A DNA stretch of 64,000 bases from Elusimicrobia bacterium GWB2_63_22 (lineage in GTDB: Bacteria > Elusimicrobiota > Elusimicrobia > Elusimicrobiales > UBA9959), in NCBI GenBank assembly GCA_001799735.1, contig MGUA01000001.1, forward strand, positions 30,554 to 94,553, given 5' to 3'. The first letter of the stretch is position 1. The number at the start of each line of letters is the position of its first letter. Made by a program: the position numbers and the translations under genes. Positions 1 through 64,000 of the stretch are shown in pieces. The notes below the pieces were generated by a model. The model was not told the origin of the DNA. It did not search any database and saw nothing but the letters and a program-made list of their open reading frames with translations.

Positions 1-48
1 GGGATCATAAGCGTCCGCTGCCCCCGGATCGTGTTATCCGCCGGCTGG

Positions 49-588
49 TCAGTTAGTACCGCTCTTGCCGGGGTTCCCGGGCCTGTCCATTTTCTCAGGC
101 TTGCCGGATTTCTCCCTCTTCATTTCTTTCATGTCTTTTTCGCCCTTGGCCTTTTTCGCTTTTTTGACCTCGGCGGACATTTTGTGGACCTTGCTCTGCA
201 CCGGCCCGAGTTTCAGGCCGAGCTCTTTGGCCATCCTGCCCCAGCCCATAACGGGCGGGCCCTGGCGCAGCGCCATTACTTTAGCCACGTTGGCGTCGGT
301 GATGCCTCCGGGCAGGCCCTGGGCCAGGCCCAGCGCTATGGAGATCTCGCCGTAGCCCATCTTCTGGTCGCGCAGGCTCTGTACCCGCGCGTTGTCCACG
401 GCAAACTCCGCCTTTATCCTGTCGTTCACGCGCTGAGCCCCCTCGGGCTTAGCCGCGTTTTTGTCCAGCTCGGCGGCCCCTGACTCCAGCTTTTTCTCTT
501 CCCTGGTCTTTTCCTGGGCGAAGGCGGGCATGGCCGCCGCGCAGAGGAAGAGCCCCGCCAGCATCAACTGCAGTTTATTGGTTTTCAT
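49..588 (-). CDS. secreted Lys/Glu-rich hypothetical protein
   Basis: 179-aa ORF with an N-terminal Sec-type signal peptide (MKTNKLQLMLAGLFLCAAAMPAFA/QEK). AAGGA-like SD upstream of the ATG at 588. No family recognised. Confidence 0.55.
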   Translation of the reverse strand: MKTNKLQLMLAGLFLCAAAMPAFAQEKTREEKKLESGAAELDKNAAKPEGAQRVNDRIKAEFAVDNARVQSLRDQKMGYGEISIALGLAQGLPGGITDANVAKVMALRQGPPVMGWGRMAKELGLKLGPVQSKVHKMSAEVKKAKKAKGEKDMKEMKREKSGKPEKMDRPGNPGKSGTN

Positions 589-620
589 TTTTTCCTTATC
601 TTTCCGTCCTGAATCTTTCG

Positions 621-1415
621 CTAAAACTTCAGGCTGAAGCCCGCGCTCAGCCCGGCATCGGGGCTGCCGTCGGACAGGCCGACCGTAAGCCCTCCTGTGA
701 ACTGCAGCCCGTCCGACGCGCCGTAAGAAAGCGTGCCGCTCAGGCTGCGCGGGTCCGCACCCCCGTCGCTTATGGCGCTCTGGGCCTCATAAAGGACGGT
801 AAGCCCCAGATCTTCGCGCAGAGGCCTGTAAAAGCCGATGTCCATGGCCGTCTGGTTGTTGAACTCCACGCCTTCGGGCTCGCCTATAATGGTGTAGTAG
901 GCGTCGGCGAGCAGGGTCCAGCCGGCGGTTATTTCCTTGGCGAACTCAAGCCCCGCGCCCCCGTCCATTTCACCGGTGCCCAGCCCCTTGTCCTCGTCGG
1001 CGGTAGGCAGTTTTATCCTGCCGGCCAGGCCCAGGTCGAAGGCCCCCGGGCCTTCACGGCTGAGCGCGTAGGTGCCGCGCAGCATTATATCCCCCAGGCC
1101 GGCCTCGGAAGAGGCCTCCGCCGCGGGCGGCGCTTTGTCCACCCGCACGGGCTTGCCGCCTACCCAGGTCACCTGCCCCGCGGAGCTCTGGCGCAGGTAC
1201 GGCACCGTCACGGACAGATCCCCGTCGGGGAAGTAGCGCTTGAGCGTGAAGGGGATATAGACGGAATTGGTGCGGTCCGGAGTGCCGTATTTGCCGGTGT
1301 CATAGTTGAACGAAGAACTGAATTTCCATTCCGCGGGGTCGGCCGCTTCCTGCGGCGGCTCGGCGCGGACGCTTGCCGCCGTAAAGATGCAAAGCAGTGC
1401 CAGAATTAATTTCAT
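621..1415 (-). CDS. outer-membrane beta-barrel protein (MetA-pathway/transporter-like OMP)
   Basis: 264 aa with a signal peptide (..FTAASVRA/EPP). Alternating beta-strand pattern and a C-terminal ..GFSLKF aromatic terminus typical of OM barrels. The family guess is from overall resemblance only. Confidence 0.65.
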   Translation of the reverse strand: MKLILALLCIFTAASVRAEPPQEAADPAEWKFSSSFNYDTGKYGTPDRTNSVYIPFTLKRYFPDGDLSVTVPYLRQSSAGQVTWVGGKPVRVDKAPPAAEASSEAGLGDIMLRGTYALSREGPGAFDLGLAGRIKLPTADEDKGLGTGEMDGGAGLEFAKEITAGWTLLADAYYTIIGEPEGVEFNNQTAMDIGFYRPLREDLGLTVLYEAQSAISDGGADPRSLSGTLSYGASDGLQFTGGLTVGLSDGSPDAGLSAGFSLKF

Positions 1416-1612
1416 TGATTTATCTCCCGGCGGACTTTCCGCCCCGTACCTGTTGCCTATAGCGTACCCTTAACGGCCCCGCGGCCGATATGCGTAGTAA
1501 CACCTCCGTCTATCGGTAAAAACCGCAGGGGCTTGCCTGAGCATTATTTGAGGCCCGCACGAGGTTTCCCCAAGGTCCGTGCCTTATACTATTAACATAG
1601 GCGGCAGACATT

Positions 1613-1963
1613 ATGAAAACCATGAAATTTAACACCTTACTGAAACTCGCGGCGGCGATCGGTTTCCTTGGGCTCCCGGCCGTGGCCTTGGCGACCCCCC
1701 CGGCGGCGCCCGGCAGCTCCCTGGCGGCGGGCCTTGCGGACACATACGAAGAAGCAGCCGCCTCACCGGAAAAAGCCCCGCGGTTGCCCCGCCTTGCTTT
1801 GGACAGCGGCGGCTATTCAGAAGATAAACTGGTTAAGAACGAGGAGGGAGCGACGCGCGTAAAGCGGACCTCCAGGCTTCAGGAGCCTGGCGAAGCGATG
1901 GGCGGAGGAGAGGAGAGAAGAGCGGCGGCCGCTAAAAAGGCGGCCGGCGAAGACAAGGAATAA
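1613..1963 (+). CDS. small secreted Ala/Pro/Glu-rich hypothetical protein
   Basis: 116-aa ORF with a signal peptide (MKTMKFNTLLKLAAAIGFLGLPAVALA/TPP) and a low-complexity remainder. TTATACT -10-like box about 20 nt upstream. Confidence 0.4.
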   Translation: MKTMKFNTLLKLAAAIGFLGLPAVALATPPAAPGSSLAAGLADTYEEAAASPEKAPRLPRLALDSGGYSEDKLVKNEEGATRVKRTSRLQEPGEAMGGGEERRAAAAKKAAGEDKE

Positions 1964-1982
1964 AGGCTGGCCCGCGGTCCGG

Positions 1983-2849
1983 CTAACGCTTTGAAGCGTT
2001 TGCCAGGCCGCGGGCCTTGGCGTGCGCGTGGGTAAACTCGGCGCCAAGGTACAGCAGCTGCGCTCCGTAGAAGATCCAGACCGCGACCAGGAGCAGCGAA
2101 CCCGCCGCGCCGAAAGCGGAAGTCGGGTCGCTTTTAGAGAGCCAGATGCCGATGACCAGGTTGCCCAGGGTAAGCAGGACGGAAGTTACGCCCGCGCCTG
2201 TCCACACGTCCCGCCAGGCGATGCGGGTATCGGGCAGGTACTTGTAGACCAGCGCCAGCAGCAGTGTGACGACCCCGAAAGACACTGTAAAGTCCGCGGC
2301 CCGGAGGGCGGCATCCGGCACCGGGAGCCGGGAGTTCATGTAGCTGCCCAGCGCCGAGACCACCGTGCTGGAGACTAGCGCCAGCAGCAGCAGCAAGCCG
2401 GAACCGAGCACGAAGCCGAACGCCATGGCCTGCCGGCGCAGCCAGGCCAGCCAGGGCCTGGGGGCAGGCTCCGCCTTCCATATTTCATTTAGAGCGGATT
2501 GAAGTTCGCTCACCAGGACCGAGGATGTGAGCAGCAGCAGGCCCACGCTGAGCATGGCCGCCCCCAAGCCGCCTTTAGCGGCCGCCACCGGCCCCATAAG
2601 GCTCCTGACCGCCTGCGCGCCCTGGGCCCCGACATAGTAGCGGACCTGCTTTACCACCTCGTCCTGGGCCGACATATCGCCAAAAACTGACCCCGCGATG
2701 GTAACGGCGATAAGCAGTATCGGCGCCAGCGAAAACAGCGCGTAATAGGCCAGCGCGGCTCCCAGGCGGGGCCCATTGTCGGAGAGCCAGGCCTTAAAGG
2801 TCTGCGCAAGCAAGCCCCGGTAACCCGAAAGCAGTGTTTTATAGTCCAT
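1983..2849 (-). CDS. YihY/BrkB (virulence factor BrkB) family membrane protein
   Basis: 288 aa. N-terminus ..FKAWLSDNGPRLGAALAYYALFSLAPILLIAVTIAGSVFG.. and a multi-TM body are characteristic of the YihY/BrkB family. Confidence 0.85.
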   Translation of the reverse strand: MDYKTLLSGYRGLLAQTFKAWLSDNGPRLGAALAYYALFSLAPILLIAVTIAGSVFGDMSAQDEVVKQVRYYVGAQGAQAVRSLMGPVAAAKGGLGAAMLSVGLLLLTSSVLVSELQSALNEIWKAEPAPRPWLAWLRRQAMAFGFVLGSGLLLLLALVSSTVVSALGSYMNSRLPVPDAALRAADFTVSFGVVTLLLALVYKYLPDTRIAWRDVWTGAGVTSVLLTLGNLVIGIWLSKSDPTSAFGAAGSLLLVAVWIFYGAQLLYLGAEFTHAHAKARGLANASKR

Positions 2850-2875
2850 ACAGTACTCCCGCAGCGGGCTTACGC

Positions 2876-3904
2876 TCAGCGCGCCTGGGAAAAAACCCGC
2901 AGCGCGGCTTCCTTCATTCCCCTCAGCGTGAACCCGGCCAGCGTCTCCCCCGGCTTTCGCTCCAATTCCGCCGTGCCCACGCGGTCATAATGGCCCCCGT
3001 CAGCGTTCTGCTTCCCCACCGTAAGCGGGGCCAGGGAAGTCTGCAGGAAAGCCGAGAAGGCGCTCCGCTCCTCGTTCTTTTTGATCCTGATCTTAAGTCC
3101 GCGGTAGCGGGCATAAACCGAGGCTTTAAGACCAGCGCCGCGGATCGCCGCCGAGCCGCGGGCCTCGATGAGCTGCCCGCTCAATTTGATGCCGTCATTC
3201 GGCCCCAGGAACGGGTTAAAAGCGGAGAGGTCCTGCTCCGCAAGGCTTAGCTCCACATCCGCGTCCGGGGACTCCGCGAAGAGCCTGGCCCTGACCTTCA
3301 GGCGGAATTTTCCGGACTCCGCCAGCAGGCCGTCCGCACTGACTTGCGCCTCTTTGCCGCGAAGCCGCGCCGAACTGCCCGCGGGCCCCGCGGCCGCGCT
3401 GATCCCGGATACCTTCAGGCTGCCCGTCCGCCCCGAATGTTCCCGGAGATAAATAAAGGAACCCTGTTTTACGTCTATGCCCTCGATTTCAAGATCGGTC
3501 TGGCGCGCCGCGCCGGCTGCGCCGGCGGGAGGGATGCCAAGCTCTCCCTGTGTTACCGTGACCACGGGCCGGGTTATCTCTATCCGGCCGGCGCGGAGGC
3601 GGCTTTTGAAAAGCGGGAGAAGGGAGAATGGGACGTAGACGCGTTCCGCATCGAAACTGATCACGGTAGCGCCCGGCTCGCCCCGGCTGAAGCTGACGCC
3701 GCGGCTGCTCAGGGCAAGCGGCAGCAGCGAGATCTGGACGCGGTCGAGAGAAAGCACGCAGGTCTTACAGCCGTCCTGCGCGGCCGAAATAAGCCGGCTC
3801 CGGACCAGCGCGGGAACGGCGATCTCCTTAAGGATCATGCCGGCCGCCAGAACAGCCAGCAAAACGAGGTAAAATCGTGCCCCCCGCAGTCTTCTGATTT
3901 TCAT
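2876..3904 (-). CDS. membrane-anchored periplasmic protein (AsmA/DUF748-like architecture)
   Basis: 342 aa with an N-terminal signal anchor (RFYLVLLAVLAAGMIL) and a beta-rich remainder. No diagnostic motif, so the family is uncertain. Confidence 0.5.
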   Translation of the reverse strand: MKIRRLRGARFYLVLLAVLAAGMILKEIAVPALVRSRLISAAQDGCKTCVLSLDRVQISLLPLALSSRGVSFSRGEPGATVISFDAERVYVPFSLLPLFKSRLRAGRIEITRPVVTVTQGELGIPPAGAAGAARQTDLEIEGIDVKQGSFIYLREHSGRTGSLKVSGISAAAGPAGSSARLRGKEAQVSADGLLAESGKFRLKVRARLFAESPDADVELSLAEQDLSAFNPFLGPNDGIKLSGQLIEARGSAAIRGAGLKASVYARYRGLKIRIKKNEERSAFSAFLQTSLAPLTVGKQNADGGHYDRVGTAELERKPGETLAGFTLRGMKEAALRVFSQAR

Positions 3905-3989
3905 AGGTATATGCCCGGAAAAATTAAAAGGGAGACAGCCGTCTCCTGACGCGCCTCTCCCTGTCTCAGACCGTTCTGCGGGAGCCGGC

Positions 3990-4307
3990 CTACCGCATCA
4001 GTTCTCTGCCCAGGTGCGCCCAGGCTCCCTTGAGGTCCATGGTCAACCGGTTCAGCTCTTCCACGCCGACCTTCTGCAGCATGGCGTAGCGCCCGGCGAC
4101 CTCGTCGACGATGCTGTAATACTCCCGCTCGTTAAGCGCCTTAACCTCTTCCACCTTCTCAAGAACTTCGCCTTTGAGCTTAAGCATCCAGCCGGAGACC
4201 TTTTCGCGGTTCGGCTCGTTCTTTTTGCCGTACAGGAAATAGGTTCCCAGCGCGGCCAGGGCGGCGAGCCCGAGGCCGGTTTGTATTGCGGTTTCCGTCT
4301 TAGTCAT
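3990..4307 (-). CDS. YtxH-like small membrane-anchored stress protein (paralog of 38448..38762)
   Basis: Start moved to the ATG at 4307 (MTKTETAIQTGLGLAALAALGTYFLYGKK..), which has an AAGGA SD. One TM followed by a helical tail. High identity to 38448..38762 (GWMLKLKGEVLEKVEEVKALNEREYYSIVDEVAGRYA vs GWMLKLKGEVLEKAEEIKDLNEAEYYKIVDEISGRYA). Confidence 0.65.
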   Translation of the reverse strand: MTKTETAIQTGLGLAALAALGTYFLYGKKNEPNREKVSGWMLKLKGEVLEKVEEVKALNEREYYSIVDEVAGRYAMLQKVGVEELNRLTMDLKGAWAHLGRELMR

Positions 4308-4340
4308 ATTGTGTCCTTGCCGCACTAGCGTCTAAATAAG

Positions 4341-4370
4341 CCGCGCTCCCGCCGCTAAGCAGGAGCGCGG
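4341..4370 (-). terminator. stem-loop after the PorV-OmpA gene
   Basis: CCGCGCTCC (4341-4349) pairs with GGAGCGCGG (4362-4370). On the minus strand it is followed by CTTATTTAGAC. Confidence 0.45.
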
Positions 4371-4390
4371 CCCCCCAAATCTGCTTCGAA

Positions 4391-5842
4391 CTACCTTGCC
4401 ACGGGAGGCGCCGTTAATTCTACGCGCCTGTTGGCCTTGGCGGCGTCGGTGTGCACCAGGTCGGGGAACTCTTCGTACTCGACCGGGCGCATCTCGCCGT
4501 AGCCTACCGTGGTGATCCGCTCAGGCGCGACGCCTTCGCTGATCAGGAATTCCGCTACCGCGGCCGCCCGCTTCTCGCTTAAGGTCTGGTTATACTTTTC
4601 GGTGCCGCTCGCGGAGGCGTAGCCCGCCACGCGGACGTCGCGCTTCGGGTTCTCCTTGATAAGCCGCGCGTTTTCGCGCAGCGCCTCCATGCCCTGGGGC
4701 CTGAGCTCCGCCGAGTCGAACGAGAAGTGCGAATCGTCAAGAACGACCAGCTTTACAACGATGGGCGCGGGGGCGGGCTTAGGGGCCGCTCCGACGAGCG
4801 CGACAGGCGCCGGCGGAGCCTCCACTATGGCCACCGCCACGATGGGCTGCCTTTTTTTGGGGCAGTTGAACTTGAAGGTGAAGCTCACCTTATGAGAGGC
4901 CCCCAGGTCGCCCGAAGGCACCATGGCGTAGTCCAGGGCCACGGTGCGGGTCAGGGTATACCCCAGGCCCAGCGTCAGGCCGGTCAGGCCGCTCAGCTGG
5001 GGGTTGGGATAGTTGACCTGGTAACCGGCGCGGAGGGCAAGAACGTTCTTCTTGTTCTCCGTATTGCCGACCAGGTATTCCGCTCCCACCTGCAGCCGGT
5101 CCATAGCGTCGTTCTGGAGCTCTCCGGAAGCCGCCAGGATGAGGTGCCTGTCCACGGTCCAGGCCGCGCCCAGGCGCAGGCCCGAGACCAGCGAACTGCC
5201 GCCTACCTTGCTGCCAAGGTTGATATTGGAGTAGGTCAGGCCCAGGTCCAGGGCCCTGAACACGTTCCACAGGACGCCCAGGTCGGCGGCATAGCTGTAG
5301 TAGTTCTTTCCCGGGAACTGCGCCTGGTTCACCTTCAGGGCGACGCCGCCGGCGAAGAAGGGCAGTAATTTCTTACCCCAGCCTACGCTGCCGGAAAAGT
5401 TCCTCGGATTGTAATCAGAGGTCTCCAGCCCGGCGTTATCCCTGCCGTCGAAAGTGCCGTAGTCGACGTAGCCGAAGGAGGCGGCGACACCGCCCAGGCT
5501 GCCCCCGTTGCACTCCTTGCCGTTGCACTCTTTCTTGGTCTTTCCCAGGGGCATGCCGAAGACGGCTATCTCCTGGTTGAAGCTGCCGAGGCCGCTATTG
5601 TGGTGCAGCCCGAGCTCCGTGCATCTGATCCGGCTCAGCGCGGCCGGATTCCACAGCAGGGAAGCGGACCCCTGGTCGAGCGCCACTACCGCCGACCCCA
5701 TGGCCGTGGCCCTGGCCGTGCCGCCCGCCTGCTGCAGGGGCAGGGCCTGGGTGCCGGCGGAGTAATCGGTCTCGCCGGCCGAGGCTTGGCCGCAGAGAAG
5801 CGCGGCGCAGATAAACCCGGTTCCTATAGATAATATTTTCAT
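4391..5842 (-). CDS. PorV/PorQ-like beta-barrel fused to a C-terminal OmpA peptidoglycan-binding domain
   Basis: 483 aa with a signal peptide (..LLCGQASA/GETDY). The N-terminal part carries a PorV/PorQ-type signature (GGTARATAMGSAVVALDQGSASLLWNPAALSR), followed by a Pro/Ala linker (APPAPVALVGAAPKPAPAP). The C-terminal OmpA domain reads ..VRVAGYASASGTEKYNQTLSEKRAAAVAEFL..NRRVEL. It lies 28 nt downstream of the cargo gene and has a GGAGAA SD. Confidence 0.8.
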   Translation of the reverse strand: MKILSIGTGFICAALLCGQASAGETDYSAGTQALPLQQAGGTARATAMGSAVVALDQGSASLLWNPAALSRIRCTELGLHHNSGLGSFNQEIAVFGMPLGKTKKECNGKECNGGSLGGVAASFGYVDYGTFDGRDNAGLETSDYNPRNFSGSVGWGKKLLPFFAGGVALKVNQAQFPGKNYYSYAADLGVLWNVFRALDLGLTYSNINLGSKVGGSSLVSGLRLGAAWTVDRHLILAASGELQNDAMDRLQVGAEYLVGNTENKKNVLALRAGYQVNYPNPQLSGLTGLTLGLGYTLTRTVALDYAMVPSGDLGASHKVSFTFKFNCPKKRQPIVAVAIVEAPPAPVALVGAAPKPAPAPIVVKLVVLDDSHFSFDSAELRPQGMEALRENARLIKENPKRDVRVAGYASASGTEKYNQTLSEKRAAAVAEFLISEGVAPERITTVGYGEMRPVEYEEFPDLVHTDAAKANRRVELTAPPVAR

Positions 5843-5870
5843 AGAAGTTCTCCTAAATATGCCGCGCCGC

Positions 5871-8800
5871 TTAATGTCTTACCGCGAACTTCTTCACTTT
5901 TGAGGTGGTAGAATTCGAGCCGCCGTAGTCTTTCTCAAGACGGTAGAGGTAGACGCCCGGGGCCAGCCTGGCCGTATTCAGTACCGAGGTCTGGGCGCCA
6001 GCCGCCTTGGAGTCCTCCAGCTTGGCCACCAGGTCCCCCATCACGTTGTAGATCTTGATGGTGGCGATACCCGGCAGGGCCATGCAGTAGGCGAAAGTCC
6101 CCGTTGCCCCCTTAGCCGGCGACGGATAGAAGAAGTCTTCTCCGCAGGCGGGCACGGCCAGCACGTAGGAATAGGGCACCGTGCAGGTGCCGCTGCTGGT
6201 CACCAGGCTTATGAACACCGAGCCCGCCGTAAGAGACCCGACGAGGGGGTGCCTGGGCGAGACGGCCGTGACCACGGTGGACGCGAGGTTCACCGAATAA
6301 CTGGCCGCGTTGTCGACGCCGAAGACGACGTTGCTGGACATGACCACGCCGAAGAAGCCGGTACCGGTAATGGTAACCGAGGTGCCGCCGGCCGAGTCGC
6401 CGGAGGCGGGGCTGATGCCGGAAATGGTGCAGGAAGCCACCACTACGGGCGCCACCGGGGCGCCGAACACCAGTACCGGGGCGATCTTCGTAACGAAGCC
6501 GTCGGTAGCGTTCTCGGTCCCGGTGCCGTTGAGCAGTTCGGTCCCGGCGGAACCGTCCATTACCGAGCCGTCGGTAGCGGGGAAGAGGTTGGAGGGCGTG
6601 ATGCCCGCCACATAGATGTTATGGAGCGAGTCTATAATGATGCCGTTAGCGCTCTGCTTGCCTGCCGTACCGGGAGAACCTCCCAGGTAGGAGAAGAACG
6701 GCCGGGTCAGCCCGTCGGAATCTATAGCCGCCACGAAGGCAGCCTGGTCCGAAGAGGTGTTGGTCTGTACGGCGCCCGTAATGTTCCTGCTTACGCAGGG
6801 CAGCGAGCAGTCCACCAGGGTATCGTTCCCGGCGACCTCCCAGTTGGCCGACCGGGTCCAACCGGCGATGTAAGCGTCGTCGAGCGAGTCCAGCGCCATG
6901 GAGCGGGCGCGTTCCGCGCCGCCGGCGGCACCCACGTGCGTCGCGTACACCATCTCCAGCGAGCGGTTAATATCGGCTTCCGCGGGATTGAGCCTGAGCA
7001 CGAACGCGTCGTCCGCGCCCTGCAGGGCCTGCTGGTAGGGGACGGCCCTGGAGCCGGGCCCGACTGTCGGCAGGAGCAAATAGGCGGTAGAGGGGAAGTC
7101 CGTAGGGGACACCGTCCAGCCCGCCACAAAGACGTTATAAGGCACCGCGCCGGCATTATTGAGGATAACGGCCGTCGCTTCGTCCTCGGTAGCGCCGTTA
7201 ATATAGGTAGCGTAGAGCAGGGAGGTGCCGTCCGCGGCGACCTGGGCTACGAAACCGTCGGCCCAGACCCCGGCCGTTCTCAGTTCGGAGAAATGCCCGA
7301 GGAAAGCGCCGGTATTGGCCGGCCAGGTGTCCGAGGTGGTTTTACCCACGACCCAGGCCTGGCCCGCGGCGTCAACCGTAATGGCGTTGGCGTTGGTGAC
7401 CGTGTCCGAGGTGCCCATGAGCATGGAATAGACCACGGACGCGCCCGCGGGAGCGATCTTTACCACGAAGGCGGCCTCGGAGGCGGCGCCCATTGTATTA
7501 TAAGGAGCGGCGATCCCGGCGCTGATGGGGAAGTTGGTCGCGAACGTCGTTCCGGTTATATAAGCCGCGCCCAGCGAATCGACCGCGATACCGTTGGCGG
7601 TGTTGGTAAGGATGCCGCTGATGCCGCCCCAACAGGTAGAGTAGACCAGGGCGGGAATATCCGACGGCTGCTCCAGCTGCGCCACAAAGGCCAGCGAGCC
7701 GGTGTTGACGTCGCAGGCCTGCAGCGCGGGCCCGGCTACCGGGAAAGCGGTGCCAAGGCCGGCCGACTGGGTCACGCCGGTGATAAAGACATTGGGCGTG
7801 CTCGCGCTGGAGTTGTCCAGCGCTATGCCATTGGCCTGTTCGGCAAGCGCGCCGCCCAGCCAGGCCAGCCACATGATGCTGGCCCCGTCCGCACTGAGCT
7901 TGGCTACGAAAACGTCCCTGGCGCCGTTATCGGGGCCGGGGGCTGAGACCGCGTTGGTGGAGGCGGGAAAGCCGCCGGCGCCGGTCATGGCCGAGTTAGC
8001 CCAGCCGGTCACATAAGCCTGCTGCGTCGCGTCCACCGCCACGCTCATGATCTCGTCGTCGACGCTGCCGCCGAGGTACGTGCCGTACACGATAGCGGGG
8101 TCGATCACCAGCTGTTTGCTCTTTATATAATTGCCTACTTCGAAGCGGACGTTGTTATTAGACGCCAGCACGAAGTGACCTTTCACAGAAACCCGCTTGC
8201 TGCCCAGGGTCTGGTACAGCTTGGGGGCCTGGTAGGTCAGCTCCCCGCCCTCTACATTGAGGACCAGGTTGCCTTTGGGGTCAAGCCGCATGCCTTTAGC
8301 GCCTTTGAAACCCATGAGGATGCGCCCGGGGTTAGCTCCCGGCGCCACGATAAAGTCATATTCCACGTTCCCCTTGTCGAAACGGTAGACCATGTCGATG
8401 CCGGGGTAGACCTGGGAGAAATTCACCCGGGAATACTGCCGCACGCCGACCTGCCATTTCGCCTTGTCGCTGCCAAGGAAATAGCTGGTGCGGCCGGGCA
8501 GGATGCCCTGGCCCTCGACCGAGGGGCTGGGATTGGCGCCCTTCAGTTTCATGCGCAGCACAAGGGGCGCTTTGGTCTTATCGGCCTTGGCCCTGCGCAG
8601 CACGGTGACGGCTTCCGAAGCGGTCAGGTAGAGGTTGTAGCCGGCGGCGCGGGTAAAGAACTTCACCGAAGCGTCGGTCTGGCCCTTGTTGGCCTCGAAG
8701 TACATGGGGACCTTCAGGGAACCGGGGGCGACCCGGGCCTGGGCGCCTTGCACAGCTTTAGCACCGGTCGGTTGTACCGCGGCCGCATCCTTATTAGAGG

Positions 8801-8909
8801 ACGCAGGTGTCATATTGAACCCGGAGAAGGCGGGGCTTGAAGGCCCGACAACCAGGGTCACTGCTACGAGCAGCCTGCTCATTTGAAGGAACCAATTTAT
8901 CAATCTCAT
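5871..8909 (-). CDS. secreted SBBP beta-propeller-repeat / IPT-TIG protein with T9SS-type C-terminal sorting domain
   Basis: 1012 aa with a signal peptide. Repeated SBBP-like motifs (..AYVTGWANS.., ..AYITGTTFATNFP.., ..NIYVAGITPSNLFP..). IPT/TIG-like segment (CTISGISPASGDSAGGTSVTITGTGF). C-terminal domain FFYPSPAKG..IKIYNVMGDLVAKL..LAPGVYLYRLE..KKFAVRH. Confidence 0.85.
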   Translation of the reverse strand: MRLINWFLQMSRLLVAVTLVVGPSSPAFSGFNMTPASSNKDAAAVQPTGAKAVQGAQARVAPGSLKVPMYFEANKGQTDASVKFFTRAAGYNLYLTASEAVTVLRRAKADKTKAPLVLRMKLKGANPSPSVEGQGILPGRTSYFLGSDKAKWQVGVRQYSRVNFSQVYPGIDMVYRFDKGNVEYDFIVAPGANPGRILMGFKGAKGMRLDPKGNLVLNVEGGELTYQAPKLYQTLGSKRVSVKGHFVLASNNNVRFEVGNYIKSKQLVIDPAIVYGTYLGGSVDDEIMSVAVDATQQAYVTGWANSAMTGAGGFPASTNAVSAPGPDNGARDVFVAKLSADGASIMWLAWLGGALAEQANGIALDNSSASTPNVFITGVTQSAGLGTAFPVAGPALQACDVNTGSLAFVAQLEQPSDIPALVYSTCWGGISGILTNTANGIAVDSLGAAYITGTTFATNFPISAGIAAPYNTMGAASEAAFVVKIAPAGASVVYSMLMGTSDTVTNANAITVDAAGQAWVVGKTTSDTWPANTGAFLGHFSELRTAGVWADGFVAQVAADGTSLLYATYINGATEDEATAVILNNAGAVPYNVFVAGWTVSPTDFPSTAYLLLPTVGPGSRAVPYQQALQGADDAFVLRLNPAEADINRSLEMVYATHVGAAGGAERARSMALDSLDDAYIAGWTRSANWEVAGNDTLVDCSLPCVSRNITGAVQTNTSSDQAAFVAAIDSDGLTRPFFSYLGGSPGTAGKQSANGIIIDSLHNIYVAGITPSNLFPATDGSVMDGSAGTELLNGTGTENATDGFVTKIAPVLVFGAPVAPVVVASCTISGISPASGDSAGGTSVTITGTGFFGVVMSSNVVFGVDNAASYSVNLASTVVTAVSPRHPLVGSLTAGSVFISLVTSSGTCTVPYSYVLAVPACGEDFFYPSPAKGATGTFAYCMALPGIATIKIYNVMGDLVAKLEDSKAAGAQTSVLNTARLAPGVYLYRLEKDYGGSNSTTSKVKKFAVRH

Positions 8910-8953
8910 TTTATTGTCCTCTTTTACCGGTCCGCCACTATTGGCTTGTTTTA

Positions 8954-9019
8954 AGTATAGCCCTTCGCTTGTTCGCTATCTATTCGGAGTTCTGCCCGAA
9001 GCTCTCAGTAGTAATACGG
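8954..9019 (-). promoter_or_regulatory. conserved 66-nt promoter/operator cassette, copy a
   Basis: Gene-strand sequence: CCGTATTACTACTGAGAGCTTCGGGCAGAACTCCGAATAGATAGCGAACAAGCGAAGGGCTATACT. TAGATA, 17 nt, then TATACT. The -10 lies 45 nt upstream of the ATG at 8909. Confidence 0.7.
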
Positions 9020-9076
9020 TGGCAGCGGGGCGGGGCGAACTACGTACTGCCGTTTTTCACGACGGGGAAACGTCCG

Positions 9077-10444
9077 TCACTTCACGCTCATGGTAAAAAG
9101 CACGCGCATGTTGGACTTGGCCGCGGCCGAGTTTATCTTGCCGGGATTAGACTCATAAGTTTCGGGGCGCCTCTCGCCGTAGCCTACGGCGGTGATCCTT
9201 TCCGGCGCGATGCCTTCCGCGATCAGGAACCTGGAAACCGCTATCGCCCTTCTCTCGCTTAACTGCTGGTTATACTCTTCGGTGCCCTGCATCGAGGTAA
9301 AGCCTGCGACGCGCACCGTGGCCTTCGGATTGTCCTTGAGCACCTGGATATTTTTCCTGAGCGCCCGCATCCCGCCCGGCTTAAGCTCCGACTTGTCGAA
9401 GTCGAAATGTGAATCCTTGAGGACGAGTTCCCTGACCACCGGCGCAGGCGCCTGTGCGGCATCCTTGGCCTTTTCCGGGCAATTAAACTTAACGGTCAGG
9501 CTGAGGCGGTGGGAGGAGCCCAGCTCGCCGGCGGATACCAGGGCGTAGTCCAGGGCCATGGAGCGGCTAAAGGTATAGCCCAGACCCATGCTCAACCCGT
9601 CCATGCCGTCCAGCTGGGGATTGGGGAAGTTAACCTGGTAGCCGCCCCGGAGGGCCAGGATACCGGCTTTCTTTTCGATATCCCCGACCAGGTATTCGGC
9701 GCCCAGTTGGACGCGGTCCATGTCGCCGTTCTGCAGCTCCCCTGAAGCCGCCAGGAGCAGCCGCTTGTCCAGGGTCCAGGCCGCGCCCAGGCGCAGGCCC
9801 GAAGCCAGTCCGCTGCCGCCTATCTTGCTGCCTAAATTAACGTTGGAATAGGTAAGGCCCAGGTCCAGGTTAGGGAACAAGGCATACAATACGCCCAGGT
9901 CCGTGGTAAAAGCGTTGTAGCTCTTGAAGGCGAACCGCGACTGATTGCCTTTGAGCACTATACCGCCGGAAAAGCCGGGCAGCAATTCAATACCCCAGCC
10001 CAGGCTGCCGGAAAAATCCCCGGCCTGGTAGTCGCCGGTCGGGACTTCGTTGGCGTCCATGCCGCGGAAACTGCCATAGCTGACGTAGCCAAGAGAGGCT
10101 GCGATACCGCCCAAGGCCCCCCCTTTGCACTCGTCTTTAACTTCTCCCAGGGGCAGGCCGAAGATGACGGTCTCCTGTATAGTCTCGCCAAGGCCGGCAT
10201 TGTGATGAAGGCCGACTTCAGTGCAGCCAAGCCGGCTCAGGCCGGCCGGGTTCCAGAGCAGGGAAGCCGAACCCTGGGGCACCGCCACTACGGCCGAGCC
10301 CATGGCCATGGCCCTGGCCGTTCCCCCCGCCTGCTGCAGGGGCAAAGCTTTGGTGCCGGCCGCGTAATCGGTTTCCACGGCCGCCGCCGGCCCGCAGAGC
10401 AGGGCGGCGGAGACTAAACCTATGCCAATTGATAATATTTTCAT
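9077..10444 (-). CDS. PorV/PorQ-like beta-barrel fused to a C-terminal OmpA domain (paralog of 4391..5842)
   Basis: 455 aa with a signal peptide (..LLCGPAAA/VETDY). PorV-type signature GGTARAMAMGSAVVAVPQGSASLLWNPAGLSR. OmpA domain (..VRVAGFTSMQGTEEYNQQLSERRAIAVSRFL..SNMRVLF). It lies 19 nt downstream of the cargo gene and has a GGGAGAA SD. Confidence 0.8.
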   Translation of the reverse strand: MKILSIGIGLVSAALLCGPAAAVETDYAAGTKALPLQQAGGTARAMAMGSAVVAVPQGSASLLWNPAGLSRLGCTEVGLHHNAGLGETIQETVIFGLPLGEVKDECKGGALGGIAASLGYVSYGSFRGMDANEVPTGDYQAGDFSGSLGWGIELLPGFSGGIVLKGNQSRFAFKSYNAFTTDLGVLYALFPNLDLGLTYSNVNLGSKIGGSGLASGLRLGAAWTLDKRLLLAASGELQNGDMDRVQLGAEYLVGDIEKKAGILALRGGYQVNFPNPQLDGMDGLSMGLGYTFSRSMALDYALVSAGELGSSHRLSLTVKFNCPEKAKDAAQAPAPVVRELVLKDSHFDFDKSELKPGGMRALRKNIQVLKDNPKATVRVAGFTSMQGTEEYNQQLSERRAIAVSRFLIAEGIAPERITAVGYGERRPETYESNPGKINSAAAKSNMRVLFTMSVK

Positions 10445-10463
10445 TTAAATTCTCCCGTCGCTA

Positions 10464-12338
10464 TTAATGCTGCACCACGAACTTCTTAACGTTCGAAACA
10501 TTGGAGCCGCCGTTGTCATAGTTCCGCTCCAGGAGGTAGAGGTAGACTCCGGGCGCGAGCCTGCCGGTATTGAGCGGGGAGTGCTGGCTGCCCGCGATCT
10601 TGTACTCTTCCACTTTGGCCACCAGGTCGCCGATCACGTTATAGACCCGGATCTTGACCCTGCCGGCCGAGGCCATGCAGTACCTGAAGTTGCCGACGGC
10701 CCCTCTGGCCGGAGAAGGAAAGAAGTAGCCCGTCCCGCACAGGTCTTCCCCGGCGGCGAACGAGACCGGGGCGAACTTCGTGACAAAGGCGGTATTTGTG
10801 CCCGTGCCGCGGGTCTGCTGGAACCCGCCCGCCACCAGCGGGAAAGTCCCGGCGAGCGAGCCGGTATAGCCGGTGACATAAATATTCTTAAGGCTGTCCA
10901 GGGCGAGCCCCTGCCCTTTAGTCGGGCCGGTGCCGCCCAGCCAGGTAGAGAAAGCCAGGGGGCCGCCAGTATTGCTCAACACCGTCACGAACGCTTCCGG
11001 CGACCCGATGAAGGTGCTCTGCCCGGCTGCCGGGTTGGAGCCTACGCTGGGGAAGTCCCCGGAGGTAGTATGGCCGGCCACATAGGCGTTGAAAGAGCTG
11101 TCCACCGCGATCCCGGTCGCCCGGTCGTCGGTATTGCCGCCCAGGTAGGTAGCGTACACGCCGTCGCTGTGCCCGCCGCCGTTGCCCATGCGCAGCTTCA
11201 TCACGAAGGCGTCGGGACCGGTAGACATGGTAGTCCGCCCGCCGCCCAGGCCGGGAACGGTAGCGAAGACCGTAGAATTGTCCGGGAAGTCGGCGGAAAA
11301 GGTGTAACCCGTGAGATACACGTCGTTGAGGCTGTCCACCGCTATGGAGTTGCCCTGGTCGTCGTTGGCGCCGCCGATATAAGTCTTGTAGTCAAAGCTG
11401 GACCCGTCGGCCAGCAGCCTGGCCGCGAAAGCGTCGCCTTCGCCGCTGCCGCCGCCCCAGGTAGGCTTAAAAGCCCCCGCGATAGCGGCGTCGGCTAAAC
11501 CGTCCCCGGTGTTGCCGGTAACATAGGCCCTGCCCGAGCCGTCAACGGCTATTCCCCGCCCGTTGGCGAAGCCGGTGCAGCCTAAATAAGTTCCATACAC
11601 CTGCGCGCCGCCCGAGGTGAACTTCATGACGAAAGCCTGGGACGACACGCTGCGCGTGCCCGCGCAGGGAGAAGCGTCCGCAGTGGTAGGGAAAGTAGTA
11701 ATTAAAGCGTTATGAGGCGTATTATCTATAACGGACCCGGCGGTAGCCGTGCCCGTAACGTAAAGGTTCTCGCCCGAGTCTATGGCGATCCCGTTGCCGA
11801 CATCGTCCCCGTCAGCGCCGAACGTAACCCTGAAAGTGGTGGATTGGCCGTCGGCCGCGAAGCCCACAACGAAAGCGTTCAGGCCGGCCAGGACTCCGAC
11901 CGCGCCGGTCATCGGGGCAGAGGCCGGAATGTTCGCGCCGCCGCTGACCGAGCCGGTTATATAGGCCCTGCCAGAAGGGCCGTCCACGGCTATCCCGAGC
12001 CCGGTCTCCTCGGTAGCGCCGCCCAGGTAGGCAGACCAAACTATCGCGGTCCCGGCCGGGTTTATCTTGGTCACGAAGATGTCGTAACCGGCGTTCTTGG
12101 CCGCCTGTATGGGGCCTCCCACCGCGGACGGGAAATCAGGAGAATTTGTGGTCCCGGTCACGTAGGCGTTCTTATTGTCGTCTACGGCGATCGCAAAAGC
12201 CTGGTCCTCTGTAGCGCCGGCACCGCCCAGGAAGCTGGAGTAGGCGATACTCACCGCATGGGCCGGGCCGGTCAGGCCGGCTGTCAGGGTCAGCGCCGCT
12301 ATGGAGCGGCTCAGGAAAATTAACGGGGCAGATCTCAT
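10464..12338 (-). CDS. secreted SBBP beta-propeller-repeat protein with T9SS-type C-terminal sorting domain
   Basis: 624 aa with a signal peptide (..LTGPAHA/VSIAY). Many SBBP motifs (..NAYVTGTTNSPDFP.., ..DVYLTGYTFSADFP.., ..NAYVAGHTTSGDFP..). C-terminal domain YFFPSPARG..VKIRVYNVIGDLVAKV..LAPGVYLYLLE..KKFVVQH. Confidence 0.85.
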   Translation of the reverse strand: MRSAPLIFLSRSIAALTLTAGLTGPAHAVSIAYSSFLGGAGATEDQAFAIAVDDNKNAYVTGTTNSPDFPSAVGGPIQAAKNAGYDIFVTKINPAGTAIVWSAYLGGATEETGLGIAVDGPSGRAYITGSVSGGANIPASAPMTGAVGVLAGLNAFVVGFAADGQSTTFRVTFGADGDDVGNGIAIDSGENLYVTGTATAGSVIDNTPHNALITTFPTTADASPCAGTRSVSSQAFVMKFTSGGAQVYGTYLGCTGFANGRGIAVDGSGRAYVTGNTGDGLADAAIAGAFKPTWGGGSGEGDAFAARLLADGSSFDYKTYIGGANDDQGNSIAVDSLNDVYLTGYTFSADFPDNSTVFATVPGLGGGRTTMSTGPDAFVMKLRMGNGGGHSDGVYATYLGGNTDDRATGIAVDSSFNAYVAGHTTSGDFPSVGSNPAAGQSTFIGSPEAFVTVLSNTGGPLAFSTWLGGTGPTKGQGLALDSLKNIYVTGYTGSLAGTFPLVAGGFQQTRGTGTNTAFVTKFAPVSFAAGEDLCGTGYFFPSPARGAVGNFRYCMASAGRVKIRVYNVIGDLVAKVEEYKIAGSQHSPLNTGRLAPGVYLYLLERNYDNGGSNVSNVKKFVVQH

Positions 12339-12380
12339 TTTAGTTACCTCTTTATTGTTCGGCCTGGTTGGCGTGATTTA

Positions 12381-12447
12381 AGTATAGCCGCGACGCATGT
12401 ACGCTATCTATTAGGAATTCTGCCCGTCCCTCTCGGTAGTATTACGG
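12381..12447 (-). promoter_or_regulatory. conserved promoter/operator cassette, copy b
   Basis: Gene-strand sequence: CCGTAATACTACCGAGAGGGACGGGCAGAATTCCTAATAGATAGCGTACATGCGTCGCGGCTATACT. The -10 lies 43 nt upstream of the ATG at 12338. Confidence 0.7.
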
Positions 12448-12482
12448 AAAGCCAGTCGTTAACAGTCTTCTGTTCCCGTGGG

Positions 12483-14702
12483 TTAGACGCCGCTTAGCGA
12501 ACGCCCGATCTCGACCCAGAGCTTCACATAGTTGGGCGCTCCGGGGGTCGCCGTATTAACGGTAGTGCACATTAAAGTAATGGCCGCTCCTAAGCAAGCG
12601 GCGGACGCGGGAGGCGTCCAGGTCCCCGCCGCGCCGTTAAGCAGCAGCGTGTCGGGAGCGGCGGCGGCAGGGGTGGTGTCGCCAAAACTGATCCCGCCTA
12701 CCGTCCAGGCTGAAGCGACAAAGACCACCAGCTGCCCTTGCCCCACCGCGCCCGAACTGCAGCCGGTGATGGTAGTGACTATGGCGGTGCCGGAGAAGGT
12801 CAGCCCCACGACTCCCGACCCGTCGGCCGCGAAAGAGGTTTCGTTGGTGAGGACCACGGACTGGGACGCGTTAGCATAACCTTTTGCGGTAACAGCGGAG
12901 GTAAAGGTATTCAGCCCGGTAAAGGTCTGGTCGGCCGCCTTCAGGACATCCCCCGTATTCGCCTCTATATTCCCGTTCAATTTCTGGATAGCCTGCAGAA
13001 TCGAATCCGTCGCCGCCACTACCCCGGCGCCCGACACATAGCCGGTAAGCACCTTCGCTATTACAGGCGCGTTCGTAAGGGTGGTCGCGTTGCCTACCGA
13101 AGTAACGTCTCCGGTAAGGTTGGCGTTGGTGGTTACGGTGCCCGCATTGCCGCTGACGCTGCCGACGATGGCGCTGGAGAAGGTCTTTATCCCGCCGATG
13201 GTCTGGTCGCCTATTGTATAGACGCCGTTGGTAACTGTCCCGGCGTTGCCGCTGATGGCAGTCTGGTCGCCGGTGTTGGTGCCGGACAGATTAGCGACCG
13301 CGCCGTTGAACAGCATCGCATTGGTGATGGCGCCGTTGGCGATAGAGGTAGCGTTGCCTACGCTTGTCACCACGCCGGTAAGGTTGGCGTTGGTGGTTAC
13401 GGTGCCCGCATTGCCGCTGACGCTGCCGACTATGGGGCTCGAGAACGTTTTTATCCCGCCGATGGTCTGGTCGCCTATTGTATAGACGCCGTTGGTAACT
13501 GTCCCGGCGTTGCCGCTGATGGTAGTCTGGTCGCCGGTGTTGGTACCGGACAGATTAGCGACCGCCCCGTTGAACAGCATCGCATTGGTAATGGCGCCGT
13601 TGGCTATAGAGGTAGCGTTGCCTACGCTTGTCACCACGCCGGTAAGGTTGGCGTTGGTGGTTACGGTCGCAGCATTGCCGGTTATATTCACCTGGTCGCC
13701 GGTGTTGGTGCCGGACAGATTAGCGACCGCGCCGTTGAACAGCATCGCATTGGTAATGGCGCCGTTGGCGATAGAGGTAGCGTTGCCCACGCTTGTCACC
13801 ACGCCGGTAAGGTCGGCGTTAGTAGTCACGGTGCCCGCGTTGCCGCTGACGCTGCCGACGATGGCGCTGGAGAAGGTCTTTATCCCGCCTATGGTCTGGT
13901 CGCCCACGGTGTAGACGCCGTTGGTGACCGTCCCGGCATTGCCGCTTACTGCGGTCTGGTCGCCGGTGTTGGTGCCGGCCAGGTTCCCGGCGAAGATATT
14001 TCCGCTGAAGGTCGCCCCGGCCAGATTGGCCTTCAGGTTCAGCGCGGCCTGCTGCAGCGTGGACACCGGCTTATCGGCGTCCGAGGTGTTGTTCACGCTG
14101 CCGAGATTCAGCTGGCCCGCGGTAATACCGGTCAGCAGGGAGCCGTCGCCGCTCGCCGACAGCTTGCCGTTGAAAATGTTCCAGTCTACGGAGGTAAGAT
14201 AGCCATCCGAAGCCGCGCCAGCCGCCGGCTTACTGGTGATCGAGGCCCAAGCGGCGCCCTGCGCCCAGGCGGCGGTGCCGCTGTTCACGGAGTAAGCCGC
14301 TGTGGCGCTATTGAGAGAGTATAAGGAGTAAGCCGAAGAAACCACCCGGTAGCGGGGCAGCATTTCGCTGTCGGCCCCGACCGTCACCCCCAGCCAATAG
14401 GCGTTCGAGAAGGGTATCCCGAACGGAGTGACGAGTCCCAGCATGACGCTGTAAATACCGTCACTGTCCGGAGTAACGTTCTGGGTTTCAGACCAAAGGG
14501 ACGCGCCGCCCGAGGCGGCCGCATAGAACTTGAACACCATCGGGACGGAACCGGTGATCGCGGTGCCGGCCGGGTCGGTAAGCTTTCCCTGGAAATTTAT
14601 CAGTTCCGGCACAGCCGCCAGCGCCGGCGTTGCCCCGCCAGCTAAAAGCAGCAGCACGGCCAGCGCCGCGCCTGAAGATATTGTTTTTATATTGCTTTTC
14701 AT
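12483..14702 (-). CDS. secreted tail-fibre-like / adhesin-like repeat protein
   Basis: 739 aa with a signal peptide (..GGATPALA/AVPE). N-terminal ELINFQGKLTDPAGTAITG.. head, as in many fibre-like proteins. Central near-identical A/B repeats (see repeat feature). No T9SS-type CTD. Last gene of the PorV operon. Confidence 0.7.
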   Translation of the reverse strand: MKSNIKTISSGAALAVLLLLAGGATPALAAVPELINFQGKLTDPAGTAITGSVPMVFKFYAAASGGASLWSETQNVTPDSDGIYSVMLGLVTPFGIPFSNAYWLGVTVGADSEMLPRYRVVSSAYSLYSLNSATAAYSVNSGTAAWAQGAAWASITSKPAAGAASDGYLTSVDWNIFNGKLSASGDGSLLTGITAGQLNLGSVNNTSDADKPVSTLQQAALNLKANLAGATFSGNIFAGNLAGTNTGDQTAVSGNAGTVTNGVYTVGDQTIGGIKTFSSAIVGSVSGNAGTVTTNADLTGVVTSVGNATSIANGAITNAMLFNGAVANLSGTNTGDQVNITGNAATVTTNANLTGVVTSVGNATSIANGAITNAMLFNGAVANLSGTNTGDQTTISGNAGTVTNGVYTIGDQTIGGIKTFSSPIVGSVSGNAGTVTTNANLTGVVTSVGNATSIANGAITNAMLFNGAVANLSGTNTGDQTAISGNAGTVTNGVYTIGDQTIGGIKTFSSAIVGSVSGNAGTVTTNANLTGDVTSVGNATTLTNAPVIAKVLTGYVSGAGVVAATDSILQAIQKLNGNIEANTGDVLKAADQTFTGLNTFTSAVTAKGYANASQSVVLTNETSFAADGSGVVGLTFSGTAIVTTITGCSSGAVGQGQLVVFVASAWTVGGISFGDTTPAAAAPDTLLLNGAAGTWTPPASAACLGAAITLMCTTVNTATPGAPNYVKLWVEIGRSLSGV
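13075..13985 (-). repeat. in-frame tandem coding repeats (33-aa A unit + 55-aa B unit; 165/264-nt periodicity)
   Basis: The protein reads A-B-B-A-B-A-B(partial). A = SGNAGTVTNGVYT(V/I)GDQTIGGIKTFSS(A/P)IVGSV. B = SGNAGTVTTNA(D/N)LTG(V/D)VTSVGNATSIANGAITNAMLFNGAVANLSGTNTGDQT. Antisense-frame ORFs restart identically at 13228, 13492 and 13921, giving offsets of 264 and 429 (= 264+165) nt. Confidence 0.85.
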
Positions 14703-14730
14703 AAACTGCCTCCGCTTTATCCCGTTAAAA

Positions 14731-15678
14731 CTATTCCGCGCCCGGCACTCCGAACTCTATCCCCAGCGAGATCCGGTTAACGCTCCCCAGGTCGGTAAAA
14801 GAATTCCACGCGTAATCGATCCGGCAATCTTTCCATTTAAGGCCCAGCCCGGCGGTCAGGCCCGAAAGCGCGCCCAGTTCCTTGATTGTGTCGTCCTTAT
14901 AACCGGCCCGCGCCGCCACTACCACCGTTCCGAACGCGCGGGCGTACTCGGCCCCGGCGTGGATATTGATCTCCCTCTCCGTGTAGTTAAGATCGGACAC
15001 GACCAGCAGATTTTTATGCAGCTGCAGGGCGCCCCCCGCGCGAACCGTCACCGGCAGGGGATCCTCCTCCGCCACGTAACCGGCGTTCGTGCCGAGATTC
15101 TGCACCGACAGCCCCAGGCCCAGCCGGCGGCCCCACGGCTTAAAACCGCTGTAGAGAGCGCCGATGTCGGCGGCAAAGGAATGCGCGGACTCCTCTTCGA
15201 TGCGCGAGGAGATGAATTTAAGATTCGCGCCCAGCGCCAGCCTGTCAAAGCCGCGGGCATAGGAAACCAGCCCCATCACCTCCGACATGTCATAGCTATC
15301 CGAGAGGCGCAGGCCGGTGTTATCGGCTTTCTGGATATCTCCCGTGTTAAGAACGTTGAACGCCGCGCCTACGGTGCCGCCCTTCAGGGGCTGGGCGCAA
15401 GCCAGGTTGGAATAAGTAATATCCCCGAACCACTGGGCGTGCGTTACGGATAATTCCCGGCGGGCCAGGCTGGCCAGGCCGGCAGGATTCCAATAGACAG
15501 AGTTAACGTCGCCGGCCACGCCCGCAAAAGCCTCGCCCATAGCCGCCGGCCGCGCGCCTACGCCCAGCTGCAGGAACTGGAACGCGCTCGTGCCCAGCGC
15601 GCTCTGCGCCGCAGCCGGGCAGGGAGAGCACAGCAGCCCCAGGGCCGCCGCCGTCAGGATCTTTCTTGGAGTCGTCAT
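14731..15678 (-). CDS. PorV/PorQ family outer-membrane beta-barrel protein (stand-alone)
   Basis: Start moved to the ATG at 15678 (MTTPRKILTAAALGLLCSPCPAAA/QSALG), which overlaps the upstream stop as ATGA. Signature SAFQFLQLGVGARPAAMGEAFAGVAGDVNSVYWNPAGLASL. 315 aa. Confidence 0.8.
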   Translation of the reverse strand: MTTPRKILTAAALGLLCSPCPAAAQSALGTSAFQFLQLGVGARPAAMGEAFAGVAGDVNSVYWNPAGLASLARRELSVTHAQWFGDITYSNLACAQPLKGGTVGAAFNVLNTGDIQKADNTGLRLSDSYDMSEVMGLVSYARGFDRLALGANLKFISSRIEEESAHSFAADIGALYSGFKPWGRRLGLGLSVQNLGTNAGYVAEEDPLPVTVRAGGALQLHKNLLVVSDLNYTEREINIHAGAEYARAFGTVVVAARAGYKDDTIKELGALSGLTAGLGLKWKDCRIDYAWNSFTDLGSVNRISLGIEFGVPGAE

Positions 15679-16259
15679 CTTATCACCGCGAATTTGCCTT
15701 TCGCCTTGCTGCCGTCGGGCGAGGTCATGAAATAAAGGTAAACACCGCTCGCCAGTTTCTGCCCGTCGCCATTCGTCACGTTCCATTCGTAATAGTCGAC
15801 CGCGCTGTCGGTCTTGTGCAGCTCGGCCACCCGGCGGCCGGTTATCGCGAAAATTGTGATCCTGGTTTGCGCCGGCAGGTGCTTAAAGGTCATCCGGGCG
15901 GCCTGGAAGCCGCCCGGGCTGTTAGGCTTGAAGGGATTGGGGTAGACGTAGGCGTCGTTCAGATTGGGCGCCGAAAGCGACGGCGCCGCCGCGGGCAGCG
16001 TTGCGAAGGCTCCCGAAATAACATAGTTTGCGCTTTGCGCTCTGCCGGACGCGGCCTGCCCCAGCACCCCGGTCCGCACCTGGTAGCCCGGCGAAACCGT
16101 GCTGGCGCCCCCGTTTACCACCGCGGGCCTGGAAAGGCTGTACTGGGAACTTACCATCACGCCGGCGCCGACCAGCGAGCCGGTCAGCAGGACCACAGCC
16201 GCCGACAGCCGGCTGCCCCGCAGCAGCGGCCTGGTTTTAGGTTCGGAGATACCTGTCAT
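15675..16259 (-). CDS. small protein consisting of a signal anchor plus a T9SS-type C-terminal sorting domain
   Basis: 194 aa. N-terminal anchor (RLSAAVVLLTGSLVGAGVMV). C-terminal domain AYVYPNPFKPNSPGG..ITIFAITGRRVAEL..WNVTNGDGQKLASGVYLYFM..GKFAVIR. The ATG lies 6 nt after the TATACT of cassette c, so the mRNA is possibly leaderless. Confidence 0.7.
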   Translation of the reverse strand: MTGISEPKTRPLLRGSRLSAAVVLLTGSLVGAGVMVSSQYSLSRPAVVNGGASTVSPGYQVRTGVLGQAASGRAQSANYVISGAFATLPAAAPSLSAPNLNDAYVYPNPFKPNSPGGFQAARMTFKHLPAQTRITIFAITGRRVAELHKTDSAVDYYEWNVTNGDGQKLASGVYLYFMTSPDGSKAKGKFAVIR

Positions 16260-16265
16260 GGAACA

Positions 16266-16331
16266 AGTATAGCCCCTGCCAGAAACGGTATCTATTCGGA
16301 ATTATGCCCTGCGGGCTAGGTACTATTACGG
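16266..16331 (-). promoter_or_regulatory. conserved promoter/operator cassette, copy c
   Basis: Gene-strand sequence: CCGTAATAGTACCTAGCCCGCAGGGCATAATTCCGAATAGATACCGTTTCTGGCAGGGGCTATACT, followed by TGTTCC and then the ATG at 16259. Confidence 0.7.
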
Positions 16332-16445
16332 AAAACCGGATAATACCTATAACCCCGCGTACAACTCCGCATAGCGGCGGGCCGCCCTTAAGAGTAAGGT
16401 ATATAGAGAACAAACCGGGGCAAGAACCCCGAACCAAGGAGACCT

Positions 16446-16901
16446 ATGATGAAAATACTGTTAACTTTAGTTTGCCTGCTCGCCGCGGGCTTAAACCCGG
16501 CGGCGGCCCAGACTTCGGGAGCCATCGGGGCCGGCGTGGTCGTCGGAAATCCGACCGGGCTCACCGCCAAGTTCTGGCTCAGCGAAGGGCACGCCCTGGA
16601 TCTCGGTCTGGGGTTCAGCGAACACGTCTCCATCTACGGCGACTACCTGTGGCACAGCTGGAGCGCGCTCCCGCAGCCCGCGGAAGGCAGGCTTCCCGGT
16701 TACCTGGGCCTGGGCGTCCAGATAGGGGATTCTTCCCGCCACGACAGCGGCCTGGGGCTGCGCGCGGTCGCGGGCCTGGCCTACTGGCTGCCGCGCAATC
16801 CCGTGGAGATCTTCCTGGAGGCGGTCCCGGTGCTTGAGTTGTCCGACGATACCGGCCTGCACCTGAGCGCCGCCCTTGGCGTGAGGTACTATTTCAAATG
16901 A
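16446..16901 (+). CDS. small outer-membrane beta-barrel protein
   Basis: 151 aa. AAGGAG SD. Signal peptide (MMKILLTLVCLLAAGLNPAAA/QTS). Gly/aromatic beta-strand pattern ending ..LGVRYYFK. Confidence 0.7.
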   Translation: MMKILLTLVCLLAAGLNPAAAQTSGAIGAGVVVGNPTGLTAKFWLSEGHALDLGLGFSEHVSIYGDYLWHSWSALPQPAEGRLPGYLGLGVQIGDSSRHDSGLGLRAVAGLAYWLPRNPVEIFLEAVPVLELSDDTGLHLSAALGVRYYFK

Positions 16902-17497
16902 CGCCCTGGAAGTTCTCCATCCTGGCCGCGCTGGCCGCGCTGTCTTTAGCCGGCTGCGAGAGCCTGTCTAAACTCAGGCCGTCCGCCGCCCCTCCCCCTG
17001 CCCCGGCAGCTGCGGGGCAGGCGGCCGAAGTTAAAAGCGGGGCCGTGGCGAAGAAAGACTCCCGGCCGCTTTTCGTGATCGGCAGGAACAAGAACGCCAA
17101 CGTGATCCATTACGAAGCCAACCTGGATCCCGACGGCGAACTGAACCCCAAATGGCCTGTGATCGCGTACTGGGTGCTGCATGCCGAGGACGGCCGCCGG
17201 AAGAAGCTTAACTGGCTGGAAAAAAAGAAAGCCTACGGCATAAAGATAAAGCCCGCCTCCTCGCGGGACGGCTACACGCTGACCCTGGCGGCCGCCCCCT
17301 GGATGCCCATGGCCGTAAGGAAAGCCGGCGACGCCGTGCACGTAGAGGCCAAGATCAACGGCCGCACGGCCGTTCTGGAAAAGATGTTCATCCAGGCCCG
17401 CGATAAACTACTGGGCCCGAAAGTGGAATATATCGAACTCTTCGGCAAGGACCTCCTGACGGGGCAAGCCTGCAGCGAGAAGATACTGCCGCGGTAA
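16898..17497 (+). CDS. lipoprotein, DUF4833-like
   Basis: 199 aa. Start overlaps the upstream stop (ATGA). Lipobox LSLAG/C. The core [57 protein letters not shown] resembles DUF4833 proteins; this is recalled from memory, not searched. Confidence 0.6.
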
Positions 17498-17510
17498 CTA
17501 CGGGGGAGAT

Positions 17511-18971
17511 ATGGAAGAAAAGGACAAGAAGCTCACCACTAACGCGGGCGCGCCGGTGCCCGACAACCAGAATATCATGACGGCCGGCAAGCGGGGCCCG
17601 GCCCTGCTGCAGGACGTCTGGTTCCTTGAAAAGCTGGCGCATTTCGACAGGGAGGTTATCCCGGAACGGCGCATGCACGCCAAGGGCTCAGGCGCTTACG
17701 GCACTTTTACCGTAACGCACGACATTACCCGCTACACCAAGGCGAAGATCTTTTCCGAAGTCGGCAAGAAGACGGACCTGTTCGCGCGTTTCTCCATAGT
17801 GGCGGCGGAGCGCGGCGGCGCGGACGCCGAGCGCGACATCCGCGGCTTCGCCCTGAAATTCTACACCGAAGAAGGAAACTGGGACCTGGTGGGCAACAAT
17901 ACGCCGGTCTTCTTCATGCGGGACCCGATGAAGTTCCCGGACCTGAACCACGCCATCAAGCGCGACCCGCGCACCAACCTGCGCAGCGCCAGGAATAACT
18001 GGGATTTCTGGAGTTCGCTGCCCGAGGCGCTGCACCAGGTCACCATCACCATGAGCGACCGCGGCATCCCTTATTCCTTCCGGCACATGCACGGTTTCGG
18101 CAGCCATACTTTCAGTTTTATAAACGCGAAGAATGAAAGGTACTGGGTCAAGTTCATCTTCAAGACGCAGCAGGGCATAAAGAACATTACCGATGAGGAA
18201 GCGGCGGCGCTGATCGGCAAGGACCGGGACAGCAACCAGCGCGACCTCTACGAGAGCATAGAGCGCAAGGATTTTCCGAAATGGACCCTGTTCGTGCAGG
18301 TCCTGACGGAACAGGAAGCGGCTAAACTCCCGTACCACCCCTTCGACCTTACCAAGGTGTGGTTCCACAAGGACGCGCCCCTGATGGAGGTAGGTGTGCT
18401 GGAACTGAACCGCAACCCGGAAAATTACTTCGCCGAGGTGGAGCAGTCGGCTTTCAACCCGGCGAGCATTGTGCCGGGTATAGGTTTTTCCCCCGACAAG
18501 ATGCTGCAGGGGCGGCTGTTCTCCTACGGGGACGCGCAGCGCTACCGCCTGGGGGTGAACCATCACCTCATCCCGGTAAACGCCGCCCGCTGCCCTTTTC
18601 ACAGCTACCACCGCGACGGCGCCATGAGGGTGGACGGCAATCACGGGAGTACCGTCAGCTATGAGCCGAACAGCGCGGGGGAATGGAAGGAGCAGCCCGG
18701 TTTCGCCGAGCCCCCCCTCGACCTGCAAGGCGCGGCCGCCCACTGGGACCACCGCGAGGACACCGATTACTACAGCCAGCCGGGCAAACTTTTCCGGCTG
18801 ATGAACCCGGAGCAGCGCCAGGCGCTGTTCGGGAATACGGCCCGCTCGCTGGGCGACGCCCCCGACGAGATAAAACTGCGGCATATAGCCAACTGCGCCA
18901 AGGCCGACCCGGCCTACGGCGCGGGGGTGGCCGCGGCGCTGGGGCTGCCCTTTACGGAGCGGCAAGACTGA
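17511..18971 (+). CDS. katA: catalase (monofunctional haem catalase, small-subunit type)
   Basis: 486 aa. Hallmark N-terminus ..[59 protein letters not shown].. and ..[17 protein letters not shown].. (proximal Tyr region). Confidence 0.95.
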
Positions 18972-18990
18972 CAAGACCCATAGGAGACTT

Positions 18991-19815
18991 ATGAGCAACA
19001 TCACCACCAAAGACGGCACGCAGATCTATTACAAGGACTGGGGCACAGGCCAGCCCGTTGTCTTCAGCCACGGCTGGCCCCTCAATTCTGACAGCTGGGA
19101 AGCCCAGATGCTGTTCCTGGCCTCCAAGGGCTTCCGCTGCGTCGCTCACGACCGCCGCGGGCATGGCCGCTCAAGCCAGCCCTGGAGCGGCAACGACATG
19201 GACACTTACGCCGACGACCTCTCGGAACTGCTGGAGGCGCTCGGCCTGGCGCAGGCCGCGCTGGTAGGCTTCTCCGCCGGCGGCGGGGAAGTGGCCCGTT
19301 ATATCGGCCGCCACGGCACCCGGCGCGTGGCCAGGGCCGCGCTGATCTCGGCCGTCCCGCCGCTGATGCTGAAAACCAAAGCCAATCCCGGCGGCCTGCC
19401 GATCGAAGTGTTCGACGGCATCCGCAACGGCTCCGTCAGCGACCGCTCCGGGTTCTACAAGAATCTCGCCGCCGGCCCGTTCTTCGGGGCCAACAGGCCC
19501 GGCTCAAAAGTTTCCCAGGGGATGATGGACACGTTCTGGCTGCAGGGGATGCAGGCCGGGCATAAGAACACCTACGACTGCATAAAGGCGTTCTCCGAAA
19601 CGGATTTCACGGAGGACCTTAAAAAGTTCGACGTGCCGACCCTGATAATCCACGGCGACGACGACCAGGTAGTCCCGCTCGGCGCGGCGGGCGCGCTTTC
19701 GGCGAAGCTGGTCAGGAACGCCGAGCTGAAAGTCTACGCGGGCGCGCCCCACGGCCTGGCCTACACGCACAGGGACCGGCTCAACGCCGACCTGCTGGCG
19801 TTCCTTCGCCCCTAG
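18991..19815 (+). CDS. alpha/beta hydrolase, non-haem haloperoxidase / arylesterase type
   Basis: 274 aa. [56 protein letters not shown].. and nucleophile elbow GFSAGGG. Typical of non-haem chloroperoxidase-like hydrolases. Confidence 0.85.
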
Positions 19816-19866
19816 TACGCTCAAGCGTAAGGCAAATTTTCCAGCGGGCGCCGCAGGCAGATTCTT

Positions 19867-20844
19867 ATGAAAAAATCGGAGATGGTTGTTGTTTTTGTGC
19901 TGTTTTTTTCGGCCGGCGCCGGAGCGGCAACCGCGCGGGCGGCCGGGGCCCCGCTGAAGGGCTCGGCGAGCGAGCAGGAAGACGTTAACAATCCCGAAAA
20001 CACCCTGCCTACCTGGGAGCAGCAGTCCTCGCCGCAAAGCGCTTATTTCGGGAAGAAGACCGACAGGCCCGTTTCCGCGCACAAAGTGAACTATTTCGCC
20101 ATCAACCAGTGGCCCGGAGACAACCGCGCCCAGGTCAAGTTCCAGATAAGCATGAAATTCCGCATACTTGAACCGAACCTGTATATCCTTAAATACAATC
20201 TCTTCCCGGGGTATGTCGGTTATACGCAGAAGTCGCTCTGGAACAAAGGCCAGGCCTCCATGCCTTTCGAGGAGAGCAACTATAATCCGGAATTTTTTCT
20301 GGATTACCCGGTCCGTTTCCTGAACATCGGCAGGTTCAAACTGCGCAACATCGTGGTCTGCCTCCTGGAGCACGAATCCAACGGGCTGGACGCGGCCAAG
20401 TCGCGCAGCTGGAACAGGCAGTACGTGCAGCTCAAATTCGGCATCGAGTCGAAAGAAAAACTGAAGATCGCCAACTCCTTCCTGGCCGACAAGGCCTCGC
20501 TGCAGGTCAGGCTCTGGCGCGCCTCCGGCTATTCCGGCCAGGATGAATACCTGCGCTCTATCGGCAGCACCCGCAAGTTTTTAGATTACATGGGGCAGGG
20601 AGAAATCGGGCTAAGCGTCAGGAATTTTCTCTGGAGAGGCAGCCTGAAGAACCACCAGTTGGACGTAAGAACGCCGCTTTTCCGCTATAAGCGCAAGAAC
20701 TCCTATGAATTCCAGTTCCGCCAGCAGCTGCCGCACATGAATTTCGCGCTTTACGCGCAGTACTGGACCGGTTACGGGGAAACGCTCCTGCGCTTCGACC
20801 AGTTCGGACACCGGGCCTTCGCCGGGCTCTCTTTCTCTTATTAG
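19867..20844 (+). CDS. pldA: outer-membrane phospholipase A
   Basis: 325 aa with a signal peptide. OMPLA catalytic motif LLEHESNG..SRSWNRQY. Ends in ..FAGLSFSY, a beta-barrel terminus. Confidence 0.8.
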   Translation: MKKSEMVVVFVLFFSAGAGAATARAAGAPLKGSASEQEDVNNPENTLPTWEQQSSPQSAYFGKKTDRPVSAHKVNYFAINQWPGDNRAQVKFQISMKFRILEPNLYILKYNLFPGYVGYTQKSLWNKGQASMPFEESNYNPEFFLDYPVRFLNIGRFKLRNIVVCLLEHESNGLDAAKSRSWNRQYVQLKFGIESKEKLKIANSFLADKASLQVRLWRASGYSGQDEYLRSIGSTRKFLDYMGQGEIGLSVRNFLWRGSLKNHQLDVRTPLFRYKRKNSYEFQFRQQLPHMNFALYAQYWTGYGETLLRFDQFGHRAFAGLSFSY

Positions 20845-20851
20845 CCCCGGC

Positions 20852-21847
20852 TCATTGCGGACTCCGGTCGAAACCGGGCAGGCCGCGGCGGATAGCTCCG
20901 GGAAAATCCCGGCCGCCGGCCGCCCTCCCACGCTCATTAACCACACTGCGCCTCTTCAGTTCCCGGAACGGGAAGGTCTGGTCCAGAACCCCGAGCTCGT
21001 ACGCCATCTCATCCACGTGCCCGCTGGCCAGGATGCGCCAGTCGAATTTAGCGCCCGGATAGAAAGGCGCGATGTGCTTCCAGATATCGGTGGTGCAGTT
21101 GGCGGTCAGGGCGTTATACCAGCGGGGCCTGGCCTTCAAGCCGTTCACGCTGCCCAGGTAGTCCAGGAAGACCTTGCGGATAAACTCCGGCGACGCCGTA
21201 AGTCGGTACAGGTAGACGTCCTCCCCCTTGCGGTAATTGGTCCTGAGCCGCACCACGTCGCGCTCGTCGGCCACCACATAGGTCAGCTCATACTGCTTAA
21301 AGAAGCCCCTGACGGATGAATACTCCTCGCCTTTTTCCCGCCTGGTCTCGATAGAAAAGACCACGTAGTTATCCCCGCCGAACCCGAAGCTGAGCATGGT
21401 ATGCGCTATGTTAGGCAGCCCCCAGTCGACAAAGAAAAGGTCCAGGCTTTTCAAGGCTCCGAGATCGTAGACCCGGTCATAATGCCGGACCGTATACTCG
21501 CGCTCCGACAGGTAGTCGCAATTACGGATATTATGCAGGGTGACCGAGCTGACGTAAACGTCGGCGTACGGCAGCCTGGCGACGTCCGGCTCCCACTCCC
21601 GGCTATTGCCGGGGGGCAGGGCCAGCCACCAGGCAAGCACGGCCAGGAACGCCGGGGTGAAACAGGCGATCTTCCACCAGCCCTTTTTGGGGAGAAGGGC
21701 GCCGGCCAGCGCCGCAACTATGAAGGCCGCCGCCCCGGCCAGGCGGGCGCCGGCCGGGAGGCCGGAGTAAACTATCGCCATCACGCCCCAGCAGGACAGG
21801 AGCGAAAAGGCGAGCCAGGCAAAAGCGATCTTTACTTTCATAAGCAA
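20852..21847 (-). CDS. DUF4105 (Lnb N-terminal periplasmic domain-like) membrane protein
   Basis: 331 aa with N-terminal TM helices. The core VTLHNIRNCDY..LDLFFVDWGLPNIAHTMLSFGF..VFSIETRREKGEEYSSVRGFFKQYELTYVVADERDVVRLRTNYR matches the DUF4105 pattern as I recall it. Confidence 0.7.
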   Translation of the reverse strand: MLMKVKIAFAWLAFSLLSCWGVMAIVYSGLPAGARLAGAAAFIVAALAGALLPKKGWWKIACFTPAFLAVLAWWLALPPGNSREWEPDVARLPYADVYVSSVTLHNIRNCDYLSEREYTVRHYDRVYDLGALKSLDLFFVDWGLPNIAHTMLSFGFGGDNYVVFSIETRREKGEEYSSVRGFFKQYELTYVVADERDVVRLRTNYRKGEDVYLYRLTASPEFIRKVFLDYLGSVNGLKARPRWYNALTANCTTDIWKHIAPFYPGAKFDWRILASGHVDEMAYELGVLDQTFPFRELKRRSVVNERGRAAGGRDFPGAIRRGLPGFDRSPQ

Positions 21848-21860
21848 GCCTTCTCCCCCG

Positions 21861-24227
21861 TCAGCGACGCCCGTACCATTCCAGCAGAGTGGTGACGACG
21901 TTCCCCTGGGCTTGCGTGCTGGTCAGCTCGGTCTGGATGGCCAGGTTGGAGGCGAGGCGCTTGCGCAGCTGCACCCCCCTGCTCTGGCCGTCGGAACCCA
22001 TCTGCAGCGTGGCGCCGCCGGGGAGCCGGAACTTTATGGAGTAAGTCCTGGAGACCGGGTCATAGCCGACGTACTCCACGGGGGTGGAGGCCAGCAGGTA
22101 GAGCGACGCCAGGCCGAACGCGCTGTTGGAGACCGCAGTCTGCGTATTGGCCGCGCTGGCCTGCTGGTCGGAGTCCAGGTCGCCGGGAGTTTTTCCGAAC
22201 AGCAGCATAGCCATGATGTCGGCCTGATTCATAGGCGGGTCGCTTTCAAACTTGACCCGCGGTTTCTGCGCGGTGCCCAGGAGCCGGATGAAGATCCTGG
22301 CCTCGGCCGTTTTATAGACGATCAGGCCGTCCAGGTCCATGACGGGCGAACCGGCGCGGCCGGTGAAAGTGACATGGTCGACGGAAGCTACCCGGCGGAA
22401 AATATCCACCCTGAACGGCTTTATCTCTATCCTTCCCGCTGTGCCGCCGGGAACCCTGACAGTTACGTCCAGCCCGACCGGTACCGGATCCTTGGCCAGG
22501 TTGGAGTAGAGAATTACGGGCTTGGCGGTCTTGACGCGGAACTCGGCCAGCATGGGCGGCGGCAAGATTTTGGCGTCCGGTTTGCGAGCCTCGGCACGGG
22601 CCAGGTCGGCCTTGTCCGCCTCCGCGCCGGTCTTTATACGGCTGTCCGGAACGAAAGCGGCCATCCCCTTGAGGTCGAACCGCGGCAGCTGCAGCGCGAC
22701 CTCCTGCAGCAGCACGTCAGTCTCGTTCTTAAAAGAACGCCCGGGAGCCCAAAGCCCCGCGGCCGTCAGTTTTCCCTTTGCCTCGAACTTAAGCGCCTGC
22801 CGCCCCTGTGCCAGCCCGCTGACCAGCGCGTACTCCAGCTCCTGCACCTCCTTGCCGGAATCTCCGGCTCCTTTAAGCGAGAGGGCCAGCGGCCCGTGAA
22901 AGACGTTGAGCGGCGCGGGGACCGAATATCTGGTGCGGGCCAGGTACGCTACCAGGTCCTCGAACCTGGCCACCTTAAGCCCGAACTCCAGCCTGTGGCT
23001 GACCTTGAGCTCCCCCAGCCGGCTGGCGCGGCCGGAAACTCTGGCGTCGAAGCCGCCTTGAAACTCATACCAGGCCTTGACCGGCTTTACGGTCAGCCGC
23101 ACCTCGCTGTTAAAATGGTCCCGCTCGAGTATCCCGGGGGTGGAAAGGGCGCTGACGGTCAGCCGCCCTTCCAGCGTTTTGCCCAGGATCCGCCCCGCGC
23201 CCTTTACGCCGAAGATCGCTGTCTCCACTTCGAAGGCGGTATCCAGCTTCAGCCTGTCCCAGTCGGTGGAATCTTTCTTGAGCAGGGCCTCCAGGGCGAA
23301 CCGTTTGAGCTGGACGCTCTTGACCGGCCCCGACGTCACCCAGACTCCCCCCGACCCGCTCAAGCGCAGGTCCTGCCCCCTTTGAGAGCCGGTAGCGGAC
23401 GCCGACAAGCGCCGCCCCGGCAGCCGGGCCTTCGCGTTAAGGCTGAAGGCCAGGGCGTCGGGCCCGCTGCCCCGCACGCTTGCCTGAAAACTGCCGTCTA
23501 CCCCCTCCGCCTTTAGCCGCCCTTGTGCTTCTAAATAGGTAAGTTCACGGCCTTTGAGCAGGTCGGAATCCAGCGTGGCCTCGCCGCTGTAGTGCCTGGT
23601 AACGGTCCCGGAACTTTGCTCCACTTTCACCTTTAGCGCCACCGGCCCCGGAGAGCCCGGATCGAGGCTAAGATGGATCTCCGCCTTCACGGTGCCGCCG
23701 ACCCCGATAATAGTGTTGCCCGGCAGGTCCACCTTCAGCGCCTCCAGCGTAAAGCCGCGCAGGGCGGCCGGCAGCAGGCCGGGCAGGCTGGTCGGCAGGC
23801 CGGCGCTCTTTTTAGGGGCTGCGCCGGGGCGGGCAACGGTGCGGTCCAGGGTAAAACGGTCTCCGGAAACGGAGAACCTGGAGATCTTCTTCAATTTCGC
23901 GCCCCAGAAATAAAGACGCACGCTAGCCAGCACGTCCAGGTCTTTAACGCAACCCTCAATCCCCTCGGCCGCGTTCTCGAAGCAGAGGTCGCGGACCCGG
24001 AGGCCGATCTGTTTTTCAGAAAAACCGGAGGAACTTATGTCGAAGTTGAAGGCCGTCCAGCGCGGTTGCCAGGGAGCGCCGAACACCTGCACGGCCCGCG
24101 CTACGGTGCGTGAGGTCAGGAACCATTGCGGCTGCGCGATAAGCGCGACCGCGGCCAGCGCCAGCCCGGCAAGCAGCGCGCCGAGCGTGGCGAGGAGGAT
24201 CAGCAGGAGTTTCTTTAACAGGCGCAT
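21861..24227 (-). CDS. tamB: TamB-like translocation and assembly module protein (DUF490 C-terminus)
   Basis: Start moved to the ATG at 24227 (MRLLKKLLLILLATLGALLAGLALAAV.. signal anchor), which overlaps the tamA stop (TGATG). 788 aa. C-terminus ..YSIKFRLPGGATLQMGSDGQSRGVQLRKRLASNLAIQTELTS..TLLEWYGRR is DUF490-like. Confidence 0.75.
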   Translation of the reverse strand: MRLLKKLLLILLATLGALLAGLALAAVALIAQPQWFLTSRTVARAVQVFGAPWQPRWTAFNFDISSSGFSEKQIGLRVRDLCFENAAEGIEGCVKDLDVLASVRLYFWGAKLKKISRFSVSGDRFTLDRTVARPGAAPKKSAGLPTSLPGLLPAALRGFTLEALKVDLPGNTIIGVGGTVKAEIHLSLDPGSPGPVALKVKVEQSSGTVTRHYSGEATLDSDLLKGRELTYLEAQGRLKAEGVDGSFQASVRGSGPDALAFSLNAKARLPGRRLSASATGSQRGQDLRLSGSGGVWVTSGPVKSVQLKRFALEALLKKDSTDWDRLKLDTAFEVETAIFGVKGAGRILGKTLEGRLTVSALSTPGILERDHFNSEVRLTVKPVKAWYEFQGGFDARVSGRASRLGELKVSHRLEFGLKVARFEDLVAYLARTRYSVPAPLNVFHGPLALSLKGAGDSGKEVQELEYALVSGLAQGRQALKFEAKGKLTAAGLWAPGRSFKNETDVLLQEVALQLPRFDLKGMAAFVPDSRIKTGAEADKADLARAEARKPDAKILPPPMLAEFRVKTAKPVILYSNLAKDPVPVGLDVTVRVPGGTAGRIEIKPFRVDIFRRVASVDHVTFTGRAGSPVMDLDGLIVYKTAEARIFIRLLGTAQKPRVKFESDPPMNQADIMAMLLFGKTPGDLDSDQQASAANTQTAVSNSAFGLASLYLLASTPVEYVGYDPVSRTYSIKFRLPGGATLQMGSDGQSRGVQLRKRLASNLAIQTELTSTQAQGNVVTTLLEWYGRR

Positions 24228-25984
24228 CAGAACTCCTTGCCCAGGCTGAGGAAGAACCGCCACTGGGGCTGCATCAGCACCTCGGCCGCCGGGTCCCGCC
24301 GCCATACGATGCCCCGGGCCACCGTGGTCCGGATGGAGCCGACAGGGGAAGCCCAGCGGAGGCCGAACCCGGGAGAGAAATAGACGTTCGGGTCCAGGCG
24401 GGCGGAGCTCCTTCCGCCCATCGCTGCGTCCAGAAAAATAAGCGGCTGCAGGCCGTGCGGCAGCACGTCCCCCAGCCTGAGCTCCACGCCGTCATAAACC
24501 GCGGTCAGCAGGCCCAAAGGGTCAGCAGGAACTTTGTTCAGCCCCGCCCCGCGCAGATCGGAATCTCCCCCCATGAAAATACGCATTCCCAACGGGATCT
24601 CACCCTCGGCCAGCAGCGAGTTCTTTACCAGCGTGGTCTGTACCAGGTAGCGCGTGGCCAGCACCAGGGCCGGGGGCGTATACCCGCCCAGGTTCCAGAT
24701 ATGCTCGCCCTGCAGGCTCAGGAGATGCGCCGTTATGCGCGACTCCAGCCCCGCTATCATCGACTGCGACTTAAAGTTGACGCGCCACCCCGCCTGCGGC
24801 TCTCCCGCGTAATATTCGAACCTGTGGTCGCGCAGTTCCAGCCGGGCGGCTGCGGCCGGGTAGCTGGTGACGGGCCCCAGTCCCCGGATAGTGTGCTCAT
24901 ATTCCAGCGCCGGGCCCGCCGAGAATTCGCCGCGCAGGCTCCTGCTGTCCCAGCTGAAGCCCGGCAGCAGGGCGAACTCCGAATGGATGGCCTCGTACTG
25001 CGGTTCGTTGAGCCGCCCGAAGGTCAGCGCCGGCATAAGGTAAAGCCGGGAGGCTTTGCCCATGAAGTAGCGGAAATCCGCGACCGCCGTCTGCTCCCGG
25101 TAGGAAGTGTAGACCGAGACGCCCATTGAATTGCTGCGCGCGCCCAGGCGGGAATTAAGCCACTGCGCCTTGCCGATGAAGAACCCTTCCGTGTCGAAAC
25201 CGACGCCGAGCTTGTAGAGCTGCGGCTTGCCCGCTACCACCCGCTCGGTGATTACCATGCCGGCCGTGGAGCAGTCCACCTCGAAGTAGGCGTTCAGGAA
25301 AAGAGAATCGCCCACGGTCCGCCGCGCGGTCAGGTCCAGGAGCCTGGCATCGAAACGCTGGCCGCGTCTGAAGGCTTCGTAGCGGGAGAAGATCTGGGGG
25401 TAGACCTCGCCGGTTCTCTTGGGGCGGATGTGCTCGAAGCGGTAAATTTCTCCCGGCCGGACTTCCGCCGTCAGCTCGCCGGTGGTTCCGTTGCCCCGCA
25501 TGTCTATTTCCGGGCAGGCGTAGCCCCGGTTCTGCAGGGCGCCCTGCAGTGCCGTCTTGGCCTTGTCGAGCAGCCTGGGGGTCATGGCCTGACCTTTTAT
25601 TTTTCGCAGTTTCTTAAGTTTTATTTCCGCGGGCAGCCCGGTCTGGGTGAAGGAGCGAACGACGGTCTTCAAACCCGGGTCCACTTTTAGAACGTCCGGC
25701 CCCGGTTCGAACCTGGGCTCCTGGTAGCCCCGCTGCTGAAGGAAGGCCTTTAAAAAATTTTCCGCCTGGTTGAAAGGGATCTGCCCCCAGCCTTCGGTAG
25801 CGGCGTCGCCGCAGACCAGGCGGATCTCCATGGCGTTAAGAATTATCTTCTCCCCTCCGACGAACCGGATCTGCGGGCAGGGGCCGTAGCCGCCGCCGGC
25901 CGCGGCGGGCGCGGCGCAGGGAGCCGTAAGCACGGTTAAGGCCAGCAGGACCGGCCAGACAGCGGAATTACCTGTAGGGGACAT
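24227..25984 (-). CDS. tamA: TamA/BamA (Omp85) family outer-membrane protein
   Basis: Start moved to the ATG at 25984 (MSPTGNSAVWPVLLALTVLTAPCAAPAAA..). 585 aa. POTRA-like N-terminus and an Omp85 barrel ending ..PQWRFFLSLGKEF. Paired with tamB. Confidence 0.75.
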   Translation of the reverse strand: MSPTGNSAVWPVLLALTVLTAPCAAPAAAGGGYGPCPQIRFVGGEKIILNAMEIRLVCGDAATEGWGQIPFNQAENFLKAFLQQRGYQEPRFEPGPDVLKVDPGLKTVVRSFTQTGLPAEIKLKKLRKIKGQAMTPRLLDKAKTALQGALQNRGYACPEIDMRGNGTTGELTAEVRPGEIYRFEHIRPKRTGEVYPQIFSRYEAFRRGQRFDARLLDLTARRTVGDSLFLNAYFEVDCSTAGMVITERVVAGKPQLYKLGVGFDTEGFFIGKAQWLNSRLGARSNSMGVSVYTSYREQTAVADFRYFMGKASRLYLMPALTFGRLNEPQYEAIHSEFALLPGFSWDSRSLRGEFSAGPALEYEHTIRGLGPVTSYPAAAARLELRDHRFEYYAGEPQAGWRVNFKSQSMIAGLESRITAHLLSLQGEHIWNLGGYTPPALVLATRYLVQTTLVKNSLLAEGEIPLGMRIFMGGDSDLRGAGLNKVPADPLGLLTAVYDGVELRLGDVLPHGLQPLIFLDAAMGGRSSARLDPNVYFSPGFGLRWASPVGSIRTTVARGIVWRRDPAAEVLMQPQWRFFLSLGKEF

Positions 25985-26037
25985 AAAAGCGGTGGCGGCG
26001 CAGAGACGCCGGGGGTGCTGCCCGGGGCCCGGCTCTG

Positions 26038-27090
26038 CTATGCCGGCGGAGCGTGCCTGACCGGGGTCGCCGGGCCCAGCAGCACGGCTATCCAGCGGGT
26101 GCTTTCGTGGTTCTCGCAGGCGAACTTCAGGGCCATGGTAAGCGGTATGCACAGGACCGCGCCGATCAGACCGAGCATACTCCCCCAGAAGATCAGCGAC
26201 AGGAAGACTGCCAGCGTGGACAGGGATAGCTTCATACCCATGAGCTTCGGCTCTACTACATTGCCAAGAATGAAGTTAACCGCCACATAGCCGGCGGCTA
26301 CCAGCGCGGCCCGGCCGGGCCCGAACTGCACAAGGGTAAGGCTGACGGCGGGGATGCCCGCTATGATAGACCCGACATGGGGGATGTAGAGGAGCAGGAA
26401 AGCCAGGAACCCCCAGAGAACGGGGGAACCTATGCCGAGGACGGCCAGCCAGACGCCTATCAGGACGCCCGCGGTAACGGCCAGGGCCGTCTTTACCAGC
26501 ATGTAGCGCTGAATATCGCCTACGAACCTGGTAAATTCCGGGAAAGCCTGCCGCGGATCGCCGAGTACGGCGCGCAGCTTGACCGGGAAGCTGGAGGCTT
26601 CCAGCAGGATGAACATCACGGACAGCAGGATCAGCACGAAGTTGGAAAGCGCCGCGACCACCCCACCCAGCATGCCAGCGAAAAGTTTCATTACCGTAGC
26701 CGGGTTCAAATATTCGAGCAGCATACCCTCGGTGACGGGGATGCCTTTGCCCGCCAGCAGGGCGGCCAGGGACGCGGCTTCCGCCTGCATACGCGCCTGG
26801 TAGGCCGGCATTGCGTCGCCAAACCCGCTCAGGGACGTGCCTACAAGCAGACCGACCAGCAGCAGAACGGCCATCATGGCCGCCACTACCAGCAGCACGG
26901 CGGCTATGGCAGGAACACGCTTGCGTTCCAGCCAGAGCACCAGCGGCGTGCCCAGCAGCGCCAGGAAAACGGAGACCAGCGACGACACCAGGGCCGACTG
27001 CGCCTGGTTGAGGCCCCAGATAACTATGACCAGCGCGGCCGCGACAAGCAGGAAGCGTGTTCCGCCGGGGAAATCATTCTTTTGGTTCAT
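26038..27090 (-). CDS. AI-2E family transporter (PerM/UPF0118)
   Basis: Start moved to the ATG at 27090, which has a GGAGG SD 8 nt upstream. 350 aa, polytopic. ..LLLYIPHVGSIIAGIPAVSLTLVQFG..FILGNVVEPKLMGMKLSLSTLAVFLSLIFWGSMLGLIGAVLCIPLT.. is typical of AI-2E transporters. Confidence 0.8.
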   Translation of the reverse strand: MNQKNDFPGGTRFLLVAAALVIVIWGLNQAQSALVSSLVSVFLALLGTPLVLWLERKRVPAIAAVLLVVAAMMAVLLLVGLLVGTSLSGFGDAMPAYQARMQAEAASLAALLAGKGIPVTEGMLLEYLNPATVMKLFAGMLGGVVAALSNFVLILLSVMFILLEASSFPVKLRAVLGDPRQAFPEFTRFVGDIQRYMLVKTALAVTAGVLIGVWLAVLGIGSPVLWGFLAFLLLYIPHVGSIIAGIPAVSLTLVQFGPGRAALVAAGYVAVNFILGNVVEPKLMGMKLSLSTLAVFLSLIFWGSMLGLIGAVLCIPLTMALKFACENHESTRWIAVLLGPATPVRHAPPA

Positions 27091-27341
27091 GGAGCACGCC
27101 TCCTTTTGCCCAGGCAGCCTTATTGACCGGCCCCGGCAAGTTTTCACGCCGGGCTGGAACGCTTCAAAAGGACCGGCGGCCGTCAGCAGGGATTTCGCCC
27201 CGGCCGCGCCGAAAGGAGCGTCCAGATATTCTCCCGCGGCTTCGGGCGGGCGCGTGGCCGCGCCGGCCGCGCGCGCGGCGTCATCGCAGAAAGCACTACA
27301 GCACGGGCGACTATATCTCTCATTTGGGCCTGTACACTTCC

Positions 27342-28106
27342 TCAGGACGCTTCTACGGTCATCAGGTTCTTTACTTTCTTCACGCCGTTAACGTCTTTTA
27401 CCAGCCTGGTCACCAGGGCCTTCTGGGCTTCGGTGGCGGCCCGGCCGCCCACGGTAACCACGCCGCGCCTTACCGCCACCGTGGTGTAGAGCGCGTTGGT
27501 GGAATGATGCAGCAGCAGGGCCATCCGGACCAGGGCGGCTACGGACACGTCGTCGATCTTTTCTTTAGTCGTCCGGGCTTCCTTCTCCACGGGCACGGCC
27601 ACCAGCATCTCGTTCTTAACTTCTTTTACGCCTTCTACATCCCTGGCGTATTCGCTGGTCAGATCTTTTTGCGCCAGGCTTGTGGCGCGGCCGCGCAGCG
27701 TAACGATGCCGTCCTTTACGTCCACTTCCGTGTTCTTGGCGCTCACGCTGCGGTGGAACAGGAGCGTGGCTTTCACTTTTTCCTGGAACCAGGCGTCCGA
27801 GTTAGCGGTCGGCGGGGCGCCTTTGACTTCCAGCCTGTTGTCCACGCTCCTGACGCCGGCGATATCCGCCAGGGTCACCTCGGCCAGGGACTTATGGAAG
27901 CTTTCGTTGATAATGCCGGTCAGGGTAACGGCGCCGTCCCTGGATTCTATTTTAATATCGTCCCCGGTAAGGTAGTTCTGGAACACATACGACTGCCTGG
28001 CCGAAGAGATGATAAAAACGTCCATTCTTGACGCCTGCGCGGGCGCGCTGAACGCCAGCAATACCGCCGCCGCCGCCGACAAGGACACGGAATACATTGT
28101 TTTCAT
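27342..28106 (-). CDS. periplasmic BON-domain protein (OsmY-like, three BON repeats)
   Basis: 254 aa with a signal peptide (..AFSAPAQA/SRMD). Repeated BON pattern (..VTLTGIINES..AGVRSVDNRLEV; ..VTLRGRATS..VEGVKEVKNEM; ..VTVGGRAAT..VNGVKKVKNLM). Paralog of 38842..39609. Confidence 0.85.
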   Translation of the reverse strand: MKTMYSVSLSAAAAVLLAFSAPAQASRMDVFIISSARQSYVFQNYLTGDDIKIESRDGAVTLTGIINESFHKSLAEVTLADIAGVRSVDNRLEVKGAPPTANSDAWFQEKVKATLLFHRSVSAKNTEVDVKDGIVTLRGRATSLAQKDLTSEYARDVEGVKEVKNEMLVAVPVEKEARTTKEKIDDVSVAALVRMALLLHHSTNALYTTVAVRRGVVTVGGRAATEAQKALVTRLVKDVNGVKKVKNLMTVEAS

Positions 28107-28167
28107 GTTACGCTCTCCTGATTGCTCTTGTTTTAATTTTTAGACACCGCTAAAACCCTGTTAATCC

Positions 28168-28233
28168 AGTATAGCCCTTCGCCGCAGGCGCAGCTATTAG
28201 GACTTCTGCCCCGGAGCCTAGGTAGTATTACTG
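28168..28233 (-). promoter_or_regulatory. conserved promoter/operator cassette, copy d
   Basis: Gene-strand sequence: CAGTAATACTACCTAGGCTCCGGGGCAGAAGTCCTAATAGCTGCGCCTGCGGCGAAGGGCTATACT. The -10 lies 62 nt upstream of the BON gene ATG at 28106. Confidence 0.65.
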
Positions 28234-28256
28234 AAGCCCGGCCGGCGCCGCGGCCG

Positions 28257-29972
28257 CTATTTTTGCTCCCCGCAGTTCTTGCTCCCCGGCTTCGGGTCCC
28301 TGGCGAAAGTCTGGAACTGGGCAGTCAGCTCGGCGGCCCATTTCACGGCGCTCAGTATATGCCCTATCTCGGCCTTTGTCGGGCTGGACGCGGCGGTGCC
28401 CTCATCCAGCAGGGTCGCGTAGCCGTTGATCACGGCCAGCGCGTTGTTGAAGTCGTGCGCCATGGGCAAGGCGGCTTTTTTCAGGGCTTCCGCGGCCTTG
28501 GCCCCGGCCAGCTCGCCTTCCGTTTTTTTGATCCCGGTTATGTCGCGGGCCACCCCCAGCACCCCTATCAGTTCGCCGCCGGCATTGCGCAAGGGCGTCC
28601 TGACGGTATTGAAAGAATGGCTGCCGGCCGGCAGCACCCGGTCATAAGTCCGGCTGATGGTCTTGCCGGTGCGGATCACTTCCCGGTCCGCCAGGGTAGA
28701 GGTCCGCGCCGCTGCCGGGGAGAATATCTCGGCGTCGGTTTTGCCGAGCACGCCCTTCCGGGTCAGCTGGAAAGAATCGGCGCAAGCCTTGTTGACCTTT
28801 ACATAGCGGCCTATCAGGTCCTTTATAAAAATAGCGTCGCCGGAGGTTTCAAAAATATTCCGGAACATAGCCTCGTTCTCTTTCAGCAGCGCCGCGGCGC
28901 CCGCTTTCCGGCCCACATCGCGAACCACGCCGGTTATCAGCGCCGGTTTGCCTCCGGACTTAACTATCCCGCTTTTCTGCTCCATGAAAAAGTAGCCGGC
29001 GCTCTTTTTACGCAGCCGGTAGGAGATCATCGGCAGGGTCCGGCCGGTTTCCCGGGCATTGGCCAGGGCTTTTACCGCCATCTCCCGGTCCTGCGGGTGC
29101 ACCAGGTCGAAGATGCTGCGGCCCAGCAGGTCTTTAGACCGGTAGCCGTAAGCCGAGACCCTGGGACTCGCGTAAACTATTTTTCCGGCCATGTCGGCGG
29201 AGTAAACGATGTCCTGCGAGGAGGAGATTATGGCCAGCAGCGCGTCATGCTCCCTGCGCCGGCCGGCCTCGTCGAGTTTGCGTTTGAGCAGCAGCGCGTA
29301 GACGCGGGCCAGCCGGCTGACGGTGCGCAGTTCATCGGCGGAATAATCCCCGCGCGGCTCGGACAGCGCCAGTATGCCCAGCAGTTCGCGGCCGTAGACC
29401 GCCGGAACACCGAGGAATTTATGCGCTTTAACCCGCGCGGCGGAGGGCGCATAATTGGCCAGCAAAGGCTTTTTCCTTTTCAGGACGCGGCCCCAGAGCC
29501 CCGCGAAGTACGGTGAAACCAGAAAGCTTTTTTTTGCCGGCCGCGTTTTGCGCGCCTTGCCGTAAAGCGCCACCGCCACGATCCGCCCCGTAACGCCATC
29601 CCGGTAGCCCGCTACGCCGAACCTGCTGCCGGTAAGGCGGCACGCCTCGGCCAGCACCGCCCCGGCGAGTTCCTTGAAGGAAACGCCGGGATCCGTCAGG
29701 AAGAGCTCTTCCAGGCCGTTAACCGAAGCGGACACCCCTTGCGCCCGGCTCAGTTTTGCCTCGCGCTGCCGGCGCGAAGGTCCGAAGGAGCTCTTGTTTC
29801 CGGCTCCGCCCCTTTCCTCAGGGTCGGCCGGCGCCGAGGGCAGGAACGAAAGCCGCGCCTGCTGGGCGTAGGCGTAGATCCCGCCGGCGCGCAGCGCGGC
29901 GCTGAGCCGCCTGGTTTTTGCCAGGGCCAGCGCGCGCACGGCGCGCGCCGATCTTTTTAAATTTTCAGACAT
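28257..29972 (-). CDS. GAF/PAS sensor protein with HisKA-like DHp domain but no HATPase domain
   Basis: Start moved to the ATG at 29972 (MSENLKRSARA..), which has a GGGAAGGGAAG SD. 571 aa with two PAS-like segments. H-box LPMAHDFNNALAVINGYATLL. The protein ends about 55 aa later (..FARDPKPGSKNCGEQK) without N/G1/G2 boxes. Confidence 0.75.
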   Translation of the reverse strand: MSENLKRSARAVRALALAKTRRLSAALRAGGIYAYAQQARLSFLPSAPADPEERGGAGNKSSFGPSRRQREAKLSRAQGVSASVNGLEELFLTDPGVSFKELAGAVLAEACRLTGSRFGVAGYRDGVTGRIVAVALYGKARKTRPAKKSFLVSPYFAGLWGRVLKRKKPLLANYAPSAARVKAHKFLGVPAVYGRELLGILALSEPRGDYSADELRTVSRLARVYALLLKRKLDEAGRRREHDALLAIISSSQDIVYSADMAGKIVYASPRVSAYGYRSKDLLGRSIFDLVHPQDREMAVKALANARETGRTLPMISYRLRKKSAGYFFMEQKSGIVKSGGKPALITGVVRDVGRKAGAAALLKENEAMFRNIFETSGDAIFIKDLIGRYVKVNKACADSFQLTRKGVLGKTDAEIFSPAAARTSTLADREVIRTGKTISRTYDRVLPAGSHSFNTVRTPLRNAGGELIGVLGVARDITGIKKTEGELAGAKAAEALKKAALPMAHDFNNALAVINGYATLLDEGTAASSPTKAEIGHILSAVKWAAELTAQFQTFARDPKPGSKNCGEQK

Positions 29973-30011
29973 TATCTTCCCTTCCCATTGTTCCGAAGTT
30001 GGCCTGAGTTT

Positions 30012-30077
30012 AGTATATCCCATGCCGGGCAGCGGGGCCATTGGGAGTTATGCCAGTACCGCTAGGTAGTAGTACGG
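30012..30077 (-). promoter_or_regulatory. conserved promoter/operator cassette, copy e
   Basis: Gene-strand sequence: CCGTACTACTACCTAGCGGTACTGGCATAACTCCCAATGGCCCCGCTGCCCGGCATGGGATATACT. The -10 lies 40 nt upstream of the ATG at 29972. Confidence 0.6.
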
Positions 30078-30088
30078 GGCGGAGCGGT

Positions 30089-30733
30089 TCATTTAAGGGA
30101 GGTCAGCCCGTGCTGAAGAGCGTATTTGGTAAGGCCGGCGACCGTAAGGATATTGAGTTTATGCGACAGGTGTTCCCGGTGCGTTTCAGCCGTCCGGGTG
30201 CCTATGCCGAGTTTCGCAGCGACGCCTTTGTTGGAGAGCCCTTCGGCCAGCAAAGTCAGCACCTCCACCTCACGGCACGTCAGCGCGGCGCCGCCCGGCT
30301 GGCCCGGCGAAGACTGCAGGACGGCATGCATGCCGCGGGGAAAACTCGACCCGCCCCGGAAGACCCGCTCTATCGCGTCGAACAAGTCCGACAGCGGCTG
30401 GTCTTTCGTCACGTAGCCCCGGGCGCCGCAGCGGGCCATGCGGCCCACGTATTCTTCGCTGGAATGGATGCTGAAAGCTATGAGCCCGCACCTGGGAACG
30501 AGACGGCGCAGGCGCAGCGCCAGTTCTCCTCCGTCCATAAGGGGCAGATTGACGTCCAGGATGATAACGTCGGGCGACAGCTTCCTGACCTTGCGCAGGG
30601 TCTCCCGTGCGTCGGAAGCTTCCCCCACCACCGCGACGGAGCGGCTTGCGAGATAGGAGCGCACGCCTGCGCGCACTGTCGGGTGATCGTCCACTAAAAA
30701 AACCCTGATCTTTTTCCGCTTTTCGTCCGTCAC
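30089..30733 (-). CDS. NarL/LuxR-family response regulator (REC + HTH)
   Basis: GTG start at 30733 with an AAGGGGA SD, 14 nt after the OMP stop. 214 aa. REC (KIRVFLVDDHPTVRAGV..VIILDVNLP..GYVTKD) and LuxR HTH (LTCREVEVLTLLAEGLSNKGVAAKLGIGTRTAETHREHLSHKL). Confidence 0.85.
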   Translation of the reverse strand: MTDEKRKKIRVFLVDDHPTVRAGVRSYLASRSVAVVGEASDARETLRKVRKLSPDVIILDVNLPLMDGGELALRLRRLVPRCGLIAFSIHSSEEYVGRMARCGARGYVTKDQPLSDLFDAIERVFRGGSSFPRGMHAVLQSSPGQPGGAALTCREVEVLTLLAEGLSNKGVAAKLGIGTRTAETHREHLSHKLNILTVAGLTKYALQHGLTSLK

Positions 30734-30747
30734 GTCGTTGTCCCCTT

Positions 30748-31332
30748 TCAAAAAGAATAATTCACCGCGGCGGTTAACATGTAACCTTTGTCGGTTAAAT
30801 TCCTGCCCAGGGGATGCGCCAGGTCCTGGGAATTTATATCCTCGGTCCACAGGTAGCGGTAGGAGCCCCCGAAAGACCACGCGGTATTAAGGAAGTACTC
30901 CACTCCCCCGCCCGCATGGGGCCCGAAACGAAAATCCGTCCTGTCCGCCGGGGCGTAGACGTGGGTGTAATACCAGCCGCCCCCCGCCAGGATATATGGC
31001 GCGAGCCTGTAGCCGTGCGGCATTAGATAGGCGAGGACCGACAGCTGGATCGGTATCACGTCCACTTTCGCTTCGGGGAAACTTTCCTGGCGCAGGTCCG
31101 CCGATAACTCCAGGGCCCACCGCCGCGTAAGATGATAGCGCGCCTGCGCCCCTTCCGAGAACTCGCCGCTGCCGGCGCCCCTGCTGCGGTAATAGGCGGC
31201 GCGCCCCCCGAGAGACAGGCCGGCCCGCGGACCGCGGCTCTCTTCGGGTTCGGCTTGCGCGCAGGCCGCCGCGGCGGGCAAAAGCCCGGCCGCCAGGATA
31301 ATAACGGCGGTCAAGTGTTTATAAAAAGTCAT
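30748..31332 (-). CDS. small (8-strand-type) outer-membrane beta-barrel protein
   Basis: Start moved to the ATG at 31332 (MTFYKHLTAVIILAAGLLPAAAACAQA/EPE). 194 aa, ending ..MLTAAVNYSF. Paralog of 37629..38213. The 5' part of the 326-aa track ORF is an alternative frame of the upstream REC gene. Confidence 0.75.
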   Translation of the reverse strand: MTFYKHLTAVIILAAGLLPAAAACAQAEPEESRGPRAGLSLGGRAAYYRSRGAGSGEFSEGAQARYHLTRRWALELSADLRQESFPEAKVDVIPIQLSVLAYLMPHGYRLAPYILAGGGWYYTHVYAPADRTDFRFGPHAGGGVEYFLNTAWSFGGSYRYLWTEDINSQDLAHPLGRNLTDKGYMLTAAVNYSF

Positions 31333-31379
31333 AGATAGATCCCTGCTCCGCAGCCCGGTATACCAGGTGCCGCAAATAG

Positions 31380-31445
31380 AGCATACCGCATGGGGCAGGC
31401 CCTGCCAATGCGGAATTATACCCGGGCTGGAGTGGAATATTACGG
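31380..31445 (-). promoter_or_regulatory. conserved promoter/operator cassette, copy f
   Basis: Gene-strand sequence: CCGTAATATTCCACTCCAGCCCGGGTATAATTCCGCATTGGCAGGGCCTGCCCCATGCGGTATGCT. TTGGCA, 17 nt, then TATGCT. The -10 lies 48 nt upstream of the ATG at 31332. Confidence 0.65.
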
Positions 31446-31475
31446 AGGAGGAGGAAGGCTGCGGCAGGAGGCGCG

Positions 31476-31931
31476 CTACCTGGTTTTTTTGCGGGGGCTC
31501 TTCTTCCCGGCGGGAACGGCTTGGTCCATGCCGGCGGGGAAATACAGGCCGCCCCGGGAGACCTGCACAATGGCGTCGAACAGTTCCGAAGTGGGCTGGC
31601 TCTTCATAACATAGCCGCGGGCGCCGCTGCGCGCCATCCGCACCACGTATTCCTCGCTGGAATGGATGCTGAAAGCGATGATCCTGGACCTGGGGACGAG
31701 CCGGCGCAGGTTGTCGGCGACTTCCCACCCGACCATGGAAGGCAGGTTGACGTCCAGGACTATCACTTCGGGCGCCAGCTTCTGTACCTTGCGAAAGGCC
31801 TCGGGGGCGTCGGCGGCATCCCCCACCACCTCTATATCCCGGCTAGCCAGGTAGGTACGCACGCCTTCCCGCACGATCGGATGGTCGTCGATAAGGAAAA
31901 CTCTGATCTTTTTTTGTTTTTCTTTTTTCAT
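31476..31931 (-). CDS. single-domain (REC-only) response regulator, NarL-family receiver without HTH
   Basis: 151 aa from the ATG at 31931 (MKKEKQKKIRVFLIDDHPIVREGV..). Collinear with the two flanking LuxR regulators up to ..VSRGGLYFPAGM. It then ends in a short basic tail (DQAVPAGKKSPRKKTR) instead of the HTH. Confidence 0.75.
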   Translation of the reverse strand: MKKEKQKKIRVFLIDDHPIVREGVRTYLASRDIEVVGDAADAPEAFRKVQKLAPEVIVLDVNLPSMVGWEVADNLRRLVPRSRIIAFSIHSSEEYVVRMARSGARGYVMKSQPTSELFDAIVQVSRGGLYFPAGMDQAVPAGKKSPRKKTR

Positions 31932-31998
31932 ACCCGGCTGAAGGCGGCCTGACAATGCTGCGGCAGGGCGGCAAACACCTCAATACTGCCCAGGCGTT

Positions 31999-32682
31999 TT
32001 ACTGCTTGGGTTTATCCGGCAGGCCCAGCGAGGTCAGGCCGTGCTGGATGGCGTACTTCGTAAGGCCGGCGATGGTCATAATACCGAGCTTATGCGAGAG
32101 GTGCTCGCGGTGCGTTTCGGCGGTCCTCACGCTTATTCCCAGTTTCCGGGCCACCTCTTTATTGGCCAGGCCCTCGGCCAGGAGGGCCAGCACTTCGCGC
32201 TCGCGCACGGTCAGCACCACCGTGTTCGCCTCGTCGGGGGACGGCTTGGACTCCGGCGAAAGGATGGCGTCTGTCATAGACGCGGGGAAATAGATGCCGC
32301 CCTGGTAGACGTGCTTGATGGCCTCCACCAGCTTGGCCGTGGGCGCGTCCTTGGTCACGTAGCCATGGGCGCCGCAGCGGGCCATCCGCACCACGTGCTC
32401 CTGGCTGTCATGCACGCTGAAAGCGATGATCTTGGCGCGGGGGGCCGTCTGGCGCAGCTTGCGGGCCAGCTCGCCTCCGTCGAGGGAAGGCAGGTTGACG
32501 TCCAGGACGATAACCTCGGGCGCCAGCTTCTTCACCTTGCGCAGGGCCTCCGCGGCGTCGGCGGCTTCCCCCACCAGCAGGACCGCCGACTGGGTGGCCA
32601 GGAAGGAGCGCACCCCCTCGCGCACTACGGGGTGGTCGTCCACCAGTAATACTTTAATTTTGGGCTCACTTTTCTTTTTCAT
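31999..32682 (-). CDS. NarL/LuxR-family response regulator (REC + HTH), cognate of the upstream kinase
   Basis: 227 aa. The ATG at 32682 overlaps the HK stop (ATGA). REC (KIKVLLVDDHPVVREGV..VIVLDVNLP..GYVTKD) and HTH (LTVREREVLALLAEGLANKEVARKLGISVRTAETHREHLSHKL). Confidence 0.9.
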   Translation of the reverse strand: MKKKSEPKIKVLLVDDHPVVREGVRSFLATQSAVLLVGEAADAAEALRKVKKLAPEVIVLDVNLPSLDGGELARKLRQTAPRAKIIAFSVHDSQEHVVRMARCGAHGYVTKDAPTAKLVEAIKHVYQGGIYFPASMTDAILSPESKPSPDEANTVVLTVREREVLALLAEGLANKEVARKLGISVRTAETHREHLSHKLGIMTIAGLTKYAIQHGLTSLGLPDKPKQ

Positions 32683-35600
32683 AAGGCGTCTCCATCCTGT
32701 CGCGTTAAGGGAACGCGGACCGTGAGAGTGGTCCCGCCCCCCGGAGTGGAATCCAGTTCTATCGTGCCGCCGGCCAATTCTGCCCTCTCGCGCATGCTCC
32801 CCAGGCCGATGCCATTGCCGGCCGCCTGCCGGCTGGCGCCGGGGGTGAACCCGACCCCGTTGTCGCGCACGCTTAAAACTATTTTCTTCCCTTCCCGGGA
32901 GAGGGTGACGGCGGCCACGCTGGCCTTGGAATGTTTCCCCACATTATTGAGCGCCTCCTGCGCGATGCGGAACAGCGCCAGTTCCAGCTCGGGAGAGATC
33001 TGCGAAGGAACGTTCCCGGCCTTAAGCGTGACAGGTACTCCCGCCCGCTCCTTGAACTGCCGGCAAAGCGTGCGCAGGGCCGGCTCCAGGCCCAGGTCCA
33101 CCAGCTCCGAAGGCATCAGGTTCTGGGAGACGCGGCGGATCTCCGAAATGGCGTGGCTCAGGAACCCGCCCACTTTCGAAATGTTCTCCGCGTCTTTTTT
33201 GTTCAAAGCCATTTCCCCGGGCAGGGACTCCAGCCTGAACTTAATGCCTGAAAGTATCTGGCCGACGCCGTCATGAAGCTCCCGGGAAAGGCGCTTGCGC
33301 TCCGTTTCCTGGGCGGAGATCACGCGCGAGTGCAGGCGGTGCAGCTCCCGCTCGGCGCCCTTGCGCTCCGTGATATCCCGTTCGGTGGTGGCGACTTCCA
33401 CCGGCCGCCCCCTGTCATCGCGCAGGACGGTTACCGTCAGCAGCACGTCCAGGGTCCGGCCGCCTTTTGTGCAGCGCTGGGCCTCTATGGGAGCCGCCGA
33501 GACCCGGACCAGTTCCCGCGCCTTTATAAGCTTATTTTTCGGCATCAGCCGCCTGATGCTCATCGCCAGGGCTTCCTTTTCGCTATAGCCGTACATCTTC
33601 TGCGCGCCTTTGTTCCAGGCGAGTATGCGGTCCTTGAGGTCGCAGATAATGACCGCGTCGTTGGAATCCAGCACGGAATTGGCCAGCCGCAGGGTGTTTT
33701 TCTCCGCGAGCTTGCGCTCCCGCTCGGCCTGCTTCTGCTCCGTAATGTCGCGTTCCGTCTCGGCGACTTCCACCGGGCGGCCCTTCTCATCGCGCAGCAC
33801 GGTTACGGTCAGCAGCACGTCCAGGACCCGGCCGTCCCTGGCCCTGCGCCGGGTCTCTATCGGCCCCGCCGAAACACGGACCAGATCCTTAGCCCTCATC
33901 CGCGTCTTTTCCGGCATCAGGCGGCTGATATTCATCCCCAGGGCTTCTTTTTCGCTATAGCCGTACATCCGCTGCGCGCCTTTATTCCAGGCGGTGATGC
34001 GGCCCTTCAGGTCTATGATGATGACGGCGTCGTTGGAATCCAGCACCAGCGTGGCCAGCCGCAGCAGGTTCTTTTCCGCGAGTTTCCGGTCCTGTATATC
34101 CACCAGCGCCAGCACGGCGCCTTCAGTCCTGCTTTTTTCGGCCTTGTTCTTGTCGGTCCGGTAGGGCCGGATAAAAAGGTAATACCACTTGCCCCGCGTA
34201 TCGGCGACTTCCAGCTTCTGGACCTGGCCGGTCTTGATCACGTTTAGGAGCCGCTGTTTTAGATCGGGGACGAGCAGGGGCAGTTTGACCTCCGTGATAT
34301 GCCGCCCTATCTTGTCCGGGGAGAGGTCCAGAGCTTCGGCCGCCGGGGGCGTGAAGCGGCGGATGGTCAGGTCGGCCCCCAGCAGGACGACGGGGATGTC
34401 GATATTGGCCAGCAGGTTGGAGAAATCGCTGTTGGAGCGATTCAGGATCTGGTTCGCGTCTCCCAGCTCCTCGGTAGACGTGATAAGTTCCTCGTTGGCG
34501 GACTGCAGCTCTTCCTTGGAGGTTTCGAACTCTTCGTTGACGCTCTGCAGTTCTTCGTTGTTGGAAAGCAGCTCCTCGTTGGAGGATTTAAGCCGCGAAT
34601 TGGTAGACTCCTGCTCCTCTATAATGGCCTTTAGATGTTCCGCGGAGACCGCCAGGTCCTCTTTAAGCTGGACGACGCGGCGGCTGTCTTTTTCCCCCGG
34701 CGCCGCGGCGGCAGGCTTCTGGCCGGGAGCGGGGGCTAACAGTTCCTCGAACAGGATGAGGAAATGACTGGAGCCGTTGACCGGCAGCACCTCGACCTGG
34801 ATACGCCCGGGCCCGCCCCCGGGTTTAGGCAGGGATATCTCCTTGCGCACGGCGCAGGCGGTTTTTTTAGCCACGTGGATGGCCGTCCGCAGTTCCAGCA
34901 GCAGCCCGCTTGAGGCCATGCGGCGCAGGTTCAGGCTCGGGCGGCCGGGCGCGGGCCGCAGGTAGGCAGAAATATTTCCCAGGAACCGCAGTATCTCCAG
35001 TTCGCCGTTCACGATGACGCCGTTGGGGATATAGCGCGCGGGCAGGATACTGTCCAGCTCTCCCCGCAGGTCGGCTTCCTCCTGCGCCTGTTTTACCTGC
35101 CCCCGCTCCCCGTAGTAGGGGAGCTTAAAGGCGGGCTCCGTTTCCAGGAAACGGCCGGACTTAAAGAAATCGAGGCGCGACGCGGAAGCCGTCGTCCGCT
35201 CGGAAAAGACTTTTCTCTTCGCTTTCACAGGGGAAAAACCGCCGAAGAATTCCCCGGTGGTCTCCGAGTGCCCGAGCATGAGGATGCCATGGGGCTTTAA
35301 AGCGTATTGGAAGATCCGCATGGCTTTTTCCTGCAGGGCCGGGCCAAGGTAGATCAGGAGGTTCCTGCAGCTGATCAGGTCCAGGTTGGTGAAAGGCGGG
35401 TCCTGCACCAGGTTCTTGGCCGCAAAGACGCAGCGCTCGCGGATGGCCGGCACTATGCGGTAGCCGTCCCTGGTTTCAGTAAAGAAGCGCCGCAGCCGCT
35501 CGGGCGAAACGTGCGCCTTGATCTTTTTAGGATAAAGCCCCGCGCGGGCTTTTTCTATAACGGCGGGGTTCACATCCGTGGCGAAGACCTGGAAGGGCGT

Positions 35601-36605
35601 CTGGGAAACTTTGGGCCCCAGGAATTCCACCAGGTTAATGGCGTGGGAATAGACCTCTTCCCCGGTAGAGCAGCCCGGGACCCAGATGCGTATCGGTTCA
35701 TTGGCCCTCCTGTTCTTGAGCAGGCGAGGGTAGATAGTTCTCTTTAATTCCCTGAAGGATTCCGGTTCCCGGAAGAACGACGTCACGCAGATCAGGATGT
35801 CGCGGTAGAGCTGCTCCAGTTCGGCGGCGTCCGAGGCCAGCAGGCGGAAGTATTTCTCAGGGTCATGGATACGCCGCAGCGCCATGCGCCTCTGGATGCG
35901 CCGGCGCAGGGTGCTGCGCTTATAAAGTTCGAACTCTACTCCCTTGGCGGTGCGCAGCAGGTCCAGGATGCCGGTCAGCGGGTCTTCCGCCGGTTTGGCC
36001 GCCAGTCCTGCCCCGGCCGGGCCCGGCCCGCCAGGGCGGGCGGGGCTGATCCTTTTACCTATCTCTGCCGGGGAAAGAATGAAGTCCACCGAACCGGCCT
36101 CTACCGCGGAATGGGGCATGCTGAGGTGGGAGGCTGTTTTCTCGCTCTGCGCGAAAGTGGTCCCGCCGCCAGCCTTGATCGCCTTCAGGCCTTCGGTCCC
36201 GTCCGACCCCTCGCCCGACAGGAGTACGCCTATGGCGTTGGTTTTTTGGTCCGCGGCCAGGGAATAAAAAAAACTGTCTATGGGGTTGCGCCAGTCGGCC
36301 TTGTGCCCGAATTCAGAAAGGCGGAGAACGCCCTGTTTTATCTGCATCGCCCGGTTGGGCGCTATGATGTAGATCCGGTCGGGCTGGACCCGCTCCCCGT
36401 TTTTAACTTCGCTGACCGGGAGTTTAGTACTGTGCGCCAGGATCTCGGCCAAATGACTCTCATATTGGGGCGCAAGATGGGGCACCAGCACGAACGCTAT
36501 GCCTGGCTGTGCCGGCAGAGCGCTCAGGAGCTCCTCGAAAGCCTTAAGCCCGCCGGCGGAAGCGCCGACAGCGGCGATCCGGAAAGTCGCGGTTTTTTTT
36601 CGCAT
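32679..36605 (-). CDS. CheB-CheR-PAS-PAS-HisKA_3-HATPase multidomain sensor histidine kinase
   Basis: About 1308 aa from the ATG at 36605; the track ORF starts at a TTG at 36629. Domains seen: CheB-like methylesterase N-terminus (RIAAVGASAGGLKAFEELL); CheR-like methyltransferase (IRIWVPGCSTGEEVYS); coiled coil (SNEELLSNNEELQSVNEEFETSKEELQSANEEL); two PAS; NarX-type H-box (LSRELHDGVGQILS); ATPase (GNGIGLGSMRERAELAGG). Confidence 0.85.
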   Translation of the reverse strand: MRKKTATFRIAAVGASAGGLKAFEELLSALPAQPGIAFVLVPHLAPQYESHLAEILAHSTKLPVSEVKNGERVQPDRIYIIAPNRAMQIKQGVLRLSEFGHKADWRNPIDSFFYSLAADQKTNAIGVLLSGEGSDGTEGLKAIKAGGGTTFAQSEKTASHLSMPHSAVEAGSVDFILSPAEIGKRISPARPGGPGPAGAGLAAKPAEDPLTGILDLLRTAKGVEFELYKRSTLRRRIQRRMALRRIHDPEKYFRLLASDAAELEQLYRDILICVTSFFREPESFRELKRTIYPRLLKNRRANEPIRIWVPGCSTGEEVYSHAINLVEFLGPKVSQTPFQVFATDVNPAVIEKARAGLYPKKIKAHVSPERLRRFFTETRDGYRIVPAIRERCVFAAKNLVQDPPFTNLDLISCRNLLIYLGPALQEKAMRIFQYALKPHGILMLGHSETTGEFFGGFSPVKAKRKVFSERTTASASRLDFFKSGRFLETEPAFKLPYYGERGQVKQAQEEADLRGELDSILPARYIPNGVIVNGELEILRFLGNISAYLRPAPGRPSLNLRRMASSGLLLELRTAIHVAKKTACAVRKEISLPKPGGGPGRIQVEVLPVNGSSHFLILFEELLAPAPGQKPAAAAPGEKDSRRVVQLKEDLAVSAEHLKAIIEEQESTNSRLKSSNEELLSNNEELQSVNEEFETSKEELQSANEELITSTEELGDANQILNRSNSDFSNLLANIDIPVVLLGADLTIRRFTPPAAEALDLSPDKIGRHITEVKLPLLVPDLKQRLLNVIKTGQVQKLEVADTRGKWYYLFIRPYRTDKNKAEKSRTEGAVLALVDIQDRKLAEKNLLRLATLVLDSNDAVIIIDLKGRITAWNKGAQRMYGYSEKEALGMNISRLMPEKTRMRAKDLVRVSAGPIETRRRARDGRVLDVLLTVTVLRDEKGRPVEVAETERDITEQKQAERERKLAEKNTLRLANSVLDSNDAVIICDLKDRILAWNKGAQKMYGYSEKEALAMSIRRLMPKNKLIKARELVRVSAAPIEAQRCTKGGRTLDVLLTVTVLRDDRGRPVEVATTERDITERKGAERELHRLHSRVISAQETERKRLSRELHDGVGQILSGIKFRLESLPGEMALNKKDAENISKVGGFLSHAISEIRRVSQNLMPSELVDLGLEPALRTLCRQFKERAGVPVTLKAGNVPSQISPELELALFRIAQEALNNVGKHSKASVAAVTLSREGKKIVLSVRDNGVGFTPGASRQAAGNGIGLGSMRERAELAGGTIELDSTPGGGTTLTVRVPLTRQDGDAL
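33336..34079 (-). repeat. tandem duplication of a 124-aa PAS module (2 x 372 nt) inside the kinase gene
   Basis: Copy 1 is 34079->33708 (AEKNLLRLATLVLDSNDAVIIIDLKGRITAWNKGAQRMYGYSEKEALGMN..). Copy 2 is 33707->33336 (AEKNTLRLANSVLDSNDAVIICDLKDRILAWNKGAQKMYGYSEKEALAMS..). The corresponding Ala codons are exactly 372 nt apart. Confidence 0.85.
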
Positions 36606-36634
36606 ACAGTTTTTGGAACTTACCCCCAAAGGTA

Positions 36635-36672
36635 AGTATATAGCAAATGCATATATAAAGCAATGCGGATCT
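36635..36672 (-). promoter_or_regulatory. partial copy of the cassette (core promoter only) upstream of the CheB-CheR-HK operon
   Basis: TATACT (36640->36635), 20 nt, then TCCGCATTG (36669->36661). This is the same register and 9/9 identity with copy f. The distal CCGTAATACTACC element is absent. Confidence 0.4.
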
Positions 36673-36800
36673 GGAGGGAGGGCAGCGGGTCCGGCGGCAA
36701 CCGGGGGGCGGGAAAGCGGGGGTTTTGGGGGAAATTCAGCCGGTTTTCCCGCACGCCCTGCGGTTGCGGGGTGTGCGGTACGGTAAGCGGCAGGAGAAGG

Positions 36801-36968
36801 CTACCGGTGTCCAGTAAGAACTTCTCTTGCCGTGGTGTAGGCGAGGGCGGTTTTAATGCGGTCAGCCCTGTCCTGGGACGCGCCCAGCTTGCCATCCTTA
36901 ATAAGACCGAGGGAAACCACCATCCACACCTTAAACTCTTTCTTTATCACTTCATTCAGAATAGTCAT
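36801..36968 (-). CDS. small hypothetical protein (55 aa)
   Basis: ATG at 36968 preceded by a strong GAGGTGGA SD. MTILNEVIKKEFKVWMVVSLGLIKDGKLGASQDRADRIKTALAYTTAREVLTGHR. Lies in a lower-GC patch. No family recognised. Confidence 0.45.
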   Translation of the reverse strand: MTILNEVIKKEFKVWMVVSLGLIKDGKLGASQDRADRIKTALAYTTAREVLTGHR

Positions 36969-37250
36969 AATTCCACCTCTTAACTCACCCCCGACGAGCC
37001 TTACCCTTGTTCCTGTTAATATGATACCCCCCCCGCGCCTGGAGGCGCTATGCGTGGTTGTACTCGCGCATACGAGTAACCTCGGCAACAGTTTCCGAGT
37101 ATAAAGACAAGCGCCGCCGATTTTTGTATGATAGTTGCGGGGAAGGGTTTTTATCAATTAAACGCGGCCGGAAGCCTCAGGTGCAGAAAACTTCACCAGC
37201 GGCTGTCCGTTATATGTATTGCCGGGTTTGCCCCGCTAACAGGAGGCGGT

Positions 37251-37595
37251 ATGAGGTCCAAGACGGAACTGTCAAAAGCGCTCAACAACTGCAGACGCAG
37301 GGTCGGGGGTAATTACGGTCTTAAAGAAAAGCGCAGGAGCACCCTCATACGGGTGATAGGCATAGCCCAGTTCAACCGCGAGGCCGCCTTAAGATACAGC
37401 AAGGCGATGGATGAATACCAGTACAAGGTCCGCCAGGAAGTCCCTTCCCGCGCGATGTACTTCCTCTATGACAAGAACCATAAAGAGCGGCGCACCGGCT
37501 ATGTGCTGGTCTACGGCAACTCCGGGCACAAGTGGTTCGCCCGCAAGCGGGAGGCCGCCGCGGCGCTGCTGGCCATGGTGTCGTCGAACAAGTAA
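37251..37595 (+). CDS. hypothetical basic protein (114 aa)
   Basis: ATG at 37251 with an AGGAGG SD 5 nt upstream. MRSKTELSKALNNCRRRVGGNYGLKEKRRSTLIRVIG... No family recognised. Confidence 0.5.
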   Translation: MRSKTELSKALNNCRRRVGGNYGLKEKRRSTLIRVIGIAQFNREAALRYSKAMDEYQYKVRQEVPSRAMYFLYDKNHKERRTGYVLVYGNSGHKWFARKREAAAALLAMVSSNK

Positions 37596-37628
37596 TACCC
37601 CGGCCCCAAGGCCGGGGTATCCCCCCGG

Positions 37629-38213
37629 CTAAAACAGCAGGTTCAGCGCGATCGTGACCATCGAACCGGCGTCCTGGTAATCCTTGTCCAGCGCGGCGGC
37701 GTCGTGGGACATTATGCTTTCCAGCCAGACGTACCGGTAGGCCCCGTCCAGGGACAGGGAACTGCCCAGCATTACCTCGAGGCCGGCTCCGGCATGCAGG
37801 CCGAACCGCGAGGTATCGTGCTCATAGCCGAGCGGACCGTCCACACTGGAATAATACAGGCCCGCCCCCCCGAGCAGGTAAGGGCTGACCGCGCTGCCTG
37901 GCGTAAGGTACGCCAGCAGGCTCGCCTGGACAGGATAAGTTTTAATGGTAGTGAGAGGGCCGAAGTCGTTCTTGAGGTAATCTATCGACGCCTCGAACCC
38001 GAATGCGGACGACAAGTGCAGCTTGAGCTGGGCGCCGGGAGCCCAGGCCCCGTCGTCAGCGTCCTTGGGGGTGGCATACGTGGCCCTGGGGCCTATCGAC
38101 AGCACCCTGTCCCCTACCCCGCCCTCCGCGAAGGCGGCCGCCTGCAAACCCAGCAGCAGCGCCGCCATCGCGAACAAAGCCCCGGCCTTTTTAGTGCGAT
38201 TATTGTTTTTCAT
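37629..38213 (-). CDS. small (8-strand-type) outer-membrane beta-barrel protein (paralog of 30748..31332)
   Basis: 194 aa with a signal peptide (..LLLGLQAAAFA/EGG), ending ..MVTIALNLLF. Shares ..LLAYL(T/M)P..PY(L/I)LGG(A/G)G.. and ..HAG(A/G)G(L/V)E.. with the paralog. Confidence 0.8.
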   Translation of the reverse strand: MKNNNRTKKAGALFAMAALLLGLQAAAFAEGGVGDRVLSIGPRATYATPKDADDGAWAPGAQLKLHLSSAFGFEASIDYLKNDFGPLTTIKTYPVQASLLAYLTPGSAVSPYLLGGAGLYYSSVDGPLGYEHDTSRFGLHAGAGLEVMLGSSLSLDGAYRYVWLESIMSHDAAALDKDYQDAGSMVTIALNLLF

Positions 38214-38259
38214 ATTATAACTCCTTGATCTGTCGTCCGCCGTTCAGCGGCTTCCTTAA

Positions 38260-38325
38260 AGCATAAGCCTTATCCGGCGCCCGCAGATATTAGGAATTAT
38301 CCCGTCCCGCTCGGTAGTATTACGG
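38260..38325 (-). promoter_or_regulatory. conserved promoter/operator cassette, copy g
   Basis: Gene-strand sequence: CCGTAATACTACCGAGCGGGACGGGATAATTCCTAATATCTGCGGGCGCCGGATAAGGCTTATGCT. The -10 lies 47 nt upstream of the ATG at 38213. Confidence 0.65.
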
Positions 38326-38377
38326 TAGGTTCCCGTAGAAATCCGCATATCGGCTTCGGGGAGCCAAAGGGTATAGT
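38311..38377 (+). promoter_or_regulatory. divergent partial cassette sharing the distal element of copy g; candidate promoter of the YtxH-like/BON genes
   Basis: Plus strand: TCGGTAGTATTACGGTAGGTTCCCGTAGAAATCCGCATATCGGCTTCGGGGAGCCAAAGGGTATAGT. GTAGAAATCCGCATATC resembles the core GGCAGAATTCCTAATAG. TATAGT at 38372-38377 lies 70 nt upstream of the ATG at 38448. Confidence 0.4.
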
Positions 38378-38447
38378 ATCAGCAGGAAGACGGCGCCGCA
38401 GCCGGAAAGGGCGCTGTCTCCACACTGGTACTCTATAAGGAAACACT

Positions 38448-38762
38448 ATGACCAAAACAGAAAAACTCATCGGGGCGGGCGTCGGCGTGGCGGCCTTGGC
38501 CGCGCTGGGAACTTACCTGTTCTACGGAGCGAGGGGAGAGAAGAACCGCCAGGCCATAGCCGGCTGGATGCTGAAGCTGAAAGGCGAGGTATTGGAAAAA
38601 GCGGAAGAGATCAAGGACCTCAACGAGGCAGAGTATTACAAGATCGTAGACGAAATCTCCGGGCGCTACGCGAGGCTGGGAAAAGTGGGCGCCGAGGAAC
38701 TAAAACACCTTACCGGCGAGCTCAAGAACGCCTGGACGCACCTGAACAAGGAACTTCAGTAG
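38448..38762 (+). CDS. YtxH-like small membrane-anchored stress protein
   Basis: 104 aa. AAGGAAAC SD. One TM (LIGAGVGVAALAALGTYLFYG) plus a helical tail. Paralog of 3990..4307. Confidence 0.7.
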   Translation: MTKTEKLIGAGVGVAALAALGTYLFYGARGEKNRQAIAGWMLKLKGEVLEKAEEIKDLNEAEYYKIVDEISGRYARLGKVGAEELKHLTGELKNAWTHLNKELQ

Positions 38763-38841
38763 GCAGCCGCCTTTTCCGGCGCCGCGCCTGAGCGCCGGCG
38801 CCGGAAAAAATACGGGACAGTCGCACCGGGAGAACATAATT

Positions 38842-39609
38842 ATGAAAATACTTTCCGCTATCTCTGCAATCGCGGCCGGAGCTGCCCTGCTGGCTTTCAG
38901 CGTGCCCGCCGGCGCTTCCCCGGACAGCCGCATAGAAGCGGCCGCCCGGGAGTCGTATGTCTTCAGGACCTACCTGAAGGAAGACGAGATCAAGATAGAG
39001 TCCAGGGAAGGCGTGGTCACGCTGACCGGGACCGTTTCGGAAAATTCCCGCAGCGCCCTGGCCGGGGAGACTATAGCGAGCCTCCGCGGAGTGAAGGCCG
39101 TCGAGAACAAGTTGACGGTTAAAGGCGAACCCTCCTCCAGCCTGGACGCGTGGCTGAGCGACAAATTAAAGATCTCGCTGCTGTTCCACCGCAGCGTGAA
39201 CGCCGGCAAAGCCGAGGTCACCGTAAAAGACGGGGTAGTGACGCTGCGCGGCTACGCAAGCAGCCAGGCCCAGAAGGACCTGACCACCGAATACGCCAAG
39301 GACATCGACGGCGTGAAGGAAGTCCTGAACGAGATGGTAGTAACCGAGGCCTCAAAAAATGAGCCCAGGACCCCCCGCCAGAAGATAGACGACGCCTCCA
39401 TCACCGGCCAGGTCCGCCTGGCGCTGCTGCTGCACCGCTCCACCAGCGTGCTCTCCACCACCGTCGCCGTCAAGCGCGGCGTGGTCACTGTGGGCGGCAA
39501 GGCCAAGAACGCGGCCGAAATTGCCCTGGTCACCAAGCTGGTGGAAGACATAAACGGCGTCAAGCGGGTAAAGAACCTGATGATGCTGGAAGCCGCCGCC
39601 GGGAACTGA
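38842..39609 (+). CDS. periplasmic BON-domain protein (OsmY-like, three BON repeats)
   Basis: 255 aa with a signal peptide (..AFSVPAGA/SPDS) and three BON repeats. Collinear paralog of 27342..28106. Confidence 0.85.
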   Translation: MKILSAISAIAAGAALLAFSVPAGASPDSRIEAAARESYVFRTYLKEDEIKIESREGVVTLTGTVSENSRSALAGETIASLRGVKAVENKLTVKGEPSSSLDAWLSDKLKISLLFHRSVNAGKAEVTVKDGVVTLRGYASSQAQKDLTTEYAKDIDGVKEVLNEMVVTEASKNEPRTPRQKIDDASITGQVRLALLLHRSTSVLSTTVAVKRGVVTVGGKAKNAAEIALVTKLVEDINGVKRVKNLMMLEAAAGN

Positions 39610-39635
39610 CCGCAGCGTTCCGCAGCCGCAAAATT

Positions 39636-39669
39636 AAAAGGCCGGTCTTCTCGCGAAGACCGGCCTTTT
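39636..39669. terminator. bidirectional rho-independent terminator; left copy of the island-flanking palindrome
   Basis: AAAAGGCCGGTCTTC-TCGC-GAAGACCGGCCTTTT, a 15-bp stem with A/T runs on both sides. Lies between the convergent genes ending at 39609 (+) and 39692 (-). Confidence 0.8.
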
Positions 39670-39691
39670 GCGTCCCTTGATAACTCGGGGG

Positions 39692-40243
39692 TTAAAGTAT
39701 TTTCCGGTAGAGGTCGCAAATCTTATCTTTATGCGTTACGCCTCGTTCTTCAACCTGAAAGGCATTGTTGGTTAAAACCCTCAGTGAACAGGTATTGGCC
39801 GGCAAGACAAACGCGTAAAGGCTTTTATACCCCGCCCGCCTGGCCACCTCGCAAAGCAACACCACCGCGGGGGTAATTATCCCGGAATGTTTTTCACTCG
39901 CCCAGTAGCCTATCTCCGCGCCCTCAAGCTCGGGGGATTTAATATCCACGGTCCCGCAAATCTCCCGGGAAGCGTCCAGGACCAGGAATACGAAGTGAGA
40001 GCGCTCGGCCCAACCTTTCGCTGCCCAATTAAGAAAACTCTCAGCCTTCTCTGAAGAATAGGGCGTCCCTTTAAACACAGGCTGGAATAGAATACCGTAA
40101 ACCGCGGCCTCGTTGCAGATGGACCGGACCCTCTCCACGTTGTCTTTACTCGCCTCTATGGAATCCCCCCTTACAAGCGTGTAAGGCCGGGCCGTTTTCC
40201 GGTTCATAAACTCTTCCGATATAAATTGAGTTAAAAGATTCAT
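39692..40243 (-). CDS. GNAT family N-acetyltransferase (RimJ/RimL-like)
   Basis: 183 aa. ..VFLVLDASREICGTVDIKSPELEGAEIGYWASEKHSGIITPAVVLLCEVARRAGYKSLYAFVLPANTCSLRVLTNNAF.. fits the Acetyltransf_3-type pattern. The start could instead be Met13. Confidence 0.65.
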   Translation of the reverse strand: MNLLTQFISEEFMNRKTARPYTLVRGDSIEASKDNVERVRSICNEAAVYGILFQPVFKGTPYSSEKAESFLNWAAKGWAERSHFVFLVLDASREICGTVDIKSPELEGAEIGYWASEKHSGIITPAVVLLCEVARRAGYKSLYAFVLPANTCSLRVLTNNAFQVEERGVTHKDKICDLYRKIL

Positions 40244-40530
40244 TCTTAAATCCGCAAGTAAGCCTAGCCCGCTCCGTGCCTGTTAAGCGCCCGGATCTCG
40301 GACACCAACCGCATCTTTTCAGCCAGCATTCTCTCGGTATACCGCCCGTTCCTCTGCGTAACTGCCTTATACCGCGACACCAGCATTTCCGCATGCGGCT
40401 TTTTGATTATAAAACATTCTTTTGGTTCGGCCACCAAAGCCAGGACGGTAGCGTCTGGCCCCTTAACGGCCGCCGCCCCCCGCCCTGGCCCCTCTTAATC
40501 ATCAGCCCTGTTCTACTTCAAGAACCCGGG

Positions 40531-40809
40531 CTACTGCCCTTTTGTAAGGAAACATTTTCTCTGGACATAGCTCCCTAACACGCCCCCTCCCCATGGCAGC
40601 CCCACAACAAAGAGCGTAGATAGCATTTCCGAAGCGATATTAATTTTGTGCCATATCACCGCAAGCGCTAGCAGCCCGCCAATGATTACCCCGACAATCC
40701 CGCCTAATCTGTCCTTCACTCTTGTTTCAGAAGTATTCATAGAATTTCCCATTATTATGAGTTTTAAACTATTCCCGCTGGCTTTGTCAACCGATTCCCT
40801 TAAATTCAC
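40531..40809 (-). CDS. small membrane protein, hypothetical
   Basis: 92-aa ORF with two hydrophobic helices (GGIVGVIIGGLLALAVIW; MLSTLFVVGLPWGGGVL). AT-rich codons. Start uncertain. Confidence 0.3.
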   Translation of the reverse strand: MNLRESVDKASGNSLKLIIMGNSMNTSETRVKDRLGGIVGVIIGGLLALAVIWHKINIASEMLSTLFVVGLPWGGGVLGSYVQRKCFLTKGQ

Positions 40810-40832
40810 TCGCAGTTTTTTGCTCCCAAAGA

Positions 40833-41546
40833 TTATCCGTGGGTGGGCTCACAGTCCGCACTCATCTCAAGGCAGATCGGGGTGGATGTGCAAACCGGGA
40901 CGACAGTGCACACCAAATTACAGACGGCGGCGCCTGCGCCGCAAACCCACTGCGGAGTGCCAGCGACATAGCTGGCTATATGGCATGTCACTTGGCCAGC
41001 GGTGCAGACAGTTTTGCAGTCGTTTTTATCCACGCAGGTCTGCGTCGTGCCCCATCTCACACAGCCGCAGCGGGATGACGCGGACTTGTCCGCGTTCCAA
41101 GGGAAATCATAGTCAGACCCTTCAGTTACGCTGATAAAATCCAACTTCTGCTCAGGGGTTCCCTCTTTGAGCAATCGCGCCGCGCTAGCGCTTATGACGA
41201 ACTTGCGATGGTTATTGGCATAGTTGATGGCATATCCGATGGTTTCGTCCATTGATGCGATTTCGGCGGGGCTGAAGACTCTCTGAGCCAAACCGCGGCG
41301 CATATTGGGAATACTCTTAAAATTAGAGTAGGCCTCTGTTTTCGCAGGAGCGACCACCTCGGGCTTTGGCTCCCCGCAGTTCAGAGCGCCGCTTTGGCGG
41401 GAATCCGGGCTTTTTACGGCTTCCATAAAATCCACCTGTTTAAAAGTGCCCTTATCGAAGTCAACATTGAATCCCTGCGCATTTAGGCCAGAGACCGTAC
41501 CGATTATTACCGTGACTATCGCTATTAGTATGTTTCGGTTTTTCAT
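40833..41546 (-). CDS. secreted protein with a Cys-rich C-terminal domain (12 Cys in the last 78 aa)
   Basis: 237 aa with a signal peptide (MKNRNILIAIVTVIIGTVSGLNA/QGF) and an AAGGA SD. C-terminus SSRCGCVRWGTTQTCVDKNDCKTVCTAGQVTCHIASYVAGTPQWVCGAGAAVCNLVCTVVPVCTSTPICLEMSADCEPTHG. Preceded by a sigma54-type promoter. Confidence 0.7.
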   Translation of the reverse strand: MKNRNILIAIVTVIIGTVSGLNAQGFNVDFDKGTFKQVDFMEAVKSPDSRQSGALNCGEPKPEVVAPAKTEAYSNFKSIPNMRRGLAQRVFSPAEIASMDETIGYAINYANNHRKFVISASAARLLKEGTPEQKLDFISVTEGSDYDFPWNADKSASSRCGCVRWGTTQTCVDKNDCKTVCTAGQVTCHIASYVAGTPQWVCGAGAAVCNLVCTVVPVCTSTPICLEMSADCEPTHG

Positions 41547-41627
41547 GAGATATTTCCTTAATCCGTCCTTCTATTCAAGATACCGCCGGAATTTCCCCCG
41601 CCGGTTTGCCCTACACCCTTGTACAAA

Positions 41628-41642
41628 GCAATTTTTATGCCA
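41628..41642 (-). promoter_or_regulatory. sigma54 (-24/-12) promoter for the Cys-rich protein gene
   Basis: Minus strand: TGGCATAAAAATTGC(T). GG and GC sit in the exact consensus register of TGGCAC-N5-TTGCW. About 80 nt upstream of the ATG at 41546 and divergent from the sigma54 activator gene. Confidence 0.7.
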
Positions 41643-41838
41643 AACACAGAGTATATGGGATAATTGCGCGGAGATATCTAATTTTCACGTCGTTATATGC
41701 GCCATTTTGGAAAGCTTTCCGCCTCTTGCGCAGGAACGAAAACAGCTCCCAGAAGGTACTAATATCAAACCACTTGGTCTGACATTAGGACGATGTCGCC
41801 CGGTTTTGCTACAATTCCTGGTATCTAACCGGGGGCTT

Positions 41839-43194
41839 ATGAGCAGACTGAATATCCTTGTAGTAGAAGACGACCCGCTCTCACGCGAGGTTATGGACAA
41901 CAATCTGGCGGGCCATGCCGTGGACTTCGCTTCTGATAAGGCTGCGGCAGAGCGCAAGCTAAAGGCCGGGCATTACGATATCTGCTTCTTGGACCTCCTC
42001 CTGGGAGATAATGATGATTACTCGGGTTTGAAGCTTATCCCGCTGGCGGTCTCTAAGGGGGTCTATTCCGTGGTAATGTCCAGTTGCGATACAGAAGAGA
42101 CCATAAGCCGCGCTTACGCGCTTGGCTGTAAGGAATTCTATGTAAAGGGCAACGAGCAGCAGAACTTGGCGGCCATCATAGCCAGATATATGCGCGATGA
42201 CGGAGGCAAGAAGGCTCAGCAAATCTTTTCAGGGGACTTCATCACCAACGACCCAGAGACCCGCTCGCTGGTGTCCGAGGCCCTGAAATACGCGGCCACG
42301 GAGTTGCCTCTGATGATATTGGGACCTTCCGGCACAGGTAAGACCACCCTGGCGCAACTACTGCACGGGCATTCAGGCCGCGCCGGAGATTTTGTAGCCA
42401 TAAACTGCGCGGCCTATACCGAAGATCTCCTGGAGTCCGAGTTGTTCGGCTATAAACGTGGCTCCTTCACAGGCGCGCATGAGAACCGCAAAGGTAAATT
42501 GGCACAGGCTGACAAAGGCACGCTATTCCTCGACGAGATAGGTGCCATGAGCCAGAACATGCAGGTAAAACTGCTCAAGGCCATAGAGGAGAAGTCCTTC
42601 TACCCCCTTGGCGCGGACAAGCCAGAGTATTCCAATTTTCGCGTGATAAGCGCCACTCTGGAGAACGTACAGAAACTGTTGGCAGAGGGAAAACTGCGCT
42701 TCGACTTCTTTCAGCGCGTGCACGGCATGACCATAGGGCTAAAACCGCTGGCTCAGCGGAAGTGCGACATTCTGCCGCTCATGCAGGCTTTTACAAAGGG
42801 CAAGAAGCGGCTGGCCTTCGAGCTGGCGGCGCGCGACCACCTGCTGGCCCACAATTGGCCGGGCAATACGCGGGAGCTGAAACGCTTTGTGGAACTTATA
42901 GGAGCCGGTACCCAGGGCGCGGTAACGCTGGAGACTGTGCGCCGCCACATCACTCCCGCCGCGGCGCCGCGCCAGGGGATCACGGAACCAGTAACGCAGG
43001 CGCAGTATGATTATGCGCTTGAACACGGGCTTTCCGCCGCCGTGGACCGTTTTACGGAAGGGCTTATTGCCCGCAATCTAAGCGAGAACGACGGCAAGAA
43101 AGCCGCCGCCCTCGCCCAGCTAAAAATATCGAAATGCCTTTTATATGCCGCGCTTGCCAAGGCGCGCAAGGCGGAGGAAAACCACAATGGCTGA
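41839..43194 (+). CDS. sigma54-dependent response regulator (NtrC family: REC + AAA+ + HTH)
   Basis: Start at the ATG at 41839 (MSRLNILVVEDDPLSREV..), 451 aa. REC with ..ICFLDLLLG... Walker A GPSGTGKT. Sigma54-contact loop ELFGYKRGSFTGA. Walker B TLFLDEIG. ..WPGNTRELKRFVE... C-terminal HTH-like AALAQLKISKCLLYAALAKA. Confidence 0.9.
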   Translation: MSRLNILVVEDDPLSREVMDNNLAGHAVDFASDKAAAERKLKAGHYDICFLDLLLGDNDDYSGLKLIPLAVSKGVYSVVMSSCDTEETISRAYALGCKEFYVKGNEQQNLAAIIARYMRDDGGKKAQQIFSGDFITNDPETRSLVSEALKYAATELPLMILGPSGTGKTTLAQLLHGHSGRAGDFVAINCAAYTEDLLESELFGYKRGSFTGAHENRKGKLAQADKGTLFLDEIGAMSQNMQVKLLKAIEEKSFYPLGADKPEYSNFRVISATLENVQKLLAEGKLRFDFFQRVHGMTIGLKPLAQRKCDILPLMQAFTKGKKRLAFELAARDHLLAHNWPGNTRELKRFVELIGAGTQGAVTLETVRRHITPAAAPRQGITEPVTQAQYDYALEHGLSAAVDRFTEGLIARNLSENDGKKAAALAQLKISKCLLYAALAKARKAEENHNG

Positions 43195-43369
43195 TGTAGA
43201 AAAGATTTACCACAACCTGAAGTCGCGGGCCGTGGGACTAAAGAGCGCCGCGGAACTGCTGCCCAACTGCGCCCCGGAAAAGCGCGATAAGGTTATAGCT
43301 CTCATGCGCGACGCCGCTAAGGAGATCGAGAGGCTGCTGACGGAACTGGAAGCCGGTCCCAGGCCCTAA
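43187..43369 (+). CDS. 60-aa stand-alone DHp/H-box-like mini-protein (hypothetical phosphotransfer or kinase-modulating protein)
   Basis: ATG at 43187 with a GGAGG SD 9 nt upstream; it overlaps the activator's 3' end by 8 nt. MADVEKIYHNLKSRAVGLKSAAELLPNCAPEKRDKVIALMRDAAKEIERLLTELEAGPRP. IYHNLKSRAVGL resembles an H-box (hxH[DN]hK[ST]P). Predicted helical hairpin. Confidence 0.5.
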   Translation: MADVEKIYHNLKSRAVGLKSAAELLPNCAPEKRDKVIALMRDAAKEIERLLTELEAGPRP

Positions 43370-45390
43370 GCCCAGGGCGGAGCTTTTGTAATTACCTTCA
43401 GCCAGGGCAGGTGCGCGAACTTTTCCGGCGGGTGGGCGGTGGCAAGGCAAATGTTGGTAAAGCCCTTCTCTTTTAGCTGAACGGCTATATCCTCGCCCTT
43501 CATGTTTTCCCCAAGGTCGGAATCAACATAGAGCGGGATGTCCTTGGGAAAAGTCCCCAAGGCCGAAAAGAATTCATCCGGTTTAGTAAACGCTCTCAGG
43601 CCAACGCCGTGCGCTTCTGCCGCCATCTCCCAAGTCATATGCGTCAGGGCATCATCGTCCAGCAGGACCGCCTGCGCCGGGGTTGTGGGCACGCTTATCG
43701 AAATCGGCACATATTCTGCCATTCCCTTTGCCATCAGCCGAACTTTCAAGCGGGCGCACTCTTCGATGACCCGTTTCTCCTCGCTGCGGCTCGTGACAAG
43801 AATGGTGCGGGCGCATAGCCCCAGCTCTTCTGCCAGGCTGAGCCCGGTTTCTTTATATCCTGAAAGCTCATAATCAAAAAGACAGACGGCGGCTTTCGCT
43901 TTCTCCAGTTCCGCCCTGGCCCAGGCGCGCAACGGCTCCGGCTCGCGGAAATATAATGTCTCAATGCTATGCGCTCCGAGGCGGGCGGCCTCAAAACGGT
44001 CGCGCCATAGCTGATGAATGCCTGTATCATCGTCCAGCACTATCGCCGGCCTGCCGGGAACGAGCTCGATTGCGGCCACAAAGCCGTCTGGCGCTTCCGC
44101 CCTTGGCAGTTTTATGGCTACGGTAGTGCCTTTGCCGGGAGTTGATGTTATTGTCAGGCTGCCGCCCCAGCTCTCTGCCGTGGTCTTGGCGTGGTACAAA
44201 CCGAGGCCGGAGCCGCCGGCTTTGCCGTGCGTCTCTCCGCGCTGTCCCAGCCGGGACAATATCTCCGGGGGGATGCCTTTGCCGCTATCCGTTATTGTCA
44301 GGACGATAAAATTATCTTCCGGTATCACCCTCACGTCCACTTTCCCCTTATCGCCCAGGGCCTCGGCAGCATTGTTTAGCAAGTTTGAAAGCATACGTCC
44401 GAATTCCACCGACTGCACCTTGGCGAACAGGCCATAGGACTGCCGCGAGAACTCAAAGTCGATAGTAATGCCAGGTTTTTCCCCATATTGCAGGCGCTTT
44501 TCGGTAATCACCGGCTCAATGAGACTTGAAAGCAAGCGGATTTCCATGGGGCTGGTGTTGCCTGCGGCCGGGGTACCGGTTTGTCGGCGGTTCTTTTCCA
44601 AGAGGCCGTTGGCCACGTCGCGGATGCGGTTGACGGCATGGCGCACTACGACGCGCTGCTGTTCGGGGAGCTGCTCCATGTTTTTAAGCGCGGCATCCAG
44701 GGCGAATACGGGCGAGCGGATATCATGCGCCACCTGGGCGGCCATACTTACCATCGCGTCTACGACAGATTTTTCCTGGATGAGTTGTATATGGGCCAGG
44801 TTTTTACGTCGGAGCTCGTCCATTTCATATATATCCAGCGCAACATCAGAGTTGAGGCCCTGACTTAAAGGGGTTAAGACTTCGGTTTTAAACCGTTTTT
44901 GCAACTTGGATATCGTGAGGACTACAGCTGAAAGCGTCACGACCATAATAACCATCAAAACCAAAAGTGGTTCAAAAGCCGTTAATGGCGATAAGACCAC
45001 AAGGAGATCCAAGCCTTGCACTCCTATCAGTTGTTTTCGTATAGACCACCTATGGAGATTCCCCGATGAAAGGCGGCAATACTCTAGCGGCCCAGGTGGG
45101 TATGAAATTTCGGCTGAAGAACCCGAGCATAATGCGACAAAGACCAGGTCTGGATTTCCCAGTGCCGATACAAAGGTGGACTCGATAAGTGATCTATTTG
45201 ATTGCTGGACACCCATACTTACAGTCGCCTGCATCTGCCCGATGCTTTCGAGTTGGCTCGTATATCGGTTATACGCGAAGTAGCTAAGGTATAAAGTCTG
45301 GGCGATAACCGTCAGGAACATCAGCCGGATTACAGGCTGCCTGGCGTGACAGTTAACCCAGGCTGACAGATTTGTCATAGTGCGCGCCAT
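43366..45390 (-). CDS. hybrid sensor histidine kinase (2 TM sensor + HisKA + HATPase + two receiver-like domains)
   Basis: 674 aa. H-box MAAQVAHDIRSPVFALDAALKNM. N box LSNLLNNAAEAL. G boxes DSGKGIP and GGSGLGLYHA. Two C-terminal REC-like segments (AIVLDDDTG..CLFDYELSG; AVLLDDDAL..LYVDSDLG). The kinase core is paralogous to 55962..57749. Confidence 0.85.
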   Translation of the reverse strand: MARTMTNLSAWVNCHARQPVIRLMFLTVIAQTLYLSYFAYNRYTSQLESIGQMQATVSMGVQQSNRSLIESTFVSALGNPDLVFVALCSGSSAEISYPPGPLEYCRLSSGNLHRWSIRKQLIGVQGLDLLVVLSPLTAFEPLLVLMVIMVVTLSAVVLTISKLQKRFKTEVLTPLSQGLNSDVALDIYEMDELRRKNLAHIQLIQEKSVVDAMVSMAAQVAHDIRSPVFALDAALKNMEQLPEQQRVVVRHAVNRIRDVANGLLEKNRRQTGTPAAGNTSPMEIRLLSSLIEPVITEKRLQYGEKPGITIDFEFSRQSYGLFAKVQSVEFGRMLSNLLNNAAEALGDKGKVDVRVIPEDNFIVLTITDSGKGIPPEILSRLGQRGETHGKAGGSGLGLYHAKTTAESWGGSLTITSTPGKGTTVAIKLPRAEAPDGFVAAIELVPGRPAIVLDDDTGIHQLWRDRFEAARLGAHSIETLYFREPEPLRAWARAELEKAKAAVCLFDYELSGYKETGLSLAEELGLCARTILVTSRSEEKRVIEECARLKVRLMAKGMAEYVPISISVPTTPAQAVLLDDDALTHMTWEMAAEAHGVGLRAFTKPDEFFSALGTFPKDIPLYVDSDLGENMKGEDIAVQLKEKGFTNICLATAHPPEKFAHLPWLKVITKAPPWA

Positions 45391-45411
45391 CTAACCTCTG
45401 AAGAGATAAAG

Positions 45412-45434
45412 CCCGGCCGGAGAAGCCGGCCGGG
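45412..45434 (-). terminator. stem-loop between the SBP and HK genes (terminator or attenuator)
   Basis: CCCGGCCGG-AGAAG-CCGGCCGGG. On the minus strand it is followed by CTTTATCTCTTC. Confidence 0.45.
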
Positions 45435-45439
45435 AGCAA

Positions 45440-46993
45440 TTACCGCGGTGTAAAATCCAGGATACTTAAGTTATGCCGGCCGAGGAAGGAGTCCCTTAGA
45501 TGGAGCCGGTCGGCATTATAGGCCACCCGTCTGTTGAGATATCCGAGGTGGACGTATGGGATATCTTTCAGGATATCCCTGGAAACGGCTTCGTAATGCG
45601 ATCCCAATTTTGCCAGGTCCAGCAGCTCCCGCCCGGTTTCCATGCCGTCGCAGACGGCTTTCCGCTCTGTTATCGGAGAGAATATCGCACCATGCCGGCC
45701 GAGCAGATGATAAAGCCCATCCGGATCTCCATCGGATACGGAAGCTCCCATAGGCATAATATCGGGGGTGAATTTTTTGTAGTACATTTCCCAGAAGTCT
45801 TTGGCCGAAAAATCAAACCTCGTGGTATCGGCCAGCTTAACGCCGTTTTTACGCAATACCTCCGCAAGCCATTCCCAGCCAAGGGGTCCCGCTGCCAGGA
45901 ACAGCGGGGTTTTCTCCGTAGCTTTAATAAACAGCCCTATATGCCGCTCGCCGTCGCGGATAGCCGCCTGCACTTCCGTATCGGGAATGCGCCCGGACTG
46001 GAATTGGAGGAAACTTTGAGGGTCGCTTTCAAATCCGCGCGCGTTGAACGCCTCTTTTGCCTGCCCTATATTTTTCCAGACCAGCGCCTGGAACGCCGAG
46101 CGGTTTCTGGGATTTGAGAACAGGCGCCCCTGCAACCCGTTAAGATTGATTATTAAATGCATGCCTTCCTGGCCGGAAGAACATTTTATGGGGGCGAGCT
46201 TGCCTTCATCACACCCCGGCATCAACGCCATTTCCGCTATCAGATAAGCGTCTATTTCTTTGGACTGCAATTTATTTAGGGCAATCTTCGACGGGATATT
46301 GAGAATTTTTACATGTTTCAGGCCGGGTGCTTTCCCCGCGTAGTACGGGTTCGGCACAAGAGTCAGTACCTGGTCGGTCTCCGTAATTACATACGGCCCT
46401 GTTCCGATTGGGATGTCCCCAACCATTTTATATACGGAAAAGCGGCCGCCCGTGAACCGTTGTAGTGTGCGACGGACGGGTTTTTCGAACTCCAGCTCCA
46501 GCGTATCACCGGAGAGGACCCGGACTCCGGAGATTTCACCTGTGGCTTTAAAATCGTGATATCCTTTCAGATTGGATAAGCCGTCAGCCAGAGAGCTGTT
46601 GCTCGATTTAGCTTCTAGGCGTAGCCCGTCTTCCCAAGATCTCTTGAAATCCCCTGCCTGAAGATATGAGCCGTCCGAGAAGCGGAGGTCGGTGTTTATC
46701 TTAAAGCGCAGGATGCGCCTGTCCTGGCTCAACTCCCAGGACTTGGCTGCCGCGGGGGCTATCAGCCCTTTGTCTTCGGTCTTAACAAGTGCATTGAATT
46801 GGTATGCGATGACGGCGTCACCGATAAGGGTATGCTGCAAAGGCGGGACTATGGTGCCCCAATAACTGGGAACGCCGACAGTGTATATAGTTTCGGACAT
46901 AGCTGAATGTTTCCTCCATAGGATAATGATGGAACACAAAAAGAAAACCCCCGCTATTAGCAGGGGGAACGACCATTTCCTGCTGGAAGTCAT
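45440..46993 (-). CDS. membrane-anchored family-5 (peptide/nickel type) solute-binding protein, orphan (no permease/ATPase genes nearby)
   Basis: 517 aa with an N-terminal signal anchor (KWSFPLLIAGVFFLCSIIILW). Body typical of SBP_bac_5 (..LVKTEDKGLIAPAAAKSWELSQDRRILRFKINTDLRFSDGSYLQAGDFKRSWE.., ..GTGPYVITE..). No ABC transporter genes within the block. Confidence 0.7.
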   Translation of the reverse strand: MTSSRKWSFPLLIAGVFFLCSIIILWRKHSAMSETIYTVGVPSYWGTIVPPLQHTLIGDAVIAYQFNALVKTEDKGLIAPAAAKSWELSQDRRILRFKINTDLRFSDGSYLQAGDFKRSWEDGLRLEAKSSNSSLADGLSNLKGYHDFKATGEISGVRVLSGDTLELEFEKPVRRTLQRFTGGRFSVYKMVGDIPIGTGPYVITETDQVLTLVPNPYYAGKAPGLKHVKILNIPSKIALNKLQSKEIDAYLIAEMALMPGCDEGKLAPIKCSSGQEGMHLIINLNGLQGRLFSNPRNRSAFQALVWKNIGQAKEAFNARGFESDPQSFLQFQSGRIPDTEVQAAIRDGERHIGLFIKATEKTPLFLAAGPLGWEWLAEVLRKNGVKLADTTRFDFSAKDFWEMYYKKFTPDIMPMGASVSDGDPDGLYHLLGRHGAIFSPITERKAVCDGMETGRELLDLAKLGSHYEAVSRDILKDIPYVHLGYLNRRVAYNADRLHLRDSFLGRHNLSILDFTPR

Positions 46994-47073
46994 AGGTCAG
47001 GAGGGTTACAGATTATGCGGCTGTCAGGTTGTAATATACGGGACCTTTAACCGGCTGATAGGGGATAAAGCGT

Positions 47074-47256
47074 TCACTGTCCCCGCTTGGGACCGTGAAT
47101 GCCGCTGTCGATAGCGGATTCCGCCAATACCTCATCGGCGGCGTTGCCCGCTCTGATTTGAGCGCTGCTTAGCGCAGACTGGGCGGCAAAAGAAACCGAT
47201 GCCAGCGGTATCATTGCCAGCAGCAGCAAACAGCACTTCTTGGTCAGGTTGATCAT
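47074..47256 (-). CDS. 60-aa secreted peptide (candidate signal or RiPP-like precursor)
   Basis: AGGGGAA SD 6-7 nt upstream of the ATG at 47256, 31 nt downstream of the rSAM gene. MINLTKKCCLLLLAMIPLASVSFA/AQSALSSAQIRAGNAADEVLAESAIDSGIHGPKRGQ. Confidence 0.55.
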   Translation of the reverse strand: MINLTKKCCLLLLAMIPLASVSFAAQSALSSAQIRAGNAADEVLAESAIDSGIHGPKRGQ

Positions 47257-47287
47257 AATCGTTCCCCTATTTCAGAGTATACTAAAT

Positions 47288-48313
47288 TCACAACCAGCAG
47301 CCGGGGTCTTTTTTTAGAAAACTCCCGTATGAGACAAAAGACGCATTGCGGTCTCCTCCACATCGATCGTAAAACATACAGGAACCACAGCCTTCTATCG
47401 CCCCGGCCCGCAAAGCCTTCATTATTGGGTGGTTGAGAAACAGATTCTCCAGGCCCTGTTCAAGGATATTGCCGAGCTTAAAGTCCGCCCGGCTCGTTAC
47501 CTTCAGGTTCCCATGACAGTCGATGATCAATCCTTGGAAACCAGCTTTCCCGTGCGCTCCCAGCTCCGGAGACAGAAGGATGAATAGCGGCAGGTTGGTT
47601 GCCGTGGGAATTGAAGTTTTACGAGAAAGAGCCAGTATCTCCTGGTAGGCCGCCCGCAATTCTAAAGCGGTAAGAGCGGAATCCTCCCCAGTCTCCTGCA
47701 GCGCTTTGCCTTTGCCTTGCGGCACGAACCTGGTAAAATTCATTGCTGCCGCGCCGGCATCGGCAGCCGTATTAAAAAACTCCGGTATCCATGCGGCCGT
47801 ATTTTTAGACAGCACCGCCTGTAACTGCACAGCCACGCCGGAATTATTAAGCGATTGGATACCTTTCACTGCCCTTTCAAAATTACCTGCCCCCCTGATA
47901 ACGTCATGCCGCACGGCATCCGGGCCGTCCACGGAGATTTGGGTAATGACGTCATACCGCTTCATCGCTGATACAACAGCAGCAGAGAGGCTGGTCCCAT
48001 TGGTCAAAACGGTGATGCCTACGCCGGGCCATCTTGAGCTTAATTCCTCTAAGATAGGAAGAAACAGCAGGCTCAATGTGGGTTCTCCTCCACTTATTCC
48101 AAAATGCGGCTTTAGATACAATCTATCTGCTAACTCCGAGTATTGGTCCAGAATTCTGCGCCAATCTGAAAGCGATAGGATTTCTTCAGCCGCCCCATGC
48201 GGTTGATAGCAGTGGGTGCAATTGAGATTGCAGGCATTGGTGATATCGAGCTGGGCGCTGAGGAACTTTTGACTCCCGGTGAATTTTAGTAAGTTTTTGA
48301 TGAGCCAGTTCAT
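47288..48313 (-). CDS. radical SAM enzyme with a C-terminal SPASM/twitch-type auxiliary cluster domain
   Basis: Start moved to the ATG at 48313 (MNWLIKNLL..), 341 aa. CxxxCxxC motif DITNACNLNCTHCY. GGEPT SAM-binding motif. C-terminal IIDCHGNL..GCGSCMFYDRCGG..DPGCW cysteine cluster. Confidence 0.85.
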   Translation of the reverse strand: MNWLIKNLLKFTGSQKFLSAQLDITNACNLNCTHCYQPHGAAEEILSLSDWRRILDQYSELADRLYLKPHFGISGGEPTLSLLFLPILEELSSRWPGVGITVLTNGTSLSAAVVSAMKRYDVITQISVDGPDAVRHDVIRGAGNFERAVKGIQSLNNSGVAVQLQAVLSKNTAAWIPEFFNTAADAGAAAMNFTRFVPQGKGKALQETGEDSALTALELRAAYQEILALSRKTSIPTATNLPLFILLSPELGAHGKAGFQGLIIDCHGNLKVTSRADFKLGNILEQGLENLFLNHPIMKALRAGAIEGCGSCMFYDRCGGDRNASFVSYGSFLKKDPGCWL

Positions 48314-48320
48314 TTTGATA

Positions 48321-48359
48321 CCGATAAAAAAAGAGAAAGCGATGTATATTGTCGCTTTC
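48321..48359 (-). terminator. canonical intrinsic terminator 8 nt upstream of the rSAM start codon (terminator of upstream genes and/or attenuator)
   Basis: Minus strand: GAAAGCGA-CAATATACA-TCGCTTTC followed by TCTTTTTTTATCGG, then TATCAAA-ATG (48313). Confidence 0.75.
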
Positions 48360-48530
48360 CCTGGATACACCGGATTAAGGTCCGGTCGTGGATGCCCGGG
48401 GGCCAATTCCCCCGATTACAAGGAAACTACAAATAGAGTCTAGCTGACAGAGGTTGCGGGCGGAAGGGCCTTTAGGCCTACGCGGAACTGGGCCCTCAAT
48501 TTCCGGATCAGGCAGGCAAAGCCAGGACTT

Positions 48531-48887
48531 TTAGAAACGCAGATATTTTCTAAAGGGCGCGACAAACCACTCATTAGGGAAGAACGGCGACCCCTCAACT
48601 TTCTTATCTGCAAGAGATGAAATGTGCCGTTCAATATCCTCCCCAAACAAAAAACCGGCTTCCTCTGCTAATGGGAACCAATCCTCCTCTGTCATTGGAG
48701 GATTTGCGGTGTCATGCTGAGAAAGATAAATCTGTTTCAGACGGGTGTAAAAGCTAAACCTTCTATCAAATAGCGCATTTTGCCTTTCCCGCTCTGTTGT
48801 CCACCATTGCAACCCGGCAAAGACAAGACCGACAACGGCAACGACAGGGGCCAAGCAGGCAGACAGCAAAGCAATATAGTCATTCAT
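48531..48887 (-). CDS. membrane-anchored hypothetical protein
   Basis: 118 aa with an N-terminal TM (IALLSACLAPVVAVVGLVFAGL) and a cytoplasmic tail. No family recognised. Confidence 0.5.
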   Translation of the reverse strand: MNDYIALLSACLAPVVAVVGLVFAGLQWWTTERERQNALFDRRFSFYTRLKQIYLSQHDTANPPMTEEDWFPLAEEAGFLFGEDIERHISSLADKKVEGSPFFPNEWFVAPFRKYLRF

Positions 48888-48919
48888 GCGGACGCTCCCA
48901 TATTAAAACCCGGATTTGT

Positions 48920-49510
48920 TCAAGACCCTGAAGACGCGAACTCCTTAACATAAACAAGACCCAGTCCGACGAACAAAAGCATTAGGCAGAGCATAAAGAC
49001 ATCGCCAAGGCCAAACGTTGAAGATATCGTGGCGCTCGGATCAATTACCCTAGCGAACTTTGGGTTAGACGGAAGATATCTTATCGGGAACCTGGTGCCT
49101 ACAGGATACTGCTTATCTAAATCCAATTTCGTAGAGTAGACCTCATACGTGAGTGTGTGGGTATCATGAAACCGGACTCGCCCCCTTCGTCCGCTAGTTA
49201 CAGTTCTTTCATAACCGGCCACAACGGCAACCGACTTAATCCCCTGCGCATACAACTCATAGTCGTATTTTATCGTTGTATACCATAAAAACGCCATCAC
49301 ACCTGCCAGGACCAGAAAAAATCCCGCTTTAATCAACACCGCGCTATCTCGTCCCTTATCCATCAGAATATTGTCGGTCACGATATATATCGCCACTATA
49401 CCGGCGAGAACAATACAGACTAGAAGCTCTACGCCGATGACATTCTTAAGATAGAGCAAGACCGAAAGGCCCAATGCGGCAATAAAACCCAAAAGCAATT
49501 TTACCTTCAT
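48920..49510 (-). CDS. DUF3592-like membrane protein
   Basis: Start moved to the ATG at 49510 (AGGGGA SD), 196 aa. Several TM helices flank a soluble beta-rich insert (VAGYERTVTSGRRGRVRFHDTHTLTYEVYSTKLDLDKQYPVGTRFPIRYLPSNP), as in DUF3592 proteins (recalled from memory). Confidence 0.55.
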   Translation of the reverse strand: MKVKLLLGFIAALGLSVLLYLKNVIGVELLVCIVLAGIVAIYIVTDNILMDKGRDSAVLIKAGFFLVLAGVMAFLWYTTIKYDYELYAQGIKSVAVVAGYERTVTSGRRGRVRFHDTHTLTYEVYSTKLDLDKQYPVGTRFPIRYLPSNPKFARVIDPSATISSTFGLGDVFMLCLMLLFVGLGLVYVKEFASSGS

Positions 49511-49626
49511 AATTTTTATTCCCCTAAACCTTAGAAAGCATTCTATCAAGAGCGAAATCAGCACCGACTTCAAAGCCCAGCAAAGCCATCGCCGGGAGGA
49601 CTCCCTCGGCATCCTGAGCGACAGAG

Positions 49627-49845
49627 CTAGAAGAAGTCTTTCAAATCGGTCTTGTATACCTTCAATATCTGCTTAAGCTCCACCACATCCACACGTCTTT
49701 CCCTGCGTTCTATTTTGGAGACATAAGACTGAGGCTTTTTAAGTTTCTGCGCAGCCTGAACCTGAGTTATCCCGGCCTCCAGTCTCACTTTTTTAAGTTT
49801 CGCAATAAACGCCTCATATTCTTTAGAGTATATTGATTCGCCCAT
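49627..49845 (-). CDS. XRE-family helix-turn-helix transcriptional regulator (72 aa)
   Basis: ATG at 49845. ..LKKVRLEAGITQVQAAQKLKKPQSYVSKIERRERRVDVVELKQILKVY.. is a canonical HTH_3/XRE motif. The ATG lies 6 nt after a TATACT box, so the mRNA is probably leaderless. Confidence 0.85.
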   Translation of the reverse strand: MGESIYSKEYEAFIAKLKKVRLEAGITQVQAAQKLKKPQSYVSKIERRERRVDVVELKQILKVYKTDLKDFF

Positions 49846-49893
49846 GAAAACAGTATATAACCTATTTAAGGATAGCCCAAGATAGGTTATAAT
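49846..49893. promoter_or_regulatory. divergent promoter/operator region of the XRE gene
   Basis: TATACT (49857->49852, minus). A 10-bp perfect inverted repeat, TATAACCTAT (49856-49865) and ATAGGTTATA (49882-49891), with a 16-nt spacer. TATAAT on the plus strand at 49888-49893, facing the unassigned GC-rich segment. Confidence 0.6.
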
Positions 49894-50271
49894 ATATACA
49901 GGGCAGAAGGAAAGAAGAGTCAGACAACAGCAAAGATTGATGGGCGGGGGCGATAATTTTCTTTTTTGTACGGACGCCGAAGGCGGATCGGGGGGTGGAG
50001 CGCAGCGACACCGCAGTGCGGCCGTGCCAAGGCCCACGTTTATTGGGCCGGCCGGCCGCGCAGAGGAGGTTGTTGTAAGATGCAGAACTCCTTGGGAGCA
50101 GGTGCAAGGCGCGCTAGTGCCGCCGCCCTGCGAACCCTCTAACGTGCGGCGAGGAGCAGTGCGGGGCCGCGTAGTGGCCACGCCTGCGACGGCATCTCGC
50201 GGATAGGGAACTCCTTATTCGATTCCCTCCGGATGTTCGTCGAAGAAGCGTCTAACATCGACCAACAGCCC

Positions 50272-50323
50272 CCACCATTTAAACGGCCGGTCTTCTTGCG
50301 AAGACCGGCCGTTTAAATGGTGG
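50272..50323. terminator. long palindromic terminator at the ssrA 3' end; right copy of the island-flanking palindrome
   Basis: CCACCATTTAAACGGCCGGTCTTC-TTGC-GAAGACCGGCCGTTTAAATGGTGG, with a 24-bp potential stem. The right arm includes the CCA end of the tmRNA. Confidence 0.75.
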
Positions 50324-50669
50324 AGGTGCCGGGAGTTGCACCCGGGTCCGTAAACCGCTTGCAGGAACCGCTACAGGCTTAGCCCTGAGTTTGTCTCGGA
50401 CGGCATAAGTTCAAGGCGACAATGCCGGCCCAGCTCCGTGTTGTCTTAAGCCGACGCGGGACGAAGCGCGCCCCCGGCGACAGCAGCCTGAATTTAACGC
50501 AGTACAGTCCGCTCAGGCGGGCAGACTATAAGCGAGGCACACTTAGGCGTGCGCCCAGGCCAGCTCGTTGGAGTTGGCTTTTGTTTTTTTGACCCTGTTT
50601 TACATGGCCTGGTCAACCATGACCTGCTGATCCTGCAGAACAAGTTCACGTCGAACCTAGTTCACCCCC
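50318..50669 (-). ncRNA. ssrA: tmRNA (ssrA), about 352 nt
   Basis: Minus strand 5' end: GGGGGTGAACTAGGTTCGACG (50669->). The 3' end is GGACCCGGGTGCAACTCCCGGCACCTCCACCA (->50318), comprising a T-arm and acceptor. The acceptor pairs GGGGGUG with CACCUCC and includes the G3:U wobble. An A-rich stretch precedes the tag frame GCC AAC TCC AAC GAG CTG GCC TGG GCG CAC GCC TAA (50578->50543), which encodes ANSNELAWAHA. Confidence 0.9.
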
Positions 50670-50940
50670 GCTTGTCGAACCTTGCGCACGAAGCGCAAGG
50701 CGGATTTACTCAATCCGCCCGGCCTTCGTCGGCCGGGTTCTCCGCAAGGGGAACCCAGGTTCCCCGTTTCATCGCCGCTACGCCTTTCGCCTTACGGCGA
50801 CGGCTTCGCTGAACCCCTCCTTGGAGGAATTGCGGAACTTATAACAATTGGGTTCTCAAAGAGCAATACTTACAGGGATATTTTAGCAGTTTAATCAGGG
50901 GGGAGGACAGGGTCCTAAGGGCAATTAAGGGCGGGGCGGG

Positions 50941-50969
50941 TTGATAAAAATGCGGCCTACCGCTATAAT
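50941..50969 (+). promoter_or_regulatory. sigma70-type promoter of the cNMP-binding protein gene
   Basis: TTGATA, 17 nt, then TATAAT. AAGGA SD before the ATG at 51003. Confidence 0.7.
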
Positions 50970-51002
50970 AGATGGACCCGGACGGTTCAGCAAGGACGCA
51001 AT

Positions 51003-51497
51003 ATGAAACAGCAAGAACTAGAGAATCTGAAAACCATGCCTTTTTTTAGCGGTTTTTCAGAGACATCTTTCACCAAATTCTTCAAAGCCTTCAACAGGCT
51101 CTCGCTCGCCAAAAACGACATCCTGTTCCGCGAAGGCGCGGAGGGCGACACGTTCTTCATCATCCTTTCCGGCGAGATGGTCATAGAAAAGCGCGTGGAC
51201 AAGGCCGGCGGCAGGTTCAAGAAACTCGCCCTGATGAACCGCGGCGACTTTTTCGGGGAGATGGCGGTGATGGAAACCCAGCCGCGCTTCGCCCAGGCGC
51301 GCGCCGCGCAGGACAGCGAACTGGTGGAGCTCAGCCGGCAGCGCCTGCTGGACTTCATCAAGGACTGCCCCCAGGAAGGGGCCGGGCTGCTCATAGAGCT
51401 GCTCCGCGTCATCCTCGGGCGCCTGCGCCACACCTCCAACGAACTGATGACCGCCCACAACTTCATGGAAGTCCTGGCCAAATACAAGCACAGATAG
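51003..51497 (+). CDS. cyclic nucleotide-binding domain protein (no DNA-binding domain)
   Basis: 164 aa. cNMP-binding fold motifs ..LFREGAEGDTFFIILSGEMVIEK.. and ..NRGDFFGEMAVME..RFAQARA... Confidence 0.8.
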   Translation: MKQQELENLKTMPFFSGFSETSFTKFFKAFNRLSLAKNDILFREGAEGDTFFIILSGEMVIEKRVDKAGGRFKKLALMNRGDFFGEMAVMETQPRFAQARAAQDSELVELSRQRLLDFIKDCPQEGAGLLIELLRVILGRLRHTSNELMTAHNFMEVLAKYKHR

Positions 51498-51498
51498 G

Positions 51499-54400
51499 TT
51501 AAAACAGCGCCGCTGCCGCGGCCGCTATATCCGAAAGCGGATCGTCCACCGAAGAAATTTTAATCCCGTCGCCCGCCCGGGAGGGCAGGAAAGAGAGCCT
51601 GTTGCCGAAGGCCTGCCGCCAGCCGGCCACGGCCTTGGGCGGCACGTTGGCGCCGGGCGAGAAGAAGATCTCCAGGTCCGTTTCCTTCTGCGTCACCGCC
51701 CGCACCGCTTTTTTAGCCAGCACTTTCTTCAGCCGGATGATCTCCACCAGGTTCTTGAGCGGCGCGGGGGCCGGCCCGGAAATATCCTCAAAGTTTTTCA
51801 TTACCGCGGCGAGCTCGGGCTCCTTGGCGTTGAGCAGCTTCTTGTAGAAGTTCAGGCGCTCCATGTCGTCGCCCACGTAATCCTCGGGGATGAAGGCCGG
51901 CACCAGCACGTCCATCTTGGGCTCGGGCAGCTCGGCCGCTCCGGCGCGGCCCTTTATGCGGTCTATCTCGCCGTTGAGCAGCTTGATGTACATCTCGAGA
52001 CCTATTGAATTTATGAAGCCGTGCTGCCGCACGCCCAGCAGCTCGCCGGCGCCGCGGATCTCCAGGTCGCGCATGGCCAGGCGGAAGCCCGAGCCCAGCT
52101 CGGTGAATTCCTCCAGCGCCGAGAGGCGCCTCACCGCGTCCTCGCTGATAGGCGGCGGGTCGCCCGCGGCCGGGGCGATGGCCGCGGCCTTCTTCTGCAG
52201 CTTGCCGGCGGCGCCCTTCATCCAGCCGGGGTAATACAGGTAGCAGTAGGCCTTCTGCTTCTCGCGGCCTATGCGCCCGCGCAGCTGGTACAGCTGGGCC
52301 AGGCCCATCTCGTGGGCGTTCTCCACTATCATGGTGTTCACCGTCGGGATGTCCAGGCCGGACTCAATGATGGTGGTGGCCATCAGCATGTCGTATTTGC
52401 GGTTGAGGAAATCCCACATCTGCTTTTCCACCGCTTCGGCCTTCATCTGGCCGTGGATCACCGCGATGCGCAGCTCGGGCATGAGCTTCTTCAGATAGGC
52501 CTGCCGGCTGTCTATGGTCTGCACGCGGTTGTGCACGTAGTACACCTGGCCGCCGCGGGCGAGTTCGTAGGTGACGGCCTCGGCCGCGCCCTTCTCGGTG
52601 AAGGGCCGCACGAAGGTGGAGATGGCCTGCCGCCCGACGGGGGCGCTCTCGATGACCGACATGGACTTAAGCGAAGAAAGCGACTGGTAGAGCGTGCGCG
52701 GGATAGGCGTGGCGCTCATCAAGAGGCAGTGCACGCCCTTGGCGGCGGCCTTTATCTTGTCCTTGTCCTTCACGCCGAAGCGGTGCTCCTCGTCGGCCAC
52801 CATCAGGCCGAGGGCGGCGAACTCTACGTCCTTCTGCAGCAGGCGGTGCGTGCCCACTATGATGTCTATCTTCCCGCGCGCGAGGTCCGCCAGGATCTTT
52901 TTCTGGTCGGCCGGGGCCACAAAGCGGGAGATCACGCGGATGTTGACCGGGAAGCCGGCGAAGCGCTTGGAGAAATTGTGAAAGTGCTGGTCGGCGAGGA
53001 TGGTGGTGGGCACCAGGATGGCGGCCTGCTTGCCGTTGGCCACGGCGCGCATGGCGGCGCGCATGGCCACCTCGGTCTTGCCGAAGCCCACGTCGCCGGC
53101 CACCAGCCGGTTCATCGGCAGCTCCAGCTCCAGGTCCGCCATCACCTCGGCGATCGCCCTGGTCTGGTCCGGGGTCTCGTCGAAAGGGAAAGAGGCCGCG
53201 AACTCCTCCTCCAGGTGGCCGCCGTGCGGGAGCGCGGCCGTCTTGAGCGCGGCGCGTTCGGCCTCGAGCTTTAAAATGTCCAGCGCCAGCGCCTCCACCT
53301 CTTTCTTGACCCGGGTCTTCATCTCGGTCCAGGTCTTGGTGTCCATGTGGGACAGGCGCGGGGCCTTGCCCTCGGAGCTGATATATTTCTGCACGCGGCT
53401 GAAGTCGTGCAGCGGCACCAGGAGCTTGTCGCCGCGGGCGTATTCCAGGTACAGGCAGTCGGAATCCTCCACCTGCTCGCCCCAGGCGTTGCGGAAAAAG
53501 GCCTTCTTGATGCCGAGGTAGCGGCCCACGCCGTAATCCTCGTGCACTATGAAGTCGCCGACCTTCAGGTCGGTCCACTTGAAGAATTTGTTCTTGGGCT
53601 TGATCGAGGCCGGGTCGAAGCGGTAGCGGCGGCGGAACAGTTCGGACGAGGTGATGACCGCCGTCCGCGACGGCAGGTGCACGAAGCCCTCTTCTATATA
53701 GCCGGTGGAGAGGGAGACCAGGCCGCCGGCCCCGGCGTCGGCCAGGGACTCGGCCAGCCGCTCGGTCTCGCCGCGGTTGATGCAGAAAAGCTTTACGACG
53801 GCGCCGGCTTTCTTCAGGCGCTTCAGTTCGCCGGCCAGCAGGGCGATGTCGGAATTAAAGTTAAGGTTGGAGACGGCGCCGAAATCCTCGTCGGCTTCCC
53901 CGTCCTCCCTGAGACCGAAAGTATAAAGCCCGTCAGGCGCTAAGCCGCCCTCCACGGCCTCGTCCAGAAACACCTTCCAGCCTTTTACGGCGTGGGCGCA
54001 GAGGGGCTTGCCGGGCCCGCCGAACTTATTGGGCGGCACGTCCACGCTCATCAAAAAATCAGAGGTATGCTGCGTGTCTATCTCGAACCAGCGGATGCTT
54101 TCGAGCTTCTTGTCGGAGAAGAACAGCCGCACCGGTTTGTCAAAGCCGGGCGAGTAAAAATCCACCACCGAGCCGCGCGCGGCGAACTGCCCCTTCTCTT
54201 CCACGAAGGAGACGCGCTCGTAGCCGGCCTTGATAAACAGGTCCAGCGCCACCGCGCGCTCGTAGGAGTAGCCCTGTTTGAAGGAGAAGCGCAGGTCGGA
54301 ATATTCCTCGCCAGCCATCAGCGCCTCGGAGAAGGCCTCCGGCGTGGCGATGTGAAAATAGAAACGGCCCTGCTCCGGGGAATATAGCGCGCGCATGGCC

Positions 54401-54621
54401 TTGGCCCGCTCGCTCAGGTCCCCGCCCCAGAGACAGACCTCGAAAGGCGGCAGGCCGGGCAGCAGCCCCGCAAGAGAATTAAAAGCGTGCTGCCAGGAGG
54501 AGAGCACGTCGTCGCCCGCGGCCGCCACCAGCAGATGGGACGGCGCGCGTTCGTACTCTTTGAGCGCGAACCAGGCTTTGGCGCTGATATTGGGAACGCC
54601 TTTGACCGCCTTGGCTATCAT
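51499..54621 (-). CDS. mfd: transcription-repair coupling factor Mfd
   Basis: Start moved to the ATG at 54621 to avoid overlap with alr, 1040 aa. ..GDFIVHEDYGVGRYLG.. (RNAP-interacting/CarD-like). Helicase motifs DVGFGKTEVAMRAA and DEEHRFGV. TRG motif ..QLRGRIGR... Confidence 0.95.
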   Translation of the reverse strand: MIAKAVKGVPNISAKAWFALKEYERAPSHLLVAAAGDDVLSSWQHAFNSLAGLLPGLPPFEVCLWGGDLSERAKAMRALYSPEQGRFYFHIATPEAFSEALMAGEEYSDLRFSFKQGYSYERAVALDLFIKAGYERVSFVEEKGQFAARGSVVDFYSPGFDKPVRLFFSDKKLESIRWFEIDTQHTSDFLMSVDVPPNKFGGPGKPLCAHAVKGWKVFLDEAVEGGLAPDGLYTFGLREDGEADEDFGAVSNLNFNSDIALLAGELKRLKKAGAVVKLFCINRGETERLAESLADAGAGGLVSLSTGYIEEGFVHLPSRTAVITSSELFRRRYRFDPASIKPKNKFFKWTDLKVGDFIVHEDYGVGRYLGIKKAFFRNAWGEQVEDSDCLYLEYARGDKLLVPLHDFSRVQKYISSEGKAPRLSHMDTKTWTEMKTRVKKEVEALALDILKLEAERAALKTAALPHGGHLEEEFAASFPFDETPDQTRAIAEVMADLELELPMNRLVAGDVGFGKTEVAMRAAMRAVANGKQAAILVPTTILADQHFHNFSKRFAGFPVNIRVISRFVAPADQKKILADLARGKIDIIVGTHRLLQKDVEFAALGLMVADEEHRFGVKDKDKIKAAAKGVHCLLMSATPIPRTLYQSLSSLKSMSVIESAPVGRQAISTFVRPFTEKGAAEAVTYELARGGQVYYVHNRVQTIDSRQAYLKKLMPELRIAVIHGQMKAEAVEKQMWDFLNRKYDMLMATTIIESGLDIPTVNTMIVENAHEMGLAQLYQLRGRIGREKQKAYCYLYYPGWMKGAAGKLQKKAAAIAPAAGDPPPISEDAVRRLSALEEFTELGSGFRLAMRDLEIRGAGELLGVRQHGFINSIGLEMYIKLLNGEIDRIKGRAGAAELPEPKMDVLVPAFIPEDYVGDDMERLNFYKKLLNAKEPELAAVMKNFEDISGPAPAPLKNLVEIIRLKKVLAKKAVRAVTQKETDLEIFFSPGANVPPKAVAGWRQAFGNRLSFLPSRAGDGIKISSVDDPLSDIAAAAAALF

Positions 54622-54670
54622 TGCCTTAATGATATAATTTTGTGAGTAAGGCGGACAGCCGCGCGAACAT

Positions 54671-55744
54671 ATGCTGAAATGGGTTGAAATAGATCTAAAG
54701 ACGCTGGCCGGGAACGCCCGGGCCATCAAGGGTGCGCTCAGGCCCGGCGTCCGGTTCATGGCCGTGGTGAAGGCCGACGGCTACGGCCACGGGGCGCTTC
54801 AGGTTTCCAGGACCGCGCTGGCCGCCGGGGCGGACTGCCTGGGCGTGCTGACTGCCGAGGAGGGCGCCGCGCTGCGCACCGGCCTGCCCCGCGCGGAAAT
54901 ACACCTGCTGGCCCCGTCCCTGCCCGAAGAAGCCGCCGCCATAGTAAAATACGGCCTCATTCCCACCGCCGACTCCCTTACCTTTGTAAAGGCCCTGTCC
55001 AAGGCGGCTAAAAAAGCCGCCCCTTACCACATAGACATAGACCTGGGCCTCGGCCGCTGGGGCGTAAAACCGGCGGAGGCGGAGGCTTTTCTGCGCGCGG
55101 CCCTGAAACAGCGCAAGGCGCTGCCCTACGGCCTTTCGGCCCACCTGGCCTACCGCCCGGCGCAGAACATGATAGAGGCGGAAGAAAAGCTCTCCTCGTT
55201 CAGCGCCCTGGCTGAAAGGTTGCGGGCGCTGGCCCCCGGCCTTAAAGCCCACGCGGCCAACAGCTCCATACTCTGCGATTTTCCCCACTGGCAGTTGGAT
55301 ATGGTGCGCGCCGGCAACCTGCTGTACGGCATCTATCCTACCGACGTCTACCAGAAGAAGCGGCAGGGGCCGCCGCTGCCCGGCCTGGGCAGGCCCTGGC
55401 AGCTCTACGCCAGGATAATTTCTGTGAGGAATGTTAAGAAGGGCGAGTCCATCGGCTACGCCTCGGAGTTCACCGCGCCGGATGCGATGCGCCTGGCCAC
55501 CATTCCCGCCGGCTACTCCGACGGCCTTACCATGGAGCCGACCGAGAACCACATCCGCGTGACCGCCGGCTTCAATTACTGGGGTCTTATCAACGGCAAG
55601 AAAGCCTACTTCACGGGCCGCACCGGCATCGCCCATACTTTACTCGACGTCACCAACATCCCCGAAGCCAGACCTGGCACGCCGGTAGCGCTGCATGTGC
55701 GGCGCACCGCCACCAATTCCAGAATCCCCCGCGTTTACAAATAG
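54671..55744 (+). CDS. alr: alanine racemase
   Basis: 357 aa. PLP-lysine motif AVVKADGYGHG. C-terminal ..PAGYSDG.. region. Confidence 0.9.
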   Translation: MLKWVEIDLKTLAGNARAIKGALRPGVRFMAVVKADGYGHGALQVSRTALAAGADCLGVLTAEEGAALRTGLPRAEIHLLAPSLPEEAAAIVKYGLIPTADSLTFVKALSKAAKKAAPYHIDIDLGLGRWGVKPAEAEAFLRAALKQRKALPYGLSAHLAYRPAQNMIEAEEKLSSFSALAERLRALAPGLKAHAANSSILCDFPHWQLDMVRAGNLLYGIYPTDVYQKKRQGPPLPGLGRPWQLYARIISVRNVKKGESIGYASEFTAPDAMRLATIPAGYSDGLTMEPTENHIRVTAGFNYWGLINGKKAYFTGRTGIAHTLLDVTNIPEARPGTPVALHVRRTATNSRIPRVYK

Positions 55745-55907
55745 CCGTAAGGCCGAACCTGCCCGCCGGAACGCAAAACACGCTCGGCCACACCGTGGCC
55801 TCGCTCGGTATTCGCCCGCCGCGCTTATGCAAGCGGCGGGCTCAACGACGGTTTTGCTAACCCGGCGGGCAGGTCCAGCCGGGGCATTCGCAATCGCCCC
55901 TCCTTGC

Positions 55908-55945
55908 AAAAAAAGAAGCGCCTGAAGGAGGCGCTTTGATTGTTT
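55908..55945. terminator. bidirectional rho-independent terminator between alr and the histidine kinase gene
   Basis: AAAAAAAAG-AAGCGCC-TGAAGGA-GGCGCTT-TGATTGTTTATT. There is a T8 run on the minus strand (HK) and a T-rich tail on the plus strand (alr). Confidence 0.7.
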
Positions 55946-55961
55946 ATTAGCTCGTGTTTTC

Positions 55962-57749
55962 TTATGCGGACGGAAGTTCGGACAGGGGGAGAGAGATCGT
56001 TACCGTCGTGCCTTTGCCGGGCTCGGAGGAGATGGCCAGGGAGCCGCCCCAGGCCTCGACGGCGGTGCGGGCGTGGTACAAACCGAGGCCGGAGCCGCCG
56101 GCCTTGCCGTGGGTTTCCCCCCGGCCGCCCAGGCGGCCCAGCAGTTCGGCCGGTATACCCTTGCCGTCGTCGCGCACGGTTATCGCGGCAAGACTGCCCC
56201 GCCGGGCCAGCCCGACGGCCACCCGGCCGCCCCGCTCCAGCGCTTCCACTGAATTATTGACGAGGTTGGACAGCAGGCGGCCGAACCCTGCCGGGTCCAC
56301 GCGCGCGCGCAGGCCGGAGGCCCCGGCGGCGAAAGCCATTTCTATGGCCACGCCGGCGGCGCCGCGGTACTGCAGGCGTTTTTCCTCTATCACGGGGACG
56401 ATCAGCCCGGGCAGGAGCTGCGGCGCGAGCTGCCCCGCCGCGAGCGGCGGCTCTACCGCTCCCTGACGATTTTTTTTCAACAGGTCGTCGGCGATGTCGC
56501 GGATGCGCCCCGCGGCGGCGCTTATCAGTTCGCGCTTCTCCTCGGGCAGCCCGGTTACGTCCTTCAAGGCGGTGTCCAGGGCGGCCAGCGGGCTGCGGAT
56601 ATCGTGCGCCACCTGCGCCGCCAGCGCGGACAGCGCCGCCAGCCGTGTCTGCGAGCGGATAGTATCGTAGGCCGCTTTAAGCTTTTCCGCGAACAGTTCC
56701 GCCTCGTAGATAGCCACGCGGTAAGCCGGCCTGGCCCCGTCCGCGGCCCCAGCGTTAACGCTGCCGAGCAGCAGGTAGATGTCCTCCGAGATCCTGAAAG
56801 CTATGAGGTTGGCCACCGACCAGAGGCCGAAGAAGACGAGCAGAATGGTGGTCAGCTGGAAAGCATCCTTGCTGATGAAGATCTGCAGCAGGGAAAGCGA
56901 CAGCAGCAGCGCCAGGTTGAAGAGCAGCACCAGCAGCACCAGCCTGACCCTGGCGCTGTTCCACCTGGCGAAGGGCGCGCTGCCTGAGGAACTGTAGGCC
57001 TGCGCGGCCAGGATCAGCAGCAGGCCGCAAAGCCAGCCGTATTCCTGTACCGGGATGCCAGGGGCGGCCGCGTTCAGCGCGATATAGTAGCCGATGGCCA
57101 GCGACGAGATGGAGATCAGCGCAAGGCCGTGCGTCATGGCCAGCCAATACCTGGACCGGGCCTTCATGCCCAGCAGCAGCGCCAGCGGGAATACCGCGGA
57201 TTCGGCCAGGCGGTTGAGGACGGCATTGGCGTAGAAAAAAGGCGTGGCGTGGTTGCCGGAGCGGAAGAACGGGATTATCAGGTACTGGATGGAGATGAAC
57301 GTGATCACCGCGGACGCGGCGGCCAGGATGACTTTTTCCGCGGTCTCCAGTTTATCGAGCACGCGCAGGCTGCTGTACAGGTAGGCCGCGGTCATGAACC
57401 GGCACAGGGTGTAGAAGGCCTCCTGCGCCATGAAAGCCCAGGCCGGGAAGCTGGGGACCTGGTGGCCGACCATGTAGAAGGTGTCGCCGGCCAGCAGCGC
57501 CACGGCGGCCACCCGCCACCAGCGCGCCCCGGGAGCGTTATGGCGGAAGGCGAAGAACGCTATGAACAGGTCCGCGAACACTTCCAGCGGCAGGATGTAC
57601 CGGTTCCAGCCGGCTTTAGAGAAAAGGGAGAATACTATCCCGGCGGTAAGCGCCAGCGCCGGCAGCAGGGCGGGGAGGGAGACCTTTTCCCGCTCGAAAG
57701 CGTCGGAGGGCGCCTGGTCAGGCGGGAGAAAGGTGGAATTATTGTTCAT
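55962..57749 (-). CDS. polytopic membrane sensor histidine kinase (orphan)
   Basis: 595 aa with about 8 N-terminal TM helices. H-box LAAQVAHDIRSPLAALDTALKDV. N box LSNLVNNSVEAL. G boxes DDGKGIP and GGSGLGLYHA. No adjacent response regulator. Confidence 0.85.
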   Translation of the reverse strand: MNNNSTFLPPDQAPSDAFEREKVSLPALLPALALTAGIVFSLFSKAGWNRYILPLEVFADLFIAFFAFRHNAPGARWWRVAAVALLAGDTFYMVGHQVPSFPAWAFMAQEAFYTLCRFMTAAYLYSSLRVLDKLETAEKVILAAASAVITFISIQYLIIPFFRSGNHATPFFYANAVLNRLAESAVFPLALLLGMKARSRYWLAMTHGLALISISSLAIGYYIALNAAAPGIPVQEYGWLCGLLLILAAQAYSSSGSAPFARWNSARVRLVLLVLLFNLALLLSLSLLQIFISKDAFQLTTILLVFFGLWSVANLIAFRISEDIYLLLGSVNAGAADGARPAYRVAIYEAELFAEKLKAAYDTIRSQTRLAALSALAAQVAHDIRSPLAALDTALKDVTGLPEEKRELISAAAGRIRDIADDLLKKNRQGAVEPPLAAGQLAPQLLPGLIVPVIEEKRLQYRGAAGVAIEMAFAAGASGLRARVDPAGFGRLLSNLVNNSVEALERGGRVAVGLARRGSLAAITVRDDGKGIPAELLGRLGGRGETHGKAGGSGLGLYHARTAVEAWGGSLAISSEPGKGTTVTISLPLSELPSA

Positions 57750-57774
57750 GCGCGGCGGCCGGCCCCCAGGCGGA

Positions 57775-59922
57775 TCAATGCTGCACGTCGCAGAATTCCT
57801 TGGGCTCGGTGCCCTTCATAAAGGATTCCAGGATCTTCTTCTTGCAGGTGGGCAGGGCCAACTTGCCGGTCTCCTGGTCCACCGTCACAAAAACTATACC
57901 CTCGGGCACGGGGAAGTCGCGCACCGGCTGGTCCTTGAGCACGCTCTCCATGATCTCGGTCCACCAGGCCACTGTCAGCGAGCTGGTCCAGTCCTTTATC
58001 GGGATGGAGCCGTAATCGTCGTAGCCCATCCAGGCGCCCGCGGTCAGGTCCGGCGTCATGCCGATGAACCACATATCCTTGGAGTCCTGACTGGTGCCGG
58101 TCTTGCCTGCCATCGGCCGCTTGAGCCGCGAGGCGTAGGAACCGGTGCCGCGCTGCACCACGCCCTTCATCATGTTCACCAGCACATAGGACAGCTGCGG
58201 CGAAAAGCTTTCAGTCTCCTCGGGCACGGCCTCTTCCAGCACGCGGCCGGAATTATCCGTCACGCGCAGCACGCCGAAAGGCGCGGCGTGGATACCGCCG
58301 TTGGCGAAGGTGGAGAAAGAGCTGGTCATCTCGATAGGGCTCACCAGCGAAGTGCCGAGGCCTATGGAAGGGACCGCCTCGAGGTTGCGCTTTATGCCGG
58401 CGCGGTGGCCCACGTCGGCCACCAGCGTGGGCCCGACCCGGGTGACCAGGTAGATGGACGCCAGGTTCCTGGACAGCTCCAGGCCGCGCCGCATGGTGAT
58501 GCGGCCCTGCGTCTTGCCGTCAAAATCGCTGGGGACCCAGATCTTGAAATCCTTGTTGCCCACGAAGGGCTGTATGGCCAGGTCTATGGCGTACTGGTCG
58601 GTGGCGCCTTCCAGCAGGCGCCAGTCCTTGCCGTCGTAGTAGTAGGCCATCGGCGAGTCTTCCACTATGCTCGCCGGGGTGTAGCCGTTCATCAGGGCGG
58701 CCATCCAGACCAGCGGCTTGAAGGTGGACCCGGCCTGGCGCGCGGCCTGCGTGACGCGGTTGAACTTGCTGTCGCGGTAGTTGCGGCCGCCGATCATGGC
58801 CTTGATGGCGCCGGTCCTGGTGTCGAGGATCACAAAGGCGCCCTGCAGGCTGACCGAGGACCTGACCACGGCGTCCTCGTCGTCCTTGTTCTCTTCTTTT
58901 TCCTTCGCGTCCTCCGCGGCGCGGTTCTTCTCGGCGTCCTGGTCGTACTTGGCCAGGTGCCGCTCCATGATCTCTTCGGCCGGCACCTGCATGGCCAGGT
59001 CCAGTGTGGTGTAGATTTTCATGCCGCCCTTCCAGAGCTGGGCGACGCCGTACTTGGGCTCGAGCTGCTGGCGCACGTACTCCACGAAATAGGCGGCGTG
59101 GCTGGCCAGCAGGGTGGACTTCTCGGCCGGGATGGGCTCGGCGGCCGCGGCCTCGGCTTCCTTGTCCGTGATATAGCCCTCGGCCCGCATGCGCTGCAGC
59201 ACCAGGCGGCGGCGGTGCCGGGCGGTTTCGGGGTTGATGAAAGGTGAGTAGTTGCCGGGGGACGGGATCAGCCCCGTCAGCAGCGCGCATTCGCCCAGCG
59301 TCATCTCGGAGACGTCCTTGCCGAAATAGAGCTTGGAGGCCGACTGCACGCCGTAGACGCCGTGCCCGAAAAAGATCTGGTTAAGGTAGAGGGCGAGGAT
59401 CTCCGGCTTGGAGAAGTTGCGCTCTATCTGCAGCGCCAGCACTATCTCCTTGATCTTGCGGACATAGGACTTTTCCGGCTTGAGGAAGATGCCGCGCGAC
59501 AGCTGCTGCGTGATGGTGGAACCGCCGGCGGCGCGCCGGTGGGCGATAATGTTGCGCAGCTGGGCGCGCATGATGCCGCGCGGCGAGATGCCCCAGTGGC
59601 GGAAGAAGTTACGGTCCTCCATCGCGATGACGGCGTTCTGCATGTCCACGGGGATCTTGGAGAGCGGCAGCATGGCCCGCTTCTCCACCGAGAATTCGGC
59701 TATCACCTGGTTGTTGATGTCGTAGACGTAGGTGGTCAGCGACGGCGTGTATTCGTCCAGCTTGTCTATGGAGGGGATGTCGGTGAGGATCTTGCGCATC
59801 AGCACCGCCGCCAGCAGGATGCCGGCCGCGGAGACCACGCCTATGAGGTAGACCGCCTTGAGCACCAGCTCGCGGGCCGAAAGCCCGTCAAGGTAGTCGA
59901 GGAACCTGCGTATGAAATCCAT
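57775..59922 (-). CDS. mrcA: penicillin-binding protein 1A (bifunctional glycosyltransferase/transpeptidase)
   Basis: 715 aa with a signal anchor. GT51 motifs ..AVIAMEDRNFFRHWGISPRG..GGSTITQQL..RKIKE... Transpeptidase motifs STFKP, SRN and KTGT. Confidence 0.9.
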   Translation of the reverse strand: MDFIRRFLDYLDGLSARELVLKAVYLIGVVSAAGILLAAVLMRKILTDIPSIDKLDEYTPSLTTYVYDINNQVIAEFSVEKRAMLPLSKIPVDMQNAVIAMEDRNFFRHWGISPRGIMRAQLRNIIAHRRAAGGSTITQQLSRGIFLKPEKSYVRKIKEIVLALQIERNFSKPEILALYLNQIFFGHGVYGVQSASKLYFGKDVSEMTLGECALLTGLIPSPGNYSPFINPETARHRRRLVLQRMRAEGYITDKEAEAAAAEPIPAEKSTLLASHAAYFVEYVRQQLEPKYGVAQLWKGGMKIYTTLDLAMQVPAEEIMERHLAKYDQDAEKNRAAEDAKEKEENKDDEDAVVRSSVSLQGAFVILDTRTGAIKAMIGGRNYRDSKFNRVTQAARQAGSTFKPLVWMAALMNGYTPASIVEDSPMAYYYDGKDWRLLEGATDQYAIDLAIQPFVGNKDFKIWVPSDFDGKTQGRITMRRGLELSRNLASIYLVTRVGPTLVADVGHRAGIKRNLEAVPSIGLGTSLVSPIEMTSSFSTFANGGIHAAPFGVLRVTDNSGRVLEEAVPEETESFSPQLSYVLVNMMKGVVQRGTGSYASRLKRPMAGKTGTSQDSKDMWFIGMTPDLTAGAWMGYDDYGSIPIKDWTSSLTVAWWTEIMESVLKDQPVRDFPVPEGIVFVTVDQETGKLALPTCKKKILESFMKGTEPKEFCDVQH

Positions 59923-60008
59923 GGCCTTAATTATATTAAATTATCCGGAGCCCGGTTTCCCGGCCCTGCTTTCCCCGGCGGCGCCAAAAATGATACATTT
60001 AGCCTACT

Positions 60009-60812
60009 ATGAAAAAACTTTTTGCGTTACTCGGGACGGCGGCCCTGCTGGCCGCCTGTTCGGGCAAGGACGGCAAGGTAGTGGCGCGCGTCGGCTCCGA
60101 AAAGATAACGGAGAGCTACCTGCAGGAGAAGTTCGCGGAGATCAGCCCGGCCGCGCAGGAATACCTGGCCTCCAAGCCCGGCCGCAAGCAGTTCCTGGAC
60201 GTGCTCATCCACGAGCGCCTGATGCTGCTGGCCGCCCGCAAGAGCCGCGTGGCCTCCGGCGACGACTACAAGGCCCGGATGCGCCAGAAAGAGGCCGAAA
60301 TGAAGACCACCCTGGAGTCCTACAGGGAATTCCTGCTGACCCGCATGTGGATAGAGGACATGCGCGAAGGCGAGCTGAAGGTCACCGACGTGGAAGTAAA
60401 GGATTATTACCAGAAATACCCGTACAAGGTCTCCCTCGCCCACATCCTCCTGCCCAGCTACGAGGAGGCCGAGAAAGTGGTTAAGCGGCTCAAGGCCGGG
60501 GCGGATTTCGACCGGACCGCCAAGGAATACTCCCTGGACAAGGAGACCGTGCGCCTGCCGCCCGTGATGTACGGGGAGTTCCTCCCCGAGCTCGAGGACA
60601 TGGCCTTCAAGATGCGCACCGGGGAGACCCAGGGGATAGTGAAGACCCAGCTGGGCTTCCATATCATAAAGAAGCTTTCGCAGGAGAAGGCGGACGAGGC
60701 CCAGGCGATGGACCGGGTCCGCAAGATCCTGGAGAAGAAAAAATTCGACGCTTACCTGGCCAAGTTCCAGGAAAAGAACAAAGTGGAGGTCTTAGATGAG
60801 AACTATAAATAA
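60009..60812 (+). CDS. parvulin-type peptidyl-prolyl isomerase lipoprotein (PrsA/PpiC-like)
   Basis: 267 aa. Lipobox LLAA/C. PpiC domain (..VSLAHILL..EAEKVVKRLKAGADFDRTAKEYS..GEFLPELEDMAFKMRTGETQGIVKTQLGFHIIK). Confidence 0.8.
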   Translation: MKKLFALLGTAALLAACSGKDGKVVARVGSEKITESYLQEKFAEISPAAQEYLASKPGRKQFLDVLIHERLMLLAARKSRVASGDDYKARMRQKEAEMKTTLESYREFLLTRMWIEDMREGELKVTDVEVKDYYQKYPYKVSLAHILLPSYEEAEKVVKRLKAGADFDRTAKEYSLDKETVRLPPVMYGEFLPELEDMAFKMRTGETQGIVKTQLGFHIIKKLSQEKADEAQAMDRVRKILEKKKFDAYLAKFQEKNKVEVLDENYK

Positions 60813-61902
60813 ATTCATAGCCGCCGCGGCCCTGTGCGCCGCCGCCATTCCCGCCCAGGCCAAGGTGGTGGAGGAACTCGCCGCGCGCGTCAACAACGAG
60901 CCGGTGACCATCTCCGACTACAAGCGAGCCAAGGAGGCCCTGACGGAGCAGTACGCCGCCGCGATGCCCGACTTCTTCAAGCAGAAGGACGCCGAGGCCC
61001 AGATAGAGAAGGCCGCCCTGGACAAGCTGGTGGACGAGGCGCTGCTGCGGCAGAAAGCCGAAGCCCTCAAGATAAAGGTTTACGAGCGGGAGCTGGAGGC
61101 CGGCGTGGGCGAGATCCGCAAGCGCTTCTCGCGCTCCCCGGACGGCGCGCAACTCTCCACCGAGAAGGCCGAGGCGGCCTTCCGCGGCGAGCTCAAGCGG
61201 GAAGGCGTGACCATGGAGGAATTCCGCGAGCGCATCCGCAAGCAGCTGATGGTGCAGAAGCTGGTGCAGGACGCCGTTAAAACCCGCGTGAAGATGCCCT
61301 CCGAAGCCGAGGTTAAAGCTTATTTCGACAACATCAACCTGGCCCTGAAGGGCGAGGAAGCCTCCATAAAGGGCCTGGACGCGGAAGCCATGCAGGACCT
61401 GCTGGCCGTAGCCGGGCGCTTCAAGGAGATCACCGCCGAACGCCTGCGCCTGCGCCACATACTGGTAAAGGTCAAGGAAGGCGCCGCGCCCGAAGAGAAG
61501 AAGGCCGCCCAGGCCAAGGCCGCCGCGCTCCGCAAGGACATGGACGGCGAGCTGGCCTTCGACGAGGCCGTGGAGAAGAATTCGGACGACCAGGAGAGCG
61601 CCCGCCGCGGCGGGGACCTGGGCTACGTGGTCAAAGGGATGCTGCCGGCCGAAATAGAGGCCGCCGCCTTCAAGATGCAGGTCGGCGAGAATTCCCAGCC
61701 GGTGGAGAGCAAGTTCGGCTGGCATATCCTGCGCCTGGAAGAGAAGCGCGCCGCGCAGAGGCTGCGCTTCGAGACCGTCAAGGAAGACCTTGAGCAGGTG
61801 CTGGCGCAGAACGGCTTCGCCACCGAGCTCGGCGGGTACATAAAGGACCTGCGCAAGGACGCCAAAATTCAGGTTTTCCTGGGCGAGAAGAAAGCCGACT
61901 GA
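60796..61902 (+). CDS. SurA-like periplasmic chaperone / parvulin PPIase
   Basis: 368 aa with a signal peptide (..AAAIPAQA/KVVE). SurA_N-like start (ARVNNEPVTISDYKRA). Parvulin domain (LRHILVKV..GGDLGYVVKGMLPAEIEAAAFKMQVGENSQPVESKFGWHILRLEEKR). Confidence 0.8.
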   Translation: MRTINKFIAAAALCAAAIPAQAKVVEELAARVNNEPVTISDYKRAKEALTEQYAAAMPDFFKQKDAEAQIEKAALDKLVDEALLRQKAEALKIKVYERELEAGVGEIRKRFSRSPDGAQLSTEKAEAAFRGELKREGVTMEEFRERIRKQLMVQKLVQDAVKTRVKMPSEAEVKAYFDNINLALKGEEASIKGLDAEAMQDLLAVAGRFKEITAERLRLRHILVKVKEGAAPEEKKAAQAKAAALRKDMDGELAFDEAVEKNSDDQESARRGGDLGYVVKGMLPAEIEAAAFKMQVGENSQPVESKFGWHILRLEEKRAAQRLRFETVKEDLEQVLAQNGFATELGGYIKDLRKDAKIQVFLGEKKAD

Positions 61903-61963
61903 CGGCTCAGGCCGCAACCGGCCGCGGAAGGCTCCCGCCCTCCGCGGCCGTAATTTTAATACC

Positions 61964-62902
61964 GTGAAACCTTCCATCCTCATAACCGCCGGCGACCCGT
62001 ACGGCATAGGCCCAGAAATAACGGTGCGTGCCCTCAGGGATCCCGCCGTGCGGCGGGCCTGCAGCCCGGCCGTCATAGGCGACACCGCCGCCCTGCGGCG
62101 CGCCGGCTGGACGGCGGCCCTGTGCCCGCTTTTTCCCGAGGACGTCCGGGGGCGCCTGCCGCGCAGGCCTGGCCCCAGCGCCGCGGGCGGCGAGGCTTCC
62201 CTGCACGCCGTAACCGGCGCCTGGGCGCTCATGAAAAGCCGCGCTTTCGCCGCGCTGGTCACCGCCCCTGTCTGCAAGGAGTCCTGGGCGCTCGCCGGGG
62301 CGCCCGCGCCGGCGCACACGGACCTGTTCCGGCTGCTGGGGGGCAGGGAACCGCTCATGCTCTTCTCCCGCGGCTCCGTAAACGCCGCGCTGGTCACGGA
62401 ACACCTGCCGGTAAAAGATCTCGCCCGCAGGCTCACCGGGCCGCTGCTGAAGACAAAAGCCCGCCTTTTCGCCGGGGCGCTGGAGGCGCTCGGTCTAAAA
62501 CGGCCGACAATTACCCTCTGCGCGCTTAACCCGCACGCCGGGGACGGCGGCGTTATCGGGTCGGAGGAACTCCGGACGCTGGCGCCCGCCGCCAGGGCGC
62601 TGCGGCGCGGCGGCATGGATATAACCCTGCCCGTCCCTTCTGACGCCGCCTGGGCCAGGCACCTGGCCGGGGAGAGCGACGGCATCCTCTGCCTTTACCA
62701 CGACCAGGCCCTGGTCCCGCTCAAGGTAGCGCCCGGAGACGCCCCGGCCGTACACTGGACCTGGGGCCTGCCCTTCCCCCGCACCTCCCCCGCGCACGGC
62801 ACGGCCTTCGACATAGCGGGCAGGAACAAGGCCGACGCCTCCGGCATGGCGGGAGCTATAATTTTCGCCGCCAAACTTGCGGCCCGGGGAGCGCGGTCAT
62901 GA
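61964..62902 (+). CDS. pdxA: 4-hydroxythreonine-4-phosphate dehydrogenase
   Basis: 312 aa. MKPSILITAGDPYGIGPEI.., ..ALNPHAGDGG.., ..YHDQALVPLK.. and ..SPAHGTAFDIAG.. are PdxA hallmarks. Confidence 0.9.
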   Translation: MKPSILITAGDPYGIGPEITVRALRDPAVRRACSPAVIGDTAALRRAGWTAALCPLFPEDVRGRLPRRPGPSAAGGEASLHAVTGAWALMKSRAFAALVTAPVCKESWALAGAPAPAHTDLFRLLGGREPLMLFSRGSVNAALVTEHLPVKDLARRLTGPLLKTKARLFAGALEALGLKRPTITLCALNPHAGDGGVIGSEELRTLAPAARALRRGGMDITLPVPSDAAWARHLAGESDGILCLYHDQALVPLKVAPGDAPAVHWTWGLPFPRTSPAHGTAFDIAGRNKADASGMAGAIIFAAKLAARGARS

Positions 62903-63510
62903 TAGAACTCATCGGCTACATCGCCTCGGCGCTGGTGGCCGTTTCGCTGCTGACCAGCAACGTGCTGCGCCTGCGCGTGCTCAACCTCGCCGGGGCGGCG
63001 GTGTTCGTGGTCTACGCGGGCATCACGCAAGCCTGGCCGGTGCTGGCGGTAAACCTGTTCGTGGCCGCCATAGACCTCTGGCACATAGTGGTCCTGCGGG
63101 CCAGGAAGGACATCTTCAAACTCATGCAGGTCTCCAACTCCGACCCGCTGCTGGCCAACTTCCTGGCCTACCACGCGCGCGGCATCTGGCAGTTCTTCCC
63201 GGATTTCGACCTGGCCGCGCTGAAGGCGCCGCGCTGCATCTTCATCCTGCGCAACCTCCTGCCGGTAGGCCTGTTCGTCTATTCCGAAGAGCGCCCGGCG
63301 ATAAGGATACACCTCGACTATGTGGCCGAGGACTACAGGGACCTCAAGAGCGCGCGCTACCTGTTCAACAGGCCGCAGAACCCGGAGCTGTTCGCGGGCT
63401 TCACGCATTTCGAGGCGGCGGGCAGCTCCCCCAGGCACGCGGACTACCTGCGCCGGGTGGGCTTCGCCGAGGAAGAGGGACGGAAGGGATTTTTCAGGAA
63501 AAGTATCTGA
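62899..63510 (+). CDS. membrane protein, YgjV-like N-terminus with an uncharacterised C-terminal domain
   Basis: 203 aa. Start overlaps the pdxA stop (ATGA). Three N-terminal TM helices (IGYIASALVAVSLL.., LNLAGAAVFVVYAGI.., VLAVNLFVAAIDLWHIVVL). Family call is tentative. Confidence 0.55.
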   Translation: MIELIGYIASALVAVSLLTSNVLRLRVLNLAGAAVFVVYAGITQAWPVLAVNLFVAAIDLWHIVVLRARKDIFKLMQVSNSDPLLANFLAYHARGIWQFFPDFDLAALKAPRCIFILRNLLPVGLFVYSEERPAIRIHLDYVAEDYRDLKSARYLFNRPQNPELFAGFTHFEAAGSSPRHADYLRRVGFAEEEGRKGFFRKSI

Positions 63511-63513
63511 CGG

Positions 63514-63990
63514 CTACGGCACCTGCTGCAGGCGCACCGGCACGCCCTTGGGCACCGGCGCCATGGCGTAGGCCTCGCGCGTATCGCTGGAGGTTTCGGC
63601 CGCCATCGCCAGGGGGTTGACGCGGTATTTCACCAAGGTCTCTTTTTTGCCCGGCTCCACGCCGGCCACGCTGAAGATGCCGCTCGGGAAGTCGGAGAGC
63701 GAGACCAGGATCAGCATGTTGAAAACCTTGAAATCCAGCTCGCGGGCCTTCACCTTCCTGGAGGAGATAAAAGCCGTCCAGGTCTCCGAGGTCTTGAAGA
63801 TCTTGTAGTCCACCGGGGCGCTCAGCATGGTCAGGCCTTCCTGGCCGGGCCTGCGGCCCAGTTCCGGCATGGTGGACACGTAGAGAAGCTTGGTTTCTTT
63901 GCCGGCCGGCCCGCCCACCGTTATCTTCTTGTCGAAATCGGAGTCTTTAAGGGCGATAGGGGCCGGCTTCTTCTTATCCCCCCCGCTCAT
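63514..63990 (-). CDS. hypothetical protein (5' end possibly beyond the window)
   Basis: 158-aa ORF from the ATG at 63990. The frame stays open to the window edge, so the true start may lie upstream. No family recognised. Confidence 0.45.
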   Translation of the reverse strand: MSGGDKKKPAPIALKDSDFDKKITVGGPAGKETKLLYVSTMPELGRRPGQEGLTMLSAPVDYKIFKTSETWTAFISSRKVKARELDFKVFNMLILVSLSDFPSGIFSVAGVEPGKKETLVKYRVNPLAMAAETSSDTREAYAMAPVPKGVPVRLQQVP

Positions 63991-64000
63991 CTCGGTGAGC

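Follow-up and report, generated by a model that had tools for sequence, protein, structure and literature searches.

What are proteins with a type IX secretion system (T9SS)-type C-terminal sorting domain (CTD) doing beside outer-membrane barrels in an Elusimicrobia genome, and what might each barrel do for its neighbour? The question arises from a 64-kb stretch (the window) of the MAG Elusimicrobia bacterium GWB2_63_22, for which a first-pass annotation had proposed three consecutive units of one logic, a CTD protein gene followed by its own PorV-like barrel gene. We find here a cluster of three putatively co-regulated modules, conserved in Elusimicrobia, each comprising a CTD protein and a cognate PorV/PorQ-family barrel. 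All seven of the annotated open reading frames were recovered with identical coordinates, all on the minus strand, and the three-unit reading is borne out, with the addition of a promoter-like block shared upstream of each.

Organisation of the cluster

Module (i) encodes a 624-aa cargo with a signal peptide, SBBP beta-propeller repeats and a sorting domain that we term CTD1 (10464..12338), followed after 19 nt (10464/10444) by a 455-aa PorV-like barrel with an OmpA-like domain (9077..10444). In module (ii), a 1012-aa cargo carrying a signal peptide, DUF7948, SBBP repeats, IPT/TIG and CTD1 (5871..8909) is separated by 28 nt (5871/5842) from a 483-aa protein in which a Pro/Ala-rich linker joins a PorV-like barrel to an OmpA-like domain (4391..5842). 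Module (iii) begins with a 194-aa mini-protein (15675..16259), the stop codon of which overlaps the start of a 315-aa stand-alone PorV/PorQ-family barrel (14731..15678) in an ATGA read directly in the sequence at 15675-15678; next comes a fibre-like protein of 739 aa built of repeats, which has a signal peptide but lacks a CTD (12483..14702). This tight adjacency is operon-like.

Each module is preceded by the same promoter-like element, which lies within a block of about 75 nt common to the three and kept upstream of cargo genes in relatives. The motif search placed it at 16266..16294 (TAGATA-N17-TATACT) for module (iii), at 12381..12410 (TAGATA-N18-TATACT) for module (i) and at 8954..8982 (TAGATA-N17-TATACT) for module (ii), all on the minus strand. 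The window contains four copies of the motif, whereas shuffling gives an expectation of 0.00; in 19 related loci the motif also precedes cargo genes.

Two further minus-strand genes are of uncertain membership: one for a 105-111-aa protein with a single N-terminal hydrophobic helix (3990..4325), which has no family match in Pfam/NCBIfam scans, and one for a 342-aa DUF748 protein (2876..3904; PF05359 4e-11, below the gathering score). Both recur in related loci (L001-L003, L005, L006 and L089), the 105-aa gene again downstream of the barrel. Around the cluster, genes for envelope and lipid functions abound (PLA1, a MetA-pathway barrel, DUF748), and TamA/TamB and a gene for a 516-aa Omp85-like protein recur next to it.

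Barrels of the PorV/PorQ family

HMM searches upheld the domain assignments made at first pass, namely PorV/PorQ-type barrels, OmpA-like fusions and T9SS-type CTDs. All three barrels exceed the 90-bit cut-off of the PorV/PorQ family NF033709 (NCBIfam), with 95.1 bits for 4391..5842, 100.8 for 9077..10444 and 188.5 for 14731..15678, and they share with PorV the N-terminal signature GxxARAxxMGxA...WNPAGL. All three nevertheless fall well under the PorV and PorQ equivalog cut-offs, so function cannot be carried over by orthology; the stand-alone barrel scores best against PorQ (122 bits, cut-off 220) and matches PorV 6h3i_F at 6e-7 in a sequence search of the PDB. Identity is 61% between the two fused barrels and about 31% between either of them and the stand-alone one (E = 3e-24).

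AF2 models the 455-aa fusion (mean pLDDT 78.5) as 14 strands over residues 75-320 and then an OmpA-like fold. Its best Foldseek matches in the PDB are to PorV (8gl6_F, 2.5e-10; 6h3i_F, 1.6e-9), with FadL close behind at 1.3e-9. Since the barrel domain measures about 280 aa against 402 aa in Flavobacterium johnsoniae PorV, PorV's long extracellular loops are probably missing from it.

The OmpA-like domain (PF00691) is matched at 2.2e-22 in the 455-aa fusion (DNA 9080-9439; barrel 9476-10444) and at 2.1e-22 in the 483-aa fusion (DNA 4394-4750; barrel 4859-5842). The first-pass annotation had the fused barrels tethered to peptidoglycan through OmpA. Such a tether is not obligatory for the unit: the domain is absent from 22 of 62 complete related barrels, among them a 93%-identical orthologue in which it is precisely deleted, so that tethering would be optional. 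Related barrels are also fused to TSP_3-OmpA, to TPR or, by a faint Pfam match, to LysM; TSP_3-OmpA and LysM are both peptidoglycan-binding domains. Throughout the family, Ser takes the place of the canonical Asp in the 'GHTD' motif that contacts peptidoglycan.

Cargo proteins and the mini-protein

The 1012-aa cargo exceeds the 23-bit cut-off of TIGR04183 with 29.0 bits, while the 194-aa and 624-aa proteins remain below it (21.4 and 16.4 bits). Pfam matches in the 1012-aa cargo are DUF7948 (4e-59), SBBP (6e-17), TIG (4e-7) and Por_Secre_tail (7e-6); the 624-aa cargo matches SBBP at 4e-43 and the CTD1 HMM at 3e-50, and its CTD searched alone matches Por_Secre_tail at 2e-5. CTD1 corresponds to DNA ~10467-10742 in the shorter cargo and ~5874-6149 in the longer. 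It lies invariably at the extreme C terminus, and 27 of 29 diverse CTD1 sequences match PF18962 (Por_Secre_tail; best E = 2e-11). The passengers differ (SBBP; DUF7948-SBBP-TIG; Big_13; Ice_binding; an unknown domain of ~270 aa) and the CTD is constant.

The 194-aa protein is, as had been surmised, little more than an anchor and a CTD. A hydrophobic helix (residues 14-37) and a low-confidence linker precede the domain that we call CTD2 (residues ~100-194; DNA 15678-15962), which AF2 models with pLDDT above 90. The protein matches the C terminus of PorZ in NCBIfam (9.7e-14) and the PorZ structure 5m11 in a sequence search of the PDB (7.5e-10), and PorZ is also the first Foldseek match of the CTD (1.5e-6, 36% identity in the structural alignment). 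We collected 93 CTD2 homologues, nearly all of 160-204 aa; every one with a source organism name is from Elusimicrobia, and none is PorU- or PorZ-sized. Sampling from the CTD2 side placed a barrel directly downstream in both of two new loci. The fibre protein, for which sequence searches of Pfam, NCBIfam and the PDB gave no match, is encoded with 264-nt tandem repeats of 95% identity and forms the conserved third gene of a mini-protein/PorQ-like barrel/fibre triad: counterparts of 352-1195 aa lie downstream of the PorQ-like barrel in loci L005, L089, L172 and L173, and that of L007/L008 is broken by an assembly gap.

Conservation and co-diversification of the pairs

The pairing of CTD and barrel is beyond chance. 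A gene ending in CTD1 lies no more than 400 nt upstream of the barrel in 59 of 64 distinct related barrels (median gap ~12 nt), whatever the passenger domain, and in seven more distant loci it lies downstream instead, mostly within ~100 nt. On the three points at which the first-pass reading could have failed, barrel identity, CTD type and adjacency in relatives, the results agree with it. CTD and barrel distances are correlated (Mantel r = 0.89, reached in 0 of 999 permutations), and among paralogous modules the CTD tracks the orthology group of the barrel in 11 of 12; simple linkage would also yield such co-divergence.

A proposed mechanism and its precedents

We propose, with moderate confidence, that each partner is anchored on its barrel by way of the CTD, as in PorQ-PorZ and in PorP/SprF-type B cargo, and regard this as the best explanation of the cluster. 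The upstream CTD protein would be exported by Sec, and its C-terminal Ig-like sorting domain would dock on the 14-stranded barrel encoded directly downstream. We infer that the barrel would retain its partner at the outer membrane, in all likelihood on the cell surface, with the CTD uncleaved. Where present, the periplasmic OmpA-like domain would also attach both the complex and the membrane to peptidoglycan, and the fusion would then do in one polypeptide the job of the two-protein PorP-PorE pair. In module (iii), the CTD protein would be no more than a short adaptor, probably joining the fibre protein to the PorQ-like barrel. Weighing against the proposal are the scores below the equivalog cut-offs, the small size of the barrel domain, the Ser in the 'GHTD' motif, the barrels that lack an OmpA-like domain, the fact that linkage could account for the co-divergence, and the failure of the scans to turn up a translocon.

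One close precedent is the Porphyromonas gingivalis T9SS attachment complex, in which PorQ anchors PorZ and PorV anchors PorU by uncleaved CTDs (PMC10947112). The Elusimicrobia partner, however, has 194 aa and lacks the two beta-propellers of PorZ, its gene is adjacent to and overlaps that of the barrel, and neither a PorU sortase nor an A-LPS pathway is evident. The first-pass annotation took PorV as a single shared shuttle and considered cargo-specific barrels and their peptidoglycan tethering undescribed. That premise is out of date and the novelty claim overstated, because both are published: type B CTD cargo has cognate PorP/SprF-like barrels, often encoded adjacently (SprF-SprB; PorP-PG1035), and PorP is bound to peptidoglycan via the OmpA_C domain of PorE (PMC12618676, PMC9143113, PMC7192894). 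There the cargo remains on the barrel for surface anchorage, which by analogy may hold for the Elusimicrobia pairs. Their barrels are nonetheless of the PorV/PorQ and not the PorP_SprF family, their CTDs resemble type A (PF18962) and are not type B, the OmpA-like domain forms a covalent fusion with the barrel whereas PorE is a separate lipoprotein, and the host phylum lies outside the FCB (Fibrobacterota-Chlorobiota-Bacteroidota) group. We found no publication on a covalent fusion of a PorV/PorQ barrel to OmpA, nor on such a fusion outside the FCB superphylum.

The general type A shuttle PorV of F. johnsoniae, despite the likenesses in structure, NCBIfam family and signature, is one shared gene per genome and docks on SprA, whereas the Elusimicrobia barrels are several paralogues per locus, matched 1:1 with cargo and often bearing a periplasmic C-terminal domain. 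OmpA/OprF proteins are likewise built from a barrel at the N terminus, a hinge rich in Pro and Ala and an OmpA-like domain in the periplasm, with a probable role as outer membrane-peptidoglycan tether, but theirs is the 8-stranded OmpA barrel rather than a 14-stranded FadL/PorV-like one genetically coupled to a CTD protein.

Route across the outer membrane and alternative explanations

The main alternative is that the cargo passes the outer membrane by a complete divergent T9SS encoded elsewhere in the genome, with an SprA/Sov-like translocon, a PorKLMN-like motor and possibly PorU. We consider this possible but distinctly less probable than anchoring. On that view the barrels would be PorV/PorQ paralogues specialised for taking their cognate cargo from that translocon, and the cluster would extend an ordinary T9SS with cargo-specific shuttles to a new phylum. 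Both the CTDs and the barrels belong to genuine T9SS-type families, and in published models PorV, PorQ and PorP/SprF collect substrates at Sov/SprA (PMC10947112, PMC12618676). The first-pass annotation was right that the window holds no porK/L/M/N/sov-like gene: Pfam/NCBIfam scans of its larger open reading frames returned no T9SS core family. T9SS genes are usually scattered over the chromosome (PMC4793230), so a 64-kb stretch without them carries little weight. Against a divergent T9SS, however, no core family appears either among the Pfam annotations precomputed for the related Elusimicrobia loci inspected, 795 kb of flanks hold no SprA-sized open reading frame (about 2400 aa), and the CTD2 homologues are all mini-proteins of ~190 aa. 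T9SS genes are moreover reported absent outside FCB phyla in reviews (PMC11285876) and outside Bacteroidetes by TXSScan (PMC4793230).

That each module is an autonomous secretion and display unit, its barrel moving the partner with help from BAM, TamA/TamB or the Omp85-like protein and with no T9SS core, seems to us unlikely; this corresponds to the two-partner-like unit suggested in the first-pass annotation. Strict module-wise 1:1 operon pairing, the lack of a translocon nearby, the recurrence of TamA/TamB and the Omp85-like gene, and a host outside the phyla known for T9SS would suit it. However, a plugged 14-strand FadL/PorV-type barrel would be unprecedented as a channel for proteins, the barrels do not resemble Omp85/TpsB, the cargo lacks a TPS domain (Pfam, NCBIfam), and beta-propeller cargo of 350-1600 aa would need to cross unfolded. 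Very improbable, in our judgement, is a role for the barrels as FadL-like channels through which small hydrophobic molecules pass, with the CTD proteins capturing ligands at the channel mouth by a SusC/SusD-like logic and display secondary. The barrels share the 14-strand plugged-barrel superfamily fold and an NPA-containing N-terminal hatch motif with FadL/TodX channels and Treponema UPF0164, structural matches to FadL and TodX nearly equal those to PorV, weak Toluene_X matches exist, and the envelope- and lipid-rich neighbourhood would fit uptake. Yet Toluene_X reaches 17-21 bits against a cut-off of 29.7 where PorV/PorQ is above cut-off, the conserved partner element is a T9SS-type CTD and not one passenger domain, and the make-up of module (iii), in which the barrel's partners are a fibre and a mini-protein consisting of little but a CTD, would make no sense for uptake. 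FadL is not known to have a CTD partner or an OmpA fusion.

Anchoring of the partner by its CTD thus remains the reading that we prefer. The pairing of type IX-like sorting domain and barrel is conserved in a phylum without reported type IX secretion components.

Organisation of the modules and a shared promoter-like element

The seven minus-strand ORFs described in the first-pass annotation were all recovered at their annotated positions. Module (i) comprises a 624-aa cargo (10464-12338) and a 455-aa barrel-OmpA fusion (9077-10444), module (ii) a 1012-aa cargo (5871-8909) and a 483-aa barrel-OmpA fusion (4391-5842), and module (iii) a 194-aa mini-protein (15675-16259), a 315-aa stand-alone barrel (14731-15678) and a 739-aa fibre protein. 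Cargo and barrel genes are separated by 19 nt in module (i) and 28 nt in module (ii), as had been reported, and the ATGA start/stop overlap at 15675-15678 in module (iii) was read directly in the sequence.

Upstream of each of the three modules lies a conserved block of ~75 nt, CCGTAATACTAC...GGGCAGAATTCCGAATAGATA...GGCTATACTTAAA, which contains a promoter-like TAGATA-N17/18-TATACT element on the minus strand at 12381-12410 for module (i), 8954-8982 for module (ii) and 16266-16294 for module (iii); a fourth match, with a 19-nt spacer, is found at 41650-41680 (minus strand). The four copies compare with 0.00 expected from shuffles of the window, which has a G+C content of ~62%, and the motif recurs on the coding strand in 19 related loci, lying ~45-130 nt (mostly 45-75 nt) upstream of the cargo gene in the loci whose positions were compared. 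This common element before all three modules supports the earlier view of three transcription units that share one logic. As only 6 nt separate the -10 hexamer from the ATG of the 194-aa gene, this mRNA may lack a leader, or translation may in fact begin further downstream.

The barrels belong to the PorV/PorQ family

All three barrels score above the curated 90-bit cut-off of the PorV/PorQ family model (NCBIfam NF033709), with 95.1 bits for 4391-5842, 100.8 bits for 9077-10444 and 188.5 bits for 14731-15678, in agreement with the first-pass assignment. They fall below the equivalog cut-offs of both PorV (NF033710; 34.5, 26.9 and 82.5 bits against 250) and PorQ (NF033711; 50.2, 51.1 and 122.2 bits against 220), and PorP/SprF is absent from their Pfam hits and from the top 25 NCBIfam hits listed. 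Judged by these family cut-offs, the barrels fall within the PorV/PorQ family but are orthologous to neither PorV nor PorQ, and they are not PorP/SprF or FadL proteins. The family assignment is not itself new, since NCBI already annotates several homologues as 'PorV/PorQ family protein'. The fused barrels share 61% identity, and each is ~31% identical to the stand-alone barrel across the entire barrel.

An AF2 model of the 455-aa protein, built on 64 sequences (mean pLDDT 78.5), predicts helical N-terminal segments at residues 43-71 and a barrel of 14 strands at residues 75-320, followed by a short low-confidence linker and an OmpA-like α/β domain. The top Foldseek matches of this model in the PDB are structures of F. 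johnsoniae PorV (8gl6_F, 2.5e-10; 6h3i_F, 1.6e-9), and the C-terminal domain matches Pal, OprF and PorE.

Cargo proteins and their C-terminal domains

The two cargoes carry signal peptides, read from their sequences, and the SBBP and IPT/TIG domains proposed earlier were found in the HMM check; the 624-aa cargo contains SBBP repeats, and the 1012-aa cargo DUF7948, SBBP and IPT/TIG. Their C-terminal domain, CTD1, was compared with the type A sorting domain models TIGR04183 (cut-off 23) and PF18962. TIGR04183 scores the 1012-aa protein above its cut-off (29.0) and the 624-aa cargo (16.4) and 194-aa mini-protein (21.4) below it, while PF18962 is matched by 27 of 29 diverse CTD1 relatives at E ≤ 0.01 (best 2e-11). 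CHU_C (PF13585) is matched weakly by 13 of the 29. On sequence grounds, CTD1 appears to be T9SS type A-like. A type B domain was also considered for the 194-aa protein and rejected, its scores of 17.1 and 21.7 bits lying under the cut-offs of TIGR04131 (35 bits) and PF13585 (27 bits).

Searching 1.84 billion representative proteins with phmmer brought up 622 CTD1 relatives; in the 150 matches listed, the match ends within a few residues of the C terminus. Complete cargoes span 349-1598 aa and carry passengers as varied as SBBP alone, DUF7948-SBBP-TIG, Big_13, Ice_binding and an unassigned domain of ~270 aa. What the barrel is invariably paired with is thus the CTD and not the passenger.

A mini-protein with a PorZ-like CTD, a PorQ-like barrel and a fibre

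The AF2 model of the 194-aa protein of module (iii) predicts a hydrophobic N-terminal helix, a low-confidence linker and, at residues 100-194, an Ig-like β-sandwich (CTD2) with pLDDT above 90. CTD2 matches the PorZ C terminus in NCBIfam (9.7e-14) and P. gingivalis PorZ (5m11) by sequence (7.5e-10); PorZ is also its top Foldseek match (1.5e-6, 36% identity), with the PorU CTD and the CTDs of the substrates NucA and RemZ next. CTD2 is thus specifically PorZ-like. Its homologues in the homology search are mini-proteins only, and its pairing with a PorQ-like barrel is kept in every distinct locus examined. When loci were sampled from the CTD2 side, both of the two new ones had a PorQ-like barrel directly downstream and a fibre-like gene after it. 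In one of these two, L172 (8001-13727), a second CTD2 mini-protein from the genome of the related locus L005 precedes a 635-aa PorQ-like barrel-TSP_3-OmpA fusion and a 1073-aa fibre-like protein, so that the PorQ-like branch also occurs in OmpA-fused form. The fibre protein of the window (12483-14702, minus strand) has no Pfam, NCBIfam or PDB sequence match. It has a conserved C-terminal domain. In relatives, its counterpart measures 352-1195 aa, and nearly identical repeats at 13111-13832 suggest length variation.

Conservation and co-divergence of cargo and barrel

Six Elusimicrobia genomic contexts, reached through homologues, share an identical gene order of CTD2 mini-protein, PorQ-like barrel, long fibre and one or two [cargo-CTD1 + barrel] pairs, behind which genes for a 105-aa membrane protein and a DUF748 protein are frequently found. 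One of the six, L009, was the single useful locus from a profile scan of genome contigs with the full-length fusion alignment, which was dominated by the OmpA motif; another 79 loci, which form the usable sample, came from scanning JGI metagenomes with a profile of the barrel alone. Local HMMs were made for the barrel, the OmpA-like domain, CTD1 and CTD2, and adjacency was counted over 64 distinct barrels whose upstream sequence extended for 200 nt or more. In 59 of the 64, the gene before the barrel ends in CTD1, at gaps of -56 to +59 nt (median ~12 nt), which bears out in relatives the adjacency first seen in the window. Among the five exceptions, one barrel lies directly behind another cargo-barrel pair (L147), one behind OmpA-type genes (L138) and one has its CTD1 gene downstream (L150), while two have no CTD1 gene in the available sequence (L124, L149). 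Seven more distant loci likewise have the CTD1 gene downstream of the barrel, mostly within ~100 nt.

Pairwise distances between barrels and between CTD1 domains are strongly correlated (Mantel r = 0.89 over 55 non-redundant pairs; none of 999 permutations exceeded 0.28), and in six loci with two modules the CTD groups with the orthologues of its own barrel in 11 of 12 cases. Paralogous modules within one genome differ by 31-41% in the CTD and by 29-39% in the barrel. Chance adjacency is ruled out by the 59 of 64 pairs together with this co-divergence, and the distance correlation and the CTD grouping indicate that modules duplicate and diverge as units. Such unit-wise divergence is predicted by cognate recognition; linkage alone would give an identical pattern.

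The OmpA-like domain is a variable addition

The OmpA domain reported at the end of two barrels is matched by PF00691 at 9080-9439 in the 455-aa fusion and 4394-4750 in the 483-aa fusion (both minus strand), with 79.7 and 79.6 bits (E = 2e-22), well above the gathering cut-off of 27.2. The closest PDB sequences are Pal, OprF and the C-terminal domain of PorE. In OmpA and Pal structures, the Asp of GHTD and the Arg of RRA contact the peptide stem. Here, the SERRA Arg is retained and the Asp is replaced by Ser (GFTS/GYTS), nearly invariantly across 64 aligned sequences; peptidoglycan binding by this domain is consequently plausible but not assured.

Among the complete related barrels, 62 in all, the domain is present in 40 and absent in 22. 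The closest orthologue of the 9077-10444 fusion, at 6001-7002 of L091, is 93% identical over the barrel and lacks the domain by a precise in-frame difference, ending in '...KFNCPEKAGSGRNVK' and a stop, with the downstream intergenic sequence and promoter block conserved. This looks like a recent gain or loss, and such precise absence excludes the OmpA-like domain as an essential part of the module. Among distant PorV-like barrels, TPR, LysM (a faint Pfam match) or TSP_3-OmpA stands in its place. Those fused to TPR or, by that faint match, LysM come from unclassified bacteria (L157, 2362-3648; L158, 6004-7278; L162; L166; L170, 10001-11332; L171, 488-1813) and adjoin an ECF sigma factor, an anti-sigma-like FlgD_ig protein and CTD-bearing or Ice_binding proteins; the L170 barrel neighbours large GH8 and GH9 enzymes. 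A periplasmic C-terminal add-on thus appears to be a general, modular property of the barrel clade.

Genomic surroundings

In several Elusimicrobia, genes for a TamA-like Omp85 protein and TamB, and for a separate 516-aa Omp85-like protein, lie within a few kb of the cluster (21861-26152, minus strand, in the window; 11698-16292 in L007; 1-3395 and 11490-13040 in L090; 11526-13076 in L009). They are accompanied by PLA1, Lnb_N, BON-domain, BrkB and MetA-pathway barrel genes, and the whole looks like an outer-membrane biogenesis neighbourhood. Elsewhere in the window, a 1316-aa fusion of CheB methylesterase, CheR methyltransferase, PAS domains and histidine kinase is encoded at 32679-36629 (minus strand), and L173 has a similar gene, of 1186 aa, close to its CTD2 module. 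The stretch at ~40000-50000 has a G+C content of 0.47-0.57, against ~0.62 elsewhere, and encodes a sigma-54 activator, a histidine kinase, an SBP_bac_5 protein and a radical-SAM protein. Adjoining it is a tmRNA gene (50318-50669, minus strand; tag peptide ANSNELAWAHA), and the stretch may have been acquired as an island at this locus.

Discussion

The T9SS offers close parallels to these modules. PorQ anchors PorZ and PorV anchors PorU, and neither of the anchored proteins has its CTD cleaved (PMC10947112); type B CTD proteins are bound by cognate PorP/SprF-like barrels, whose genes often lie beside theirs (PMC9143113, PMC12618676); and PorE, through its OmpA_C domain, links PorP to peptidoglycan (PMC9143113, PMC7192894). 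The Elusimicrobia modules resemble a condensed version of this scheme, and they share with the PorP/SprF-type shuttles the genetic linkage of a barrel to its own CTD cargo. We consider it on balance probable that the barrel holds its partner by the CTD; the binding, the topology, CTD retention and peptidoglycan binding are points that we infer. The cargo would be exported by Sec, its CTD would dock on the private barrel encoded downstream, and the OmpA-like domain, where present, would fasten the complex to the cell wall. The CTD protein of module (iii) would act as a bare adaptor, and the fibre, a conserved third gene, is probably the part displayed.

The main alternative, which we regard as unlikely, is that these proteins are served by a complete, divergent T9SS encoded elsewhere in the genome. 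The genes of a T9SS are usually scattered around the chromosome (PMC4793230), which lessens the weight of their absence from any one region. As the first-pass annotation had noted, there is no porK/L/M/N/sov-like gene in the window, where Pfam and NCBIfam found no T9SS core family among the larger ORFs; the gene lists of related loci hold none either, and the 795 kb of flanks contain no SprA-sized ORF of at least 2000 aa. The restriction of CTD2 homologues to mini-proteins adds weak negative evidence, and T9SS genes have been reported in FCB phyla only (PMC11285876, PMC4793230). That the modules are instead autonomous units assisted by BAM or TAM draws on the recurrence of TamA/TamB and the 516-aa Omp85-like gene beside the cluster, and seems to us improbable.

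A FadL-like uptake pair is more improbable still. FadL does lie near PorV in the Foldseek search with the 455-aa model (1.3e-9), as their common superfamily would lead one to expect, but the FadL/TodX model Toluene_X (PF03349) matches N-terminal segments only, at 17.5 and 20.7 bits against a gathering cut-off of 29.7. With Toluene_X below its own cut-off and the PorV/PorQ HMM above its own, a plain FadL transporter is rejected. Two-partner secretion (T5bSS) combines an Omp85-family TpsB transporter bearing POTRA domains with a TPS domain on the cargo. The modules do not conform to this type: the barrels match PorV/PorQ and not Omp85, and the cargoes carry no TPS domain.

The initial claim of novelty for cargo-specific barrels and for peptidoglycan tethering is out of date, as both have published precedents (PMC9143113, PMC12618676, PMC7192894). 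Nothing relevant in the searchable literature links Elusimicrobia or Elusimicrobiota with PorV or the T9SS. The same literature holds no covalent fusion of a PorV-family barrel to an OmpA-like domain, no strict 1:1 pairing of such barrels with type A-like CTD cargo and no triad of PorZ-CTD mini-protein, PorQ-like barrel and fibre, nor any of the three in a phylum outside the FCB group.

In T9SS research, CTD signals and the PorV, PorQ and PorP barrels are seen as adjuncts to a translocon that belongs to Bacteroidota and the wider FCB group alone. The Elusimicrobia locus presents what looks like the sorting and anchoring half of the T9SS in a compact and strongly conserved form, with strictly one cargo to one barrel and, in many cases, a probable built-in link to the cell wall. 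If these genomes do encode a T9SS, its known phylogenetic range widens. If they lack SprA and PorKLMN, CTD-barrel recognition would be older or more autonomous than the secretion motor, and a minimal CTD-recognition unit would be directly testable with two-gene constructs. Either way, the 55 co-diverging CTD/barrel pairs, together with paralogues from single genomes and orthologues that either have or lack the OmpA-like domain, form a data set for CTD-shuttle specificity.

More tentatively, and with considerable doubt, we suggest that a CTD protein and a PorV/PorQ-type barrel could make up a self-sufficient system for surface anchoring, and possibly delivery, that operates without SprA or PorKLMN in Elusimicrobia and other non-FCB bacteria, the barrel doubling as a modular tether between outer membrane and cell wall via OmpA, LysM or TPR domains. 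Were this true, the system would be independent or ancestral, and the T9SS attachment complex (PorV-PorU, PorQ-PorZ) would have been recruited from it.

Follow-up and report, generated by a model that had tools for sequence, protein, structure and literature searches.

A rigid three-block promoter cassette marks a predicted envelope and stress regulon in Elusimicrobia

Cassette copies and their genes in the 64-kb window

The DNA analysed here, called the window throughout, is one stretch of 64 kb in which a rigid predicted promoter cassette of about 72 bp, built of three blocks, precedes nine operons (Table 1). Seven full copies, all on the minus strand and in fixed register, were recovered with nhmmer (E values of 1.8e-14 to 2.5e-20), confirming the seven that a first-pass annotation had listed from the sequence alone. 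The best match in the window beyond these had an E value of 0.003, and elsewhere in the 64 kb no match comparable to the seven copies was obtained. Block 2 on its own gave 8 matches in the window versus 2.3 ± 1.4 in shuffles, and the generalised pattern of block 2 followed by N17-23 and TAnnnT gave 8 sites versus 0.02; neither block 1 without block 2 nor the reverse was found in the window. All seven copies are intergenic and each points at a start codon, which follows the -10 element by about 40-63 nt (6 nt in copy c).

The downstream genes, described at first as always encoding envelope or secreted proteins, do so for the most part, but copy e precedes a gene for a GAF-PAS-HisKA protein, and the targets in other genomes include P-type ATPases, a ferritin-like protein, GDPD and a histidine kinase. 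The T9SS labels given to the CTD cargos and to PorV are Pfam hits below the 27-bit cut-off, scoring 17.8-26.7 bits for Por_Secre_tail and 22.9 bits for PorV.

Copy g forms part of a divergent pair with a plus-strand promoter, g'. This had been described as a half-copy at 38311-38377; it does exist and has its palindrome in common with copy g, but it is a complete plus-strand promoter. A single block-1 palindrome, GTAGTATTAC (38314-38323), thus serves two divergent predicted promoters, its centre lying 53.5 nt from each -10 element. A second divergent plus-strand relative, c', was overlooked in the first-pass annotation; its candidate -10 hexamer is TAAGGT (16395-16400), and the same arrangement occurs at three other loci (L009, L010 and L028). 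Divergent variant promoters keep block 2 and carry assorted -10 hexamers (TATGGT, TAAAGT, TACTAT, TATCCT). A core-only copy previously placed at 36635-36672, before the CheB-CheR-HK operon, was not upheld, as its score was sub-threshold and the orthologues of the kinase at L033, L034 and L039 have non-cassette promoters.

Table 1. Cassette copies, divergent promoters and candidate regulatory genes in the window
Feature	Position	Strand	Elements or description	Downstream genes	Orthologous copies
Copy a	8951..9022	-	block 1 9003-9021, block 2 8976-8998, extended -10 GGGCTATACTTAA 8951-8963	DUF7948/SBBP/TIG protein 5871-8909; probably also OmpA-domain gene 4391-5842	
Copy b	12377..12451	-	block 1 12431-12449, block 2 12404-12426, -10 12378-12390	SBBP-repeat protein 10464-12338; OmpA-domain gene 9077-10444	
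Copy c	16264..16334	-	block 1 16315-16333, block 2 16288-16310, -10 16263-16275	194-aa membrane-anchored protein (ATG 16259), then PorV-like gene 14731-15786 and 739-aa gene 12483-14702	
Divergent promoter c' (variant)	16337..16400	+	half block 1 (ATAATACCTAT), block 2 GCGTACAACTCCGCATAG 16357-16374; nhmmer E 0.003	faces OMP_b-brl 16446-16901, DUF4833, catalase 17511-18971, alpha/beta hydrolase, PLA1	
Copy d	28164..28236	-	block 1 28217-28235, block 2 28190-28212, -10 28165-28177	triple-BON protein 27342-28106	L015, L022, L029, L001, L026, L007, L003
Copy e	30009..30079	-	block 1 30061-30079, block 2 30034-30056, -10 30009-30021	GAF-PAS-PAS-HisKA protein without ATPase domain 28257-29972	L015, L003, L013, L026
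Copy f	31376..31448	-	regulator-type variant; block 1 left half only (CCGTAATATTCC), -35 TTGGCA, -10 TATGCT	OMP_b-brl 30748-31332; response regulator-LuxR gene 30089-30733	
Copy g	38256..38329	-	block 1 38309-38327, block 2 38283-38305 (1-nt deletion), -10 TATGCT 38260-38265	OMP_b-brl 37629-38213	
Divergent promoter g'	38314..38377	+	block 2 38334-38350, -10 TATAGT 38372-38377; nhmmer E 0.03	104-aa protein 38448-38762; triple-BON protein 38842-39609	
Candidate regulator	30089..30733	-	NarL/VraR-type response regulator, receiver + GerE/LuxR HTH; under copy f		
Paralogous response regulator-LuxR	31999..32682	-	65% identical to candidate regulator; overlaps end of upstream kinase gene		
Receiver-only paralogue	31476..31955	-	66% identical to receiver of 30089-30733; no HTH		
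Candidate cognate sensor	32679..36605	-	CheB-CheR-PAS-HisKA_3-HATPase kinase; conserved N-terminus from ATG 36605		

Conservation of the cassette across genomes

When 185,579 species genomes were scanned for an exact pattern, in which the bases of blocks 1 and 2 were fixed and the -10 element was left out, 28 loci were returned, all from Elusimicrobia or unlabelled MAGs and with a GC content of 48-63%. These loci contributed 44 full-length copies, giving 51 together with the window. Each of the blocks is conserved in at least 14 other Elusimicrobia MAGs, in which the cassette precedes the same gene families. The most recurrent of these were triple-BON, SBBP-type and OMP beta-barrel proteins (6 copies each), followed by a leaderless 19x-aa protein and the GAF-PAS-HisKA protein (5 each), and by P-type ATPases, DUF6627 and response regulator-LuxR proteins (3 each). 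This conservation in at least 14 MAGs and the retention of a -10 element that had not been searched for support the earlier proposal of a dedicated regulon promoter in which a regulator site is joined to a sigma70-type core.

Anatomy of the cassette

Positions are numbered relative to the predicted +1, which was set 7 nt past the -10 hexamer. The consensus reads TTCCGTAATACTACCtAG-N7-GGGCAkAAyTCCkAATAG-N20-21-(GGC)TATACTTA and holds about 80 bits of information. The conservation seen in blocks 1 and 2 is overstated through ascertainment, since the pattern that recovered 31 of the copies fixes the bases of these blocks. The conserved positions of block 1 (-74 to -57) make up a 10-bp palindrome, GTAnTAnTAC, centred at -65.5, and its variable positions coincide with the two n's; it is an inverted-repeat box of a kind that would suit a dimer of helix-turn-helix proteins. 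Block 2 (GGGCAkAAyTCCkAATAG, -50 to -33) retains of this palindrome only a G-x-A-N4-T-x-C skeleton, centred at -43.5, and abuts the -35 region. The two centres are 22 bp apart, or about two helical turns, so that the boxes lie in helical phase, and this spacing is invariant except for 1-nt indels. The spacers themselves are unconserved (0.1-0.6 bit), and the distance from TCC to the -10 element is constant at 26-27 nt in all variant classes. A sigma54 promoter, which has GG at -24 and GC at -12 with a spacing of 10 bp (TGGCAC-N5-TTGC), was considered and rejected: GGCAkAAyTCCkAA has AA in the place of that GC, and such a promoter would not account for the conserved TATACT lying 26 nt further on.

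The third block is an extended -10 element, (G)GCTAT(A/G)CTTA. In the 51 copies, T-12, A-11 and T-7 are each present in 50-51, and C-8, which yields TATACT or TATGCT, in 48. The flanking counts are 35 for G-14, 29 for C-13 (12 have G), 42 and 9 for A and G at -9, 51 for T-7, 37 for T-6 and 33 for A-5. The base at +1 is A in 37 of 51 copies and that at -1 a pyrimidine in 38 of 51, and past this A the information content drops to background. The A located 7 nt after the -10 element is the predicted transcription start, and TAnnnT stands at a fixed short distance before it, as expected for a promoter of the sigma70 family. Conservation within the -35 hexamer is limited to T-35 and G-33 (TAGATG or TAGCTG, 3 of 6 matches), which are both supplied by the 3' end of block 2, and a scan with the standard sigma70 consensus detected copy f only (TTGGCA-17-TATGCT).

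Given that many copies lie within 30 kb and that block 1 is palindromic, the repeat could in principle be a mobile or REP-like element, or a structured RNA leader, in place of a promoter. We consider this highly improbable. The spread irrespective of gene context that would mark a REP-like repeat was not seen: the copies face their genes in a fixed orientation and at a fixed distance from the start codon, orthologous positions persist across genomes of 48-63% GC, each MAG has only a few strict matches, and the copies have unrelated spacers and lack terminal repeats. With regard to an RNA leader, the RNAalifold consensus structure of 50 copies was empty on both strands, no Rfam match was obtained at the cassettes at gathering or E≤10 thresholds, and conservation stops at the predicted start.

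At copy c, the ATG (16259) is 6 nt past TATACT and has no SD, so that a leaderless mRNA is predicted. In five genomes, the start codon of this 191-194-aa protein stands exactly 6 nt after TATACT, again with no SD, and the predicted +1 A coincides with the A of the ATG, which is strong, if indirect, evidence for the start site; residues within the family are conserved from about position 8. The ferritin-like gene of locus L005 is arranged in the same leaderless manner.

The -10 signature and the question of a dedicated sigma factor

The -10 logo agrees position by position with the extended -10 consensus of E. coli sigmaS promoters, KCTAYRCTTAA, including C-13, R-9 and C-8, and the -35 element is degenerate, as it is in sigmaS promoters (PMC5650638, PMC3923258). 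It is therefore conceivable, albeit unlikely in our estimation, that a dedicated alternative sigma factor (group 2 or 3, RpoS-like) reads the extended -10 element and perhaps block 2, with block 1 serving as an accessory operator and the LuxR-type regulator acting as a regulon member or co-regulator instead of the main specificity determinant. Upstream regions without the cassette in the same genomes, a small sample of 79, showed TATAAT 9 times forward and once in reverse and TAAAAT 10 and 3 times, whereas TATACT was unbiased (6 forward, 5 reverse), which suggests that the TATACT signature is specific to the regulon. The target types are likewise reminiscent of the sigmaS regulon, with OsmY-like BON proteins, catalase and a Dps/ferritin-like protein. 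However, Pfam detected no sigma factor gene either in the window or across the 205 kb of cassette loci. Furthermore, the assorted -10 hexamers of the divergent variants would be ill-suited to a strict sigma-specific element, and sigmaS promoters do not have two fixed upstream boxes. To our knowledge, RpoS proper has been reported only from Proteobacteria and spirochaetes, which also counts against a dedicated sigma. The resemblance may be convergent, or the element may be a plain sigma70-family -10.

A more specific proposal names as the reader an RpoS-like sigma of group 2, or else an RNA polymerase determinant specific to this lineage, which would recognise both the sigmaS-type extended -10 and the invariant, asymmetric block 2, the latter as an extended -35 or UP-like element, while the NarL-type regulator would act via the palindromic block 1 only. 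This we judge to be quite unlikely; if true, the cassette would represent a new, information-rich promoter class of about 80 bits and sigmaS-like promoter logic outside Proteobacteria.

The candidate regulator and its sensor

The candidate regulator is encoded under cassette f, and its nearest solved relatives are VraR (E 1e-27), ChrA, NarL, EvgA and DevR (E 2e-20). Three NarL/LuxR regulators had been counted here. As the product of 31476-31955 has a receiver domain only and no HTH, the number is two LuxR-type regulators; the recognition helix, RTAETHREHLSHKL, is identical in both full-length paralogues. The receiver-only paralogue may possibly act as a phosphate sink or as a dominant-negative partner. 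The upstream region of the sensor kinase is an ordinary promoter and not a cassette.

The cassette was found only where an orthologue of the local NarL/LuxR response regulator is present: the 64 kb surrounding regulators with at least 62% identity to the query contained 16 cassette hits, all on the strand of the regulator, versus 0 hits in the 438 kb surrounding regulators with 45% identity or less. This comparison is confounded with phylogeny, as a single lineage accounts for both the orthologues and the cassette. Autoregulation, suggested in the first-pass annotation from the position of copy f, is supported by the presence of the variant cassette before the regulator's operon in most loci, at least 9 of 12 having an f-type cassette before the regulator or before the operon that it forms with the OMP gene. 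Gene context thus points to a NarL-family regulator that is encoded with its regulon and would be autoregulated.

This arrangement resembles that of DevR (DosR) of M. tuberculosis, an autoregulated NarL-subfamily response regulator with a stress regulon of tens of genes. Its promoters carry at least two tandem boxes; at tgs1-Rv3131 the primary and the secondary box, in phase on the helix, lie at -63.5 and -42.5 and serve divergent promoters (PMC3177182). The cassette likewise has two boxes in tandem, at -65.5 and -43.5, of which the proximal one abuts the -35, and one box pair may serve two promoters, as predicted for g and g'. Unlike the Dev box, however, which spans 18-20 bp with essential G5 and C7, the palindrome GTAnTAnTAC is unrelated in sequence; block 2 is asymmetric and almost invariant, in contrast to the secondary boxes of DevR, which show little conservation; and in the cassette the -10 element is also rigidly conserved. 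DevR is, in addition, only a distant homologue of the candidate regulator (E 2e-20).

The cell-envelope-stress regulators VraR and LiaR of Firmicutes offer a second comparison, having an envelope-related regulon that includes the regulator's own operon. At its own promoter, VraR binds the conserved site R1 and, depending on phosphorylation, a second site, R2 (PMC6612188), and LiaR binds a consensus site and an adjoining secondary site (PMC4482077), so that in both a conserved primary site is paired with an adjacent one whose occupation needs phosphorylation or oligomerisation. The secondary site of VraR is degenerate, unlike the strongly conserved block 2. These systems also belong to another phylum, have another recognition sequence and use sensors of the LiaF/LiaS type in place of a CheB-CheR-PAS kinase, and no 72-bp cassette present near-verbatim at every target has been described for them.

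Blocks 1 and 2 could instead be operators of a repressor, or of two factors, with the regulon being switched on by derepression. Block 2 overlaps the -35, a palindrome such as block 1 is typical of many repressors, and the two blocks differ in their sequence signature. Nevertheless, we regard this as improbable. The -35 is weak (TAGATG, with only copy f passing the sigma70 scan), so the core would be poor even without repression; a centre at -65.5 is an unusual site for a repressor, while the -65.5/-43.5 geometry fits known NarL-family activators; and in the cassette loci the response regulator-LuxR gene is the sole DNA-binding gene that recurs in the regulon.

Discussion

The cassette is probably the shared promoter/operator of a lineage-specific envelope and stress regulon of Elusimicrobiales, activated via tandem response-regulator boxes. 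According to this model, the CheB-CheR-PAS-HisKA_3 kinase would phosphorylate the NarL/LuxR-type regulators of the same island, and regulator dimers would then occupy the palindromic distal box and, cooperatively, the proximal box abutting the -35, thereby bringing a sigma70-family holoenzyme to an otherwise poor promoter. At the regulator's own operon, the variant cassette, with half of block 1 and a better -35, would provide basal expression together with positive feedback.

Certain features sit less easily with this activator model. Block 2 is conserved as strongly as block 1, and its invariant bases include some outside the palindromic skeleton (AA, TCC and AAT), which could be read by a second factor, by sigma region 4 or by alpha-CTD. 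In canonical copies the two blocks agree at only 5 of the 8 conserved positions, a likeness that is not statistically compelling alone and leans partly on intermediate variants such as CGTAGGATTACG. An activator would not account for the near-invariant C-8 or for the GC at -14/-13, which may point to a dedicated sigma.

Hardly any Elusimicrobia have been cultured, and our literature searches found nothing on their transcription control. The cassette brings to light no novel type of mechanism; most likely, it belongs to a circuit of a familiar kind that had not yet been described in these uncultured bacteria. At about 80 bits, it provides a high-specificity handle with which the whole regulon can be delimited from metagenomic sequence alone, comprising BON/OsmY-like proteins, OMP beta-barrels, SBBP surface proteins with T9SS-like tails, P-type ATPases, a ferritin-like protein and a catalase operon. 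A candidate pathway can also be named, consisting of the CheB-CheR-PAS-HisKA_3 kinase, two paralogous LuxR-type regulators and a putative receiver-only decoy. The predicted start sites and leaderless mRNAs are checkable in existing groundwater metatranscriptomes, and the cassette could serve as a ready-made, portable inducible promoter in later genetic work on the lineage.

Cassette copies and gene content of the window

Alignment of the seven cassette copies (a-g) proposed in the first-pass annotation, each a unit of about 72 bp comprising block 1, block 2 and a -10 element, confirmed that all lie on the minus strand in a fixed register, with 23 invariant columns. Every copy occupies a short intergenic gap, pointing at a start codon. 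A profile built from the seven copies re-detected all of them (E 1.8e-14 to 2.5e-20 in the 64-kb window), and the best remaining score in the 64 kb had an E-value of 0.003. Block 2 alone gave 8 matches in the window, compared with 2.3 ± 1.4 in dinucleotide shuffles. Block 1 with up to three mismatches gave 14 matches against 9.4, which is not significant by itself, and its matches with zero to two mismatches were exactly the cassettes. No isolated block-1 or block-2 site was found in the window using per-block position-weight matrices; one extra block-2-like match was rejected, as it lies within the Omp85 gene and is probably fortuitous. With a generalised pattern of block 2 plus a -10 hexamer, 8 sites were found in the window, as opposed to 0.02 in shuffles. 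As copy g escapes this pattern owing to a 1-nt deletion, the eight sites and copy g together make nine promoters of the cassette family in the window.

Features of the window (window positions)
Feature	Position	Strand	Description
Copy a		-	Downstream: DUF7948/SBBP/TIG protein
Copy b		-	Downstream: SBBP protein, next OmpA-domain gene
Copy c		-	Downstream: 194-aa membrane-anchored protein, next PorV-like gene and 739-aa gene
Copy d		-	Downstream: triple-BON protein
Copy e		-	Downstream: GAF-PAS-PAS-HisKA protein without ATPase domain
Copy f		-	Downstream: OMP beta-barrel and receiver-GerE/LuxR regulator
Copy g		-	Downstream: OMP beta-barrel
c'	16337-16400	+	Divergent promoter facing OMP/DUF4833/catalase operon
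g'	38314-38377	+	Divergent promoter facing 104-aa gene and second triple-BON gene
T9SS-like features	5871-8909, 10464-12338, 14731-16259	-	Por_Secre_tail/CHU_C-type C-terminal domains and PorV-like barrel
TCA(C/G)GCCAAC sites	8940-8950, 12365-12376, 29996-30007	-	At about +1 to +12
Leaderless ATG	16259	-	Copy c type
Hairpin	16412-16427	+	GGGG-CAAGnn-CCCC
Block-2-like match	24968-24990	+	Rejected
Regulator	30089-30733	-	NarL/LuxR-type response regulator
Receiver-only paralogue	31476-31955	-	
Full-length paralogue	31999-32682	-	NarL/LuxR-type
Kinase	32679-36605	-	CheB-CheR-PAS-HisKA_3-HATPase; probable start ATG 36605
Core-only copy	36635-36672		Claimed upstream of kinase
Low-GC stretch	40000-50000		
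Radical-SAM gene	47288-48406		
2'-dG-II aptamer	48356-48426	-	85 bits, E 8.5e-21
ssrA	50318-50669	-	tmRNA gene

The gene labels of the first-pass annotation were mostly borne out by Pfam. The T9SS tail and PorV matches all fell under the gathering cut-offs (17.8-26.7 bits for the tails and 22.9 bits for PorV, gathering threshold 27). Besides the genes downstream of the cassettes, the island has genes for another receiver-LuxR regulator, for a paralogue consisting of a receiver alone and for a CheB-CheR-PAS-HisKA_3-HATPase kinase. The probable kinase start is followed by a conserved N-terminus, MRKKTATFRIAAVGASAGGL, and the start chosen by the ORF finder (TTG 36629) is probably not the true one.

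Elsewhere in the window, the tmRNA gene (tag peptide ANSNELAWAHA) adjoins a stretch of about 10 kb with a GC content of 47-57%, against about 62% elsewhere, resembling an island that was inserted next to ssrA. Its genes include a sigma54-activator response regulator, a histidine kinase-like ATPase, SBP_bac_5, radical-SAM, DUF3592 and HTH_3. A 2'-dG-II purine riboswitch aptamer lies immediately upstream of the radical-SAM gene, with a candidate -10 element, GCTAGACT, just upstream of the aptamer.

Occurrence in other genomes

A scan of 185,579 species, each represented by one genome, with the pattern CCGTANTANTACY-N9-10-GGNANAANTCCNNAT, for which about one or two chance matches were expected as estimated from its ~20 specified bases, returned 28 loci from 14 MAGs. 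These MAGs were labelled Elusimicrobia, Elusimicrobiales or Elusimicrobiaceae, or were otherwise unlabelled, and the GC content of the loci ranged from 48 to 63%; a contig of 'Elusimicrobia bacterium GWD2_63_28' has 85-87% nucleotide identity to the window. In these loci, 205 kb in all, the profile detected 44 full-length copies (E<1e-6), and 51 distinct cassette sequences were obtained overall.

When the first ORF after each of the 51 copies was clustered, recurrent families emerged, namely triple-BON, SBBP-type and OMP beta-barrel proteins (6 copies each), a leaderless 19x-aa protein and GAF-PAS-HisKA proteins (5 each), and P-type cation ATPases, DUF6627 proteins and receiver-LuxR regulators (3 each). 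Targets seen in a single case include a ferritin-like protein, GDPD, Omp85, a histidine kinase and an endonuclease/phosphatase-family protein.

Architecture of the cassette

The consensus reads TTCCGTAATACTACCtAG-N7-GGGCAkAAyTCCkAATAG-N20-21-(GGC)TATACTTA. Information content is 0.1-0.6 bit per position in the spacers and 1.5-2 bits in the blocks (about 84 bits in total), the values for blocks 1 and 2 being inflated by ascertainment, as some of their bases were specified in the search. The invariant positions of block 1, GTAnTAnTAC, in which the n's are two variable columns, form a perfect palindrome centred at -65.5 when +1 is placed 7 nt after the hexamer. Block 1 also resembles the phage T7 promoter (TAATAC...TAG), a likeness which we take to be coincidental. 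Block 2 has the G-x-A-N4-T-x-C skeleton of block 1 (GCA kAAy TCC), centred 22 bp away at -43.5. In canonical copies the two blocks agree at a modest 5/8 conserved positions, and variants elsewhere bridge them (for example CGTATAATTCCG and CGTAGGATTACG); the resemblance is regarded as suggestive. At its 3' end block 2 contributes T-35 and G-33 to a weak -35 element, and a standard sigma70 scan recognised copy f only.

The -10 element lay outside the search pattern; nevertheless, 50-51 of the 51 copies have T-12, A-11 and T-7, and 48 have C-8. Seven nucleotides past the hexamer there is an A in 37/51 copies, preceded by a pyrimidine in 38/51, beyond which conservation disappears. To judge from the alignment, such a -10 element, with conservation ending at the predicted +1, is the signature of a promoter and not of a transcribed element. 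In the predicted leaderless family (copy c type, in the window and in four further genomes, L009, L010, L008 and L004), exactly 6 nt separate TATACT from the ATG, which has no Shine-Dalgarno sequence, and the protein sequence is kept from about residue 8; the ATG of the ferritin-like gene of locus L005 is placed in the same way. As the -10 element predicts a start at the A of this ATG, the leaderless genes independently support the predicted start site. Folding of 50 copies with RNAalifold gave no consensus structure on either strand, and Rfam returned no match to the cassettes at gathering thresholds, nor at E<=10 across 28100-31500; a structured RNA or riboswitch leader was accordingly rejected. 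A sigma54 promoter was likewise rejected on its misfitting GG/GC spacing. Separately, a motif TCA(C/G)GCCAAC, which the promoter model does not explain, follows the predicted start in several canonical copies before unrelated genes, including copies in L009, L020, L016 and L024.

It was also considered that a dedicated stress sigma factor might read these promoters. The extended -10 element is rigid and agrees with the E. coli sigmaS consensus KCTAYRCTTAA (PMC5650638) at each position, and the targets include OsmY-like, catalase and ferritin-like proteins. Furthermore, in 79 upstream regions that lack a cassette, drawn from the same genomes, TATAAT (9 forward, 1 reverse) and TAAAAT (10 forward, 3 reverse) were orientation-biased and TATACT was not (6 forward, 5 reverse). 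Against this, a phmmer search of six-frame translations of the window and the 28 loci (query E. coli RpoD region 2) found no linked sigma gene.

Variant and divergent promoters

In copy f, of the regulator type, block 1 is reduced to its left half, and the copy has a better -35 element (TTGGCA) and TATGCT. Orthologues of the copy f operon in L015, L003, L013, L029, L033, L034, L039, L040 and other loci have this variant in front of them. The core-only copy claimed upstream of the kinase did not hold up, being absent from orthologues, which have ordinary unrelated promoters there (TATAAT in L034).

Divergent promoters lie on the other side of copies c and g, and of the cassettes in L006, L018, L002, L010, L028 and L009. 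Block 2 (GCGTAyAAyTCCkmATAg) is retained in them, as is the right half of block 1, and g and g' have in common a palindrome 53.5 nt from each -10 hexamer. The -10 hexamers of the divergent promoters are assorted, with the distance to TCC unchanged at 26-27 nt, which also speaks against the stress sigma reading, although this is kept alive. An antisense promoter inside the cassette (GGAATT-N17-TAGTAT on the opposite strand) is unlikely, as in co-directional copies its sole product would be an antisense RNA into the upstream gene.

About 9 nt after their predicted start, the divergent transcripts of the window, L009, L006, L010, L028 and L002 carry a small conserved GGGG-CAAGnn-CCCC hairpin, some changes in which keep the stem paired; it could stabilise the 5' end or be bound by a protein.

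The regulator and a proposed mechanism

The regulator is the sole recurrent DNA-binding candidate, and its nearest solved relatives are VraR, ChrA, NarL, EvgA and DevR. The three receiver proteins have 60-66% mutual identity, and both full-length regulators have the recognition helix RTAETHREHLSHKL. The receiver-only paralogue stops exactly where the HTH domain would start, with 28 nt between its stop codon and block 1 of copy f. Either it is a duplicate that has been truncated, or it acts as a deliberate decoy or phosphate sink.

When metagenomes were scanned with the regulator alignment, 80 loci were obtained, with a sharp gap in identity. The 12 loci with 62-83% regulator identity contained 16 cassette hits in 64 kb, all on the strand of the regulator, and the 68 loci with at most 45% identity contained none in 438 kb, a co-occurrence that is confounded with phylogeny. 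In at least 9 of the 12 loci a cassette precedes the regulator or the OMP-regulator operon, the remainder being truncated contigs or the kinase-linked paralogue. This co-occurrence and placement support autoregulation. The recognition helix is nearly invariant across lineages, so its co-variation with the boxes carries no information.

In the proposed mechanism, regulator dimers would bind blocks 1 and 2 cooperatively and in a phosphorylation-dependent manner, and would recruit RNA polymerase to the predicted start site, presumably as activators. The cassette matches NarL-family relatives in having two boxes two helical turns apart, a proximal box abutting a weak -35 element, one box pair for divergent promoters and a regulator that is probably autoregulated. 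For DevR, the P box at -42.5 and the S box at -63.5 have to be in helical phase (PMC3177182); R1/R2 of VraR (PMC6612188) and LiaR (PMC4482077) follow DevR-like two-box logic. Block 2, which is asymmetric and as invariant as block 1, and the rigid extended -10 element sit less comfortably with this model.

With conserved families downstream and regulator co-occurrence, the earlier suggestion of a regulon promoter is supported, and the sequence comparisons favour a lineage-specific one, with putative tandem response-regulator boxes and a sigma70-family core. A literature search for Elusimicrobia promoter or operator motifs found nothing relevant. The cassette is previously undescribed and its plan familiar; it is of interest for how rigid it is and for being conserved across an Elusimicrobia lineage, and also for its predicted leaderless members and a -10 element like that of sigmaS promoters.
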